Source of the DNA: Stegostoma tigrinum
Lineage: Eukaryota
NCBI RefSeq assembly: GCF_030684315.1
Contig: NC_081398.1
Coordinates: 2,902,402 to 2,966,401, forward strand
Direction of reading: 5' to 3'
Length of the DNA stretch: 64,000 bases
The translations under genes and the position numbers were made by a program. The notes under the pieces were generated by a model. The model was not told the DNA's origin, made no database searches, and worked only from the letters and a program-made list of their open reading frames with translations. How positions within the stretch are numbered: the stretch's first letter is position 1; each line of letters opens with the position of its first letter. Below are positions 1-64,000 of this stretch, one piece after another.

Positions 1-907
1 ATGGGTCAGCAAGTTTGCAGACGACACAAAGGTCGGAGGTGTCGTTGACAGTGTAGAGGGCTGTTGTAGGCTGCAGCGGGACATTGACAGGATGCAGAGA
101 TGAGCTGAGAGGTGGCAGATGGAGTTCAACCTGGATAAATGCGAGGTGATGCATTTTGGAAGGTCGAATTTGAAAGCTGAGTACAGGATTAAGGATAGGA
201 TTCTTGGCAGCGTGGAGGAACAGAGGGATCTTGGTGTGCAGATACATAGATCCCTTAAAATGGCCACCCAAGTGGACAGGGTTGTTAAGAAAGCATATGG
301 TGTTTTGGCTTTCATTAACAGGGGGATTGAGTTTAAGAGTCGTGAGATCTTGTTGCAGCTCTATAAAACTTTGGTTAGACCGCACTTGGAATACTGCGTC
401 CAGTTCTGGGCGCCCTATTATAGGAAAGATGTGGATGCTTTGGAGAGGGTTCAGAGGAGGTTTACCAGGATGCTGCCTGGACTGGAGGGCTTATCTTATG
501 AAGAGAGGTTGACTGAGCTCGGTCTCTTTTCATTGGAGAAAAGAAGGAGGAGAGGGGACCTAATTGAGGTATACAAGATAATGAGAGGCATAGATAGAGT
601 TGATAGCCAGAGACTATTTCCCAGGGCAGAAATGGCTAGCACGAGGGGTCATAGTTTTAAGCTGGTTGGTGGAAAGTATAGAGGGGATGTCAGAGGCAGG
701 TTCTTTACGCAGAGAGTTGTGAGAGCATGGAATGCGTTGCCAGCAGCAGTTGTGGAAGCAAGGTCATTGGGGTCATTTAAGAGACTGCTGGACATGCATA
801 TGGTCACAGAAATTTGAGGGTGCATCCATGAGGATCAATGGTCGGCACAACATTGTGGGCTGAAGGGCCTGTTCTGTGCTGTACTGTTCTATGTTCTATG
901 TTCTATG
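1..907 (+). mobile_element. Young CR1-clade LINE, 3' part of ORF2 (RT C-terminus) plus 3' UTR and (GTTCTAT)n tail
   Basis: ORF 119-817 with CR1 motifs LVRPHLEYCVQFWAP and FFTQRVVRAWNALP; FADD codons at the window start; tail gttctatgttctatgttctat at about 885-907. Confidence 0.93.
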
Positions 908-1506
908 ACTCTTAAACTCAATCCCCCTGTTAATGAAAGCCAAAACACCATATGCTTTCTTAACAACCCTGTCCACTTGGGTGGCCATTTTAAGGGATCT
1001 ATGTATCTGCACACCAAGATCCCTCTGTTCCTCCACGCAGCCAAGAATCCTATCCTTAATCCTGTACTCAGCTTTCAAATTCGACCTTCCAAAATGCATC
1101 ACCTCGCATTTATCCAGGTTGAACTCCATCTGCCACCTCTCAGCCCATCTCTGCATCCTGTCAATGTCCCACTGCAGCCTACAACAGCCCTCTACACTGT
1201 CAACGACACCTCCGACCTTTGTGTCGTCTGCAAACTTGCTGACCCATCCTTCAATTCCCTCGTCCAAGTCATTAATAAAAATTACAAACAGTAGAGGCCC
1301 AAGGACAGAGCCCTGTGGAACTCCACTCACCACTGACTTCCAGGCAGAATATTTTCCTTCTACTACCACTCGCTGTCTTCTGTTGGCCAGCCAATTCTGT
1401 ATCCAAGCAGCTAAGTTCCCCTGTATCCCATTCCTCCTGACCTTCTGAATGAGCCTACCATGGGGAACCTTATCAAATGCCTTACTGAAGTCCATATACA
1501 CCACAT
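903..1506 (-). mobile_element. Young CR1 LINE RT fragment, same family as 1-907, opposite orientation
   Basis: ORF 896-1504: YMDFSKAFDKVPH, GVPQGSVLGPLLF, FADD; 905-1250 is a near-identical reverse complement of 1-340. Confidence 0.92.
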
Positions 1507-1559
1507 ATATGATGTTATTTTACTGTTGTTGTGTGAAGTGATTGGTGGATAGAAAAACG

Positions 1560-1899
1560 AGAGGATTTAAAAAAAAACCACAAATTAAGAAACCTGAATC
1601 TGGAATATACTGAATTTTAGAGCAGATTACGTAATTGGATTAACTGAGAAAAGAATGTAGACTATACTCTGGTCACCTCAATCAGGTGGCACGACTTGCT
1701 GGTTCGACCATACATCAGGGGTGGGATATATTTATTTAAGTGTCAGTCCCCAAAGGCCATTGCGGTCATTAATTTGATGATGTGTCATATTGTTGTATTC
1801 TTTATATTGATGCTAATTATTTTCATTGCAGTTTTAATCTTATGTACCCTTATTATATGTTCTTGTCCAGCTATTGCTGAATTGTGTCTGCATCTGTAA
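1560..1899 (+). mobile_element. Endogenous retrovirus env C-terminal (TM subunit) remnant
   Basis: Across a frameshift reads GWDIF..SPKAIAVINLMMCHIVVFFILMLIIFIAVLIL, resembling the WWD-x-SPTATGILN-x-HPIVVLLIL membrane-proximal/TM motif of fish ERV envelopes; followed by PPT and LTR. Confidence 0.6.
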
Positions 1900-1934
1900 T
1901 TATAGTATGCATGTCAAATATCATTGGGGTGGAA

Positions 1935-2492
1935 TGTGTAGGATGGGCCAAAGGGCTAAATGTTAATGATGATCTTCGACAGCTGCTTGAGAAAATAGAT
2001 GGGCTGAAGGGCCAAAATTGTTGCAACTCAACAAGCTGCATGACCTTGAATGACCTGTGAACGTTCCTTTACAAGCTGACACCTGCAGACGGTTTTCCCA
2101 TCTTGTGTTTTCTGTACCAGCCAGCAGTTTTGTCTTTCTGTATATACTTTCTTTGTGCCAGATATTTTTTGCACTGTGTAAGAGACAGAGCTTTGTTCCA
2201 AGTTGCTGGACTTTGCCTTGGCTCGGAATTGTGAATAGTGCCAGGAATGAACTTAAGCCTCCAGAGCAGCCGTCAGTCGAGAGGCCCCTGACTCAGAAGA
2301 GGGCATGAGACTTGTTGCTTTTTCTAGAAGGGCATGAGACTTGTCTTTTGTTTCCCTTTTCTCTTCCATTTATTATTACCACTGTAATGATTTATTATTA
2401 CTTAATAAACATTCATATGTAAGCAAATTGCTGTTGTACAAGCCTTCTCTTAATTATATTTGCCCGAATCTGAAAAGAACCGCTTGGATACA
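1935..2492 (+). mobile_element. Putative 3' LTR of the ERV remnant
   Basis: Purine tract ggggtggaa 1926-1934 directly before TGT at 1935; AATAAA at about 2404; internal direct repeat agggcatgagacttgt (about 2300 and 2329); ends ACA at 2492, where CR1 sequence resumes. Confidence 0.6.
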
Positions 2493-2499
2493 TGCTGTG

Positions 2500-4905
2500 A
2501 GCCAAGACAGATGGCTCTATTGGTTAGGGAGAGCATTTCAATGCTAGATTAAGAGGATATCTCAGAGGGTTCAAGGACAGAATCAATTTGACGAGAACTA
2601 AGGGACAAAAAGAGAGCAATTATATCCCTCTGTGTTGTCTATAGATTACCAACTAGTATAGGAACAAATCTGCAGAGAAATTGCACAGAGATGTCAACAT
2701 TTCATTATCCAAAAATAGACTGTGTTAGTGGTAGTGTAGAGGAAAACAGTGGGCAAGTATTCCTAATTTGTGTGCAGGAGAATTTCCTACAGGAGTACAT
2801 GTCCAGTCCATAGCCAGCACATGTCCAGGCCTGGTTCTTGGAAATGAGATAGGCCAAGTAGATCAAGCGTCAGTTGGGGAACATTTAGGAGAGAGTGGTT
2901 ATTATATTGCAAGGTTTAGGATGATGACAGGGAAATACAATGGCCAATGCAAAGTAAGAAAAATCAAACGGCAATTAACTGACTTTAATGTGGCAAGAAT
3001 AGAGTTGGACAGACAGGAGGCTGGAAGATTACAGCAAGTCAGGCAGCATCTAGAGGAAAGGAGCAGTCAGCGTTTCAGGAATTACCTTCTTCCGGACTGG
3101 ATGTGGGGGTAGGGGGAGCTGCAGATAAAGACGGTGAGGAGTAGCCAAATGGCGGTGATAGGTGGACACTGGCAGTAGGTATGTCCTGGTTGGTCGATGG
3201 GATGGATGAATCTGGTTGGTGCATGGAAGGGAGGGTCAGAAGGTGGAATGGAAGGCAAGAGGTAGGGCTGGAAAGAGAGTTGCAGTATGGATGGAAAGGT
3301 TATTTGAAATTGAAGAACTCACTTGAGTTGACTGAGTACTAGTGTGAAGATAAGGTGTTCTTCAAATTTGTGTTCTGAATCGCTGCAATACTGAAGGAGG
3401 CTGAGGTTAGACATATTGGAGGGGGTTTGGGGCGGGGGGGGGGGGGAGGGTGGGAATTGAAATGGCTAGTGACTAGGATGTTAGGTTGACTGTTACAAGC
3501 CAGGAGAAGATGGCTGGATAGACTGAAATGAAAAGTTGGTGGGGAAAACTGTAACTGAGCAATGGACTATCCTCAAAGAGGAAATGATTTGGATAAATTA
3601 TATTCCTTCAAAAGGAAAAGATCAGACAAACAAATCCAAGGTCCCTGAATGATAAAAGAGACAGAAATTAAGATAAAGAAGAAAAAGTTTACTTATGACG
3701 GGTGTCCCATAGAAAATATAGTTAAGAACCGATGAATACAGAAGATTTAAGGGGATGGGAAAAAGGCATGTTAGAGAAGCAAAGAGGAATTCTGAGAAAA
3801 GACTGGCAGCCAACATAAAGGGGAATCCTAACATCTTTAATAATATAGTAAAAGTGAGGTAAAAGAAAGATTAGGATTCATTAGGAATCAAAAGGGAGAT
3901 TGACACATGGAGGCTAAGGGCATGGCTGAGATATTAAATTAACACTTTACAGCTGTCTTTACAAACGAGGTAGATGATATCTTGGCTGTGTTGAGAGAGG
4001 ATGTAAATCTTATCACTGGAAGGGTTCAAAAGTGATAAGAAAGAAGTTAGTACTTAAGAAATGTTCGCACTTGATGTTGACAAGATACTTGGACCAGATG
4101 AAATGTGTTCAAGGATATTGAAGGAAGTGAGAATGGAAACTGTATGGGGAAAAGCCATAGTATTTCAATCCTCCCCAGACTCAGGAAAGATTTTAGAAGA
4201 TTGCAAAATCACAAATATCACACCCTTGTTCAGAAAAGGTTGTAAAGATAAGCCCAGCGATTATAGGCCAGTCAGTTTAACTTCAGCGTTTAGGAGACCT
4301 CTAGAAAAATGATTCTGTTTGTAGTTAGTAGTCACATGTGAAAAGGTGGGTTGATTAGGAAGAGGCAGCATAGATTTCTTAAACAGAAAAATATTATTCA
4401 ACTAACAAAGTTTTCTGGAGCAGAAACAGAAAAGGGACATAAATGTGTTGGTGGAATGGGCTGATTGGTGGCAGATGAAATTCAATGTAGAGATGAACAA
4501 GGTGATCATTTTGGCAGGAGGCAAATGAACAGAAAATATAAAATAAGGGTCATAATTCTGAAGGTTGTGCAGAAGCAGAGAGACCAAGGTACATATGTGC
4601 ACAGACCATTGAAGGTAGCAGGATGGGTGTAAAGAGAAGTTAATAAAGCATGCAGCTTTTAAAGCTTTATTAATTGGGGCTAGATTATTAGAGCAAGAAG
4701 GTTATGCCAAACATGTATAAGACATGTGTTGGATCTCATTTGGAGTATTGCCTACAATTCTGGGCACCACACTGTAGGATGGATGTGAACACGTTGGAGA
4801 GAGTGGAGAAGAGAGTTACATAAATAGATCCATAGACGAGAAACTTCAGTTGAGGATAGATTGGAGAGGTTGGGACAGTTCTTCTTGGGTGTGAAGAAGG
4901 CTAAT
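2500..4905 (+). mobile_element. Old degenerate CR1 LINE ORF2 (endonuclease to RT), interrupted by a Penelope-type fragment at about 3008-3500
   Basis: Broken frames incl. ORF 4061-4312 (GPDEMCSRILKE, ITPLFRKG, YRPVSLTS). Confidence 0.85.
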
Positions 4906-7800
4906 AGAAATCAGAGTTTTACAGCATGGAAAGAAAAGTTATCCCATGCAAATCAACAAGCATTCATCAAGTGTCATATAGATACTCTTCAAGTGTCTTA
5001 AGAGTTCCTGCATCTACCACTCTTTTAGACAGTGAGTTCCCAATGCCCACTATCCTCTAGGTGAAACATTTTCTCAAATCCTCTCCAAACCTTCTGCTTC
5101 TTACCATGAAAATCTACCTCCCCCCACCTCTACTAAGGAAAAAAATTTCAAACCTAATCTATGAATGTCATGACTTTGTATACCAGTCATGTCCCCCCTC
5201 AGCTTTCCTCGCTCTTCAGAAAACAATACCAGCCTAAATAGTTTATCTTCAGAGCTAAATCGCTCCAGCCCAGGCAACATTCTAGTGAATCTTCTCTGCG
5301 CCTCTCCAGTGTCGTTTCATCCTTTCTATAGCAACAGAAGCATAGAAGAAAAGAGCAAGAAGAAGCCATTCAGCCCTTCAGGCCTGCTCTGCCATTCTTC
5401 ACGATTATGCCTGATCATCCGACTCAATAGCTTAATCCTGCTTTCTCCCCATGACCATTGATCCTTTTTGCCCCAAGTGCTATATCTAGTGCATCTTGAG
5501 TACATTCAGTGTTTTGGCATCAAATGAATTCCACAGGCTCACCACTCTTCGGGTGAAGAACTGTCTCCTCATCTCTGTCCTAAATAGCCTACCCCAAATC
5601 CTCATACTGTGACCTCTGGTTCTGGACACACCCACCATCGGGAATATTCTTGTATCTACCCTGTCCAGTCCTTAAACAATTTTATAAATCTCTATGAGAT
5701 CCCTCCTCATTCATCTGCACTCCAGCGAAAACAATCGTAACCTAGTCAATCTCTCCGCATATGTCAAACCTGCCATCCCCAGAATGAGCCTGGTAAACCT
5801 TTGCTTCACTCCCTCGAGAGTAAGATCATCCTTCCTCAGAAAAGGAGACCAAAATTGCACACAATGTTCCAGGTGTAGTCTCACCAAGGCCCTGTATAAC
5901 TGCAACAACACATCCCTGCTCCTGTCCTCGAAACCTCTCACAATGAAGACCAACAAACCATTTGCCTTCTTCACTACCTGTTGCACCTGCATGCTTACCT
6001 TCTGTGACTGGTCCACAAGGACATCCAGGTCCCACTGCACACTCCCCTCTTCCAATTTACATCCCTTCAGGTAGTAATCTGCCTTCTTGTTTTTGCTTTT
6101 GAAGTGAACAGCCTCACATTTATCCAAATTATACTGTATCTGCCATTGATTTGCCCACTCACCCAACCTATCAAGATCATGCTGAAGGATCTCTGCATCC
6201 TCATCACAGTTCACCCTCCCACCCAACTTGGTGTCATCTGCAAACTTGGAGATGTTACATTTTGTTCCCTCATCTGAATCATTAATAGATATTGTGAATA
6301 GCTGGGGTCCCATCACCAATCCCTGTGGCACCTCACAAGCTACTGCCTGCCAATTTGAAAAGTGCCCATTAATTCCTGCTCTCTGTTTCCTCTCTGCCAA
6401 CCAGTTTCCTATCTATCTCAAAACACTTCCCCAATCCCATGCGCTTTAATCTTGCACATTAATCTCTTATGTGGGACTTTGTCAAACACTTTCTGACAGT
6501 GACTAAAACTGTACACAGTACTCCAGCTGTTGCCTAACTGATATTACGAATAGCTCCATCATTACCTTTTTGCTCGTATACTCAGTGCCCTCACTAATAA
6601 AGGTAAATATTCCACATGTCTTCTTAATCACCTTATCTACATGTCCTGCTGCCTTCAAAAATATGTGGACTTGCAAACCAAAGACGCCATCATCCTTGGC
6701 ACTCCTCAGGATCCTATCATTCAAGGTGAATTCGCTTACCTTATTAGTCCTCCTAAAATGTATCACCTCACTTTCCAGAATTAAATTCCAGTTCCCACTG
6801 TATAGCCCATCTGACAAGCCTGTCTATGTCATCGCATAGTCTGAGGGTTTCCTCCTCAATATTTATACACAACCAATTTTCATGCAAATTTACTGATTAT
6901 ACTTCCTACATTCAATTCTAGATCATTTATGTGCACAATGAACAGCAAGAAACTCATGTTTCGCCACTGGACACAAGCTTCCTGTTATAAAACACCCATT
7001 CAACAATCACCCTTTGCTTCCTGACACCAAGCCAAGTATGGATCCCATTCACCAAATTGCCCTGGATTTCACAGGCTCTTGGCTTCTTAACCAGTCCATC
7101 AGCAAGACCTTGTCAAACTTCTTACTGAAATCCATCTAGACTCTATCAACTGTATTGTCATCTATACACCTTGCCGTCTCCTGAAAAAAATTAAATTTGT
7201 TAGACATAAACTCTCCCTGACAAAGTTAATCCTTGTCAAAGGTAGATTAATTTTGTCAGAATTAACTCCCTCAACTTTTTCCTGCAGTTTCCCTACCACT
7301 GCTCTACCATCAACCAACCAATTAATACCTACCACCAGTGTCCAGCTATCACCACCATTCTGCTTCCACTCCTTCCCGCCACTCTATCTGCAGCTCTCCC
7401 TACTCACCCTGCTATCCAGTCCTGAAGGAGGGTAATACCTGAAGCGTAACTGCTCCTTTCCTGCAGATGCTGCCTGTCCTGCTGTGTCCTTCCAGCCTCC
7501 TATTTGTCTACCTTAGATCTGCAGTTTATTTTGTCTCTCCTACCACTGATGTTGGATTCACTGGCCTGTAGTTTCCAGGTTTACCCTAACCACCTTTCTT
7601 GAATAATAGCATCATACTAGCAATTCTGTGGCCAGAAAAGGTTCATAAAAAGTAATGTCAGAATACCTGTAATCTTCTTCCTTGTCTCCCACAGAATCCT
7701 AGGACACATCATCTGGGCCTGGGGATTTATTTACTTTTGAGCCCTCTAAGCTAATACTTGTACCCTCTCAGTGCTAATTTGTTCAAGTATATCATAGTTT
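4905..7800 (-). mobile_element. Degenerate CR1 LINE containing a nested CR1 copy (about 5335-6500) and a Penelope-type insert (7302-7538)
   Basis: ORFs 5711-6400 (VPQGLVMGP, FADD) and 6503-6817; insert flanked by TSD cctaccactg (7292-7301 and 7539-7548). Confidence 0.85.
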
Positions 7801-8374
7801 CCCTCCCTAATTTCTCTACCTGATCTCATCTGATAAAGTTTTCAAAATCATGAAGGGACTGGTTAGAGTTGATAGGGAGAAACTGTTCCCAGTTGTAAAA
7901 CAGTCAAGAATGAGAAGGCACTGATTTAAAGTGATTTGCAATAGACTTAAATATGACATGGGAATTTTTCCTGCATACAATGATTGTTTTGGGCCTGTAA
8001 TAATAGATAAATATGAATAAATCAATCCTTAAATAATAAACCATCACCTAGTTGTCAATTAAAATAATAAATTGCATGCACTACCTGGAAATGTGGTGGA
8101 GGTGGTTTAACTGATACATACAAGAGTGAAATAGCTTATTATTTCTATTTAAGTAATGTGCAAGGGTATAGGGAAAAGATGGGATAAAAGCACCAAGCCT
8201 TGATGCTCCTTTGGAGAGCCGGTCCAGACATGATAGATTGAATGGTCTCCTTTCATGCTGTAACACTTCTATGATGCTGTGAACATAATACCCTTTAAAT
8301 CATGTTTTCTAAATGTCTGGCATGATATCTCCCCCATTGCTGCAAATCACCACATTCACACTTCTGAGAGGCCA

Positions 8375-8800
8375 AGTAGTAGTTTCATTTTGTCTGTAAA
8401 GTCAGAAGATGGGGGATCCAGTCCCACTCCAGGTGTTTGGGCACATAAATAAGCTTGATACTTCCAGTAATCTATTGAGGGAGTGCTACACTATTCAAGG
8501 TAGCATCTTTCAGATGAACCATTAAACCAAGATTCACTCTGCTGTTAGAGATCTATAGAAATCATATCAGGCTTGAAACTGTTTCTCCCTCCACAGATAC
8601 TGCAAGACTCATGGAGTTTCTCTAGCAGTCTGTTTTTATCCCCTGGGATGCATGTAAAAGATCCATTGGCATTATTTTGTGTGGAACAGCAGGGAAGTTC
8701 CTGATGGTGTCTTGGCTAATATCATAGACAATATTTGCTCATTATCACATTGTTGTCTAAGATCTTGCTGTGGCCAGATTTGCTGGGACATTTCTTGTAT
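8375..8800 (+). mobile_element. Old tRNA-derived SINE, Deu-domain/SacSINE1-like; related copies on - near 31090-31400 and 35330-36060
   Basis: Core motifs gagggagtgct..tctttcagatga..ttaaacc and gtaaaagatcc; family name from recall. Confidence 0.55.
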
Positions 8801-9149
8801 GGTAGCATTGACAGCAATCAAACTTTGTGAATGTTCAACAGATTGATAACCATTGGTTGCATTATGCAACAAAATACTTTCAGACAATTGCAAGGGTTTT
8901 ATTGTAATTCTATAATTTAAAATAAACACGTTTCCACCATTCTCTATTGGATCATTTCCCTGTTTAGAAGCTAATTCGCCTACTGAGGTAGAAGCCAGCT
9001 CTTTTCTTAAAAAACGCTGCCACTAACTAAACTGTCAATACGCAAATAACTGACACTCCACACACCAGGGGCAACAGAAAACAACAACTCTGCTTTCTTT
9101 ATCTACATCCAATGATTTAGAGATCAGCGTGAGAACTTCGCTCCTTCTT

Positions 9150-10520
9150 TGTGACTTACCATCAAATTAAATAATTAAACCATGTAAACAGTAACAATTA
9201 ACAAGCACTATCCATCAGGGGCTGGGCAACCGCAACAAAAATAGAGTTAGGGTAGGAAGAGACGGAGGGAGCTAATTTTAAGTTAAAGCTGGAGACTGAA
9301 ATAACGCACCCTAACTCTCACATGCCTGCCTTTCTGTAAACATGTTGAGGGTGTTGGTGGACGCCTTATGCTCCTTTTTCAAGGAGACCTGAGCACAATT
9401 CTAGCTACGGAACAGAGGCAGGCAGTAGAGAATTATGACAATTCTTCAGACAACTGCCTGGACCTATTGTGGTTTCTTTAGCCAGGTCCAAAAGAATGTC
9501 CCCTAACTTGCTTACCCCCATTCTGCACCTGGTGCCCACAGTTCTAGAACATAAGCCTAAAATGCAACCAAAAGAATAGATAAAACATCATGAACTAAGA
9601 AAGGGACTGCAATCACCAACAACCAACATATGTGTGATCCACAGACCCTGTACAACTACAAAGTAGTTTTTCAGTTGAAGAACCTGGCTGTTTTTAAAAT
9701 AACAAGCCATTACCAAATCACCCAGATCACCAATAAAATAACAAGTTGCAAGTACTTCTACCACAGGCAGTTCAACAATAACAAAAGTGAAGGGTAGAGC
9801 AAGAGGTAGTAAGTAGACTAAATTAAGATGGAGTTGAAGGGGGAGAATAATACATTCCAACCTGTACAGTGCCCAACTCTCTGGAAAGGAGAAACTGTCT
9901 TTTGTTTTATATAAGTCTCCACAAAGTCACCCATGTTATCAATTAAACAATTAACAAACAAGCACTGCTCACAAGGGGCAACATCAACAAAAATATAAGT
10001 AGGTAGGAAGAGAGGGAGGGAACTAAATTAATATGGAGTTGAAGGGGATTATAGTACTTAGTAGCCCTTCTGGTGCAGATCTGTCTCTTAGGAAGAGCAA
10101 TCTCAATTTATATGCCGCCACAAAGTTACCTGTATCATTAATTAAGCAATCAACAAATGACAGGTAGCATTAGCAGTAATAAAAATAGGGGAGAGTAGTA
10201 AGAGAGAGAGGGAATTAAAATGGATTTGAAGGAGGAGAACCTAGCTCTATTTTTTAATAGCCCATCGTCAAATCACCTATATCAAACTGAATTAACAATT
10301 TACAGCACTGGTCACCATTGCCCACTTCTTCTGCGGCTATGTTCACAACAACGTGTCCTCAAATTGGAACTCTGACCTCTGTGGCCTGTGCTTGGACCTG
10401 TTGTGGCTACTTTGGGTCCAGGAAGAGGTTCTGTAACTTGCAAATACTTAGCTGTCTTATTTAATAACCCACTACCAAATCACCCATGTTTCTAATTAAA
10501 GGAGTGATTAACAAGCACCA
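9150..10520. repeat. Degenerate tandem repeat, unit roughly 150-200 bp
   Basis: Recurring caaa(g/a)tcacc..aattaaacaattaacaa..atggagttgaagggg near 9158, 9711, 9919, 10117, 10266, 10474. Confidence 0.65.
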
Positions 10521-11689
10521 CAGAGAACCTAGTTCAAGCCAAGTGAGCATTGTCTGCTCTCAATCAACTCTGGAGCTGTTCTGGTTGACCCCAGTGGTGG
10601 TGGCACAGAGCAACTTAAAAGGTGGACTCCAGATGGGGGCAGAGACAAACTGCTGTCAGCTCCTGCCTCCTCCAGCCTCTCTCTGCTTCTCTCTTATGAG
10701 AAACTCTCCAATTCCAATTCAAACTGGACAGTCCAGATTCCCAGACTGGCTTCTTTCAGGTAGGTCCCTTGTGGTACTCTGATAGAGTCCTTACTTTTGA
10801 ACCAGGAAGACCTGGGTTCAAGTTCAGTCTGTTCTAGAAATATGTTATAATATCTCTTAACAGGTCAATGAGCAGCCTGTGTTAAGTGCATGGTCAAAAT
10901 TCTGAATCTCGAACAGGATGTTAAAAAACATCTTCTGGTTGAACGCCATGTCTCTACTTCAGAAGTCCCTATTAGAACCAGGAGGTTGAGTTTCAAGTCC
11001 CACCTGCTCCAGAGGTTTGTGTAATAACATCACTGAATAGGTTGCTTTGAAAAAAAATCTTCTGGCTGACCCTAAAAGGGACCTTCATTTCTAACACTTA
11101 CAGTGAAATGTACAATATAAGTGAAATTTCTTCCATTCTTTTACAGTTTGACAGTTTGAGTTATAAAGAAAGGCTGGATAGGCTGGGACTCTACACTGGA
11201 GCATAGGTGGTTGAGAGATGACCCTGATAGAAGTTTACAAAACAATGAGAGGTATAGATAGAGTTAACGGTAGGTGTCTTTCCCCCAGGTTGGGAGATTT
11301 TAAGACTAGGGGACACATTAAGTTGAGAGGAAAGAAATTTTAAAAAAGCATGAGGCAAATTTTTCAGAGAGGGTGGTTCGTGTGTGGAATGAACTTCCTC
11401 AGGAAGTGGTGGATGTGGTACAGTTACAATGTTCAACAGGTACAGGATTGGATAGGTACAGGAATGGGAAAGGTTTGGAGGGATATGGGCCAGGAGCAGG
11501 CAGGTGGGATTAGTTTAGTTTGGGATTATGTTCAGCATGGACTAGTGGACAGAAGGGTCTGTTCCATACTGTATGACTCTATGACAATGTCAATTTGATT
11601 CCCATATAATTTATTAAGGATAAATTGCAAGGGATCAAAGTGTGAATGACAGCAGATTACAGTCAGAAACTGTTGTATAACTTTACATG

Positions 11690-13290
11690 TACTCCAAGAC
11701 ACAGCCAATATCCCCATTCTCAATGATGGGGGAGACCAATGGATCAGTGCAAAAGATAAAGCTGAAACATTTGCAATAGTGTTCAGCCAGAAGTGCCCGG
11801 TGGATGATCCATCCTGGCCTCCTCCCCAGGTACCCAGCATCATTGATGCCAGTCTTCAGCCAGTTCCATTCACTCCATGTGTAATTAAAGGCTGAAGACA
11901 CTGGATACTGCAAAGACTATGGATCCTGACAACTATACTGAAGACGTATACACCACAACTTGCCACAATCCCGGCCACACTATTCCAGTACAGCTACTAT
12001 GCTGGCATCTACTTGACAATGTGGAAAATTTCACAGGTATGTCCTGTACACTGAGAACAAATCTAGCCTGGCCAATTACTACTCCATCAGTCTACTCAAT
12101 CATCGTGAATTGATGGAAGTTGTCATAAACAGTACTATGAAGCAGCACTTGCTTAGTAACAAATTGCTCACTGGTGCCTAATTTGGTTCCGCCAGTGCCA
12201 TGCGCCTCCTGACCTTAATACAGCCTTGAATCAAACATGGACAAAAAGGAGCCAAATTCCTCAGGTAAAGTGAGAGTGACCCTGCGCATCAAGGCTGCAT
12301 TTGGCTGAGTGTGGCATCAAGGAAACCTAGTCAATGTGAATCAGAGGGAAAATTCTCTGCTGGTTGATGTCATACATGGCATCAAGGAAAGTGGTTGTGT
12401 TGTTGGATATCAGTCGTATCAGTTCCAGAACATCTCTGCAGGAGCTCCTCAGGGTAGTGTCCTAGGCCCAACCATCATCAACTGCTTCATCAGTGACCTT
12501 CCCTCCATCATAAGGTTAGAATGGGGATGTTCGCTGATGATTGCACAATGTTCAGCATCATTCATGACTCATTAGAAACTGAGAGAGTTCATGTCCAAAT
12601 GCAACAAGGCTTGGGCAGTATCCAGGCTTGAGCTAAAAAGTGGCAAATAACATTCGTGCCACACAAATACCAGGCAATGACCATCTCCAATAAGAGCACC
12701 TAACCATTGTCCCTCGATATTCAATGACTAACCATCACTAAATCCCTCCCACACTATTAGCAGCCTAGGACATACCATTAATTACAATTTGAACTGGCCT
12801 AGCCATATAAGTACAGTGACTACAAGAATATGTCAGACTATGAATGTTGCAGTGGGTAACCTGACACCCCAAAGCCTGACAATCATCTACAAGTAAGGAG
12901 TGTAATGGAATATTCCTTACTGCCTGGATGAGTGCAGCTCCAACAATTCAAGAAAGTTGACAGCATGCAGAACAAAACAGCTTGCTTGATTTGTGCAACA
13001 TCTGCAAACATCCACTCAATCCACTGACGCTCAGTAGCAGCCGTGTGCACCATCTACAAGTTGCACTGCAGCAATTCACCAAGGCCGTTTAGATAGCACC
13101 TTCCAAGTCCAGAACCATTTCCTTCCCAAAGGAACATAGGCAACACATGAAACACCACTGCCTGCAGTTCCCTTCCAAGTCATTCGCCATTCTGACTTGA
13201 AAATATACTACCATTCCTTCAGTGTTGCTGGGTCAAAATTCTGAAACTCTCTCCCTAACAGCACTGTGGGTCTACAACTGCACATGCACT
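11690..13290 (+). mobile_element. Second CR1/L2-group LINE family (RT remnant); other copies on - at 17000-17280, 18110-19100, 46860-47920 and on + at 59330-60110
   Basis: ORF 12309-12575 GAPQGSVLGPTI; ORF 18898-19107 GPDNIAAIVLKTCAPQLA. Confidence 0.8.
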
Positions 13291-13720
13291 GAAACAATTC
13301 TGTGACTGAGCCAATTACTCAATAAACTATGGTTGGTCCCTGGTTGTAAAATTGTTTAGCAGGGAATACTTGAAAATTGCTTTTACAGTCCTCTTTTAAC
13401 AGATTGAGAATAAAACCATCTATTGCCTGGGCTGACTTTTGAGTTCCTATGCTTGTGGTTATTGTCACTTCCTATGTGCTTTTATCGTTCCCCACCATCA
13501 ATCAACCTAACATTGCTAGTTTCCTGTTGTCACAGCTGTTGCCTAGCGATGATTCATGATAATGTGTGTTAAGGCTCCATAACATAGGCTAGGCCGGCTG
13601 CAGTGCTTTTTTTTATTCAAATGAGGCAATGCACCGGCATACTTCCTTTGAGCTGATTGTTACTTCATTTTTAGTTGACAGAATCCAATTTTAAAATGTA
13701 AACAACTCTCTCAAGCTTAC

Positions 13721-13782
13721 AGTATCTTTCTTAGGAATAGTGAGATACCCCCTTCCCATGTCTTTCAGTTCTGCTTTCAACT
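13721..13782 (-). other. Candidate 62-bp exon of an unidentified minus-strand gene or pseudogene
   Basis: ttccgcag acceptor, ACT|gtaagc donor; reads ELKAELKDMGRGYLTIPKKDT; phase-compatible with candidate exon 14906-14957. Confidence 0.35.
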
Positions 13783-13944
13783 CTGCGGAATCTCAAAAAG
13801 TGAATCTCAAAAGGGAACTTTAAAAATTATATTAATTGTGGTCATTTCTGGGATTAAAGATGAGGAACATTATTCAGACCACATACAGCAGGTCTTACTG
13901 TGGATCTAACTTATGCTCCACCCACCGTAAGACTGTTTAATAGA

Positions 13945-14190
13945 ACTGTCTAGAAGGGAGCTTTACTCTATATCTAAACATGTGCCGTACTGTCCTGGGG
14001 GTCTTTATAGACGGACCTTTACTCTGTATCTAACCTGTGCTGCATTTTCTAAATGAGAAAATGTGGATATAGTATTACTATTTAACCTACGCTTTATCTG
14101 CCCTCAATCTTTTGTAGGACAGCAGATAGGGAGCTACACTCTGTTTCTAAACCATGCTTTACTTCCCCTGGAATTTTGGTGGACAGTGTT
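13945..14190. repeat. Degenerate minisatellite (about 60-70 bp unit, agggagctttactctgtatctaacc-type)
   Basis: 3-4 diverged copies of ctttactct(a/g)tatctaa. Confidence 0.65.
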
Positions 14191-14427
14191 GTCAATATCT
14201 GGTCAATTGCATTGATAAGTTTCTCAATGATTTTATTTAAGGTTAAGAAGAAACAAGCGATGGCTATTAGTTATCTGAGCACATATATATGGGTCTGACC
14301 TGTGCCATACTTGACATTGAAAAGAAGATACTACTTAGATTTTTTGTTTTTTTTTAACTGACAGTATGTTATTGATTTTAAATGGATTTATGCAGTCTGT
14401 TTTAGATTTGGAAAGTCTGGTCATTTA

Positions 14428-14820
14428 TAGGGACAAAGAGTTCTTGTGGTACAAAAGTTTTGTCCCTACCTCTGAAACAGAAGGCTTGGGTTTAAGTCCC
14501 ACCTGCTCTAAAGGTGTGGCCTATCTCTGGACAGTTTAATGAGAAAATATCCATATATAGGGACCAGGAGCTCTTGCGGCACAGTGGCATTATCCCTACC
14601 TTGGAGCCATGAGGCTCAGGTTCAAATTGCACCAGTTCCAGAGGTGTGTAATATTATCACTGAGCATGTTGATTAAAACATAGATTGAAAATAAATATAT
14701 AGGGATTGGGGAAGTGGTGGTGCAGTGGTAATATCACTGGACCAGTAATTCAGGATAATGTCATGGGACAAGAGTTTGAATTCCACCGTGGTCGATGGTG
14801 AAATCTGAATTCAATTAAAA
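14428..14820 (+). mobile_element. Head-to-tail short tRNA-derived SINEs; similar units at 10765-11060, 15780-15830, 28360-28400, 36400-36490
   Basis: Two ~128-bp units (ataggga..cttgtggt/gc..ggttcaagtcccacc-like B box..gaggtgtg) followed by the head of another SINE. Confidence 0.7.
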
Positions 14821-14905
14821 CAAAATACATATACGGATCACCCAAGAAATGACGGGGTAAGCATGAGGAACTCAATAAACTCTTTCCACAAAATAAAAAG
14901 TATAC

Positions 14906-14957
14906 CAGTCTTCATCTCGATGTCCACAACTAGCTTGGGATCTATTAATGTGGGTAA
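14906..14957 (-). other. Candidate 52-bp exon
   Basis: Pyrimidine-rich acceptor ctttcatttccaatctgcacctttttaag, donor CTG|gtatac; reads LPTLIDPKLVVDIEMKT. Confidence 0.35.
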
Positions 14958-15294
14958 CTTAAAAAGGTGCAGATTGGAAATGAAAGATGGAATTTTACAT
15001 CCTTTTGTTAACTGTCAGTTGCATCAAGTTGTTCAGAGAGTTCTTGCACCAGAAGGCCATTTTCTCAATGTATCTTACCAAACTTACCTCATTGACTACC
15101 TAACCTACCTCCATTGGAATTCATCAATTCCAGCTCCATGTAACCATATTCTCAGAACCTTAACCTAGCTTGCTACTCAGTAGATAGTCAGCAAAAGCAT
15201 ACCTTGCATTTGCCTATTCTTTAGAAAGCCTCTGTGCATCTGGACAAGCACTGACATTCCAAAGCTGTCTCGCTTGGTTATGGACCTTTTCAGA

Positions 15295-15480
15295 AGATGT
15301 TGGAGAAGGAGAAGCTAGCTCCGTGATTCACCAACAAGAACCTGGAAATCCTGGTTGAGGGAATGGTGCAAAGTAGAGGACTGGCAGAAGAGGCCATGAC
15401 AGCTGGTCTGAGGTTGCAACCCAGATGAGTGCACAATGTACAGAAATGGCCAACGGTGCTGTAAGAACGCACCTGTTGTG
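15295..15480 (+). mobile_element. PIF/Harbinger Myb/SANT-like gene relic, first part; continues at about 24505-24790
   Basis: Broken frame KLAP*FTNKNLEILVEGMV..AWSEVATQMSAQ..RCCK resembles the Harbinger Myb-like domain; distal part follows a tttcag acceptor near 24508. Confidence 0.6.
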
Positions 15481-16141
15481 TTGTTGTTAGTTGATGGGAT
15501 GTAGGTGCCATTGGTAGGTCAGCATTTATTGTCCATCCCTAATTGCCCAGAGTCATATTGCTGTGGGTCTGGAGTCCGATGTGAACCAGATCAACTAAGT
15601 ACAGCAGAACCTTTATTTAAGAAGGAAAGAGACAAAGAAAAGCTAACGAAAGGCCAGTTAGCATAACACTTGTAATTGGGAAAATGTTAGAGCTATTATG
15701 AAATTGATGTACAGGTAGAGCATTTGGGAAATCATGCCCTGACTAATTGTCTAATGTTCTTTGAGGAGGTAACAGAACAGAGGTAGAGACAAACTATTGC
15801 ACCACAAGAACTCCTGATCCCTATGTATGACTAGATTTTCCAAATCTACATCAGACTGTATAAATCCATGTAAATGAATGACATACTGTAAGTGAAAAAA
15901 AAAGAAAATCTAAAAATCAAGACAGTAGCTTCTATTCAATGTCAGGAATGGTCAGGTCATATCCTTATAAATGTGCTCAGACATGCAAAATAGAAAAAGG
16001 GAAAGCAGCAGATGTAATAATTTTGAGTTTTCAGAAGTTGTTTGATAAGGACCCGCATGTTAGCCTACTTAGTAAGTTAAGAGCCGATGATGTTGGAGGT
16101 AGTATATTAGCTTGGTTAGAGGATGAACTAACTAACAGAAC

Positions 16142-16368
16142 TCAGCTTATAGTCCAACAGGTTTATTTGAAAACACAAGCTTTCGGAATCTTACTCCTCC
16201 TTCAGGTGTTAATGAGAGAGGTAGTATCAGACACAGAATTTATAAGTAAAAGTTCAAAGGGTCACACCACTGATGAGGATGTACTAAATAAGCATCTTGG
16301 ACTATAACTTGGTGTTGTGTGATTTCTGACCTTGTCCATCCCAGTCCAACGCTGGCACCTCCACATCA
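16142..16368. mobile_element. Short Penelope-type insertion (second family) with inverted ends inside a CR1 remnant
   Basis: ttatagtccaa..ttggactataa inverted ends; TSD-like aactaacagaac / aactaaaagaac; hammerhead-like motif on - at 16172-16210. Confidence 0.7.
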
Positions 16369-17289
16369 TAACTAAAAGAACACAGAGAGTTGGGATTAGG
16401 GGAATGTTTTCAAAATGGCACCTGTAAATAGTGATGTGCCACACAGATCAGTACTGGGGCCATAATTATGTGCAATATATGTGAATGACATGGATGAGGA
16501 AAGTGAACGTACCACAGTCAAGTTTGCAGGTGATACAAAACTCTGCAGAGGGATATAGACAAGATAAGTGAGCGGGTTAAAAAAAAACAAACTCGGCAGA
16601 TGGATAGATTATGCATTTAGCAGGAAGAATAGAAACCTGATTTTTATTTAATTAGAGAGACTGTGAAAAGCTACAAATAGAGGGATTTGGGAATTCTTGT
16701 CCAAGACTACAAAAAAAATCTAAATTCAGCAGTTAATATCAAAGGCAAATGCAATGTTGGCCTTTGTTTCAAAGGAGATGGAATATAGAAGTAGGGAGGT
16801 AGTTGCTAAAACAACACAAGAACCTGTCAGACCACAGCTGGAATACAATGAACAATTTTGGGTCCCTTTGGGCAGTCAGAGAAGCTTCACTAGACTGATG
16901 CCAGGTATGGAGGGACTGTCTTGTGAGGAGAGATTGAATATAGATTGGGCCTATACTCATTGGAATACAGAAGAATGAGAGGCGACTTTTTTTAATATAT
17001 TCACTCATGGAACATGGGCATCACTGACCTAGTTGCCCTTAAGGAAGTGGTGGTGAGCTGCCTCCTTGAACCGCTGCAGTCCATGTGCTGTACTTTAACC
17101 CACAATGCCCTCGGGGGGGGGGGGGGGAGCGGGGATGTGGGGGTGCTATTCCAGGATTGTAACCCAACGACAGTGAAGGAATTGTGATACAGTGATACAT
17201 TTTCAAGTCAGGATGGTCAGTGGCTCAAAGAGAAGCCCGCAGATAGTGGTGTTCCCATGTATCTGCTGCTCTTCTCCTTTTAGGTTCCT

Positions 17290-18090
17290 TTCCTGAGGCA
17301 GCAGGATATATAGATGGAACCAATGGATTAAGGACTGGTTAGGGTGATGGACTGGGCTGTGTTCACAGCTCTCTCGTTTGTGGTCTTAAGAAAAGCAGTT
17401 GCCATACCACACCGTAATGCATCCAGATAGGATGCTTTCTATGGTGCATCTATAAAAATTGGTAAGAGTGCTTGTGGGCATGCTGAATTTCCTTAGCCTC
17501 CTGAGGAAGTACAGATGTGGTTGTGTTTCCATAACTATCAAAGTGGGTAGACCAGGACAGACAGTTGGTGACCGTCACTCCCAGGAACTTGACACTCTCC
17601 ACCATCTCTACTTCAGCACCATTGATGCAAATGGGGTGTACTCCACTCCACTTCCTGAGGTCAGGTCTTTCATTTTGCTGACGTTGATGGAGAGATTACA
17701 GTCTTTACACCATACTGCTAAGCACGCAATCTCTTTTCTGTATTTTGTCTTATTGTTGTTTAAGATCTGACCTACAACGGTGAGGTTGTGAGCAAACTCG
17801 TAAATGGAGTTGGGGCAGAATTTGGCCATACAATCATGAGTCTATAATGTGAATGGACTTTGTAGGGCACTGGTGTTGAGGATTATGGTGGAAGAGATGT
17901 TGTTCCCCTATTCTTACTGAATGCAGTCTGTGGATCAGGAAGTTGAGGATCCATTAAAGATGGAGGAGTGGAGATGTAGGTCTCAGAGTTTGGAGATGAG
18001 TTTGTTTGGAATTATGATGTTGAATGTGGAGCTGTAGTCAATAAACAGGAGCATGTCATAGGCATCCTTGTTATCCAGATGTTCCATGGA
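17290..18090 (-). mobile_element. Rex1/Babar-type LINE remnant
   Basis: ORF 17608-17829 YRKEIACLAVWCKDCNLSINVSKMK. Confidence 0.75.
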
Positions 18091-19624
18091 TGAGTGTGAT
18101 GTTTATGTGGTGAGTCTCCAGCTGAGTTTCTGATCAATGGTAAACCCCAGGATGTTGATAGTGAGGAATTTGGTGATGGTGACACCCATGAATGTCAAGA
18201 AGCAGTGATTAGATTGTCTCTTACTGGAAATGGTCATTGCCTGGCATTTGTGTGGTGCAAATCTTACTCACTACTTGTCAACCCAAGACTGGATATTGTG
18301 CAAATCTCGTTGCATTTGAACATGGACTACTTCAGTATCTTAGGAGTCATGAATGGTGCTAAACATTGTGCAACTGTTCGTGAACATCCCCACATTTGAC
18401 CTTATGATAGACGGATTGCATTAATGAAGCAGCTGAAGATGGTCGGGCTGTAGGACACTACCTTGAGAACTCCCGCAGAGATGTACTGGAGCGGAGATAA
18501 TTGACCTCCAACTGGCATAACCATCTTCCTGTACACCAGGTATGATTCCAACCAGTGCAGAGTTTGCCCCCAGTATTCATCGATTCTAGTTTTATTAGGG
18601 CTTCTTGATGCAGCATGCAGTCGAACGCAATCTTGATGTCAAGGGCTATCACTCTAAACTTCTGTGGCTCATTTGTCCATGTTTCAACCATGGCTGTAAT
18701 GAGCCAAGTGGCCCTGGTGGAAGCCAGACAGGGCGTGGCTGAACTGGTGCTGCTTGATAGCACTGTTGATGACATCTTCCATGACTTTACTGTTGATTGA
18801 GATTAGACTGATGTGGTGGTAATTGACCACAATGGATTTGTCCCACTTTTTATCTAGTGGAAATATCTGGGCAATTTTCCACATTGTTGGGTAGATGTCA
18901 CTGTTGTAAATGTAGCAGAAAAAGCTCATCTAGAGGTGCAGCAAGTTGTGGAGCACAAGTCTTCAGTACTATTGCGGCAATGTTGTCAGGGCCCATAGTC
19001 TTTGCAGCATCCAGTGCCTCCAACCCTTTGTTGAAATCATATGGGATGAACTGAGTTGGCTGAAAACTGGCATCTGTGATGCTGGGGAACCATGGGAGGA
19101 GAAACATACAAGATTCTTTGGTGGCTCAACAAGTTAGAAGTTAGAGTTGTTTCCTCTTGTGAGGCAGTATAGGACCAGAGGGCATAATCTCAGAATAAGC
19201 AGTCACACATGAGCTGGATTTTTTGTCTCAAAGGCTTGAGAATCTGGAATTTTTAACCATGTAGAGGGCTGTCGATGCTGAATCACTGAGCATATTCGAG
19301 CAAGAGAGAGATTTTAATCAGGGAATCAAGAGCAAAGTGGAAAAGGCAGGGTTTTCACTTAAGGAATATCACATCAGCCATGATCTCATTGAATAGAAGA
19401 ACAGATTCGGTGGGCTGAGTGGCCTATTTCTGCTTTAATGTTTTGTTGTCTTATAATCTTACTTCCTTCCCTGAAGGATATTAATGGGCCAGACATGACT
19501 GCCACACCCTTATCTCTCCCAACCTACATTCACTAAGGCTCATTTTCTACCAGCATCACTGTTGCCAGCTCTCACGCCCCCTGACACTGCTTCCTTCTGC
19601 TAGGCCTGCATATTGGCACATCTG

Positions 19625-22600
19625 TGCACGTACTCTGACCAACTAGTTCAGAGCCAAGCCCCAGAATGAGGGGAATCCTTGAGATTCCTCCTTATATCTG
19701 TCAACCAGGACTCCCTGATTGGTCGGGTTAACAGCCCCAATCAGAAATCATACTTAACAAGATCCACCTGGCCAACCACATTTCAATCACGACATCTCTT
19801 TCCTGCTACCTAAGGCCATGGATGTAGGCCTGTTCTTTCTCTTGTAGCTTCTGAATGTTTTCCTTCCAAGTCCGGTTCCTTTGACTCTGGTTTGGACACA
19901 GGTAGTGTGTACCACACCGTAGCCCGTCTCTTGTGCCTGGAGCATCTTGGGATAAATTCCTTCTCTTCTTTAGTCAATAATGGTATCGAGGCTGCATTCA
20001 TGTCTGAGGTGTCTTTGATACTAGATGAGGGGTAACCCACGGTTTCTGATTGCCTTTCTGGCTTTTCTGAGGGACTAGGTATGTTTTGCTCCTGCTGCAT
20101 TTGTGAGGTAGCAGCTTTTATGTGATCCATGTTTCTTCAGGGCCAGCTCACCTACCCGAATTTTGTACATCTGTCACAGGACTTGACCTCACCTTATGCT
20201 CATGCAGGAACATTTCTGTGCTTTCAACTCTCTCACTTTGCGAAGACATGTGCCCAGTATTGGTGTTCCTGACGCTGTTTCACCCTCCTACCCAGGTTTG
20301 GGAATATCAGGTTTAATCTGGTGCGGAGTCTTCTCCCTATCAGCAAATCTGATGGAGCTATCCCTGTAGTTGCATGAGGATTGGTTCTGTAATCAAACAG
20401 GAACCGGCACCATTGGTGTAGGCTGTTTCTTGAGGCCTGCCTTCAATGTTTGGACTGATCTTTCTGTCAGACTATGGGACGATGGAAGGTATGGAGTTAT
20501 CCAAATGCCATTCAACTTTAAAAAATACTCAAATTTCCTGCTGGTAAATGATGTCCCATTGTCTGTGACCAATATTTCTGTATCGCGAACAATGCTCACA
20601 GATTTACAGTCATCATCTCTGAGTTTGACGAATGAACTCCATGCACATCCAACCATTTGAATGGGCATCCACAATGACGAAGGACATTGATCCCATGAAA
20701 GGACTGGCCAGTTGAATGAGTATTTACAATACTCATGGACAAGGATGGGAGTGGTCCTAAAGGAAGAGTTCTAAACTGGGGGAAGGCCAACTATACCAAG
20801 ATTCGGCAGGATCTGGGGAATGTGGATTGGGAGAAACTGTTTGAAGGTAAATCCACATTTGATATGTGGGAGGCTTTTAAAGAGAGGTTGATTAGCAGGA
20901 GAGACATGTTCCTATGAAAATGAGGAATAGAAAAGGCAAGATTAGGGAACCATGGATGATAAGTGAAATTGTGAGACTAGCCAAGAGGAAAAGGGAAGCA
21001 TACATGAGGTCTAAGCGACTGAAGACAGACGAAACTTTGGAAGAATATGGGGAATGTAGAGCGAATCTGAAACGAGGGATTAAGAGGGCTAAGAGAGGAC
21101 ATGAGATAATACTAGCAAACATTTTTAAGGAAAATCCCAAAGCCTTTTATTCATATATAAAGAGCAAAAGAGGGTAACTAGAGAAAGGATTAGCCCACTT
21201 GAGGACAAAGAAGGAAAGTTATGCACTGAGTCAGAGAAAATGGGTGACATTCTTAACGAGTACTTTGCATCGGTATTCACTAAGGAGAGGGACATGACAG
21301 ATGTTGAGGTTAGAGATATATCTTTGCTTATTCCAGGTCAAATTGACATAAGGAAGGAGGAAGTGTTGGGTATCCTAAAAGACATTAAGGTGGACAAGTC
21401 CCCTGGTCCGGATGGGATCTATCCCAGGTTATTCAGGGAAGCGAGAGAGGAAATAGCTGGGGCCTTAACAGATATCTCTGCAGCATCCTTAGACATGGGT
21501 GAGGTCCCGGAGGACTGGAGACTTGCTAATGTTGTCCTCTTGTTTAAGAAGGGTAGCAAGGATAATCCAGGTAATTATCAACCGGTGAGCCTGACGTCAG
21601 TGGTTGGGAAGCTACTGGAGAAGATACTGAGGGATAGGATCTATTTCCGTTTGCAAGAAAATGGGCTTATCAGTGATAGGCAACATGGTTTTGTGCAGGG
21701 AAGGTCATGTCTTACCAACTTAATAGAATTCTTTGAGGATGTGACAAAGTTGATTGATGAAGGAAAGCCTGTAGATGTCATATACATGGACTTCAGTAAG
21801 GCGCTTGATAAGATTCCCCATGGCAGGCTGATGGAGAAAGTGAAGTCACACTGGGTCCAGGGTGTGCTAGCTAGATGGATAAAAAAGCTGGCTAGGCAAC
21901 AGGAGACAGAGAGTAGTAGTAGAAGGGAGTTTCTCAAATTGGAGACCTGTGACTAGTGGTATTCCACAGGGGTCTGTGCTGGGACCAGTGTTTGTGATAT
22001 ACGTAAATGATTTGGAGGAAGGTGTAGGTGGTCTGATCAGCAAGTTTGCAGATGACACTAAGATTGGTGGACTAGCTGATAGTGAAGGGGACTGTCAGAG
22101 ATTACAGCAGAATGTAGATAGACTGGAGAGTTGGGCAGATAAATGGCAGATGGAGTTAAATCCGGGCAAATGCGAATTGATGCTTTTTGGAAGATCTAAT
22201 TCAAGGGCAAACTATACAGTAAATGGAAAAGTCTTAGGGAAAATTGATGAACAGAGAGATCTGGGTGTGCAGGTCCATTGTTCCCTGAAGATGACAACGT
22301 AGGTCAATAGGGTGGTCAAGAAGGCATATGGCATGCTTTCCTTCATTGGATGGGGTATTGAGTACAAGAGTTGGCAGGTCATGTTGCAGTTGTGTAAGAC
22401 TTTGGTTCGGCCACATTTAGAGTACTGTGTACATTACCAAAAGGATGTAGACGCTTTGGAGAGGGTGCAGAGGAGGTTCACCAGGATGTTGCCTGGTATG
22501 GAGGGTGCTAGCTATGAAGAGAGGTTGAGTACATTAGGATTATTTTCATTAGAAAGATGAAGATTGAGCGGGGACCTGATTGAGGTCTGCAAAATCATGA

Positions 22601-24456
22601 GGGGTATAGACAGGGTGGATAGCAAAAAGCTTTTTCCCAGAGTGGGGGACTCAATTACTAGGGGTCATGAGTTCAAAGTGAGAGGAGGAAAGTTTAAGGG
22701 AGATATGCGTGGAAAGTTCTTTACACAGAGGGTGGTGGGTGCCTGGAACGCATTGCCAGTGGAGGTGGTAGACGCAGACACATTAGCGTCTTTTAAATTT
22801 GGACAGGTACATGGATGGGCAGGGAACAAATGGACACAGACCCTTCGAAAATAGATGACAGGTTAGACAGAGGATCTTGATCAGCGCAGGCTTAGAGGGC
22901 CGAAGGGCCTGTTCCTGTGCTGTAATTTTCTTTGTTCTTTGTTTGTGGCAGGGTAAGATACTCCAGTCAGAACTTATCTGCTCATCAGTTTCCTTTCCTT
23001 CTCCTTTTTCTTTACTTTCCCCACTCTGCAGTACTTGCCCCACCGCCCCCCCCATCCAACTTTTAACTGTATCGCTACCTGAAGGAAGAAGTTGGGTTGC
23101 AACCAGAGATCATGCAGAGCTGAACACGTGGGCCGTGTACCGCAGTGGCAGTGGATCCAGTGTGAGCCAAAGCAATGGTAGCAGATCAAGCATGGACTGG
23201 AGGATCGAACATAGGCTGGAGGTGGTAGCAGATTAGCCAGTTTGGCGGCAGCTGTCTCAGTTCCTCCCAAGCCCAATTCTTGACAATCAATTCGGAGACC
23301 AGAGCGGGTCTTTCTCCCCTCCTGGGTGTCCTGCCATTGGGAGCATCAGCGTCAGTGGTGGGACTGGGCAGGACTCATGGACTGACCTAGATAGGCTGTA
23401 GCTGGGACTAGGTGCCTGCTTCGTGACTGAGCATTCCAGGCACATCTATGGAGATGAAGAAGGGCCTAGGCCCGAAACATCAGCCTTCCTGCTCCTTAGA
23501 TGCTGCTTGGCCTGCTGTGTTTATCCAGCTCCACACCATGTTATGTCCCATCTATGGAGATAGGACTTTGGCTTTTGAGATCTGAACCTTTTTTTTAACC
23601 TTTTGACTCGGTTACAAAACTGGAATTAAATATTTAACAAAGATGGCACCAGGAAGTGGCGACTATCTGTACTGTTCACTGTACGCATGTATTTCTATAC
23701 TTAGTATGTGTGACAATAAAAATCTAAATCAAGATCATAGTTAATGTGTAACTGATTTCAGGGATATCTGGCCATTCCTATGAATGTTCAGATCTGTTCA
23801 GATTTTTGTCCTGTTGGCGCTCTGGACACTGCCCCATGAACGCTGCTATGTCGCCATCCAATCCTGGCCACCAGACATAACTTCTTGCCAACATTTTCAT
23901 TTTGGAAACTCCTGAATGACTGTGGTGGAGTTCAGCTTGGACCTGGTGGCGACCTATGTTCCGGACAATCTCTCTTGCTCCCCATAATAATATGCTGTCC
24001 TCTAAGCTAATCTAGTCACACTGGGTGCAGAGAGGTTTAAAGTCTTGTTATGATGCTTCCTTCGCTTTCCAGCCTCCTGATTTCTCTCTCTGCTGTTGCA
24101 CATAAGGACTGGGTGGGCCTTGTCAATGTACAAAGTGGTTTGGTACCTTTGATAGTCCCTAGACCTTTTGAAAAATGTCTGGGTATTTAATTCACTCTGG
24201 CAGCTATCTTCTAATCAGAAAATTTTGAGTGAATCAAGTTGAATGTTCCCCAACCAATTCCACCCCATCAAACTTGAGCCAAAGTGGTAATCAGTGGTAG
24301 TTGCATGGACTGCTTCTCATAGGAAACCAGAACCAAAGTTAGACTCCTGTTTATATCTATCAGCCAGACCTTTCTGATTGGCCTAGGTTAGCTACCCCAA
24401 TCGGGGATCTCCTACTCAATGAAATCCATCTGGTAAACCTTGTTCCAATCACTTCA
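19625..24456 (-). mobile_element. Internally deleted Gypsy LTR retrotransposon, integrase split by a 3-kb insert
   Basis: Integrase core TDNGTSFTS..ERSVQTLK (20393-20674); zinc-finger region ELHHSHSGVSKMKMLARSYVWWPGLD at about 23800-23940; related LTR pieces at about 19625-19794 (PPT adjacent) and 24345-24456. Confidence 0.8.
20713..22940 (+). mobile_element. 5'-truncated CR1 LINE inserted in the Gypsy integrase
   Basis: ORFs 21240-21956, 21949-22302, 22312-22854 with KSPGPDGIYP, QHGFVQGRSCLTNL, FADD; few stops/frameshifts. Confidence 0.92.
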
Positions 24457-27149
24457 GCTGTGCGATCAATTTTCATCACATTCAATTCCTCCTTTCCTCT
24501 TATTTCAGAAGAAACAACCCATTACAGGTCAGAGAGAGCCCTTTGGATGGATGAGAGATAATGGGAACTGCAGATGCTGGAGAATCCACGATAACAAAGT
24601 GTGGAGCTGGATGAACACAGAAGGCCAAGCAGCATCTTAGGAGCACAAAAACTGATGTTTTGTGCCTAGACCCTTCATCAGAAAAGATGGATGTCCAACT
24701 TTATGTTCCTCACTGCTATGAGGAAAGATCCTGGCCTTTGTAGGAGAAGATCAGGACTGCTCCTGTGGGGATGCTGAGACACTCATGTCCGGCCAGCTGA
24801 ATAAATTCTTCATTCCATTCAAGCTGTCACAGTAACCCCAATGTCAGTGTCATTCATTGCACAACACTTCTAACCACTGGCCATGATGTCTCCCCTCTCT
24901 CTTATCTTGCAGGTACTGTTGGCATCTCCATTGTCTCCATGGTGAAATGGCACACTCTGCCAGAATGCATCTCCTTGAAGACAAGAAAGTACCAAGGCTT
25001 CAGGAATCATCGGCAAGGATGCCTCTTGCACCCACCACCAGCTCAGTTACTGACCACTGAGTGAGAATGTTAGGTTTTGAATGTGTAGGACTAAAATCTA
25101 GTGAGCAATCATTGTGACAACTCTGCAGCTTTCTTTTTTTCTTTACTCATTCATGGGATGAGGGCATCACTGGCTAGGCCAACATTTATTGCCCATCCCT
25201 AATTGCACCAGAGGTCAGTTAAGAGACAACCATGTTGCTGTGACTCTGGAGTCACATGTACGCCAAATCAGGTAAGGATAGCAGTTTCCTTCATGAAAGG
25301 ATATCAGTGATTCAGATGGGTTTTTCCAATAATCGTCAATGGATTCACGGTCATCATTAGGCTCTCAATTCCAGCTATTTATTGAATTCAAATTCCACCA
25401 TCTGACGTGGTGGGATTTGAAGCCCGGTCCCCAAAACATCACCTGGGTCTCTGGATTAATAGTCCAGCGATAATACCACTAGGTTATTGCCTTCCCCAGA
25501 GGAAGAAATGGCCCAGGTCACTAGCATTTGGAGGACTGTTGAGACTGGCCATCTGTTCAGCCCAGGCAGGCAAGGTCCTCATAGTGGTGGCAATCAGGAG
25601 CTCTGTCCACATGCACAGGGAGGAACAAGAGGGGCTGACATGTATGTGGGACACAATTACACTTATTGCCCAAAGCGTAGGAACATTGGAAGATGGGAAC
25701 TGAAGAGAGCCGTTCAGCCCATTGAACCCGCCCTGCCATTCTATGTAATCATGGGCTCATTGGAGACTGAAGTACCTTTTACCTGCTCCCATCCCATAAG
25801 CCTGTGTGCCAGAAGTTGTAGTAGTGCACTGAGCCATGTGATCCTCTGGCTGACTCCATGGACAGTGTTGGTAGCTACAATGAACAGCTGGGTCTGCTGC
25901 TGAGACACATACACCTGCACTCCATTGGACCAAAGGAAAGTTGACAGAGGGTTGACAAACCCAGCGCACACTTGAGGTACCCCTTCTTCACAAGAGGATG
26001 AAATCCCACACAGCCCACTCAAAGGTCTCTGCTCAACACACTCAAGAAATGGCCACGCCTTTCTCCTCCACCCTCCCAGCCCCCCTCTCACCCTTAGAAG
26101 ATCAAACTAAGGAGGATTGAGTTTCCTGTGACAAGAAGACATTTGGTGAGTCTGGACTACCTACACACTAAGGCCTACAGGGTCACCAGAACAAATCTCC
26201 AGGGCCAATGGGCTCCTTTACTGAGCAGTGTGCTTCACCTTGGCTGCAAACCAGAGAGTACAGTCAGATGTAGCAGAGAGACAGAAAGAAGAAACCAATT
26301 GGAAGAACTTTGGTGGCCTGGGTGACAATGCACTATACATTATTTATTCCATTTTACATAAATGTCAGTGCTCTAACCTTGCACTTGGTTATTTGTCTCC
26401 CTCTGTAGTCTGAAACGTAACTATTCCTACATGGGACAGAACCCCTTTGCCACGTAGGGGGCTACAATTGTAAAGGGGGCAACAGTATCTACAAGGGGGG
26501 AATACAGTAAAGCATGGATTGGAAGAGGTTCATTCCAGAGAGGTGGGGTTCATTCTCAATCATTTGGTGTTTGAGAGAAATCCAGAAATGTCTTTTGTAA
26601 TGAATGATCATCCCTACCTTGGGAAAGTACTACAATTAGCTTTATTGTGTTTTCTCTGAGCATCTGAAAACTCAGTATGCAGAAAGAAGGGCATACGTTA
26701 AGGCTGAGGTTACAGAAGAAATCAGTGAGCCTTGCAGCGTTTTAAAATAGAAATCCCGGAGACTTGGTATATACCATACAGAGGGGCAGAAAAGGTGGAA
26801 AAGTCTGGATAAAGTTGTGGGTTGTGATGAGAAAGCTGATCATTTTTACACTGTGGCAATCGAACTGTTAGGATATATTCCTCAAGGTTAGTTCTGAAGA
26901 AGGGTCACAGAACCCGAAACATTGACTGTGTTTTCTCTCCAGAAATGCTGCCAGACATGCTGAGTTTCTAGATCAATTTCTGTTCTTGTTTGTTTCAGAT
27001 CTCCAACATCTGCAGTCCTAACCCTATCCCTCGCACATAAAAGAGACAGTAGTGAGGAGCAGACTATGGCAGATAAAGGGCTCACTGAATGCAGACACAG
27101 TGATATTGATGGATGGGATATGGGTACTTTTCCCAGAGGGCAGTTTTCT

Positions 27150-27487
27150 TTATTCATTCATGGGTTGAGGGCGTTGCTGGCTAGGCAGCATTTATTGCCC
27201 TTCCCTAAATGCCCAGTGGACAGTTAAGTGTCAACCACGTTGCTGTGGGTCTGGAGTCACAGGTAAGGATGGTAGTTTCCTTCCCTAAAGGACATTAGTG
27301 AAGCAGATGGGTTTTTCCAACAATCGACAATGGATTCATAGTCATCATTAGACTTAATTCCAGATACTTATTGAATTCAAATTCCACCATCTGCCGTGGT
27401 GGGATTCGAACCCAGGTTCCCAGAACATCACCTGGGTCTCTAGATTAACATTCCAGTGATAATACCACTAGGCCATTGCCTCCCCTA
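27150..27487 (-). mobile_element. tRNA-derived SINE (~340 bp); other copies 25135-25497 (-), 28795-29130 (+), 52965-53305 (+)
   Basis: A box tggcctagtgg and B box ggttcgaatccc; 3' tail ggcaataaatgctg shared with the second LINE family (e.g. near 60060). Confidence 0.85.
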
Positions 27488-29169
27488 TGGGATAACACTG
27501 ACAACTCTGTCCTCAAGAATATGAACAATGACTGAAGGTTTGGTCACTATACATGCCGGTCATATATATGCCAGAGGGGCAGTAAATGGAAGGATAGTCC
27601 CATTAAATTGAAAGCAGTGAAAGCCACCAGCAAAAATCAACATTCTCATTTGTGCAAGTTGAGGAAAATAGATTGTCCAAATGAAGTAAAGGTCTAAAGG
27701 AAATACAGCATGAGTTCTGAAAATAGGCTTGCAAGTGGACATGGACGCAGGAAAAGGTCACAGCCTGGTGAAAGGAGCTCTGATCATAAAAGGAGGAGAC
27801 ATTGTAGTATGCCAGATTGAGGTAGAAGAGAATGTATTTGGACAAGAACAAGAACCAGAGAACAGACCTGGGATAGAAAGAAGAAGTTTGAGTGGCTATT
27901 CCAGATTAGAAGATAAATTGATAAAGGATGCTAAACAGCAAAAAAAATGTTGGAAAGGACTTGGTGTTTAGGCTGAGGTGCAAGATAGGGACCAGTCTTC
28001 TGACACAGGGCTGAAGAGGAGTCATAACTTATTTGAAATATTAACCCTGTTTCTCTAGCCACTGATTCAGCCAGGCCTGCTGAGTTTTTTCATCATCTTC
28101 TCTGTTTAAGTCTTATGACATAGATGGATGTGGACAGTAAACATATTTGGTGATGATTCATAGAAGGTTAAAATTAGACCAGTGGCTTGGAGTTTTGAAG
28201 AAAGACTTGGTGATCAAAATATCAGAGCCATGCAGCACAAAAAGTGAGCCTGAAGTCTTTCTTCAAGCTCTATTAGCAACATATTCCTAGAAATATAAAA
28301 CAAATGATATGAATGTGCACTGGATCTTTGTACAGTTTGATTAAAAAAACACTTCCCTTAGGGTTCTTCTGGTGCAACATTAGTATTTCTACTTCTGAGC
28401 CATACTAATGCCCTGTACAGTTGGAACAGTTCTTCCTTACTTGTTTATTCCACCCACTCTTCTACAATAAAAGGCAATACTTAATTTGTCTTCCAAAGGC
28501 TAGCCTTTTCTCTGCCTTGTGGAACACTGATATCCTCACTACTGAGCATTGTGAAGCTGTGAAATTTCACTTCAAGGCTTGGTGGTGGGGTAAAACCTGT
28601 CAACATTCAAGATTAGAGAAGAACAAAAAGTTACTTTTGCACAAAGCCTTTCACCATTCATAACCACGTAAAGCACATTCCAACCCAGGTTTTTGGTTCT
28701 AGAAGTAGACGTCGATTTAGAAAATATGGCACCTCAATCTCTGTGTACTGCAAAATTCTGCATTCTCTCCGCTTTCTTATCTTGCATCAACATGAAGGTG
28801 TTGATGCAATGGTAATATCACTGGTCTAGTAAGCCAGAACGCCCGGCTAATGTCCTGGGAATGTAGATTCAAATCCGACCATGACAGTTGGTAAAACTTG
28901 AAATCAATTTAAAGAAAATGTGGAGTAAAGAGCTGGCTGAATAGTGACCTTGTAACTACTACCAATTGGAAAACACAGATGGTTCACTGCTATTTTGGGA
29001 AGGAAATCTGCCATCTTTATCTGGTCTGGCCTATATGTGATTCCAGACTCACATCAATGTGGTTGCCTCTGAGCTGCCCTCTGGGCAGTAAATGCTGGCC
29101 TAGCTAGTGGCACCCACATTCTTTGAATGAACTTTCTTGAAAAATCACACGATATATTCAGATTCAATT

Positions 29170-29910
29170 TTTTTACCCATAACTATCTTATCCAAATTCC
29201 TTTGTAGACTCTTTGTAATCTCATTTATTTTTATATCTGTCTTATCAAATTTGGCTACAATGTAGTTTGTCCTTTCATGAAGTCATGAACATAGATTGTA
29301 CCATTACAGATGTGTGGCACTCCACCAGTTATAGTTTGCCAAGTTGAACATTACTTATTTATCCCTACTTTCTGGTTCCTGTCAATTAGATAATCCTCTG
29401 TCACACTTCTCTATTACCCCCCAAACCATGAGTTCTTGTCTTGTGTTGTAACATTTCACGTGGCACCTTATTGAATATATTTTGGAAATCGAAACATACT
29501 TCTACAGGTTCCCTTTTGTCCACTGTCATAATAATGGATTTCATCACTTTCCCAAAACTGGTCAAACTACAGACTAACTGGCCTATAGTTGCCCATCCTT
29601 TTGTTTTCTTTCTTTCTTGAAAAGAAGTGTTACATATGTAGTTTTCCAGTCCACTGCGATCTTTCCAGAATCTGTGGAGTTTCGGCAGATTACAAGCAAT
29701 GCATTCGCAAACTCTGGAGACACTTCTTTAAGATATAGGCCATCTAGTCCTGGGAACTTATCAGAGTTTAGTACTATTAGTATTACTGACAAATTTTCTC
29801 TAGTGATAGTAATAAAATTCTTCCCTCCATCTTACCTGTTCACTTTATGCTAATGTTGGGATGCTTTTTGTGTCTTCTACCATGAAGACAGATCCAAAAT
29901 GCCATTAAAA
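29170..29910 (-). mobile_element. Degenerate CR1 LINE fragment
   Basis: ORF 29583-29792 KFPGLDGLYLKE..DWKTTYVTLLFKK. Confidence 0.75.
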
Positions 29911-30109
29911 AAGGAACAAATCTCAGCCACATAAACTAAGGTATTTAATTGACACAGACAGTCAAAAGAAGAGAAGGCCTTGATTTACTGATAATTCTGT
30001 CCTCAGGATGTGATGAATATGCTGTTGTTTAAGGACAAAATTAGCAATTTGAAAACCACAAGTGAATAAGGCCTTGCTGACAGGAAATCAGTTTTACTGC
30101 GACTGCCTT

Positions 30110-30412
30110 AATCCCAGAGTTCAATGTGCTTAGTACTGCTGCCTAAATGTGCCAGGGACCCGGGTTTGATTACAGTCTTTGGTGGCTGTCTGTGTGGAGT
30201 TTGCATGTTCTCCCTGTGCCTGTGTGGGTTTTGGCCTGGTGCTCCAGTTTCCTCCCACAGTCCAAAGGAGTGCAGGTTAGGTGAATTAGCCATGGTAAAT
30301 GTGGGTTACAGGGATAGGGTGTGAGGGTGGGTCTGGATGGGATGCTCTTTGGAGGGTCAGTGCATACTCGATTGGCAGAATGCCTCTTCCTGCACTGTAG
30401 GGATTCTATGTG
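30110..30412 (+). mobile_element. HE1-like V-SINE; second copy on - at 57437-57733
   Basis: V-domain gtgtggagtttgcatgttctcc..ggtttcctcccac and CR1-like tail cactgtagggattctatg. Confidence 0.85.
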
Positions 30413-33109
30413 CTCCAGCTGAGTCTGCTGCAATATTCTCGGTGCTGAGGCATGGAGCTGAGGCGCATAAGCAAGCAAGATTCGGTGCTGTGTATTCTCA
30501 TTTCAGTTTAGGTGATCATTCCATTGCAACTTTTGCCCTCAATTTCACCTTGCACAACCCTGAAGAATAAGCTTCTACTCTTGGCTACTGTCAGTAATTT
30601 CTGCCTGCAAAAGGAATAAATTTGTGGGTGAGGGGGGATTAGTCTCAGTACTTTCACACTGGACATGCATTTCAACTCTTACCAATCATGCTGTTAAGGC
30701 TCCAAATCAATTGTTATTTGAACAGTGTAGTCTCAGCTCCGATAAATTGATACTAACTGATGAAGCTATCAAGAACTCAATACATTACACATTGGCTGAA
30801 TTACTTCCCACTCAGTAAACTCCTATTCTTTGCTAAGCTCCCCAGCTTCAGTGAGGCTGGGCTCTGCTTTGTGGAACACTGATGCTGCTCACTACTGAGT
30901 ATTGTGGAGCTGTGAAATTTCACTTCAAATGTTCACAATATGATTAATCATTCAAAATCAGAGGAAAAGGAAGAGTTGCCTTTACACAAAGCCTTCCACC
31001 GCTTCAGAACTTCCTAAAACACTTTCCAATCAAGTTTTTGGTTCTTCTGTTGAAGTCTATTAAAGAAATGTGGCAGTTAATATATACACAGCAAGCTTCC
31101 ATACAATGATTACTAAATAAATTGCTTTGTAACTGATATTGTCTGATGGATAAATATTGGTCTCTGGACAACAGGAGAATTGCTCTGCTTTTCACCCATC
31201 AGTGACCATAGGCTGTCTTATATTTACCTAAGAAGGCAGACAATGCCTTACTTTTCATCCAAAAGGTAGCACCTACAGGAGTACAGAGCACCCTCAGCAA
31301 TGCACGGTGTATGTCAACCTGGATTGTGTAGTTATCTGTCTAGGTGGAACTTGAATTTATAACCTTTTGATTCAGAGGGGAGATGTGTACTCACTGAAAA
31401 AGTATGGTTATAACTCACTCAGAGATTTTTTCAATAGCTAGTTTACTGATGTTATGACCTTACTTTTCTTTCTATTAGATTAAAAACCAGAGGGGAAAAT
31501 GATACAAGCTGAGGGAACAGCAAGCCTAAATTTGAAAGGAGTTGCTGTCACTCTTGGAAAGGAATGAACAATAGATATCTGTCATTCAGAACAAAAAATT
31601 CACCATACCTGCATTAATGGAAATAATGGCACAACTCCCATTGCTTCTGTCAAAGTGCAAAAAAGGCAGTCTGTGGTTTTTCTGCTGAAGCACTGCAGTG
31701 TATCTTGCAACATCCTGTGATTGAATCTGTGTGACACAAACAGTACAACTCCCAGCCATACTTGGTTGAATGCAAGCCACCACAGACCATTACCAGCATA
31801 CAACCCTCCATAGCAGAGTTCCAGTCAGACCACGATCACAATGATAAAGGAGATTGTAGGGGTGGGTGGAGAATGTGCTGATCACCCCATCTATGTTCAA
31901 CTTCTAATAAAATTCCTTCTGCTCTTCTTCAAAAGGCATTCCTTTCATCCTTCTTGGGGTATCATACTGCACATTTGCTGCAAAGGGTGATGTTTACTGA
32001 CTAAACAAATAGTGAATTGTTGTAAAGCCAAGGCCACATTTTCTCTTCTTTACACTGTTCGCTTTTCTTAGCTGAGGATAAGGGGCAAAAAGCCTGGGTA
32101 ATTTTCCTTCTTCCACTTCCATGAGTGCTGTTCTGCCTGTACTCCATCTCAGCTATGTTCAAATTACTGCACAGAAATTATGTTCTATATCTGGGATCTT
32201 TCAGTCAAATGCTCTCTAATTACCTCCTTAACTGTTTCACTTCATGGTCATGGAGATACTGAAACATAGGAAAACTGCTATTGAGCAAGTAGTTAATTAA
32301 CTCAGCAAGCGTGTTCATTTTCTAGTTGAGCATCGGAAAGCATGTCGCAATGGAAATAAGTGTCAGGTGACCAATTATGGAACCAAGAGAGTGGGGTGGT
32401 GGGAGGCAGGATGTCACATGATTTGGCCTCCAGGAATATACCTGGCCAGAGTTGCCAACGTAGTTACATTAGGCACAACACTGATTTACTGCAAATTTTG
32501 GGTGCAGAAGACATAATTCGCAGTGTGCCCACACCTGTTCAAATTGTGATTGGTAAACAAAAAACAATATTCACCTAATCAGCTCTCAAAATAAGTATGG
32601 CACCAGTGTCTAGGCATCTAGCACTGATGTCCTCTTTCCAACCCTGCACACAGAAGGAGGATAAACAGCACCATTCCTGCATTAGTGGAAACAATGACAT
32701 AACTCCCACTGCTTCTGTTGTATTGCAGTTACACTGTTGTATGTAGCTGCAGACACCTGCTTATAGAAAGAATATTAGAGCTAGAAAGAGCAAGTGTGTT
32801 AACTTACCAAGATAATGCAGGGATGAAAATCCCTGGTTACAAAAGAAAGAATTCTTAGAATTAAAAATGACACAGCACAAAATATGGAATTTTGGCTCAT
32901 TATGCCTGTGCTTAACATCTGAAATTAAAACAGAAAATGCTGGAGAAACTCAACGGGTCTGGCAGCATCAATGGAGAGAAAGACAATTAACATTTCAAGA
33001 CTGGAATGACATTTCAGGGTTCTTTGAATCAATAAGCTAATCTGTTTTCGTAATGCTGGTTGAGAGATTAAATATTGTTCTGCTCTCTTCCCATAACTCT
33101 CCATCATCC

Positions 33110-33590
33110 TAATAAGAAATCTCACTGCCCTACTCTCTCCTCATAGTCTTGTATCAATCCAATCCAAGGCAAAACCCACTGACCCCCCCCTCAAAGTCTT
33201 GTATCAATTCCAAGCTAATCACACTGTCTCATTCTGTCCTCATAGTACTATACTGTATTATTTTAGCCTAATCCCTCTAACCTCCCACTCTTCATAGATT
33301 TTATCAATGCAAAACTAATCCAGCTGGCATGTCTGACAATTCTGCCTCAATCTAAAATTAATTCCATTGTCCCAAACTCCTTGCACCCTTGCATAAATTT
33401 CAAACTATTCTCACATTCACCTGCTCACCCCATATCCCTGTATTAATACAAAACTTATGCCACCACCATTTATCTCCTCATGATCCTGTGTCAATCTAAA
33501 AGCAATCCCACTGTCCTGTCACTTTTCAAATAGTCCTGCGTCAATACAAAAAGTGAATTCCATGTGTGTGCTCTCTTCAAAGCTCTGAAT
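33110..33590. repeat. Degenerate ~50-bp minisatellite
   Basis: Repeated taatcc(c)actg..ctcata..tgtatcaat..aaa units, about 9 copies. Confidence 0.7.
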
Positions 33591-36144
33591 TATTCCTACT
33601 GCCTTTCTCTCTGCCTTCTTCTCTGTGTGTTTGAAATTTTTATGTGGTTATGTCCTCAATCTTCCCTAACCACTCTTCCCTAGCCTCTCTTACTTGCAAT
33701 TTCCAGTTGGTGGTCCCTCATCATGGATTTCGCCAGAACAATAAACAAATCTCCCAAGTTAATAAGTGAAAAGCAGCTACTAAATTTCCTTTGGCCTCTG
33801 CTCCAGCAAAAACTATTCCAGTACCTCCAAAGGGAAGTGAATAATTACTGGAGAAAACAATTGGAGGCTATGGGAGAATGGTTGGGGGAATTGGGAGTAA
33901 CTGGCTGACTATTTCATAGAACTACATAATTAATTCACTCACCCACTCTTTCTTCATGGAACTATACATTTTTTTCCCCTTCAACATTCCAAACCATGAC
34001 AGCTTATTGTATAAATCAACATTTCCTGAGGTCATCTTTGGTTCTTTTGCCCATCACCCTTCCTTTCATCATGAACTCTTCTAGCAGTGATAACTGTGAT
34101 TTTAAAAGGATTACCATAACTTCTTTGCTTTTACATTTGATTTCCACATTAATAATGTTAAAGATCTCATTTTATTTCAATAGCCTTCTCAACCAGACCT
34201 AACAAAAACAAAGTTGCTGGAAAAGCTCAGCAGGTCTGGCAGTATCTGTGGTGGAGAAAACACAGTTAACGTTTCAGGTCCGGTGACCCTTCCTCAAAAC
34301 AGAACCAGACCTGCCATCTTCCAAGATTTCATTACAGTACCAAATCTCTTAGTTTCTGCATTCCCTGTAAAATTGTACCTTTTAGTTCATATTGCCTAAC
34401 TTTAGTCTGCCTATCAAAGTGAATAATATCTCCTTTCTCTGCATTAAATTTCACTTGCAATGTGGTCTCCTAATATCTGTTAATATCTACTTCCATGTTG
34501 ACCATAGTGAAGCTACAAAGAGAAGTGGGCCAGAGATGAATAAATGGTGTTGATTTGTAGATCAACCATGACCTAATTTTATGGTACAGTAGGCTTAACG
34601 AACAAGAGTTACCTTCTTCTGTCCCTAATGTTTCTAGAATTAATTAAATGTGTTTACCAGATCTTGCTTCCACTCCTGTCTGAAGTACATAACCAAAGTA
34701 ATGTTGATTTATTTACGTTTGAGTACATTCATTGATTCTCTGCTTATTTAGTTGCAATCACAGATAGAATATTCCAGCAAAGAAGATGTCACAGAGCCTT
34801 TCGGTCAGGTTATTAGTGTGATGTCCCCTGCTGTTCTTCAGGTTCTTTCCTGTTTCCGTGGTTTGGATGTACCAGTAACTTCTATTGTAAGCAGCTAATT
34901 TGAAAGAAGGTTTCATTGCTGACAATGGGATAATAATCGGTAAGGTCCCAATCTTATCCAAAGTGACTGCCTACAAGTCCATTTCATCAGGAGAGTGTCC
35001 TGAATGTGACACACATCTTAATGTTGTCCGCCTTCAGAGCCATTGTCTGCTTGTTAGGATCGCCTGACTCTTATTCCAGACCATTATTCCAGATCTCATG
35101 CACTTTGAGGACTGTTGTACTAACACCAAAGAAGCTGATGCTACCCTCACTTAGTTTAGTTTATCAGCCAAGTTGAGATGTCAGGATGGGCCCACTGGTG
35201 TACACCACCAGCTGCTTGGAGGCATAGACGGAGCTGGGTCAGCTGTATCTACATTCACAACCAGAGTGTGCAGCCAGAAATTACCCATTTCTATCACTGA
35301 CATAGTGCCAACAAATCTTTTAAGTTCAGCTGACAGGACAAATGGGACCTTGGTTCAACATCTCATTTGAAAAGTGACACTTGTGACAGTGCAACTGTGA
35401 TTGTCAGTCTGATTCTTTGTGCTCAGGTTTTTGGAGTATGATTTGAACCCAGAAACTAGGGTGCACCAAATGAGCCATGAGTGAGAAGCTCAAAAAATTG
35501 AAAAGGTAAACAGGTAAGGAGTTCCACACATTTTAAGCTAAAATAGAAGCCAATGCATTGATGAGGAAGACTGCACAGGATGGTCTAATTGCAGTTTTGG
35601 ACAAAAAATGTGTTCATAGCAGTGCTAACAAAAGGAAGACTGATCAAATAGGGAAAAAAGAGGAAAAAACTTGTACTTTCATAGCATCTTTCACTACTTA
35701 AGGATGACTCAAAGCCCTTCGAACTAATACACCATTTTTGAAACATGGCCACTCATTTAAATAATGATTTGCATAAAGTAAGATCCTGCAAACAACAACG
35801 AGATAACCGAAACGTCAGCTCTTGTGCTCCTACGATGTTGCTTGGCCTGCTGTGTTCATCTAGCTTCACATTTTGTTATAACGAGATAATGAATTAATTC
35901 CTTGTTTTCAGGTGTTGATTGAAGGAGAAATATTGGCCAAGGACAACATGGAATGAATCCCCTTCTCTTCCAGTAGTGTCCCAACATCACTAATCTCATC
36001 TGATAGGGCATACAGGATCTCAGTCTAACAGCTCAGCCAAAGGACAATATTTCTGACAATACAGAATATGAGAAAGGAGTGACAGGTTTTGTCTGGCAGG
36101 CAGAACAAGCTTTTGACCAACAGCACAATCTTGAGTGGATTCAC

Positions 36145-36199
36145 AAATTACAACCTAGACCAATTTGTGACACTTCCATCAATTTCTTCAAACAAGTTA
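36145..36199 (-). pseudogene. Degenerate ACAP-like exon 2
   Basis: Reads NLFEEIDGSVTNWSRL*F vs ACAP2 AALEEVEGDVAELELKLDK; 55 bp (3 short of the 58-bp ACAP exon 2); acceptor is CAT instead of CAG; in-frame stop. Confidence 0.55.
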
Positions 36200-36797
36200 A
36201 TGCAATGAAAGATATTAGGCAACAAAAAAACCAGGTGGAAGTATTAAGTTTTCACTGCGTAGTGGATAACAGCTTCTTTTATTTCTAACACAGTACAGCA
36301 AACTATTGTCAAAATTTAGTATTCAAGTCTTTCAAAGAGACAGATTGATTGATTAACTACCTTAAGTGCTGTAGGTATTAATGTAGGTATTACTAATCAA
36401 CCTGTTCAGAGATGCTCCACATCTGGATCAGTGGACTTGAACTCGGTAGTGTAGAGGTATGGACTTTACCACTATGCAACAAGAACCGTCTCCTTCTGTA
36501 CACTATTATTCTAAGAGGTCAGAGAACCAATGCTTAACTTCTTCTCATGTTTGATCATCTGAACCAAAAGGAGGTTTATGCAAGTGATTAGTTTAAAACC
36601 AATGAATTTGTGGATCTTAGTACAATTTGGTTTAAATTGTTTAAAATAATTTTGGAATTATGGGTCAAGAAACAATTTAGTAAGCAGCACTTCATGAAAA
36701 GAGTGTAGCAGACAGTAGAGATGGTGGGTTATGTTGCGACATACATCTTCCAAAATATCAACCTTTTAACCTGAGACTGAATATGACTTGGTCCTAC

Positions 36798-36850
36798 CTG
36801 AACTTTAAGGAGTCCTTCAGACACTCCTCGAAGTCCACAGAGATGGTCAT
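36798..36850 (-). pseudogene. ACAP (ArfGAP with coiled-coil, ankyrin and PH domains) first coding exon, probably a pseudogene relic
   Basis: 53 nt ATG..AG|gtagga encoding MTISVDFEECLKDSLKFR, matching ACAP1/2 N-terminus DFEECLKDSPRFR and its phase-2 intron; exon extends 5' to a strong acceptor at 37015/37016. Confidence 0.8.
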
Positions 36851-37969
36851 CTCGGTCAGCTGATGTGGGGATGAAGAGGCAACAGAAATGATCTTCTGCC
36901 TTTAATTATACCCATACATCTTCACCAGAGAAAGGCTTCAAATGTGTATTCAAGACAGTTGAATTTCTTGCAAGAGGAAGGGTAGTGTAGGCGGAACAGG
37001 GCTGGTAACCACATCCTGGAAAGTACAGAATTAATTTAGTAAAACAGCAGAAACCATTTTTAGATAGAACAAAGAGACTGCCATCTACTGAACCCTCTGT
37101 GGAAATCAGCTAGTCATTTTGGAGTTTACTGCACCAGAGTCTAGTTAGTCAACTTTCTTCTCCAAACTCATTTGAATGAATGATGTCAGTACTGGGAGAC
37201 TGGGAACAGGGTCAACAAACAACACCCACTGAGAAGGTACAGCGCAGGTTGTAATCAGAGGAAAAGCCCCTCAAGAGACAAAAAAAACTGCATATGCTGT
37301 AATCCAAGGGAGACAAACAGGAGGCTGGAAGAACACAGCAGGGCAGGCAGCATCTGGAGGAAAGGAGCAGTCACCACTCTTTGCTCCTGCACCTTCCGGA
37401 AGGAACTTGACACCCCAACATTTACCATTCTCAAGTGTCTTGGGACCATATCTACAGCCCTCAGATCTTCAAAGTGGTACTCTGGTTATTCATGAGAAAT
37501 GTACTGAGAATAGGCCCGTTCCCTAGTCTAATCTTCACTGTTCCTAATATCCACTGTTTCTGGTTCCAGATATCAGGGCCTCCAAATCCGATTTCAGTGG
37601 AGCAGATGAAAATGCGCTAATCTCAACCTGCCCCAATTCCATCTGCGATAATTAGAAATGTGGCTTTCAAGGAGAGGATTTGAGATTCCTTCCTGTTTCT
37701 GGCATTTTTGCTGCAATGTAGGTGTTCAGTCTCATACTCCTGTCATTTCGCTAGCCAGGTATGGAGACCAACTCTTCATGGATCAGTCCCTGGGCTCACC
37801 ATGATGGCCACCCAAAGAGCCCAGACAGAGAGCAGAAAAGGGGTATTTGACCAAGCTGCCCACCTGCTTTAATTCTGTAGCTATGTCAGTGTTCACTTGT
37901 CCAGAATAGGAGGGCATAGTAGATTTAATAAACAGAATTATTTGATAAGTTTCTGCAGTTAACTTTATT

Positions 37970-39310
37970 GATTGATTGATTTATTGTTGCATGCACAAAA
38001 GTACAGTGAAAAGCTTTGTTTACAAGCAGTACATGCAGATTATAGTAAGCAAGGATGTATAGGTCAGAGATTATAAAAAGACTTAGACAGAGACTTACAG
38101 GTTACATTGCACGAACCATGCACTAAGTGAGATCAATATTAGCAAGATCAGCATTGTTTGAGGCTAGAGAGTCCATTCATCAGTTTAATAACAGCTGGGA
38201 AGAAGCTGTTGCTGAACCTGCTGGTGTGTGTGTTCAGGCTTCTGTATCTTCTGCCTGATGGAAGAGGTTGTAAGAGAGCATTACCGGGGTGTGATGGGTT
38301 TCGAAGATTTTGGCAGCCTTACCTCAGCAGTGAACCATGTAAATAGAGTCCATGGATGGAAGATTGGCTTCCATGATGGTCTAGGCTGTGCACACCATTT
38401 TCTGTAGTTTATTACAGTCCTGGGCAGAGAAATTGGCATATCATTATGCACCCACACAGTATCCTTTCTATGGTGCATTTATAGAAGTTGGTGAGGGTTC
38501 TTATGGACATGGCAAAATTTCCTGAGCAGCCTGAGGAAGACGAGGCGTTGTTGTGCCTTTTTGACCATTTTATCCACATGGGATGTTCAGGACAGTTTGT
38601 TGGTTATTTTCACTCTGAGAAACTTAATGTCTTCGCCCTCACAACCACAGTTCTATTGATGTAGATGGGGGCGTGTTCTCCTCCTTTCTTTCTGAAGTCA
38701 CTGGTCAGTTCTTTAGTTTTGCTGATGTTGAGAGAGAGGTTGTTCTCATCGCACCACATCACCAAGCCCTCTATCTCCCATCTATGTTACGACTCCTCGT
38801 TGTTAGATATCGGTCCCACAATAGTGGTCTCGTTAGCGAACTTGTAGATGGCATTTGCTCAGAAATTGACAACACAGTTGTGGTTGTACTGGGAGTACAG
38901 TAGGAAGCCGAGGACACATTCTTGAGGGGCTCCAGCATTGAGTGTTATTGTGGAGGAGATGCAGTTACCTATCCTCACTGATTACAGTCTGTGGGTCAGA
39001 AAGCTGAGGATCCAATTGCAGAGGCCGAAGCCGAGACCAAGGTCGCGCAGTTTTGAGATCAGTCTGGAGGGGATAATGGTGTTGAAGGTGGAGTTGTAGA
39101 CAATGAGCTGCAGTGTCTTTGTTGTCCAGGTGTTCCAACAATGTGTAAAGGGCTAGGGATATGACAACAGCTGTGGACCTGCTACATAGGTAAGCAAATT
39201 GAGGTAGGTTGGGAGACTGGAGTTGATGTGGGCTATGACAGGCCTTTCAAAGCACTTCATGATTAGTAAGATCAGACCACTGGCTGGTAGTCATTGAGGC
39301 ACATTGCTTG
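37970..39310 (-). mobile_element. Rex1/Babar-type LINE, 3' portion with (CAAT)n tail
   Basis: gattgattgatttattg tail at about 37970; RT C-terminal remnants. Confidence 0.78.
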
Positions 39311-39499
39311 TGCTTTATCATAATTTTAAATACAATACTGTGGTCCTTTTATAAAAGGGCCGTTTAATTGCTTAAGTTCTTAAATGTTCCCATGTGATGA
39401 TTTAATTTTTATTAAAGTAACTGAAAGGGGAAACTCACCCATCATGGTCCTAATATGAGCTCTTGGACAGAATGACATTAGCAGGACAGAAGATGCTAC

Positions 39500-39667
39500 A
39501 ACATGTGATTATTATAATTGATTCTAATGGCTGTATATTCTTTAGAAACTTCCTATTGGATAAGAAATGGGAGGGTTATTGTGGGTTGAGCTGAATATAA
39601 GTAAACAAATTATAGTCAGCCAGCTTGGTGGCTGTTTGTATTTAGCAGTGTGTAGGAAGGGTGGTTA
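39500..39667 (+). promoter_or_regulatory. Putative ZP3 proximal promoter
   Basis: E-box CATGTG 39502-39507, inverted CCAAT (ATTGG) about 39556, TATAA about 39596, about 70 bp before the ATG. Confidence 0.5.
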
Positions 39668-42600
39668 ATGATGTGGTCCTTATTTTTAGTTCTTTTTTTA
39701 GTTGGGGTAGTTTGTTGTAATCATAGTGAATATTTAATACAACAAGAGATTCTGAAGGGTAGGTTCAGGGTGACCTCTGCTTCTGACCCAATTCCTAGTG
39801 ATTGGGTTCTTGCCACTATTACAAGTATTTCCTACTCCTCCTCAGTGCATGCTATTGTGGCTCTGTGTGGGAAGGAAGTATTACTGGTGGTGGCAAAGCT
39901 AGACCTATTTGGAACTGGCCACTTAATCCAGGCTGTAGATTTGATTCTAGGGCCTCCAGGTTGTCCATTCACACATGTAGACACTTGGATGAATATTGTG
40001 CTCTTCTACTATCATATCTCTGACTGTGGCACTAATCTTGTAATGGTAAGATGGTCTATCAATTCCACTCTATCAGTTTTTTTTGTTTTGGCCTTTCCTT
40101 TGTTCCTTTTACTTTCCTTTCTCTAGCTTTCCCTTTTTTTGTTTAGGGGACTAGTAAGAAGCAAACTATTTGTTTCTTAATTTGTGTTTTATATTCTTAA
40201 CTAATGTTACCACTAATGTTATTAACACTTCCTACTTTTCAGGTCACTGAGCGCCATCTCCTCTACTCTAACCACCTGTACTACATGGTAAAGGAACCTA
40301 GGCTGGCCATTGTGCGAACTAGTTTAGACATGGCCCTCATTGAATGCCATTATCCCAGGTAATATTTCCTAGGACCTCATATCTGTTCTGGTTTTCAGTG
40401 TAAACTGGAAGTTGATGGCCTTTCCTTCTGGTAGGAAGGCAGATGTTAACAGTCAAGCTGTCTGGCCCACTTGGCTCCCCTTTAAATCACTCTTGAATGA
40501 TGGGAGATTTTTGTCGTATTCCCTGCGACAGATGAATGGTAAGGACCAAGATGCTTGTTTAAATGATGGCTGGAATTTCAGAAACTGTGTGGCTGAGTTC
40601 AAACTGAAGTGCCTGTTGTACCTTTGGCATTTTCTTCCACTTTGTAGATAAGTGGGATGCAGAGCGTGTATCAAATGTCTACTATTTGGGAGAGCTTATC
40701 CATATTGAGGCCTCTGTCATGACTATAGGCCATGAGCCATTGCGGCTTTATGTTGATAACTGTGTGGCAACGTTGACTCCAGACAAGGATTCTACTCCCA
40801 GATACCAACTCATTGATTTCAGTGGGTAAGGCTGTACTTTAATTAATTAACATGCTTCAAGGCTAACAATCCTATTAGTACATTGATGTATTCTGTCCAA
40901 TTCTTTCCAGCTGCCTTATGGATAGTAGAGTTAGTGGTTCCTGTTCTTCTTTTGTGTCACCAAGAGCTCATCAGAACAAACTCCAGATCAACCTAGGTGC
41001 ATTCAGATTCTTGAACGGAAGGAGTTTGGTAAGATCGTCTGAGTTAACTAACACCTCCAGAGCAACATACTGCTGGGCTTCTTCTCTATGTAGAAGTTGA
41101 GGGGATTTAATTGTGCAGTTCAATTCAGGGGCTTGTTGTTTCTCCTTACCTCAATGTTCCACTATTCAGAAGTCTAGGAACCAGAGGATACAGATCTGAT
41201 CAACAAAACACTGGCTGAAATGCTGAGCAGCTTCTTCAAAAGCTGCATAGATAAGTGAGAAGTAAACTTCTAGGCCTTTAACAGTAGTGCTAGATTGGTA
41301 ATGGTTGGTTTACCGTAGACAGCCGGCATGGACTTGGTGCCATGAAGTGGTTGCTTTCTGTTGATAGTGATGTTGTCTTACTATCACTAGAATCCAGAAA
41401 CTACTTGATTTTGCAGACTGCTTAGGTTTAAAGGCCTGTTAATGACCAAATTTTTGCTAATGGTGGGTGAGATTGTAAGCCCATTAAGTAATGTAGGCAA
41501 CATGTGGGTGATTGGCTGCTGAGATGGGTTGGTTAGAAGGCTTGCCTCAGATCTCAAACATTGTCAAAATTGCTATAAGTGCTCAGGCTGCCTTACTATT
41601 CAATTTGTACTATGTTACTTGCATAGTAACATTTCTGTATTAATGACAGGCAGCCTTCTGGACTCATAAATTCTAGAACCTTAACATTTTATTTTAACTA
41701 AACATATCAAGAATGAATGCCATGGGGGTGGGGAATTCTATTCATGAAATGAACTACAATATTCTAAGTTCCATGTGTTTAAAGTTTAAATGCATGTTTG
41801 CTTTTAACAAAGTTGATCTCTTCATGGCCTCACTAAAAATGTCTGTACTTGGCTGATGGCAGAGCAAAATTACAAATGCATAGTATTCATAATGACCTCA
41901 GCTGTGGTAACCATTAATGTCAGCAAGTATCTTGATTAAAATTGCAAGAACAGATGTTTTCAATCAGTTGGCTAATAAAGTCCAATGGGGGTATTTCTTA
42001 ATCAGTAAGATGTGATTCAGCATTTTTAAATCCCAGCCTGGATCATGATCCATTGAAACAGACCTGATCTGCCCTCCAAGGGTGTTTGATGTAATTGTGG
42101 CTCCCACTCTAGTTAAGGCCCATTGAATATTGAAAATGGGCTCTTTGAATGGAGAACACTTCAAATGGTCAGGCTGAGCTAGGAGTTTTTAAACCTATGA
42201 TCCACACCCTGCCTCCTCCACCCCCTCCTGCAATGGCAAAATGGGAGTGGGATTTGTATCTCCAAGTCCTCACCACCATTTTTAAGTCATCTGTCTAATT
42301 CTACACACATCCAGTCCCATATCCCTGATTTTAGGGATTATTTTTCAGGGATTTTTGGTATTTGACATGAATTGGGAGTAATGGGTAAAACTTGAGTCAT
42401 CCAATTTGGAGTTGCATGTCTTTAAATTGCCACAAACTATATTTTGAATTGGCTCTTTATGAAATTTCATAATCAAATAAGAAAACATTAACTGTTTGCA
42501 TAATGCAAACAAGCTCACTCAAGTGAGCAAGCTAAGCTTTACCTCATGTAGCTAAATGCCATTTAATTGGTTAATAGTTTAGTCAAACCAACAGGGTCTG

Positions 42601-43990
42601 TCTCTGGCTGTCCAGGGTTTGATCCTTGTGCAGTGTTCTTTGAAGTTCTGCTAAAGAATCCTCAAGTGGAATTCTTAATGGAATTTTGGCTTGTGAAGTT
42701 TGACATGACATTTGATCCAGAGCATTGATTTGATTTCTGGAGGCAAGTCTGTAACTTGTCTTCAGAATGTTCCTGTTCCTTGTTAATTTGGCATTAACTG
42801 TCTTAAGACATCACTTTCCTTCTGCAGACAAAGGGTTTAATGACAGGAATGTCCTGATGTAATCTTAATTGTCCATTTGACATGAGGTGGCAGGGTATCA
42901 AGTAGTGTTATGTCCTCCCTTCTAGAAATCAGTTTGCTGCTTTCAGGATGGTTAGTTAACATTGTTCTTAATTTCTTTAGGCAGTTGTCATTGTCTCTGG
43001 AAAAGTTATTCCAGCAAGTGTTGCTGATTCTTTTGATCTCTGAACAGTTAATGTTTTGAAGTTGACAGTATCATAGCCTCTCCTGATCTGAGATTTTTAT
43101 TGCAGATCTTCATCACCTGTAATTTAAAAGCCACTGAGATAGGTAGAGTGCCAGATCCAGCCAACAAAGCTTGCTTCTTCCAGAAACAGGAAAATGAGTA
43201 AGTAACTCACCACTGGTTTCTCCACAAATTATTGATAGCAACCTGAGAAATTGCCCTTTCACAGGTGGATCCCTGTAGAGGGATCGAATGAAATTTGTCA
43301 GTGCTGTGACCATGGGAATTGCAGAGGCAGCAGAGGAAATGTTGGCTTTCACCAGAGAACAGCTGGTATGTATTTCTGGGACAGGATATTTTATTGTTTT
43401 ACCTTGGTGCTTAAAGTTGTTTGAGATAACTGGCTTAATCTGAGGGTTATCATAGCTTGGGCAAGGGGTAGGGTTGAGAAGGCAACTGCTGTCGGTAATG
43501 ATCCCCCAGTGGTTTTTGTTACTCTGCTTTGCAAATCAGCAATCCAGTTAAACTGACTCCTAATTTATCTGATTGCATCAATACTTCAGCATTTCAACTG
43601 CTATGTAATACAAACACACTGTTTAGTGTTTCAATCTCAGGATGACCAATTAAGGACAGGAGAAATTCAGATGGGACCTTTGGTAATCCTGGCTTCTGAG
43701 TCTGGAGACTTTGCTCCTAGAACGCAAACGGAAAACCAGAATATATCAAATGGACAAGGAACCCCTGAGCACAGTAAGATCTAGAATCACCCGGCTTACT
43801 CAAACCTTCCCTGTACTAAGAACTAACCAAAAACTTGTTTTCTGCAGATGGTGTGCACCTGAAGATCATAGTGGGAGTAGTAGGAGCTGTGGCTCTGATG
43901 CTGTCAGGCTTGGTGGTAGGAGGGATTATAATCTGTGGATATCTGACCATTTTCAATCTGTACAACAAGCTAATCAAGCCCTCCATTTAG
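39668..43990 (+). CDS. ZP3: Zona pellucida sperm-binding protein 3-like (ZPC), 9 coding exons, about 458 aa: 39668-40045, 40243-40358, 40435-40538, 40648-40825, 40911-41028, 43106-43197, 43265-43365, 43627-43773, 43848-43990
   Basis: All GT-AG introns phase-compatible, total 1377 nt; signal peptide; DLFGTG, CGT, IECHYPR, PTWLPF, YYLGELIHIEASV, DNCVAT, GCLMDS, IFITCNLK, NKACFF, ICQCCDHGNC; EHP EIQMGPLVIL; TM helix; AATAAA 44015-44020. Exact paralog not determined. Confidence 0.93.
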
Positions 43991-44489
43991 CCCTGGCTTG
44001 TATTTCCCTGAGCAAATAAAGGTCAACAATGAAGCAATTTTCAACAGTGGAGGAAGTGGCATCACTCATCAGCTCTATCGAGAACATTTGACCTCTGGCT
44101 GTACAACAGTGACCAAGTCATTTTAAATTTAACATGTTAATTAAATTGTTTTTTTTGGAGACTGATCCAGAGTAACACTTTTTTAGCCAATGTAGATACC
44201 ATGGAATGGCCTTTGTATTTTTCCATGGTTCTGGGTGTGGTCTGCAGAACATGTTTTGTTTTACAATACTTTCTGCACTGAACTGATTTTTTTATTCATA
44301 CTGAAACATGCAAACAGTTTTCAGTGCAAGCCTTTATCCAGTACTTTTACACAGCACAAGTGAGGTCTGTGGGGAAAGTCTCTCTCAATCATGTTGGCTT
44401 CTATCAGATGAGGAACCATAACTTGACCTCTAGCCACTTGTTGCAGTAGACCACCCTGAAGTGACCACACATGTGGCTGTTAAAAACCT

Positions 44490-46560
44490 AAAAAATAGGA
44501 GTAGGAAAATGCCATTCAATATAATCGTGGCTTATCCTTCTCAGTACTGTCCCTGCTTTTGGTCTATATGCTTTGATCCCTTTTAAACCTAAGTCATATC
44601 TAACACTTTAACTATGGTGGATTGGTTTCAACCATTTCCTGTGACAGAATTCCACAGAATCACTACTGTCTAGGTGAAGAAACTTCTCCATTCCCAAAGG
44701 GCCTGCCTATATCTTTTAACTAGAATAAAATTGCAGGCCTTACTCCATGTGGTCACTATACAATTGCAGCAAAACATCCATGTATTCAAATCCTCTTGCT
44801 AGGAAGACCAGCACATTTGCCTTCATCTGTTGCACCTGTATACTTTTGGCAACTGTACAAGACAGTGTCTTGTTGCACTGCCTTTTTCCTAATCTGTTGC
44901 CATAGAGAAGATTACATATATAACTGCACACTTATTCTTCATCTACCAGGTGTTTGCCCACTCAATATGTCTAAATCACCATTGAAGCATCTCTGCATCC
45001 TGCTCACAATTCACCCTCCCACCCTGATTTGTCTCCAAATATGGAAATATTTGCTTTAGTTCCCTCAGCTAAGTCATTAATATAGCTGGGGTTCAAACAC
45101 TGGTCCCTGTGGTAACCAACTGGTGACTACACCCACAGCCACTGTTTCCTCTGGCAGTTCATTCCACATGAACCACTGGGGGATATTTGTCCCCTGTCCT
45201 TTTAAATCTTTCTCCTCCTTAAATATATCCCTTAGCCTTGAAATCCCCAGCCTAAAGAAAAGACACTTGCCATTCACCATACATATACTCTTCACGATTT
45301 TCAGCACTTCTCCTTGTAAAGAGACCAAAATATAACAACTCTGTTCGCTGTTGGAACAGACCTAAATCTCCTTTTTTTTTCTCTTCACACTATACTAAAG
45401 CTAAGAGCTTCTGTAAGTACACTCCCTGCAGGCTCACATTTGTACTCTATCATTCTGCTCCCCACCCCAATTCAGTACCCTTGTCCTTTGCAGATTTCTA
45501 AACTATTCCCAGTCCTTAGGTCTGCTGTTCTTGGTCAATTTGTATGCCCTTTGGATCTAAGCATCTCCAATTTCCCTTGTCCATAGTCTAGCTACCTTCC
45601 CCATGTTTATTTGTGCTAAACAGATGAGCAACTGTTCCTCCATGCACTCAATATTTGTCATTGCTCATCTGTCATAATTAACTTCCTACCTATCATGAAC
45701 AGCTCATGCCTCAATGTATACATACTGATTTAGTTTCTGGTTAAGATTCAGGACCTTAATCTCAGGATCCACTATTGTACTCCATGATGGTGAGTCTATC
45801 ATACCATAGTCACACTTCTGAGGGGCCTTAGCTAAATAACCAGTAACTTTCTTGCTCATTTTACACCATTTATGACCTTGCTAGTTGCTTCCTCAATGTA
45901 TTAGTCTAGAAAACATCTAATGCACACTGCAATAGTTACCTTTCTCTGGTAATCTTCTGATTTTTATTTGTCTAATCTATTTGCAGATTAAGTCACAAAA
46001 TTACAGCTGGATCTTCTATTGATCATGGATGGAATTTCATGTTTAATGTCTTCCTCAGCATTACTAATGTCATTTTCTGTCCCTTTAATGTTAAGTTCAA
46101 CCTGTACAAATCAACTTCACTGGAGCTAATATCTATCTTCACTACAGTATGAATGTCCTATTTAATCACAAATGCAACCCAACTCCCTTTCCTCTTGTTC
46201 CTAACTGAATCTGAGGTAGTTTTCTTTTTCAGTTTGGTTCACAAACTTCCTTTAGGGAAGGAAGCTGCCATTGTACCTGGTCTGGCCAAATGTGACTTCA
46301 TGGCTACAAGTGGTTGACTCTTAACTGCCCTCCAGACAATTTGGGATGGGCAATAAATGGTGGCCTAGCCACTGACCTTCATCCTGTGAATTAAAAAATA
46401 AGTTCCCATTCCTGGTCACCTTACAGCCACATCTCTGCAGTCCCAACCCTGTTATGTTTATTTATTTACACAACTAATTCACTTTATGACAAATACTGTG
46501 CATAAGATATTTCCTTTAAGTCTAGTATTGACATTTAGTCCTGGTCACGTTATTTAGCAT
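44490..46560 (-). mobile_element. Highly degenerate CR1 LINE with nested CR1 and SINE pieces
   Basis: Fragments such as LARGFEYMDVLLQLY and LPQGPVFEPQLY. Confidence 0.7.
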
Positions 46561-49500
46561 TGGCTTGAATTATCTGCCTGTACTTTATTTGTGATTGTAC
46601 AGTATAGAAAAAAGACCTGTCTGTCCAATTCACTATGCTGACTAAGCTTCACCAAATAAACTAGTCCCATTTTCCTGCTTTTAGCTCATCCTGCAAACTT
46701 ACCAATTCCTGTACCTGACCAAATGTCTTTAAATGTTGTAACATGCGTGCATCTACCACTGCCTCTGGCAATTCATTCCACATAAGCCACCTTGTAGAAA
46801 AAGCTGCCCCTCACTTCCCTTTTTTAAACTGAATAGTGGATGGGTTTTGGGGAGTCAGAAGGTAAGTTACTTCCTGTGGGATTCCTCATGTCTGACCTCT
46901 TGTAATCACTGTGACCAGCCCATTTTGTTCCTAGTTAATGGTAACACCAGAGTGGTGTTACTGGGGATTCAGTGACGGTAATGCCACAATGTCAAGGTTC
47001 AAAGGTTAGATTCTCTTGGACAGTACTTGTGGCAAGAAGTTTGCTACTTCTAAGCCCAATTCTAGATATTGTTCAGGCCTTGCAGCTTTTTGGTCATAGG
47101 CTCTTCAATATCTGAAGAGTTGTGAATGGTGCTGAACATTGTACAATTAGTGACCATCTCCACTTCTGATCTTTAAAATGCTGAGAAAGTTATTGAAGCA
47201 ACTGTATTTGGGCCTAGAAAACTAAATTTATCTCCAAGATTTTGCTCTGGAACTGAGGTGACTGATCCCCAACCACACACCCTCTTCTTTGTGCTAGGTG
47301 TATGATTCCATCCAGCAGAGAATTTTACCCCACGTTGTCTAGTTCTGCTAGGGCTCCCTGATGCCACACTTGGTCAAAAGCTGCCTTGGTGTCAAAGCAG
47401 TCACTTGTCTCAACTTTCAGAGTTCAGCTCTCCATTTTTGAACCAAGGCTGTACTGAGGTCAGGGCTTTGTGGCACTAGTGGAACCAAAATGAGCATCCA
47501 AGAGGAGATCCGAGATAATGGGAACTGCAGATGCTGGAGAATCCATAACAAAGTGTGGAGCTGGATGAACACAGCAGGCCAAGTAGCATCTCAGGAGCAA
47601 ATGCTGCTTAGCCTGCTGTGTTCATCCGGCTCCACACTGTTATCCAAGAGGAAATTATTACTAAGTAACTGCTACTTGATAGGACTGTTAAGGATCCCTA
47701 CTGAGTAGACTAGAGTGGTAACTGGTTGCATTGATTTGTCCTTTTTGTAGATGGGTCATATCGGAACAACCTTCCCAATTGCTGGTAGATACCAATTGTA
47801 GCTCTGGAGCACAAATCTTCAGTATGACTACTAGAATGGTGTCCAGGCCTGTGTAGCCTTTGCAACATCCAGTGCCCTCAGCTAGTTCCTTGATATCAGA
47901 TGAAGTTTATCAATTTGATAAAGGCTGAAGTGAGCAAAATTTAAAAACAGGGAAATTTTTGGATTTGAATAATTAAAGGTTGGCTATGCTGGTGTCCATC
48001 CTCAAGATGGATGCAGATGAAGGGAGAGCTGGAGAATTGAGTACATGTACAATAATAGTATTTGGTGATCTATGTGAGGAACTTGAACAAAACAAAATTG
48101 AGGAACTTAAATCTGAATTGATATTTCAGATTATGGATAATAAGATGTTGAATTTTAAGACAATTATATAATAGATTTCAGTTTATCCACATGTAGGTTA
48201 TTTAAGCAGGTCATCACTTGATGTTCTTGATCGTACTTTAACCTTTTAAGGCAAAGGGGTGGGAAAGTAACATCTTGCCCTATAAAAGCAAATGTTTCCA
48301 AGGAAGTGTTTTTAATGACTCTCATGTTAAATATTTGACACTCAATTTCATTAATAGTATGGCTGCTGACTTTAGTTACAATTACACTTTTTTTAAAGAT
48401 AAAGAATGATGGCTCCCTTTTCAGAGGTAGTATGGAAGTATTTAAAATCAGTAGGATCAGGGCCATAATCTTTTGCATCAGCTCCTCCAAATGCAATTAA
48501 ACAGCATGAGAGCATGGAATTGGTCACTTTTTTAAAGGTGGGGTAAAAGTAATTAAATCAGTGAGCTATCCTTCACACATTTACATATGTCACCTGTAAT
48601 TTAAACACAGGACTGATCTCATGTGGAGCCAAGCTTTTACATTAAGCTAAATTAGAGCATGCAAATAGGTGACAAAATGTTGTCACTAGAATTGTATTTA
48701 CAACTGTAAGAATTGTTGAGCTATTCCAACCCCTGGGGAGGAACTGTAGGGTTAGTGGGGATACTTTTTGTGAAGCTAGCAGTTTTATAGCTAAACTAAG
48801 TCACTGATTTTTCACAAAGAAAGCACTAATTGATTAATCTGATTATAGTATTCTGCCTAAGCATAGACAATATAGATTGTCCTAACATTGAGTTAGCTTC
48901 ATTAACCTAGAAAAGTACCAGGCAATTGCAAGCAGGGTGTAGATAATTTTGCTTTTACAGCTAAGTGAGGAGCATCTGGATCCAGGCTTCCAAGGTTTTC
49001 TAATCAGCCTGTTTTAATTCTCAATCCTGGAACAAGTAGAACTTCAACTCAGGCCTCCTAACTTGAGTGGGGACACCTACCACTGGGCCTCGAACCATTT
49101 TATCCCTATTCTGTCAATTGAATGTGTCACCATATAACCCACAGTATCCCATTGATTTTTGACTTAAAGTAAATCTGATTCTGCTTTCTAGGCAACCTGT
49201 TCCAAGGTTATTACCCACCTTGGGAACAGGTGGCACTTGAACGAAGGTCTCCTGGCTAAGTAGGGACACTACCAATGCTGCAGAACCCTAATCTCATTTA
49301 GTCTTAATCTAGTTTATAACAAACCTGTCCAGATGTTCCCACTTCTGGACCAGGTGCGATCAAGTTGGTCAAACAAGAACTCGCTTTAAAACAATGTTGA
49401 TTATTTGCGATCAATCTGTGCCCCTCAATGCAGATTAATTGTCCCTCAGAATTGGTTCCAATAGCTTCACTAACAGGTTAGGTTGACTACCCTGGTTTAT

Positions 49501-52428
49501 TCCTTGCTCCTGTGAATATATTCACAAGGTATTGTGGTATCATCCTCATCAATTGGCATTACATTGTGCACTGGTCAGGTAGCAATCAGATGACTTTTTA
49601 AAAGCATAATCAAGAGATCAAAATTGCTGCCCAATTCTGTTACATCTCCATAAGCTATGTAACAGACTGTAAAGGTTACCCAAAGGCACTCAGTACTTTA
49701 AGTCCTTTCTCATGGAATTCAAGTTCTTTAAAATTAATTTTAAGATTACTTCATTTCTGGGTGTGTGTGTGTGTGTGGTCTAATTCTCCATATTTATTGA
49801 TGGAGAACCAGGCCTCTAGGAGTTCCTGTGCTTGTCTCTGTTTGGCCTGTCCTAGGATGCTGATGTCCCACTCGAACTGGTTGTTCTCCTTTTTATCCAT
49901 GTGGATGGAGATAAGTGATATTCATGACCAATACTTGTGCTGAACAGCTCATTTCTGAAGGGTCCTGCCCCAAAACATCAACTTGCCTGCCCTTCTGCTG
50001 CCTGGCCTGCTGTGTTCCTCTAGCTCCACACTGTTACATCTGACTCCAACATATACAGTTCTTACAATCTCTTGAACTTCTGCCTCTTTTTCATCTGCCT
50101 GAATATGTGATCATAGAATCCCTACAAAGTAGAAGTAGTCCATTTGGTCTATCAAGTTCCGTTTGACCGATCAGGTCCATGCCTATTTCCTCATCATGAC
50201 TTCATTTTTAAGATAGCAACATTTGAGGACATACTCATTCATCTTTTGTGTATGCCTTTTCATATAACTTCCTTCAGTCTTTTTGATGCAAATTCAACTA
50301 ACCTCTGAACTGAAAATATCCACTTTGCCCTCTTACTTGTTCTTACTTTTCCTCAACCGGTTGATCCAATGTAATTTCTAATAAGGGAACTCCAACTTCC
50401 TTTTTGATTTTTTTTTTTTTCCCCACCTGTTTCAAGCTGTGGCTTTGACCCTGTTACCATGCAGTTAGGTAAAAATCCCAGGATATATTTCCTGTAACAT
50501 CTCAGCTCTCTTTTTTTTTTTCTCTACTGGCTTTTCAACCTCAATAGGCATCACTCAACTGATCCACCTATACCATTTGAGGATCCAGAGCAGGGAATTT
50601 CTCGATTACTCCTATCACCACTTTTCATTGGACTGTCCAACCTCACCTTGTATAATGGAACACTACTCTTGCTATGAATTTCACAACCTTTTCTGGCAAT
50701 ACTCTTTCCAAAGTACATACCTCCTCATCTCTCACCATCTGATTTGCTCATGTATCTCTTTTTTTTAAAAATTTTACTTTCTTTACTTACTATGGTACAT
50801 AAGTAAACCTTACTCTCTCACAGGTAACTTCTTTAAAGAGAGCTGGTGCACTTATCAATCAATCCCTCACCAGCTGTACATTCTTTTGTGGCTGTTTAAC
50901 TTCCACTGAGATCTCCTTAACCACTTAATAAATCCCACACACTCATTCTGCTACAACACCTGTCTCCTCAGTGCTTTCCTTAAGTCACTAACTGACTTCA
51001 TGTGCTCTGCTTTACTGTACTGAAAGCATCAGTGTGTTTTTAACTTTTCCACCCTTGTGGGTTTCTTTTTCTAACCTGTGGTAAACTATCTTTACTATCC
51101 ACTGAGGTCTTGTTTTCCTTTACAACCTGAGGTTTTCTCTTTCCATTTCTATCCTTCACCATTTAAATTGAAGTCAGAAGGCAAACTTTGATTTATGAAC
51201 TAATTCATAATCTTCTGCTACTAATCTTGTAGTTATTGCACATGAGTTCTCACTACAGGGAGTGAATTTTTGAACTATCCAAAATAAGTAGAGCATCATA
51301 TGTCAGATCTATTTTCAATGACCTTATCCATACATCAGTCAATTTATGATCCTTTCAAACTGTTTGACCAGGTTCCCTCCTTAGATTCCACAAACATTGT
51401 CTGTAGGCTTTTGTCATTAGCTCACATACTTAGCTATTTTCATGACTCATACTCTCCAGGTACCTCCTCTGATAGACCTGGTGAGGTATTGCATCACTGC
51501 CTACCAACTTTGAGAATCAACAATATTCACAGTCACTGGCCATTCCATTTGTTTAGCCACTTTCTCAAATGAAATGAAAAAGGCTTCTGTCTCTCTCATC
51601 CAATGCTTGGGAATATTGAAACAGATTACCTGTAGGCTTTTGGCTATGATGGATTTGCTCTTCGCTTTCCCGATCACCACTACAATCTTCTGTCTTTGCC
51701 TCTGCCATTTTAAATTGACTTTCTTTTTCCATCACCAACTTCTGAAGTTCATGACCTCTTTCTTTTTTCCTCTGTTCTGCTAGGGCCTTTCTTTCTTTTT
51801 TTCCCCCCCATGCCTTTTAAATAGAAATATTTAAACTGTTTTATTTGTTTTTCAAATACATTTGCAGTTGAATTTTGGCTTGCATCGTATTTACAATTGC
51901 CAGGACACGTGCTGCAATGATCTCCCCTTACCTCCCAGAAACAGGAATCTCCAACTTCAATTTATTTGCCAATTCCAAAAGCTTTGCTTTGCCCACTTTC
52001 TGTAAAACATCTGAAGTGAAATCTTCCACCCCAGGAAACTCTTAGTGACTGAGACATGTTACTATGTAAGGCACATCCTGTTCAAACCAACCAAATACAG
52101 CAGCAGGAATAAAGACACCAACACTCACCACTTGCTGTCTGAGTCCGATTGTCCTAAACCCATCTGGAATTGAGGATTTTTAGTCTGATGAGCCCCCAGT
52201 TTGTTATTTTACCAGATTTTATCAACTATATCAAGGAGATAGCCTCGACCCTAACTTTTCTTATTTAAAGGTTAGTGTAAGGTGCAGTGTTTCAGCTGTA
52301 ATTTGACTAGTCACACTACATGGTGTTAAGTAAAGCACACTTTTTATTCTTACTCTTTAGTTAAAATACAAACAAAAGAAAGAAGAATTGATATAACTAA
52401 CACCATTCAACAACATAACAGAATAATA

Positions 52429-52652
52429 TCAGAGATAATGGGAACTGCAGATGCTGGAGAATTCCAAGATAATAAAATGTGAGGCTGGATGAACACAGCA
52501 GGCCAAGCAGCACCTCAGGAGCACAAAAGCTGACGTTTCGGGCCTAGACCCTTCATCAGAGCTCTGATGAAGGGTCTAGGCCCGAAACGTCAGCTTTTGT
52601 GCTCCTGAGATGCTGCTTGGCCTGCTGTGTTCATCCAGCCTCACATTTTATT
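52429..52652. mobile_element. Young Penelope-derived palindromic insertion with a hammerhead motif on each strand
   Basis: Arms about 52469-52561 / 52562-52654 with one visible mismatch; 14-bp TSD ataacagaataata (52415-52428, 52653-52666). Confidence 0.9.
52558..52597 (+). ncRNA. Minimal type I hammerhead ribozyme motif (mirror copy on -)
   Basis: CUGAUGA (52564-70), A, stem II GGGUCUAGGCCC, GAAAC-GUC (52584-91); AGAGCU upstream can pair with AGCUUU downstream as stem I. Confidence 0.7.
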
Positions 52653-53394
52653 ATAACAGAATAATAGATTATTTAACAACTCAACAACATCCCATAAATA
52701 CACCCCTGGAAGAAGTAAATTCAGTAAATCAGTGACTCTCATGCAATGTTTCTACGGTCCAGGAGGAAAGAACTGAAAATTCTGGCAGTGACTGAACCCA
52801 AGCATTTGGCTATAGGAGGGATAGATGCATGGCAGCTTCTCGACCCCAACAACTAAAGCTAAATTAAATCTCTGGCTCTGTATGAGTGTGACTCCACCCA
52901 TTTATGCAGCTTCTATTTTGCTAACTTAAGGCTCAAGGCCTTACAAGCTGCATACTTTATTGACTGGGGAGACAATGGCCTAGTGGTATTATTGCTGGCC
53001 TGTTCATCCAGGGACCCATAGCCTGGGAACTAGGGTTTAAATCCTGACATGGCAGATCGAGGAATTTGAATTTTAAAAAAAATCTGGAGTTAAGAATCCA
53101 ATAATGACTGTGAATCCATTGTTGATAAAACTCATCTGGTTCGTTAATGCTCTTTGGGGAAGGAAACTGTCATCCTTACCTGGTCTGGCCTACATGTGAC
53201 TCCAGACCCACAGCAATGTGGTTGACTCTTAACTGTCCTCTGGGCAATTAGGGATGGGCAATAAATGCTGCCTGGCCAGCATTACTCTTACCCTGTTAAT
53301 GAACAAAGAAACAGACTGCTCACCGCCCCTGTCTCCAGCTGTCCATTTAAAAAAAAGGACAAAATACGCCTCTTAAAGCTACAGTTTTGTCACA

Positions 53395-54130
53395 ATCTGC
53401 TGCATCCTTATTCCTATGCTCACTACTGTGCGGCACTCTTTGCAACATTTCTGCTTTTCGCTCTCCTTCCTAACTCCTGAAAGTCTGCTTGCAGCACCCA
53501 ACTCTCTTCCTATGTCTATGGTCCCAACATGGTTCAAGACCCATGCTGGTTCAGAATGCCCAGCAGCTGTTCTATGGTATCCTTGGCCTCGGCACCGAGG
53601 AGCAATGTTCTCTCTTAGCCGCTGTTCTGATCTGCCATAACCACCAATTGTGGTATTGACTTCCTGTTCCAGAAGTTGCTGCCTCAGAAGTGTATGCAGT
53701 GAATAAAAAGGGGGAATGCTGCCATACTAACCTGATGGCTGCAAAAACACTGTCTACTCCCCCCACTAATGAATTCCCTACCACTGCTGCCCTTCCAAAC
53801 GTCTTCCTTCCCCTACTCCCAGCAGTTTGACCACTTTGGCTGGGTTCCACAAAGAGTAATGGTTCCAATCATTTTCCAAAGCTGAGGAATGGTTTTGAGA
53901 GTGAGGTAGGATTCTCTCACTGTCTGATCCTGTTCTTTTGTCTGGCAGTCAGCCTGCCTTTCCTTCCTTGTTGGGCGACAAGCTCCTGTGCAGAACTTCT
54001 CGACTTTGTGATTACACCCAAGTGTGCCCAGCTGTCGCTCTAGGTCCAAAACCAGGAATTTCCGATGCTTCAGTCAGAAGCATTTTCCAACACACATGGC
54101 CATCCGGGCGGCCACAAGAGCTAAGATTTA
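53395..54130 (-). mobile_element. CR1 ORF1 (SGNH esterase-like) remnant
   Basis: ORF 53572-53868 GRAAVVGNSLVGGVD resembles the CR1 ORF1 VIGDSIVRG motif. Confidence 0.65.
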
Positions 54131-54513
54131 CAACAGTGTGGGATTATGGGCTTGGCCTCCCAAGACAAGGCTTTATTAAACAGAATATAGACCCTTATTT
54201 TTAGTTTGCCTGTATTTCCATTTAAATGTAGACTCGAAAAATATTATTCTTGTTTGTCATACAACCAACTCCTCTTAACTTGCAAGTGAAGAAATATATT
54301 TTAAGTTCTAAAATATTACCTATATTAAGATTAAGCGCACTCAGTCTTCACTTGAATCAATCACCTGTCACGAGGCAAGAGAAATATCCTCCATTTACCT
54401 ACGTGTTCCCTGTGATATTACACATCGATTTTGTTGAAGCAGTTCTGTCGCCTTGCCACCACTGCTCCTGGGTCTGTCATAGCTCTGCGGTCACTCTATT
54501 TGTGGAATCTCAC

Positions 54514-54623
54514 CTCAACGGCTTTTATGATGGGCCTGGGATTTTCTGTGGAAGGGATGGGGAGCCTGCGGATCTTCATTGTATCCGGTTCCGAGATGGT
54601 CAGTTCCCCTACCCAGGAGCCCA
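54514..54623 (-). other. Candidate 110-bp exon of a minus-strand transcript from the CpG island
   Basis: tttttttaaaactttcag acceptor and GAG|gtgaga donor in sequence not recognised as repeat. Confidence 0.4.
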
Positions 54624-54639
54624 CTGAAAGTTTTAAAAA

Positions 54640-54890
54640 AACAAATCGCTGCAAAAGCTCGGCAGGAGAGAAATCAGGGTTAACGCTTCGGGTCGAGTGA
54701 CCCTTCCTCGGAACACAACTCTGATAACTCAGCAGGGCAGAAATCAGAACTAACTCCTCAGAGTGTTCCGAGGAAGGGTCACTCGACCCGAAGCGTTATC
54801 CTGGTTTCTCTCCACAGATGCTGCCAGACCTGCTGAGCTTTTCAGGCAGTTCCTGTTTTTGTTTCTGGAATTCAGCGCCCGCGGTTCTTT
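54640..54890. mobile_element. Penelope-derived inverted-repeat insertion (third family)
   Basis: 54675-54716 and 54763-54805 are reverse complements with stem GGGTC-ACTC-GACCC. Confidence 0.8.
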
Positions 54891-55850
54891 CCATTTTGAT
54901 TTGCTCGCTGAAAGTAGCCATTTCAAACGGAAAATTGAGTGAGTTGTTCTGCAGTTAACAAGTACCCAGGGAAAATTCGAAATCTGCTCCCGGGACCTGA
55001 GCGTCCACACCCGGCCGCACCCCGCCCAACAGATTACGTGACAACATCCCAGTCCCACACGTTCTCCAGGACTCCCAACCCTGACTGTTTCCCCACACAC
55101 TGTCGTCCGCCCCAACTCTTTTCCCGGGAGGAGCACCCAGCCTCAACCCATTGAGCGGAAAGCCGCCCGTTAGTATTGGGAAAGCAGCTGATCGCCTGAG
55201 AACGGTCTAGGCCCGAAACGTCAGCTTTTGTGCTCCTGAGATGCCGCTTGTCCTGCTGTGTCCGTCCAGCCTCACATTTTATTATCTCGGATTCTCCAGC
55301 TTCTGCAGTTCCCGTTATCTCTGAGCGGTTGAGTATTGCAGTGCGCCAGCAAACCTGAGGGAGTGAGGGCGAGGAGCAACAACATGAGGCAGGGGACGCT
55401 CCGACCTGGTCAGCAGCTTCAAACAAAAATCGCTGGAAAAGCTGACAGCATCCTCTCAACAGTTTTTCTGTCTGTCCCTGTGGCCCAGAGGTTTCTCCAC
55501 TTTGTATTTTTGTTTACGCCCCAACAGCTGGTTAAGCTGGGCGCCTGGCTGCTTCTATGTGTTTACACGGAGCGCGGTGGGTCCGCTCGGGAAATGCCGG
55601 CGGCGATCCTGGAGTCACTCCAGATACCCAGGGGCCGAGGGAGGGGGGGGGGGGAGAGAAAGGGAAACAAAAAAAATAAACTTTATCCTAAATTTTCTCG
55701 TATCTCTAATGAAGGTGACATCGAACTGTGGTGGACTTGTGCACATCTCACCGTGTCTCCAGAGATGAGAGTGACTATTAAATTGCTTCCAGTCTAACAC
55801 TCGGTTCGATTGGTTATAGATACACTGGTTGCTTAGTGAGCGAATCGGTG
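54880..55850. promoter_or_regulatory. CpG-rich promoter-like island
   Basis: Visible CpG excess over flanks; GC boxes (ccccgccc about 55020, ccgccc about 55107), ttacgtga CRE-like site about 55034. Confidence 0.6.
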
Positions 55851-56664
55851 GGATGTGATAACAGGAACTGCAGATGCTGGAGAATCCGAGATAATAAAAT
55901 GTGAGGCTGGATGAACACAGCAGGCCAAGCAGCATCTCAGGAGCACAAAAGCTGACGTTTCGGGCCCAGACCATGAATTTGTCCCACCTTTGGCGGTTCC
56001 TTGCTCAACCTGTTCGTGGAAATGTCGACTGGTTCAGTGGGTTAGATGGTTTGGTGGGTGGGGGTGGGGGGGAAAGCCTGGGAGTGTTGGTGTGCCAGGG
56101 GGACTTTTGCCTCATCAGTTGTTCGAATATAACCCTTTTCTGATCAAATGGCGCAGTGAGTAGCCTACCTGACTGTGACCCAGTTGATCCAAGACTCAGC
56201 TGCGGTGGTTGTAACGTGGTTCTCAGGTAGGTCCTTCCAGTGCAGGCGTTTCTGATCAACTTGTTCCGAGATGTGATGACATCCCTCTGGTGTAATGGAC
56301 GGATGAGAGTGGCCTTTGTTGCACATCACCTCTTGGATTCTTCCTGGTCGAATGCCAACGTCACGAAGCAATTTGTGAAAGCGCTCAGTTCTTTACCCAA
56401 GCAAAGTGAACGGTCTCCAAAGCAATCAGCCACAGGCAATCGATCAACCTGACCGATGGGATAAACACTTCCCACGGGTACTTGAACCGGTAGCAAAAGG
56501 CTGCAAAATTACACTTGGAAAGTTAAGATCAGTGACCCCGAAATGTGCTGTTCACCGAAGAGCAGCCCCTTGCTTTTTAATTGCTACCAAGTCCTTTCCC
56601 AATTAGTTTAGAAGGAGCTTAGCCCTGAGAAAAGGTAACGCCAAACGTTAGCATATTAAGAACT

Positions 56665-56863
56665 AACGCAGTGTGGAGCTGGAGAAACACAGCAGGCCAG
56701 GCACCATCAGGACGTTTCGGGTCGTGATCCTTCCTCAGAAATGGGCCCCGAAACGTCAGCTTTCCTGTTCCTATGATGCTGCCTGGCGTGCTGTGTTCCT
56801 CCAGCTCCACGCTGTGTGTTATCTCTGACTCCAGCAGCTACAGTTCCTACTATCTCTGAACAA
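56665..56863. mobile_element. Penelope-derived inverted insertion disrupting the glycosyltransferase exon
   Basis: TSD attaagaact (56655-56664, 56864-56873); removing it restores frame HIKNCLVVTVFML. Confidence 0.85.
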
Positions 56864-58211
56864 ATTAAGAACTGCCTGGTAGTCACGGTTTTCATGTTGG
56901 CGATGAAAAGTTGATGGAACCAGTAGCTCAAGAGTCCCATCAATACAAGGACATTTCTTGTTTGGGATTTTGAAGAACATCACGCCAATTTAACTCAAGA
57001 TGAGTTGTCTCCTGCAATGGCTGAACGAGGAATACACATCCGACTTTTTCGTGAAAAGTTTAGTACGTTGTTTGCTGAATGGATGGATCTATCGAAAAAG
57101 TTGCGGGTAAATTGTTGGTGATGGCTTGCTGGTGCGTCGATATAGACTTCTGTCACAAACTCTGGGTCCTACTTCAGATTCGCACCTCTTTTAAGAACTT
57201 CCCAAAACTTCATTGTCCCACTATTGCTTAACACAATCCAGCATTCAGCTAATACTATAAATGAATCATTACCAAGAAAATAAACGCGATGCTGCCAATC
57301 TGGAAGAAAAAAGACATTTATCTAAAGAAAGCTGATGAATTCCAAACGTGAACAGATGCTGCCAGAGCTGCTGGGTTTCTCCAGCAAATTCTGTTTTTAT
57401 TTACGCTGCCTTTTTGTTTAAAAATAGAATAAATTTTCATAGAATCCCCTCAGCGCGGAAACAGGCCCTTCGGCCCAAAAATCCACACCTACGCTCAGAT
57501 CATCCCAGCTCGACCCCTTAACCCACTTCATCTATACCTCCCCGAACACTACGGGCAATTTTGCACAGCCAATCCACCCTAGCCTGCACATGTTTGGACT
57601 GCGGGAAGAAACCCGCACAGACACGTGGAGAATGTGCAAACTCCACACAGACAGTGGCCCGAGGGTGGAATCAAATCCAGGTTCCTGGTACTGTGAGACA
57701 GTAGTGTTAACCACTGAGCCACCATGCCACATCTAATAAAGTCCTAACTTTTTTTCGACTGACAAAATGGGGATTGTTGGGAGTTAAATGTTAAATGGTT
57801 GGGATTGGGGTAATTAGTTGTCAGGTCGGTGTATGCATCTGGTCAGAAGGTGAATTTGGGTGTCAAGATGCACCAGTCAGGTCAGGGGTATAGTTGGGTG
57901 GTCAGGCAGGGCTAGTCTTGTGATGGTTCAAAGTGGAGTAGTGGGTTCAGGTTGAAGGGTAATCAAGGATTTGGGGGAGTAGTTGGGATTTAGGGGGTTG
58001 GTTATGGGATTAGGTCAGGTGGTTGGGGTGGTCAGGTTGGTTAAGTGGAAGGTCTGGGTGAGTGATTGAGGACTCAGTTTTGTAATTACCTAGGTCTTAG
58101 TCTAGATGTTAATCTGTCTAACATGGGGATGCACCCTTCAGTAATTGGTATTTTGCACAGAGTTCAGTTCATTAGAACTTCTGCAAAAATACACAACAGA
58201 CTCCATTAACC

Positions 58212-59165
58212 TCCAGATTCAACGTATCATTCTCCACCACTTCTGCCACCTGCAATCTGATCCCACTACGAAGGATATATTTCCCTCCCCACCCTTATCT
58301 GCCTTGTGGAGGGACCGCTCTCTCCACGACTCCCTCATCTGCTCCATGCACCCCATTAGCCCCACAACCTCTGGCACCTTTCCCTGCAACCGCAGGAGGT
58401 GCTACACCTCCCGCCTCACCTCCATCCCAGGCCCCAACAAAACCTTCCACATTAAACAGATGTTCACCTGCACATCAGCTAATATGGTATACTGTATCCG
58501 CTGTCCCTGATGTGGCATCCTCTATATTGATGAGACCAAGCAGAGACTCGGAGACCGCTTTGTAGATCACCTACACTCAGCTCGCGACAAACAACAACAT
58601 CTCCCAGCTGTGAACCACTTCAACTCCCCCTCCAACTTCCTGGATGACATGTCCATCCTGGGCCTCCTCCAGTGTCACAACGATGCCACCCAGAAACTGC
58701 AGGAACAGCACCTCATATTCCGCCTTGGGAGCCTGCAACCCAATGGTCTCAATGTGGACTTTACTAGCTTGAAAATCTCCCCACCTACAACCTCATCCCA
58801 AGACCAGCACCCCCTCTCATGTCTGCCTCATTGACCTGTCTGTCTTCTCTCCCACCTATCCGGTCCTCCCACCTCACTGACCAAACCTCACCACTACCTA
58901 TCTACAGACACCTTTACTAGCTTCATCCCCATCTCCTTGACCTGTCTGTCTTCTCTTCCATCCTATCCACTCCACTATCTACCTGCTATCACTGCCCCTC
59001 CTCTCTATTTATTTCAAGAGCCCCCTTCCCCTCCCCCATTTCTGAAAAAGGGTCCCAACCCAAAACGTCAGCTTTCCTGCTCCTCTGGTGCTGCCTGGCC
59101 TGCTGTGTTCCTCCAGCTCCATGCTTTGTGACCTTAGATTCCAGCATCGGTGGTTCTTATATTCT
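58212..59165 (+). mobile_element. Penelope-like retroelement 3' part: GIY-YIG endonuclease remnant plus pLTR
   Basis: FTCTSANMVYCIRCP*CGILYIDETKQRLGDRF..HFN..QEQHLIFRLGSLQPNGLN; decayed hammerhead at 59041-59072. Confidence 0.88.
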
Positions 59166-62074
59166 CTTAGTCAATTGTGTATTGTGCTGTCTGCAGTTGC
59201 AGCCTGCCTGTCCAGGTCTGCAGCTTGTTTAATTCAGTATCTTTGCACAGATACTTTGGCCAATGCTTGGCTTGATTTCCCAGCATGCTTGGTGTATTAT
59301 CTGATTCTGCCATTTTGAGCGGCCCATCCAGCTACAAATACCCTGGGGGGTTACCATTGACCAGGAACTGAACTTGACCAACCGGCGGTCCCTCCACAAG
59401 GCAGATAAGGGTGGGGAGGGAAAAACATCCTTCGTAGTGGGGTCAGATTGCAGGTGGCAGAAGTGGTGGAGAATGAAACATATATACAGTGCAAGAGCAA
59501 GTTGGAGTAAATTGCCTTCTGATTCCCCAAAGTCTGGCCACAATCTACAAGATATGTCAGGAGTGGAACAGCACATTTCTCACTTGCCTGGATAAGTGCA
59601 GTTCCAACAATACTCAAGATATCATCTAAGACAAGGCACCTGCTTAATTGGAGCTCAGAGATCTGTGAGCACTGCTTGGGCTGAATGTTGTTTCTGCACT
59701 CTCTACATTTTGTGCTTCTATGCAATTGGCAATGTCCAATTCACTCCGTCCATCATGGATGCTGAGTAGCAGCAGTGTGTACTACTTACAAGATGCAGAA
59801 CTTCACTAAGGTTTCTTCATTTGCACCTGCCAAACGCACAACACTAACATCTAGACAAGGGCAACAGATATATGGGAACACCATCATCTGCAAGTTCCCC
59901 TCCAAACCACATGCCATCCTGACTTGAAATGTATCATTGTTCCTTCAGTCTCAATATATTAAAGTCCTGGAAATCCCTCCTAACAGCATTGAGGGGGTTT
60001 ACCAAATGGACTGCAGTGGTTCAAAATGCCAGCTCATCATCACCAGAGCAGCTAGGGATGGACAGTAAATGCTGGCCTCGTCAGTGACATCCGCATCCAA
60101 CAAATTAATAAAACAAATTTTGTGAACTTTCTCTAGGACTCTGGATCCGACCAGTTCGGTTGAAGGCTCTTTCAAGATTACAAGTTCTTCCTGTCTCAGG
60201 ACTGGTCCTAGTGCCGCAGTTTGTGTCAGCCTGCCTTTTCCACTTATTTTTGTCACATTGTCTTGTCTCTCTTTGCCTGTCCTCAATGAATTTGAGTATC
60301 CCTATCATTTTGGCTCCCTGATCACTTTGTCTGCTTGTGTTGAGTTTACATGTGCTCTTTCAAAGCCGACGATGATGAATTTGTCAACTGTGAGGCAATT
60401 GTGAACTACATTGCTATTGGCAAAACCTCAAAGGAATTTATTTCTGGTTACATTCATCAACAAGTCAAGGTCTACCAAAATGGCAACAACAAAGTGATCC
60501 ATTATCTTTTGGTCAATGGAATCCACCTAGGCTTCCCAGCTGGTGGAGGATACATGGTGCCTCGATCATACACTCCAGAACTTAACCGGCAGTCTGAGAC
60601 TTTGTCTGCTTTCCCGGTTGATGATGTTTTCACGTGATTTATGGCTTTTGCTGGCAAGATCCTATTGAAACATAAGCAGTTTTACATGAAAGGACTCAAG
60701 TGCTGTGTGCAGCATTTTAAGGATGCATTTACTGTACATTCATTAACTTTGCAAAATAGTATAGAAATGTGGGAAATGTTACACAAAGAAAAATAAAAAG
60801 AATAATTGGATAGAGGTCTAATTACTTGGGTGAATGAAAAGCTTTATTTTCAGATACAATATGGAGCTACCAATCCTCCAGAATTGTCCTGGACACTGCA
60901 GGACCACTGATTAAACTCAGACACTAAGTAACATGGGAGATAAATCATTATATTGTTTTATCTTTTTCACCTTTCACTTTCTTTTGCTAATTTCGCTGCA
61001 TTGTAAGGAAAGGACATTGCAGTTAGGGGACAAGAGTTATTTGCTTGAGAATAGATGATTATCTAATTGTGTAAAATTGATCCTATGGGTTTACCAATAG
61101 ACCTGTGAAAGAGCATAAGGGTATGTGGTGAGGATGGATGTGCCTTGTGGTGTGGGTCAATTGATTGGAACGGGGATTTCATATAATAGGAGCTCCAGGA
61201 ATAGTTGGAAGCAGAGTTGGCAAACCTCTGACTAGACACAACCCATTATTCAGAAGATGAATTACATTTATATACTGCCTTTGATCTAGCAAAGCTTTCC
61301 ATGGTACTTCACTGGAGTGAGTATCAAATAAAGTGATATTATGACTGAAAACTGAAACTTTGGTCAATGAGGAAGATATGAAGCAGTGTATAAAAGTGAA
61401 ATGGTGTAGGGAGAGAATTGTAGAGTTAAGGGCTATGATAACTAAAAACAGGGACATCCATTGGTGCAGTGAGCAGAGCTGCAGAATGTGCAAGAGGCCA
61501 CTGTTGGAGGAGCTCAGAGATCTGTGAGCACCGCTTGGGCTGAATGTCGTTTCTGCACTCTCTACATTTTGTGATTCTATGCAATTGGCAATGTCCAATA
61601 ACAAGACTGTGTCTTGTGCACCTCACCAACTGAGTCACCATGGTTAGCTAGCATTATGGTGATTTAATCAGAGGATGTGGAGATATTCACCAAGGTCATC
61701 TCCCCATACCCTGGATCACACCACAAACAGTTGATCCTTGTACAGAACTGGGTTCTCAAATCTCCCTTGCTTCAGTTTGTTGATTTAACTGATTTTCAAA
61801 AAACAATTTTGATTGTGGCATGGAATGCTGTAATTTTAATCACCATTACTGTTAAGCAGTTCTAAGAATATCAGGAATTAGTAAGATTTTAATAAGTGAA
61901 AATAATTTTAATCTTTTCATTCATTTTATTAGAAGCACCTGTAATGTGATTGCTTGGTTGATATTCAGCTCTTTATTACACCAAAGATGTTGCAACGCCA
62001 CTGGCCAGCCCTCTGTTGCCAGTGGCTGTAGTTGTCACCTACTGAACCTCCTCAGCCAAACTTGCTCAGTTAAT

Positions 62075-62415
62075 AAAGTGTGGAGCTGGATGAATACAGC
62101 AGGCCAAGCAGCATCTTAGGAGCACACATCCCGCCCCCTTGGCCTGTCTGTCCTCCCCGGACTGACCTATCCCCTCTCTACCTCCCCACCCATACTCTCC
62201 TCTCCACCTATCTTCTCCTCTATCCATCTTCAGTCTGCCTCCCCCTCTCTCCCTATTTATTTCAGAATCCTCTCTCTTTCCCCCTTTTCTGATGAAGGGT
62301 CTAGGCCTGAAACGTCAGCTTTTGTGCTCCTAAGATGCTGCTTGGCCTGCTGTGTTCATCCAGCTCCACACTTTTTTATCTTGGATTCTCCAGCATCTGC
62401 AGTTCCCATTATCTT
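62075..62415 (+). mobile_element. Penelope pLTR fragment with inverted 5' piece; a second insertion at 62740-62879
   Basis: ctgatgaagggtctaggcctgaaacgtcagc at 62289-62319; second insert has TSD ctcttcttgcatga (62726-62739, 62880-62893). Confidence 0.85.
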
Positions 62416-63099
62416 TGCTTAGTTAATAGCTGGTTGATGGGTTGTTCAGGTGAAATACTGGTTCATACTTTTCCTAGAGGAGATAGCGGATCTGATTCTT
62501 TCTTATTAAACAATCCCTGAACAGTCTGTACATTCTTTTGCAGATCTTTAGCTTCCACTGGGATCTCCTTTACTACTTTAATAAACCCTACGAGCTTATC
62601 TTGTTTTAGTACATCTGTTTTCCCAATGCGTTCCCCCCCCACTCTAGTTGACAGTTTCCCTTGATATAATTAGTAAATCCATCTGGTACGAGATGAGGCC
62701 CTTTCGAGTACAGGTGAAACCTAACCTCTTCTTGCATGAAAGCTGACGTTTTGGGCCTATGAAGGGTCTAGGCCCGAAACGTCAGCTTTTGTGCTCCTGA
62801 GATGCTGCTTGGCCTGCTGTGTTCATTCAGCCTCACATTTTATTATCTTGGATTCTCCAGCATCTGCAGTTCCCATTATCTCTTCTTGCATGATTATGTT
62901 CTGCCCCGGCGGGTGCTCCTGATTAATAGGTCAATGGATTCCTCTGATTGGTGGGTCAGTGGGGTGTCTCTGGTTTAGTGGGTGCCTCTGATGGTGTGCC
63001 AATGGGAGCCTCTGGTGTTCAGTGGGAGTCTCTGATTAATGGCCAAAGGGTGACACTGATGGTTCAATAGGAGCCTCTCGTCGCTCTCTATCGAGTCAG

Positions 63100-63246
63100 T
63101 GGGTTATTGTCGGTTGCTGCAGTTCCGCTTCTGGTCGTTAGGAGCCGCTGGTTGAGAAACCGGAAGTGTACCTTCATAATAGTTCCCACGATACTTCCGG
63201 TGTAACTCTTTAACCATCCCCCCCCCCCTGTAGAAAGGCCGCTAAG
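63100..63246 (+). promoter_or_regulatory. ZNHIT1 housekeeping-type promoter
   Basis: Two opposed ETS/GABP sites CCGGAAGT (63160-63167) and ACTTCCGG (63193-63200); CpG-rich; upstream degenerate ctctgattgg repeats 62915-63080. Confidence 0.7.
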
Positions 63247-63517
63247 ATGGTGGAGAAGAAGCGGGAGAGTTTGGGTAAGGAGCTGGGAGGTGGTAACTCT
63301 CGGGCCCGCCTGTTGCTGCGGTATTGACCCGGGTTTGTGCTGTTTGCAGGCAGGTTTCAGGAGGGCGGACAGCGGCGGGTCCTGGACCAAGCCACCCGCC
63401 AGCGGCGCCTCAACCGGCAGCTGGATGCCTTGGAGAAGGACAACTTCCAGGACGATCCGCACGCCAACCTGCCGCAGCTCAAGCGGCTCCCGCAGTTTGA
63501 TGATCACAACGAATCCG
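63247..63517 (+). CDS. ZNHIT1: Zinc finger HIT domain protein 1 (SRCAP complex subunit), exons 1-2: 63247-63274 and 63350-63517; gene continues beyond the window
   Basis: Spliced MVEKKRESLGRFQEGGQRRVLDQATRQRRLNRQLDALEKDNFQDDPHANLPQLKRLPQFDD matches the ZNHIT1 N-terminus; 75-bp GT-AG intron. Confidence 0.95.
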
Positions 63518-63644
63518 GTGAGGGCCCGGCGGAGGGGGGGGGGGGGGGGGGCGAGAATGGTCGGCGTTGGGGAGGAGAAGGGTGTTTGTGGAGTGAGGCC
63601 TGGGGATGTGAAAGGGGCTGCGGGAGGCGGGAGGCCGGAGCTAG

Positions 63645-64000
63645 TCACCGGAGGGGGCTGTGGAGGGAGAAGGGAGGATGATTGTTGGAGGGATTTAGGG
63701 ATGGGGGGGCGGTCACTGGAGGGAGAGGGAGAAGGGAGGATGATTTGCTGGAGGGGATTGAGGGATGGGGGGGCAACCGGTCACTGGAGGGAGAGGGAGA
63801 AGGGAGGATGATTTGCTGGAGGGGATTGAGGGATGGGGGGGCAACCGGTCACTGGAGGGAGAGGGAGAAGGGAGGATGATTTGCTGGAGGGGATTGAGGG
63901 ATGGGGGGGCAACCGGTCACTGGAGGAAGAGGGAGAAGGGAGGATGATTTGCTGGAGGGGATTGAGGGATGGGGGGGTGACTGGTCACTGGAGGAAGAGG
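63645..64000. repeat. G-rich 68-bp minisatellite in ZNHIT1 intron 2
   Basis: gcaaccggtc recurs at 63773, 63841, 63909 (period 68); runs off the window edge. Confidence 0.95.

Follow-up and report, generated by a model that had tools for sequence, protein, structure and literature searches.

The repeats scattered through the window, by which we mean the whole 64,000-nucleotide stretch of Stegostoma tigrinum DNA analysed here, are very probably truncated and mostly decayed pseudo-LTR ends of several families of Penelope-like retrotransposons (PLEs), and every family has a minimal type I hammerhead of its own, for which cleavage is predicted solely upon pairing of two copies. The hammerhead motif is real, but it is of a kind already known, and this core finding is covered by published work, which described palindromic, dimer-type minimal hammerheads in PLE pseudo-LTRs (Cervera & De la Pena 2014, PMC4209133). 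What the analysis adds is scale and a handle on the open question of the role of PLE hammerheads. Lunse et al. (RNA Biol 14:1499) are reportedly also to be named for minimal hammerheads in metazoan PLEs.

Results

Identity of the repeats

Judged from their sequence, families A, B and C and a fourth family, D (at 7422), are pseudo-LTR ends of PLEs and not free-standing short repeats, a link that the preliminary description had missed, their long copies continuing upstream into PLE protein sequence (reverse transcriptase, zinc finger and GIY-YIG). Upstream of family A, the protein matches RVT_1 (E 1e-5) and GIY-YIG (E 4e-4), both below the Pfam cut-offs, with a cysteine cluster in between, and the two share a single frame in copy L073. 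PLE protein also lies upstream of family C (copy L130), family B (L138 and L266) and family D (L064, L066 and L069, with 41-44% identity to A). Zinc-finger-like cysteine pairs between the reverse transcriptase and the endonuclease were seen in A, B and C and are absent from the family F frame. Full-length family A copies run in the order pseudo-LTR, ORF, pseudo-LTR, with the first ORF ATG at +166/167; the hammerhead is located in the pseudo-LTR, and the partial tandem, inverted 5' copy and 30-40 bp tail that mark EN+ PLEs of Neptune type are all present. Placed by linker motif and protein likeness rather than by a tree, families A to D are probably Neptune-type and E and F Penelope/Poseidon-type PLEs.

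The copies occur singly or head to head, and their 3' ends fall at either of two set positions some 35 nt from each other (among 89 copies, +124 to +128 in 39 and +89 to +96 in 40). Target-site duplications were found at six of the eight window insertions tested, and short copies match the ends of coding ones with 95-100% identity. A tRNA-derived SINE origin was rejected, with no tRNA gene in the window, and Rfam microRNA matches at 47560 and 52525 turned out to be head-to-head PLE ends.

Copies in the window

Where about a dozen copies had been estimated before, a profile search recovered 29 ends in the window, a density that is normal for this genome (299 ends in 740 kb). Only two of the ten copies listed in the preliminary description, both in family A, retain core and palindrome, joined by an unlisted third at 52559 (-); the other eight are damaged. 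Two of these three form a single insertion at 52427..52657, in which two family A ends, their motifs at 52559 (-) and 52564 (+) both intact, stand head to head within a 14-bp target-site duplication, one arm ending near +93 and the other having a tail to +127; the core and ACGU of 52564 are kept, and its 6-bp stem I is created by the inversion centre. The remaining one, at 62289, keeps core and ACGU with a G-U at 10.1-11.1 and belongs to a feature at 62068..62421, made of a family A end with 3' UTR (62127-62421, +) and a short inverted arm (62068-62128, -).

The damaged family A copies on that list are all short. That at 23455..23544 (+; motif at 23454) has a broken core that lacks C3, the palindrome ACAU and a 13-bp target-site duplication, and that at 24551..24685 (-; C3 at 24681, first given as 24650) carries G12A, ACAU and a stem II mismatch. 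At 55194..55324 (+; C3 at 55196, first given as 55205) the core is broken by a change that is accompanied by a stem II mismatch, and at 62740..62890 (+; motif at 62756), a copy with a 5' inverted piece and a 14-bp target-site duplication, the first two core bases were lost at the inversion joint. Further family A sequence comprises a tail at 35807..35879 (+) and a copy at 55852..55974 (-), both starting within stem II, two coreless tails head to head at 47508..47644 with an 11-bp target-site duplication, which correspond to a weak Rfam microRNA match, and a decayed A-like copy at 49950..50077 (+). Two A-like ends stand head to head at 56664..56861 with a 10-bp target-site duplication, and the motif at 56738 (-) therein has core and ACGU, one stem II mismatch and no stem I. 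A decayed PLE coding piece at 58190..58808 (+; linker, zinc finger and GIY-YIG region), whose protein is 71% identical to family A, is followed on its 3' side by a 3' UTR and pseudo-LTR at 58933..59175 (+) with a decayed motif at 59042.

None of the three listed family B copies is intact: the short copy at 26889..26997 (+; C3 at 26894) has an intact core but a palindrome that now reads ACAU, the short copy at 34200..34302 (-; C3 position 34297) carries C3U, and the two ends head to head at 54635..54879 (54711, -, and 54768, +) both carry U4C and A15.1G. Family B is also represented by a heavily decayed copy at 28011..28115 (+) and a tail at 32907..32999 (-) with no recognisable core. The listed family C copy is a PLE 3' end at 16085..16288 (-; C3 at 16205) with AGCU, a 5-bp stem I, G in place of A9 and a TATA box 39 nt upstream, and the inverted arm of this insertion lies at 16286..16373 (+). 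To family D belong a 3' end with a decayed hammerhead at 3003..3512 (-; C3 at 3094), a 3' end at 7304..7538 (+) whose motif at 7422 carries A9G and A15.1G, and a tail without core at 37273..37379 (-).

Motif, stems and covariation

The three families, their stems and their ACGU or AGCU palindromes are present in the sequence at or near the places first reported, and they exceed chance: a strict minimal-hammerhead descriptor matched three times in the window and not once in any of 30 shuffles, and 11 times in 740 kb of sampled genome versus once across ten shuffles of the same DNA. An extra base was present in all 14 matches although the descriptor left it optional. An Rfam scan of the window, with E values up to 1 admitted, yielded no hammerhead.

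In A, B, C, E and F the most frequent base at each core position agrees with the core CUGANGA ... GAAA ... UH, which is kept whole in 86 of 206 recognisable copies. The palindrome at 15.2-16.2, without loop 3, is ACGU in A, B, D and F and AGCU in C; ACAU and AUGU variants represent CpG decay of ACGU, and the palindrome of family E is mostly decayed. Stem II pairs at 28 of 28 positions in seven family representatives, with G10.1-C11.1 being G-C in six of them and G-U in one. Helix I spans 3-5 bp in B, C, D, E and F and 2 bp in A, about 4-5 bp being typical for the class; all 35 intact family A motifs in 740 kb have 2 bp and none has at least 3 bp. The earlier claim of a stem I that still pairs is thus borne out by B, C and D and barely by A. 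Across Neptune- and Poseidon-type families the stem sequences change, whereas the palindrome, the core and the additional base between 9 and 10.1 persist.

Across the seven representatives, 48 of 49 stem I and II pairs are formed versus a permutation mean of 27, a count equalled by one of 5,040 permutations, which is not a strict probability because the copies were chosen as well-preserved and families A, B and D are related. A separate alignment-based count found 10 cells changed on both sides against 3.0 in shuffles, with families E and F absent from its stem II part; since MAFFT misaligned stem II of these two, the anchored count is the better covariation test. Both counts uphold the reading as a dimer-type minimal type I hammerhead with stems covarying across families, a family-level motif for which dimer-only cleavage is predicted. 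Free-energy folding of four real copies gave dimers other than the double hammerhead, and the computed 4-bp self-duplexes have little stability (-1.7 and -2.5 kcal/mol), while the mixed pair does not form.

Abundance and decay in the genome

The very large genomic population that had been proposed is there: the genome holds 94,491 perfect family A motifs, and family A, related families included, matches 79,266 of 940,000 sampled bases, roughly 8%. Core, palindrome and stem II are all kept in 43 of 299 sampled ends. Among 129 copies of the family A motif, the three CpG positions are changed in 15-26% and the other fixed positions in 1-12%, and intact copies are the youngest. Because the CpG positions change most, we infer that any selection acted on the source elements and not on the present copies, which appear to decay neutrally after insertion. 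Even on source lineages this selection was not strict, since nine of 20 family C copies, in a set selected by likeness to the window copy that itself has G, carry G at position 9.

Starts of short copies

TATA-like boxes lie at -34 (A), -33 (B), -37 (C2) and -47/-48 (E), and the starts of short copies that bear a G or are most frequent lie at -4 (A), -3/-4 (B), -7 (C2) and -18 (E; two copies, by eye). Short copies thus begin about 30 nt past the box, at the hammerhead edge and often with an extra G, which suggests that a capped transcript begins there. Among 132 family A copies of at least 90% identity, 39 start at -6 to +1 and five in the 53 positions from -59 to -7, and a further 53 run as far as the 60-nt reference goes. 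A G stands at 12 of 15 independent family A junctions at -4 (p 2e-5), at seven of eight C2 junctions at -7 (p 6e-4) and at only five of 11 purine junctions at family A -3, the p values being optimistic because the offsets were picked after looking at the data. The commonest single family A start is -1 (13 of 132) and not -4 (9 of 132), a peak due partly to subfamilies with other upstream sequence and to microhomology. Where target sites resolve family A junctions, the G is clearly untemplated in one (L236) and lies within the duplication in two (L252 and L308), and several G junctions of family B are accounted for by the inverted arm. Family F short copies show no clustering 30 nt past their box. 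Of 30 family A copies of full length, only one begins at this proposed position, and about half extend seamlessly upstream, which requires tandem or circular templates. Family A also has a branch-point-like word and a long AG-free pyrimidine tract just upstream of the hammerhead, so that an intron might conceivably end there, or else just ahead of the ATG. Contigs from three RNA runs revealed no legible transcript starts, ends or splice joints, a result that weighs neither way.

Starts at the predicted cut site

At the predicted cut, 3,095 family A 5' ends were counted versus 459, 399 and 481 at neighbouring positions, a roughly sevenfold excess. For family F the count is 44 versus 21 and 24 (p 0.001), or 32 (p 0.08) after removal of 12 fold-back rows, a class that the neighbour patterns could not show. 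Of the first 100 family A cut-site rows, 63 begin AAA, and 46 of these are palindromes, being present as opposite-strand pairs; ten further rows fit inverted-arm microhomology. The 27 that remain (about 840 genome-wide) may include many palindromes altered by mutation or small deletions, which leaves an excess of non-palindromic starts unestablished. With two other 4-mers at the centre, palindromes numbered 59 and 375 versus about 1,950 at the cut site, these controls differing sixfold from each other and neither being the cut-site 4-mer placed away from the cut. The excess consists mostly of palindromic joins, which microhomology could also explain; the junctions are pointers to a start next to stem I and, with less weight, to templates that had been cut. 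Literature searches, which covered mainly the main texts of open papers, found nothing in print on the start-site or cut-site points.

Discussion

The link between hammerheads and PLEs was described in 2014, the four hallmarks being those found here (PMC4209133), and the minimal hammerheads described there share the type I form without loop 3, the palindromic 15.2-16.2, the extra base between 9 and 10.1, G10.1-C11.1 and a short helix I, as well as the presence in one genome of several families that covary, with copies that are mostly single and truncated and some that form opposite-strand pairs. That report gives about 4,000 motifs for coelacanth and about 9,000 for Xenopus, against more than 94,000 perfect ones in one family here, and no cartilaginous fish was noted there. 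Neptune-type and Penelope/Poseidon-type PLEs (PMC8557442) have in common with our families the reverse transcriptase with C-terminal GIY-YIG, the linker cysteine cluster (here in A, B and C), partial tandems, the inverted 5' copy and the 30-40 bp tail. The Poseidon element of Anolis carolinensis (PMC11167929) likewise has two internal priming sites that give the tail, a hammerhead in the pseudo-LTR adjoining the ORF start and a mainly uncut RNA template, and its cleavage is protein-assisted; its ORF starts in stem II, whereas here the first ATG lies at +166/167, and it is reported to show no RNA ends at the cut, whereas here genomic 5' ends are enriched at it. Penelope pseudo-LTRs of Adineta vaga (PMC3846280) share a TATA-like box with initiator, 8-10 bp duplications, inverted pseudo-LTRs with palindromic joints and solo pseudo-LTRs. 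The latter are ascribed in that account, where hammerheads go unmentioned in the parts on these repeats, to recombination or deletion, in contrast to the solo pseudo-LTRs here, many of which have their own duplications and start 30 nt past the box.

It is improbable that the short copies form an independent non-autonomous hammerhead class (non-LTR retrozymes or SINE-like units) replicating as their own small or circular RNAs, even though clear long-copy membership was found for only one of 30 perfect C2 motifs and most B copies start at the hammerhead without a body. A 2026 preprint does find vertebrate PLE-derived retrozymes with a type I hammerhead, including one chondrichthyan (10.64898/2026.07.22.740005); these are tandem arrays with one complete ribozyme per unit, whereas copies here are single or head to head and none of the seven tandem-repeat rows in the window overlaps a motif. 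PMC7229834 is reportedly a further source on animal non-LTR retrozymes. Moreover, the short copies are unpermuted, lack the upstream TATA-like box, share the two 3' points of long copies and nearly match coding-copy ends. Maintenance of the copies by host selection as working dimer ribozymes can scarcely be entertained: about 95,000 perfect A motifs mean that two could share one intron, yet few sampled ends retain all elements, losses track CpG decay and the intact copies are the youngest. We consider it rather unlikely that the motif is a relic or protein-binding site no longer catalytic in the most-spread family. The uniform 2-bp stem I of intact family A copies and the spread of a family C sub-lineage carrying G at position 9 would fit such a relic, as would the anole element, whose hammerhead mutants insert in vitro and for which no RNA reads start at the cut (PMC11167929); against it stand the conservation of core, extra base and palindrome despite rewritten stems, the excess of 5' ends at the predicted cut in A and F, and the 2-bp helix I described for Penelope of Drosophila virilis (PMC4209133).

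The pile-up of 5' ends at the hammerhead edge may possibly, though this seems doubtful, reflect reverse-transcriptase stalling or microhomology joining with no transcription start, the G being incidental. Fold-back palindromes and microhomology account for many of the junctions (11 of 26 at A -4), and the pyrimidine tract of family A lies just upstream; the start, however, moves with the TATA-like box and not with the core, and at C2, where the start is an A and a fold-back predicts T, G is nevertheless found in seven of eight. Under the reading of the repeats as PLE ends, the PLE protein would nick DNA and, with uncut RNA as template, prime reverse transcription within a pseudo-LTR, at its position +93 or +127. 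Priming within the 3' pseudo-LTR would give long copies, and priming within the 5' pseudo-LTR would run off at the capped RNA start about 130 nt away, which would explain short copies that start at the hammerhead edge, 29-30 nt after the box and often with an extra G. The likely dimer partners would be both pseudo-LTRs of one full-length transcript, and a cut would take off its capped first 30-45 nt. In family A, where stem I has only 2 bp, cleavage probably depends on the protein that the element encodes, a dependence reported for its anole counterpart.

The cellular role of PLE hammerheads has been called unclear (PMC8557442). Our tentative proposal, which may well prove wrong, is that the hammerhead acts as a decapping switch, placed where the TATA-driven transcript of the element begins, and that the genome is its fossil record, with thousands of insertions beginning at the cap (the copied G) and thousands at the ribozyme cut, where two cDNAs ending in self-complementary AGCT join head to head. 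Since one family alone has about 95,000 perfect copies, insertion junctions can be counted like an experiment. If the proposal is true, this record would be in vivo evidence of ribozymes firing, and the ACGU and AGCU palindromes together with stem I would stop the families from cutting one another.

Penelope-like parent elements

On sequence grounds, the repeats are ends belonging to Penelope-like elements (PLEs), the parent element overlooked by the preliminary description, which treated them as three families of short repeats. Upstream of the end, family A copies across the genome have in common a long stretch whose translation gives, within a single frame, a reverse transcriptase, a cysteine cluster and a GIY-YIG endonuclease; the Pfam matches (RVT_1 at E 1e-5, GIY-YIG at E 4e-4) both score below the curated cut-offs. 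Walking upstream gave the full layout of pseudo-LTR with hammerhead, ORF and again pseudo-LTR, with the first ATG of the ORF at +166/167 (C3 of the core being 0) and with partial tandems as long as 1.2 kb. Family C leads through a long 3' UTR containing a CA run to an ORF of the same sort, while families B and D are linked to PLE coding sequence through the sampled genome sequences L138 and L266, and L064, L066 and L069, respectively. In the window, a PLE coding piece (58190-58808) precedes the end at 59042, and short duplications of 96-97% identity lie nearby (58224-58318 / 59385-59479; 59650-59740 / 61509-61599). Two further families from the genome sample, E and F, have a Poseidon-like frame without the linker cysteines. 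The element ends occur singly or head to head, copies stop at either of two 3' points separated by about 35 nt (39 and 40 of 89 copies), and six of the eight window insertions tested show target-site duplications of 8-14 bp; layout, 3' ends, arrangement and duplications are all published PLE marks (excerpts of PMC8557442 and PMC3846280; the papers below are likewise cited from excerpts).

Several side observations concern these elements. The Poseidon-type families E and F (L147, L148, L102 and L105; none in the window) have a stem II of 6-7 bp and the same ACGU palindrome. Within the N-terminal part of the family A ORF, upstream of the RT domain, lies a short repeated peptide whose copy number varies (sampled sequences L174, L194, L197). 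In the family A 3' UTR (sampled sequence L073, 7590-7830), some 140 nt rich in pyrimidines and free of AG follow a branch-point-like word and stop about 22 nt 5' of the core, and a second acceptor-like site lies directly before the ORF ATG. Both are possible signs of introns, which are known in other PLEs.

Motif integrity and copy number

A strict hammerhead descriptor gave three matches in the window and none in each of 30 shuffles, and 11 matches in 740 kb of sampled genome versus one in 10 shuffles; the motifs are present and exceed chance. Most copies, however, are damaged, and less intact than first described: of the ten originally listed, just two (52564 and 62289) retain the entire core together with ACGU, none of the three family B copies has whole core and palindrome, and the family C copy carries G at position 9. 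Instead of about a dozen copies, profile searches found 29 ends in the window, including a fourth family, D (3094, 7422, 37273), and mirror partners missing from the earlier list (52559, 54711, 56738).

The genome sample (74 stretches of 10 kb, at round coordinates on large contigs) contained 299 ends (A 169, B 83, F 14, C 12, E 11, D 10), extrapolating to about 1.3 million genome-wide with inverted arms counted separately; relative to this sample, the window is not enriched in ends. Core, palindrome and stem II are all kept in 43 of the 299. The very large population proposed earlier is borne out by an exact genome count of 94,491 perfect family A motifs (30 such motifs in 940 kb predict about 102,000), alongside 1,945 for one family B pattern and 39 for one pattern of the family C subgroup C2.

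Other repeats also occur in the window. LINE reverse-transcriptase pieces (Pfam RVT_1) occupy 1-1519 in inverted arrangement, where 1-341 is 99% identical to 1247-907, indicating a young LINE insertion with inversion; 21129-22796 contains an older copy. A dispersed repeat of about 350 bp, possibly a SINE, occurs at 25137-25499, 27144-27485, 28798-29131, 46235-46401 and 52964-53311 (copies 68-83% alike), and a G-rich tandem array (63663-64000; 68-bp unit, 5.1 copies, 95% matches) extends past the window edge. Elsewhere in the genome, six matches on one contig (G000:C4, 12.94-13.61 Mb) share an identical junction at spacings of about 90-170 kb, which suggests a large tandem segmental duplication.

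Covariation and decay

Stems I and II pair in 48 of 49 positions across seven family representatives, whereas swapping 3' strands among families gave a mean of 27 pairs and reached 48 in one of 5,040 permutations. An alignment tool found 10 cells with both sides changed versus 3.0 in shuffles. Neither result is a strict probability, since the copies were selected as well preserved and families A, B and D are related. At the level of families, the earlier reading of a putative ribozyme with covarying stems holds. Within family A (129 copies), three CpG positions are altered in 15-26% and other fixed positions in 1-12%, a CpG-biased change that fits neutral decay of copies. Stem I is only 2 bp in 35 of 35 intact family A copies, and G stands at position 9 in 9 of 20 copies of subgroup C1 (a set picked by likeness to the window copy), both of which count against strict selection even on the source elements.

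Starts of short copies

Among 132 family A copies of at least 90% identity, 39 start at -6 to +1 and five across the 53 positions spanning -59 to -7, while 53 extend beyond the 60-nt reference; short copies account for 30 of the 106 with a perfect motif (the other 76 being long), and 27 of these 30 begin at -1 to -5. A TATA-like box lies upstream in A (-34), B (-33), C2 (-37), E (-47/-48) and F (-46), and short copies start 29-30 nt after it in A (-4), B (-3/-4), C2 (-7) and E (-18; two copies, read by eye). At A -4, G precedes the start in 67 of the first 100 non-C matches listed and in 12 of 15 junctions without an inverted-arm explanation, and at C2 -7 in seven of eight junctions, against an expected 26%; at A -3, five of 11 purines are G. 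In L1 and SVA, an untemplated G is the accepted mark of cap copying (PMC4859970). Transcription probably starts a few bases upstream of the hammerhead core, and priming in the 5' pseudo-LTR would let cDNA run off the RNA start, leaving a solo end. Against this start site stand the post hoc choice of offsets after inspection of the data, the commonest single family A start at -1, a single G demonstrated as untemplated through its target-site duplication, several arm-templated G junctions in family B, the short copies of family F, which do not fit, and full-length copies, of which only one in 30 begins there.

Another set of copies starts at the predicted family A cut, between +27 and +28. Exact genome counts are 459 at +27, 3,095 at +28, 399 at +29 and 481 at +30, and among the matches listed about 63% of those at +28 join two copies head to head, with the four bases that follow the cut at the centre; joins centred on two control 4-mers number 59 and 375. 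Two cDNAs that ran off a cut template would each finish in a self-complementary 4-mer, and they would anneal head to head; sequence-specific microhomology could also produce such joins. Family F has 44 starts at its predicted cut versus 21 and 24 at the neighbours, and without fold-backs 32 versus the same 21 and 24 (p 0.08). We consider it somewhat unlikely that the starts at the predicted cut reflect cut RNA.

Discussion

The feature is real, of an already published kind and very large in number. Cervera and De la Pena (PMC4209133) describe the motif found here: minimal hammerheads in PLE ends without loop 3, with a palindrome at 15.2-16.2, one additional base following position 9 and G10.1-C11.1, present as many covarying families per genome and as thousands of single copies, inactive as monomers and weakly active as dimers. 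The dimer model is restated in a review (PMC6765202, citing Lunse et al.), and PMC6155905 gives the same background. Frangieh et al. (PMC11167929) report priming at two internal sites and cleavage assisted by protein, with uncut RNA serving mainly as the template. A 2026 preprint covers hammerhead retrozymes and PLEs across vertebrates, including one chondrichthyan (10.64898/2026.07.22.740005), and the whale shark is listed as having Penelope elements (PMC8455134). Our literature searches found no paper joining Penelope, hammerhead, Neptune and shark, and no published treatment of the short-copy start site or of cut-site starts. The two junction signals open the in vivo role of PLE hammerheads to direct testing.

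Follow-up and report, generated by a model that had tools for sequence, protein, structure and literature searches.

A palindromic insert (insert A) in a 64-kb stretch of the Stegostoma tigrinum genome (the window, that is, the whole stretch of DNA analysed) very probably arose in one recent integration event of an autonomous Penelope-like element (PLE) with a C-terminal GIY-YIG endonuclease, a reading based on this one 64-kb window and the six two-arm inserts present in it. Folding models indicate that the insert is most likely cleavage-dead because a hairpin of about 90 bp buries the ribozyme, and that it is at most a source of dsRNA if transcribed.

Structure and age of insert A

The insert and its flanking duplications lie at 52415..52666 and comprise the following features:

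52415..52428, no strand: left TSD, 14 bp, direct repeat of 52653..52666
52653..52666, no strand: right TSD, 14 bp, direct repeat of 52415..52428
52429..52561, minus strand: tailed 5'-truncated pLTR copy, unit positions 1-133 by alignment of the arm to the unit
52429..52468, minus strand: PLE 'tail' of about 40 nt, on one arm only, as described in PMC8557442, PMC3846280 and PMC11167929
52562..52652, plus strand: inverted tail-less pLTR copy, unit positions 1-91 by alignment of the arm to the unit
52558..52565, no strand: 5'-to-5' junction without spacer, the central 4 nt being the predicted hairpin loop
52532..52559, minus strand: minimal type I hammerhead core by strict pattern, predicted cut after 52532
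52564..52591, plus strand: minimal type I hammerhead core by strict pattern, predicted cut after C52591

Unit numbering starts at 52561 on the minus strand, with C3 at unit 3 and the cut following unit 30. The 224-bp insert with a perfect 14-bp TSD described in the original prediction proved exact: it occupies 52429-52652, and its TSD matches at 14 of 14 positions and is not extendable, while among 1000 random window pairs an exact flanking repeat of at least 14 nt occurred in none and one of at least 12 nt in three. The near-perfect palindrome was likewise recovered, with arms of 93 nt each (52469-52561 and 52562-52654) that meet without a spacer and are complementary at 92 of 93 positions, the single mismatch being 52513 C / 52610 A. 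The insert is asymmetric: between the two TSD copies, 133 nt belong to the minus-strand arm and 91 nt to the plus-strand arm, which amounts to about 40 extra nt on the minus-strand arm only. No ORF was detected in the insert, and both CpGs are kept in each arm within a surrounding region of CpG o/e about 0.2. With TSD and arms this intact, insert A is real and young.

Two-arm inserts and the pLTR family within the window

Searching with an arm profile gave 26 pLTR-family hits at E < 1e-3, covering 4% of the bases of the window, and six two-arm inserts (A, B, C, D, J and P) were found, to which the seven highest-ranked of 20 local inverted repeats belong. The five siblings of insert A are:

62740..62879, plus strand: sibling B, TSD 14/14, arms beginning (5') at unit 6 and 16, neither with a complete core
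62076..62414, plus strand: sibling C, TSD 13/14, core on the tailed arm only
47510..47641, minus strand: sibling D, TSD 13/14, hammerhead on neither arm
56665..56860, plus strand: sibling J, TSD 12/13, core on the inverted arm only
54632..54902, plus strand: sibling P, of another subfamily, TSD 11/13, both cores altered, 46-nt spacer

All six share a TSD of 13-14 bp with 0-2 mismatches and a tailed arm that is joined 5'-to-5' to a tail-less one. The tailed arms end near unit 127-133, and five of the six tail-less arms begin near unit 87-93 or its equivalent, the tail boundary, that of B beginning at unit 35; single-arm copies with a TSD show these two end points as well (near 93 in E and F, 131 in G). 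Regarding target sites, a convincing TSD was found at 8 of 15 pLTR loci (A, B, C, D, E, F, G and J) and not at the other seven; three further loci gave a TSD at P (11/13) and at 34.2 kb (10/10) and none at 26.9 kb.

The junctions of the six inserts are all different, with arm 5' ends at unit 1/1 in A, 6/16 in B, beyond -159/37 in C, 39/48 in D and 20/-4 in J, the inverted arm of J thus reaching about 24 nt further 5' than its tailed arm. In P the arm starts are equal, and its 46-nt spacer can be aligned to the unit like an additional (third), deleted copy, with a score above all 500 shuffles. Since the junctions all differ and the state of the core varies, D having none, the conserved feature is the two-arm layout and not the paired ribozyme. 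Insert A is the only two-arm insert with two intact cores, and the suggestion that it represents a distinct non-autonomous unit was not supported within the window, all five siblings having other junctions and none of them two intact cores.

Of the 17 arm 5' ends counted in family 1, 12 lie between unit -5 and unit 21, and the cut site (unit 31) has none; families 2 and 3 are not part of this count, and the loci H, I, K and L lack a TSD. Because arm 5' ends cluster, ties such as the equal arm ends of insert A are expected at a modest rate. Permutation gave little statistical support for coupling between the two 5' ends of an insert: the median offset of 9.5 nt was reached by 84 of 720 permutations and two exact ties by 24 of 720, the tie in P being doubtful because its spacer resembles a third, deleted copy. 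The idea of a circular unit, suggested by the match between the first and last 6 nt of the unit, was dropped, as a head-to-tail junction was absent from the window.

Hammerhead motifs and predicted folding

A hammerhead core on both strands, as originally proposed, was detected by a strict minimal-hammerhead pattern that has four sites in the window, two of them in insert A (+52564 and -52559), and no hits in 100 shuffles. Each strand carries the conserved core with a stem I and a stem II, in agreement with the assignment to the minimal type I class, and the claimed 6-bp stem I (pairs UA, CG, GC, AU, GU and AU), as against 2 bp at 62289, was reproduced; it arises at 1 of 21 symmetric centres tested, where stem I grows from 2 or fewer bp to 6. 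In an alignment of 13 segments from the window, 90% of stem II cells and 84% of all cells are paired; slid controls were lower in stem pairing, and 16-46 of 500 shuffles reached the observed values, so that covariation is modest. No Rfam hammerhead match was obtained, and the window contains 0 Rfam matches of any kind at gathering score; those at insert A were sub-threshold hits to miRNA hairpins and chance matches.

Each strand of insert A has one sense core, and the stem III loop (between A15.1 and U16.1) is only 2 nt long, so that stem III needs a second sense core as partner. The expected long hairpin from either strand, if transcribed, was borne out by prediction, at about 90 bp and -193 to -195 kcal/mol with a fold z-score of about -26 for both strands, and nucleotides of the proposed stem I form its predicted loop. 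All folding energies are nearest-neighbour estimates only, which take no account of Mg2+, tertiary contacts or proteins. In the full RNA, the predicted probability of the hammerhead is 6e-20 for stem II and 2e-39 for stem I, and forcing stems I and II would cost 59.7 kcal/mol, or 50-60 kcal/mol in nascent chains, since the antisense arm is transcribed ahead of the core and sequesters it. If only 6-12 upstream nt are kept, a competent fold lies just 4.8-6.5 kcal/mol away, and with 20 upstream nt the gap is 20, compared with 17.4 kcal/mol for copy C, whose native context also scores poorly; an RNA truncated at the centre could therefore beat the parent as a hammerhead in these models. A two-RNA model gave 122 kcal/mol for palindromes vs 19.5 for a direct tandem.

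Thus, the self-cleavage suggested for this insert is predicted not to occur, given one core per strand, the 2-nt stem III loop and the gap of 59.7 kcal/mol. Minimal hammerheads are reported to remain uncut as monomers and to be cut weakly as dimers (PMC4209133), the dimer requirement and weak activity being reviewed also in PMC6765202. A caution on these protein-free models is that an anole PLE hammerhead is reported to have cut only with protein present (PMC11167929). Both arms of insert A run intact across the cut site, from which we infer that the template was probably uncut or religated.

The parent element

A PLE fragment (copy K) elsewhere in the window carries the same repeat as insert A:

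58224..59167, plus strand: reference copy K, the 3' part of a PLE comprising a Cys linker and a GIY-YIG remnant, followed by the same pLTR family as insert A

This 944-bp fragment ends in the repeat of insert A, and reading its stop as X gives a Cys linker and a GIY-YIG-type domain. The endonuclease remnant has one in-frame stop, and the pLTR, with a degenerate core and a tail, lies directly downstream of this C-terminal remnant in the same orientation. The best protein matches of the remnant are uncharacterised proteins of Rhincodon typus (76% identity, E 2e-90) and Stegostoma tigrinum (71%), and a homologue search with the remnant among longer proteins gave 8 hits from 179 candidates. Pfam found GIY-YIG above cutoff and a weak RVT_1 in the Rhincodon typus homologue, a protein matched by 31,989 representatives at E up to 0.001. 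In the homologues P0002 and P0007 RVT_1 was below cutoff, and the RT domain is absent from the truncated window copy. Pfam gave no relevant hit, GIY-YIG included, for the copy K remnant itself, either split or read through; its GIY-YIG identity comes from the homologues that carry the domain.

In the predicted Stegostoma protein the endonuclease reads on into the pLTR, and the terminal peptide is identical at 12 of 13 positions to the translation of an insert A arm; such read-through was present in 1 of 159 stored proteins, namely this model. The serine preceding the pLTR peptide suggests that unit 1 is templated, so that the junction of insert A would contain no added bases. The PLE origin claimed in the original prediction is thus borne out by the pLTR adjoining the GIY-YIG remnant, the homologue matches and the Stegostoma read-through protein. 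Regarding the linker, the CX2-5CxxC pattern is complete in homologue P0002 and has its last Cys altered in the window remnant, and a loose form of it was detected in 98 of 109 fetched proteins bearing a YIG-type motif. This linker is described as a trait of Neptune/Nematis rather than of Penelope/Poseidon (PMC8557442), and it points to a parent PLE nearer the former pair.

Proposed integration mechanism

The arrangement could be produced if the PLE protein nicked both target strands, 14 nt apart, and each 3' end primed cDNA at a different start site, one at the end of the tail (unit 127-133) and one some 40 nt further upstream (unit 87-93); the two cDNAs would copy through the uncut hammerhead, halt early and be joined. 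Such priming would make each strand read TSD and then antisense sequence and leave exactly one arm tailed. In insert A both cDNAs would have halted at the same base, which would yield the spacer-free palindrome. An anole PLE protein has been reported to cut and extend both strands, with uncut RNA serving as template and two internal start sites bounding the tail (PMC11167929). Random truncation leaves the stop of both arms at the same base unexplained, and this base is the sole centre of the 21 tested that lengthens stem I to 6 bp. At the outer ends, primer and template overlap by only 0-5 nt, and some of the placements are poor (8-10 of 14); target priming is therefore not proven by these overlaps.

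An alternative route to the same product is self-priming by fold-back, which has been proposed for PLEs (PMC3846280). It would account equally well for A, B, C and D and conflicts with J alone, in which the inverted arm extends further 5' than the tailed arm, although J would be compatible with it if its centre had been deleted later. With overlaps of 0-5 nt and little statistical support for coupling of the arms, the window data do not separate fold-back from two-nick priming.

Alternative explanations

Apart from an autonomous PLE acting once, insert A could be an assembly or library artefact from a fold-back read. Perfect spacer-free palindromes are a known type of artefact, and elsewhere in the window there is an inverted repeat of 99% identity (1-341 / 907-1247); this reading is nevertheless highly improbable in view of the 14-bp TSD, the tail on one arm only, the arm mismatch, the unique flanks on both sides and the layout shared by five diverged siblings. 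Retention of the hairpin by the host as a small-RNA (miRNA/siRNA) locus, or its identity as a MITE-like DNA element, would agree with the long hairpin and with sub-threshold Rfam miRNA-precursor matches (best 39.6 bits vs a gathering score of 90), which arise because of pairing alone, but the lack of any window match at gathering score, the retro-type ends (tail and variable TSDs of 8-14 bp) and the youth of the insert make it the most remote of the explanations considered.

A self-propagating non-autonomous family, in which the PLE protein would re-insert complete transcripts of a palindromic master copy, is improbable. The insert is young and intact (TSD, arms and both CpGs per arm) and has a tail end able to serve as a start site, pLTR sequence alone has been inferred to be sufficient for mobilisation in trans in rotifers (PMC3846280), and retrozymes have been proposed as PLE derivatives (bioRxiv 10.64898/2026.07.22.740005). 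Its junction was, however, found in only one of the six two-arm inserts of the window, direct tandem units are absent, the outer end of the inverted arm lies at the second start site as fresh synthesis would give, and the enzyme would have to unwind a hairpin of about 190 kcal/mol. It is very unlikely that insert A is an active ribozyme unit whose junction-made 6-bp stem I improves the hammerhead and in which two transcripts dimerise to cleave: the core intact on both strands, the stem II pairing among the 13 window copies and the small gap with 6-12 upstream nt relative to copy C would favour it, whereas the single core per strand with its short stem III loop, the gaps of 20 and 59.7 kcal/mol with 20 upstream nt and the full arm, the 122 kcal/mol of the two-palindrome model and the behaviour of minimal hammerheads (monomers uncut, dimers weak; PMC4209133) stand against it. 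The junction may, with a small chance of about the order given to the self-propagating family, be non-accidental: a short pLTR RNA with its 5' end 2 nt before the core would be copied twice by a dimeric PLE protein from both start sites, repeatedly giving this palindrome, which would spread as its own family and act as a dsRNA trigger against the parent or, opened at the centre, as a better hammerhead. As hints touching on this idea, both arms stop at the sole base that creates a 6-bp stem I, and most family-1 5' ends (the 12 of 17 above) lie in unit -5 to 21, with the cut site having none.

Comparison with known systems

Insert A, preferably read as a one-time PLE product, is the known PLE insertion layout in miniature. 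That layout, an inverted 5'-truncated copy at the 5' end and a tail of 30-40 bp at one end, is described in PMC8557442 (Craig 2021), PMC8969392 and PMC2377424 (Schostak 2008); palindromes at head-to-head PLE junctions are reported as abundant, with TSDs of 8-10 bp (PMC3846280). EN+ PLEs and insert A have in common a 5'-truncated copy with an inverted copy at its 5' end, a one-end 30-40-bp tail and a TSD, and EN+ PLEs share with its family the palindromic head-to-head junction and a linked GIY-YIG ORF with a CX2-5CxxC-like linker. Unlike the EN+ PLE examples, insert A is a miniature without ORF sequence and has a spacer-free 93-bp palindrome, and its TSD is 14 bp long compared with 8-10 bp in rotifer PLEs (Arkhipova 2013, PMC3846280). 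In Poseidon_Ac (PAc) of Anolis carolinensis (Frangieh 2024, PMC11167929), the two start sites that bound the tail fit the two end classes found here, and extension of both strands with the hammerhead read through uncut fits the family of insert A; PAc belongs to the Penelope/Poseidon clade, whereas the copy K remnant has a Cys linker. That two start sites explain the inverted arms is a step proposed in the present analysis and not taken from PMC11167929.

The minimal hammerheads of PLEs (PMC4209133) resemble those of insert A in the CUGANGA / GAAAC-GUH core, the extra nt before stem II, the lack of a real stem III and the short stem I. Dual motifs on opposite strands, 100-700 bp apart, were noted by Cervera and de la Pena (2014, PMC4209133) and are covered in a review (PMC6765202), whereas those of insert A abut, 4 nt apart, so that each pairs over its whole length with its own antisense. 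Non-LTR retrozymes (Li 2026, bioRxiv 10.64898/2026.07.22.740005), reported in the one chondrichthyan sampled, are, like insert A, non-coding and derived from PLE pLTRs with a type I hammerhead, but are direct tandems with two or more sense ribozymes, in contrast to an inverted pair with one per strand. Assignment of insert A to the retrozymes was rejected, as it is not a direct tandem and has one sense core per strand. In L1 twin priming, primers from staggered nicks likewise give an inverted 5' part inside one TSD, but the two arms span adjacent template segments, whereas those of insert A span the same segment, and the product is therefore a palindrome.

The origin of inverted pLTRs and tails in PLEs has been called unresolved (PMC8557442). 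As a single locus insert A matters little; the value lies in the population of 26 pLTR hits, 4% of bases and six TSD-bounded two-arm inserts per 64 kb. Short and complete events would be numerous in a shark genome; they could discriminate two-nick, two-start-site priming from fold-back and would reveal whether termination is concentrated in the hammerhead region. Neither the shark family of insert A nor a palindromic non-autonomous PLE family was described in the literature searched, to which most subscription papers and Repbase did not belong; should the exact palindrome turn out to spread as a family, it would represent a type of ribozyme-bearing non-autonomous element without a counterpart in that literature.

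Genomic context

No host gene spanning insert A was identified, and the 10 ORFs from 50.5-54.8 kb gave 0 Pfam matches. In sets holding little or no shark DNA, the translation across the junction of insert A had 0 matches, a 25-nt pLTR motif was blank in bacterial and archaeal genomes, and the junction was blank in phage records. Elsewhere in the window, the plus strand carries a ZP-domain gene near 39.7-44 kb as well as an exon of ZNHIT1 (63352-63516, E 8e-21), and the DNA from 54-58 kb is CpG-rich.

Ends and deletions of the pLTR copies

Across the window, the 5' ends of arms of the family-1 pLTR (the Penelope-like element terminal repeat that also makes up the main back-to-back insert, 52429-52652) fall within unit positions -5 to 21, corresponding to the 5' half of the hammerhead, in 12 of 17 cases, while none of the 17 lies at the hammerhead cut site, which is predicted to follow unit 30 (units being counted from 52561 on the minus strand). 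Such clustering hints that synthesis tends to terminate in this region, or that a transcript begins there. In the sibling insert J, the inverted (tail-less) arm (56665-56746) has a deletion of 13-15 nt that starts at, or at most 2 nt from, the predicted cut site. Copying of a template that had already been cleaved could have left this deletion, a weak reading since it is one of three deletions in the inverted arms of J and P.

Stem II as a possible dimer contact

The stem II hairpin (52572-52583) is self-complementary and would permit a 12-bp intermolecular duplex with a computed energy of -22.6 kcal/mol, and a perfect version of it is present in the single-arm copy F at 23.46 kb. Pairing between stems II could offer a second route to dimers.

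Insert P and neighboring repeats

Insert P (54632-54902) is a second back-to-back hammerhead structure, belonging to a different subfamily; two core changes are identical in both of its arms, and its spacer shows likeness to a deleted third copy. Adjoining it is a possible exon with splice-like signals (54400-54626, minus strand), which had no match in Pfam and whose acceptor pyrimidine tract would be supplied by P.

Two tailed pLTR copies (55196-55324 and 55852-55972) lie tail-to-tail within CpG-rich DNA without clear TSDs, the former having several CpG-creating changes. Inverted copies of 96% identity (58224-58318 and 59385-59479), which have one boundary of the PLE fragment in common, and a 97% direct repeat (59650-59740 and 61509-61599) possibly reflect local rearrangement. 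A 99% inverted repeat (1-341 and 907-1247), due to an inversion or else to the assembly, lies inside RT-like ORFs, presumably of a CR1-type LINE; a Pfam search of 104-814 gave no matches.

Host genes

The window also contains, on the plus strand, exons of a ZP-domain gene (39656-43990; ZP-C, E 1e-11; ZP-N, E 0.002), which we take to be ZP3-like and which has a hydrophobic exon around 43.9 kb, and the start of the ZNHIT1 gene (63245-63520) within a CpG island; a G-rich tandem repeat with a 68-bp unit (63642-63981) comes after it.
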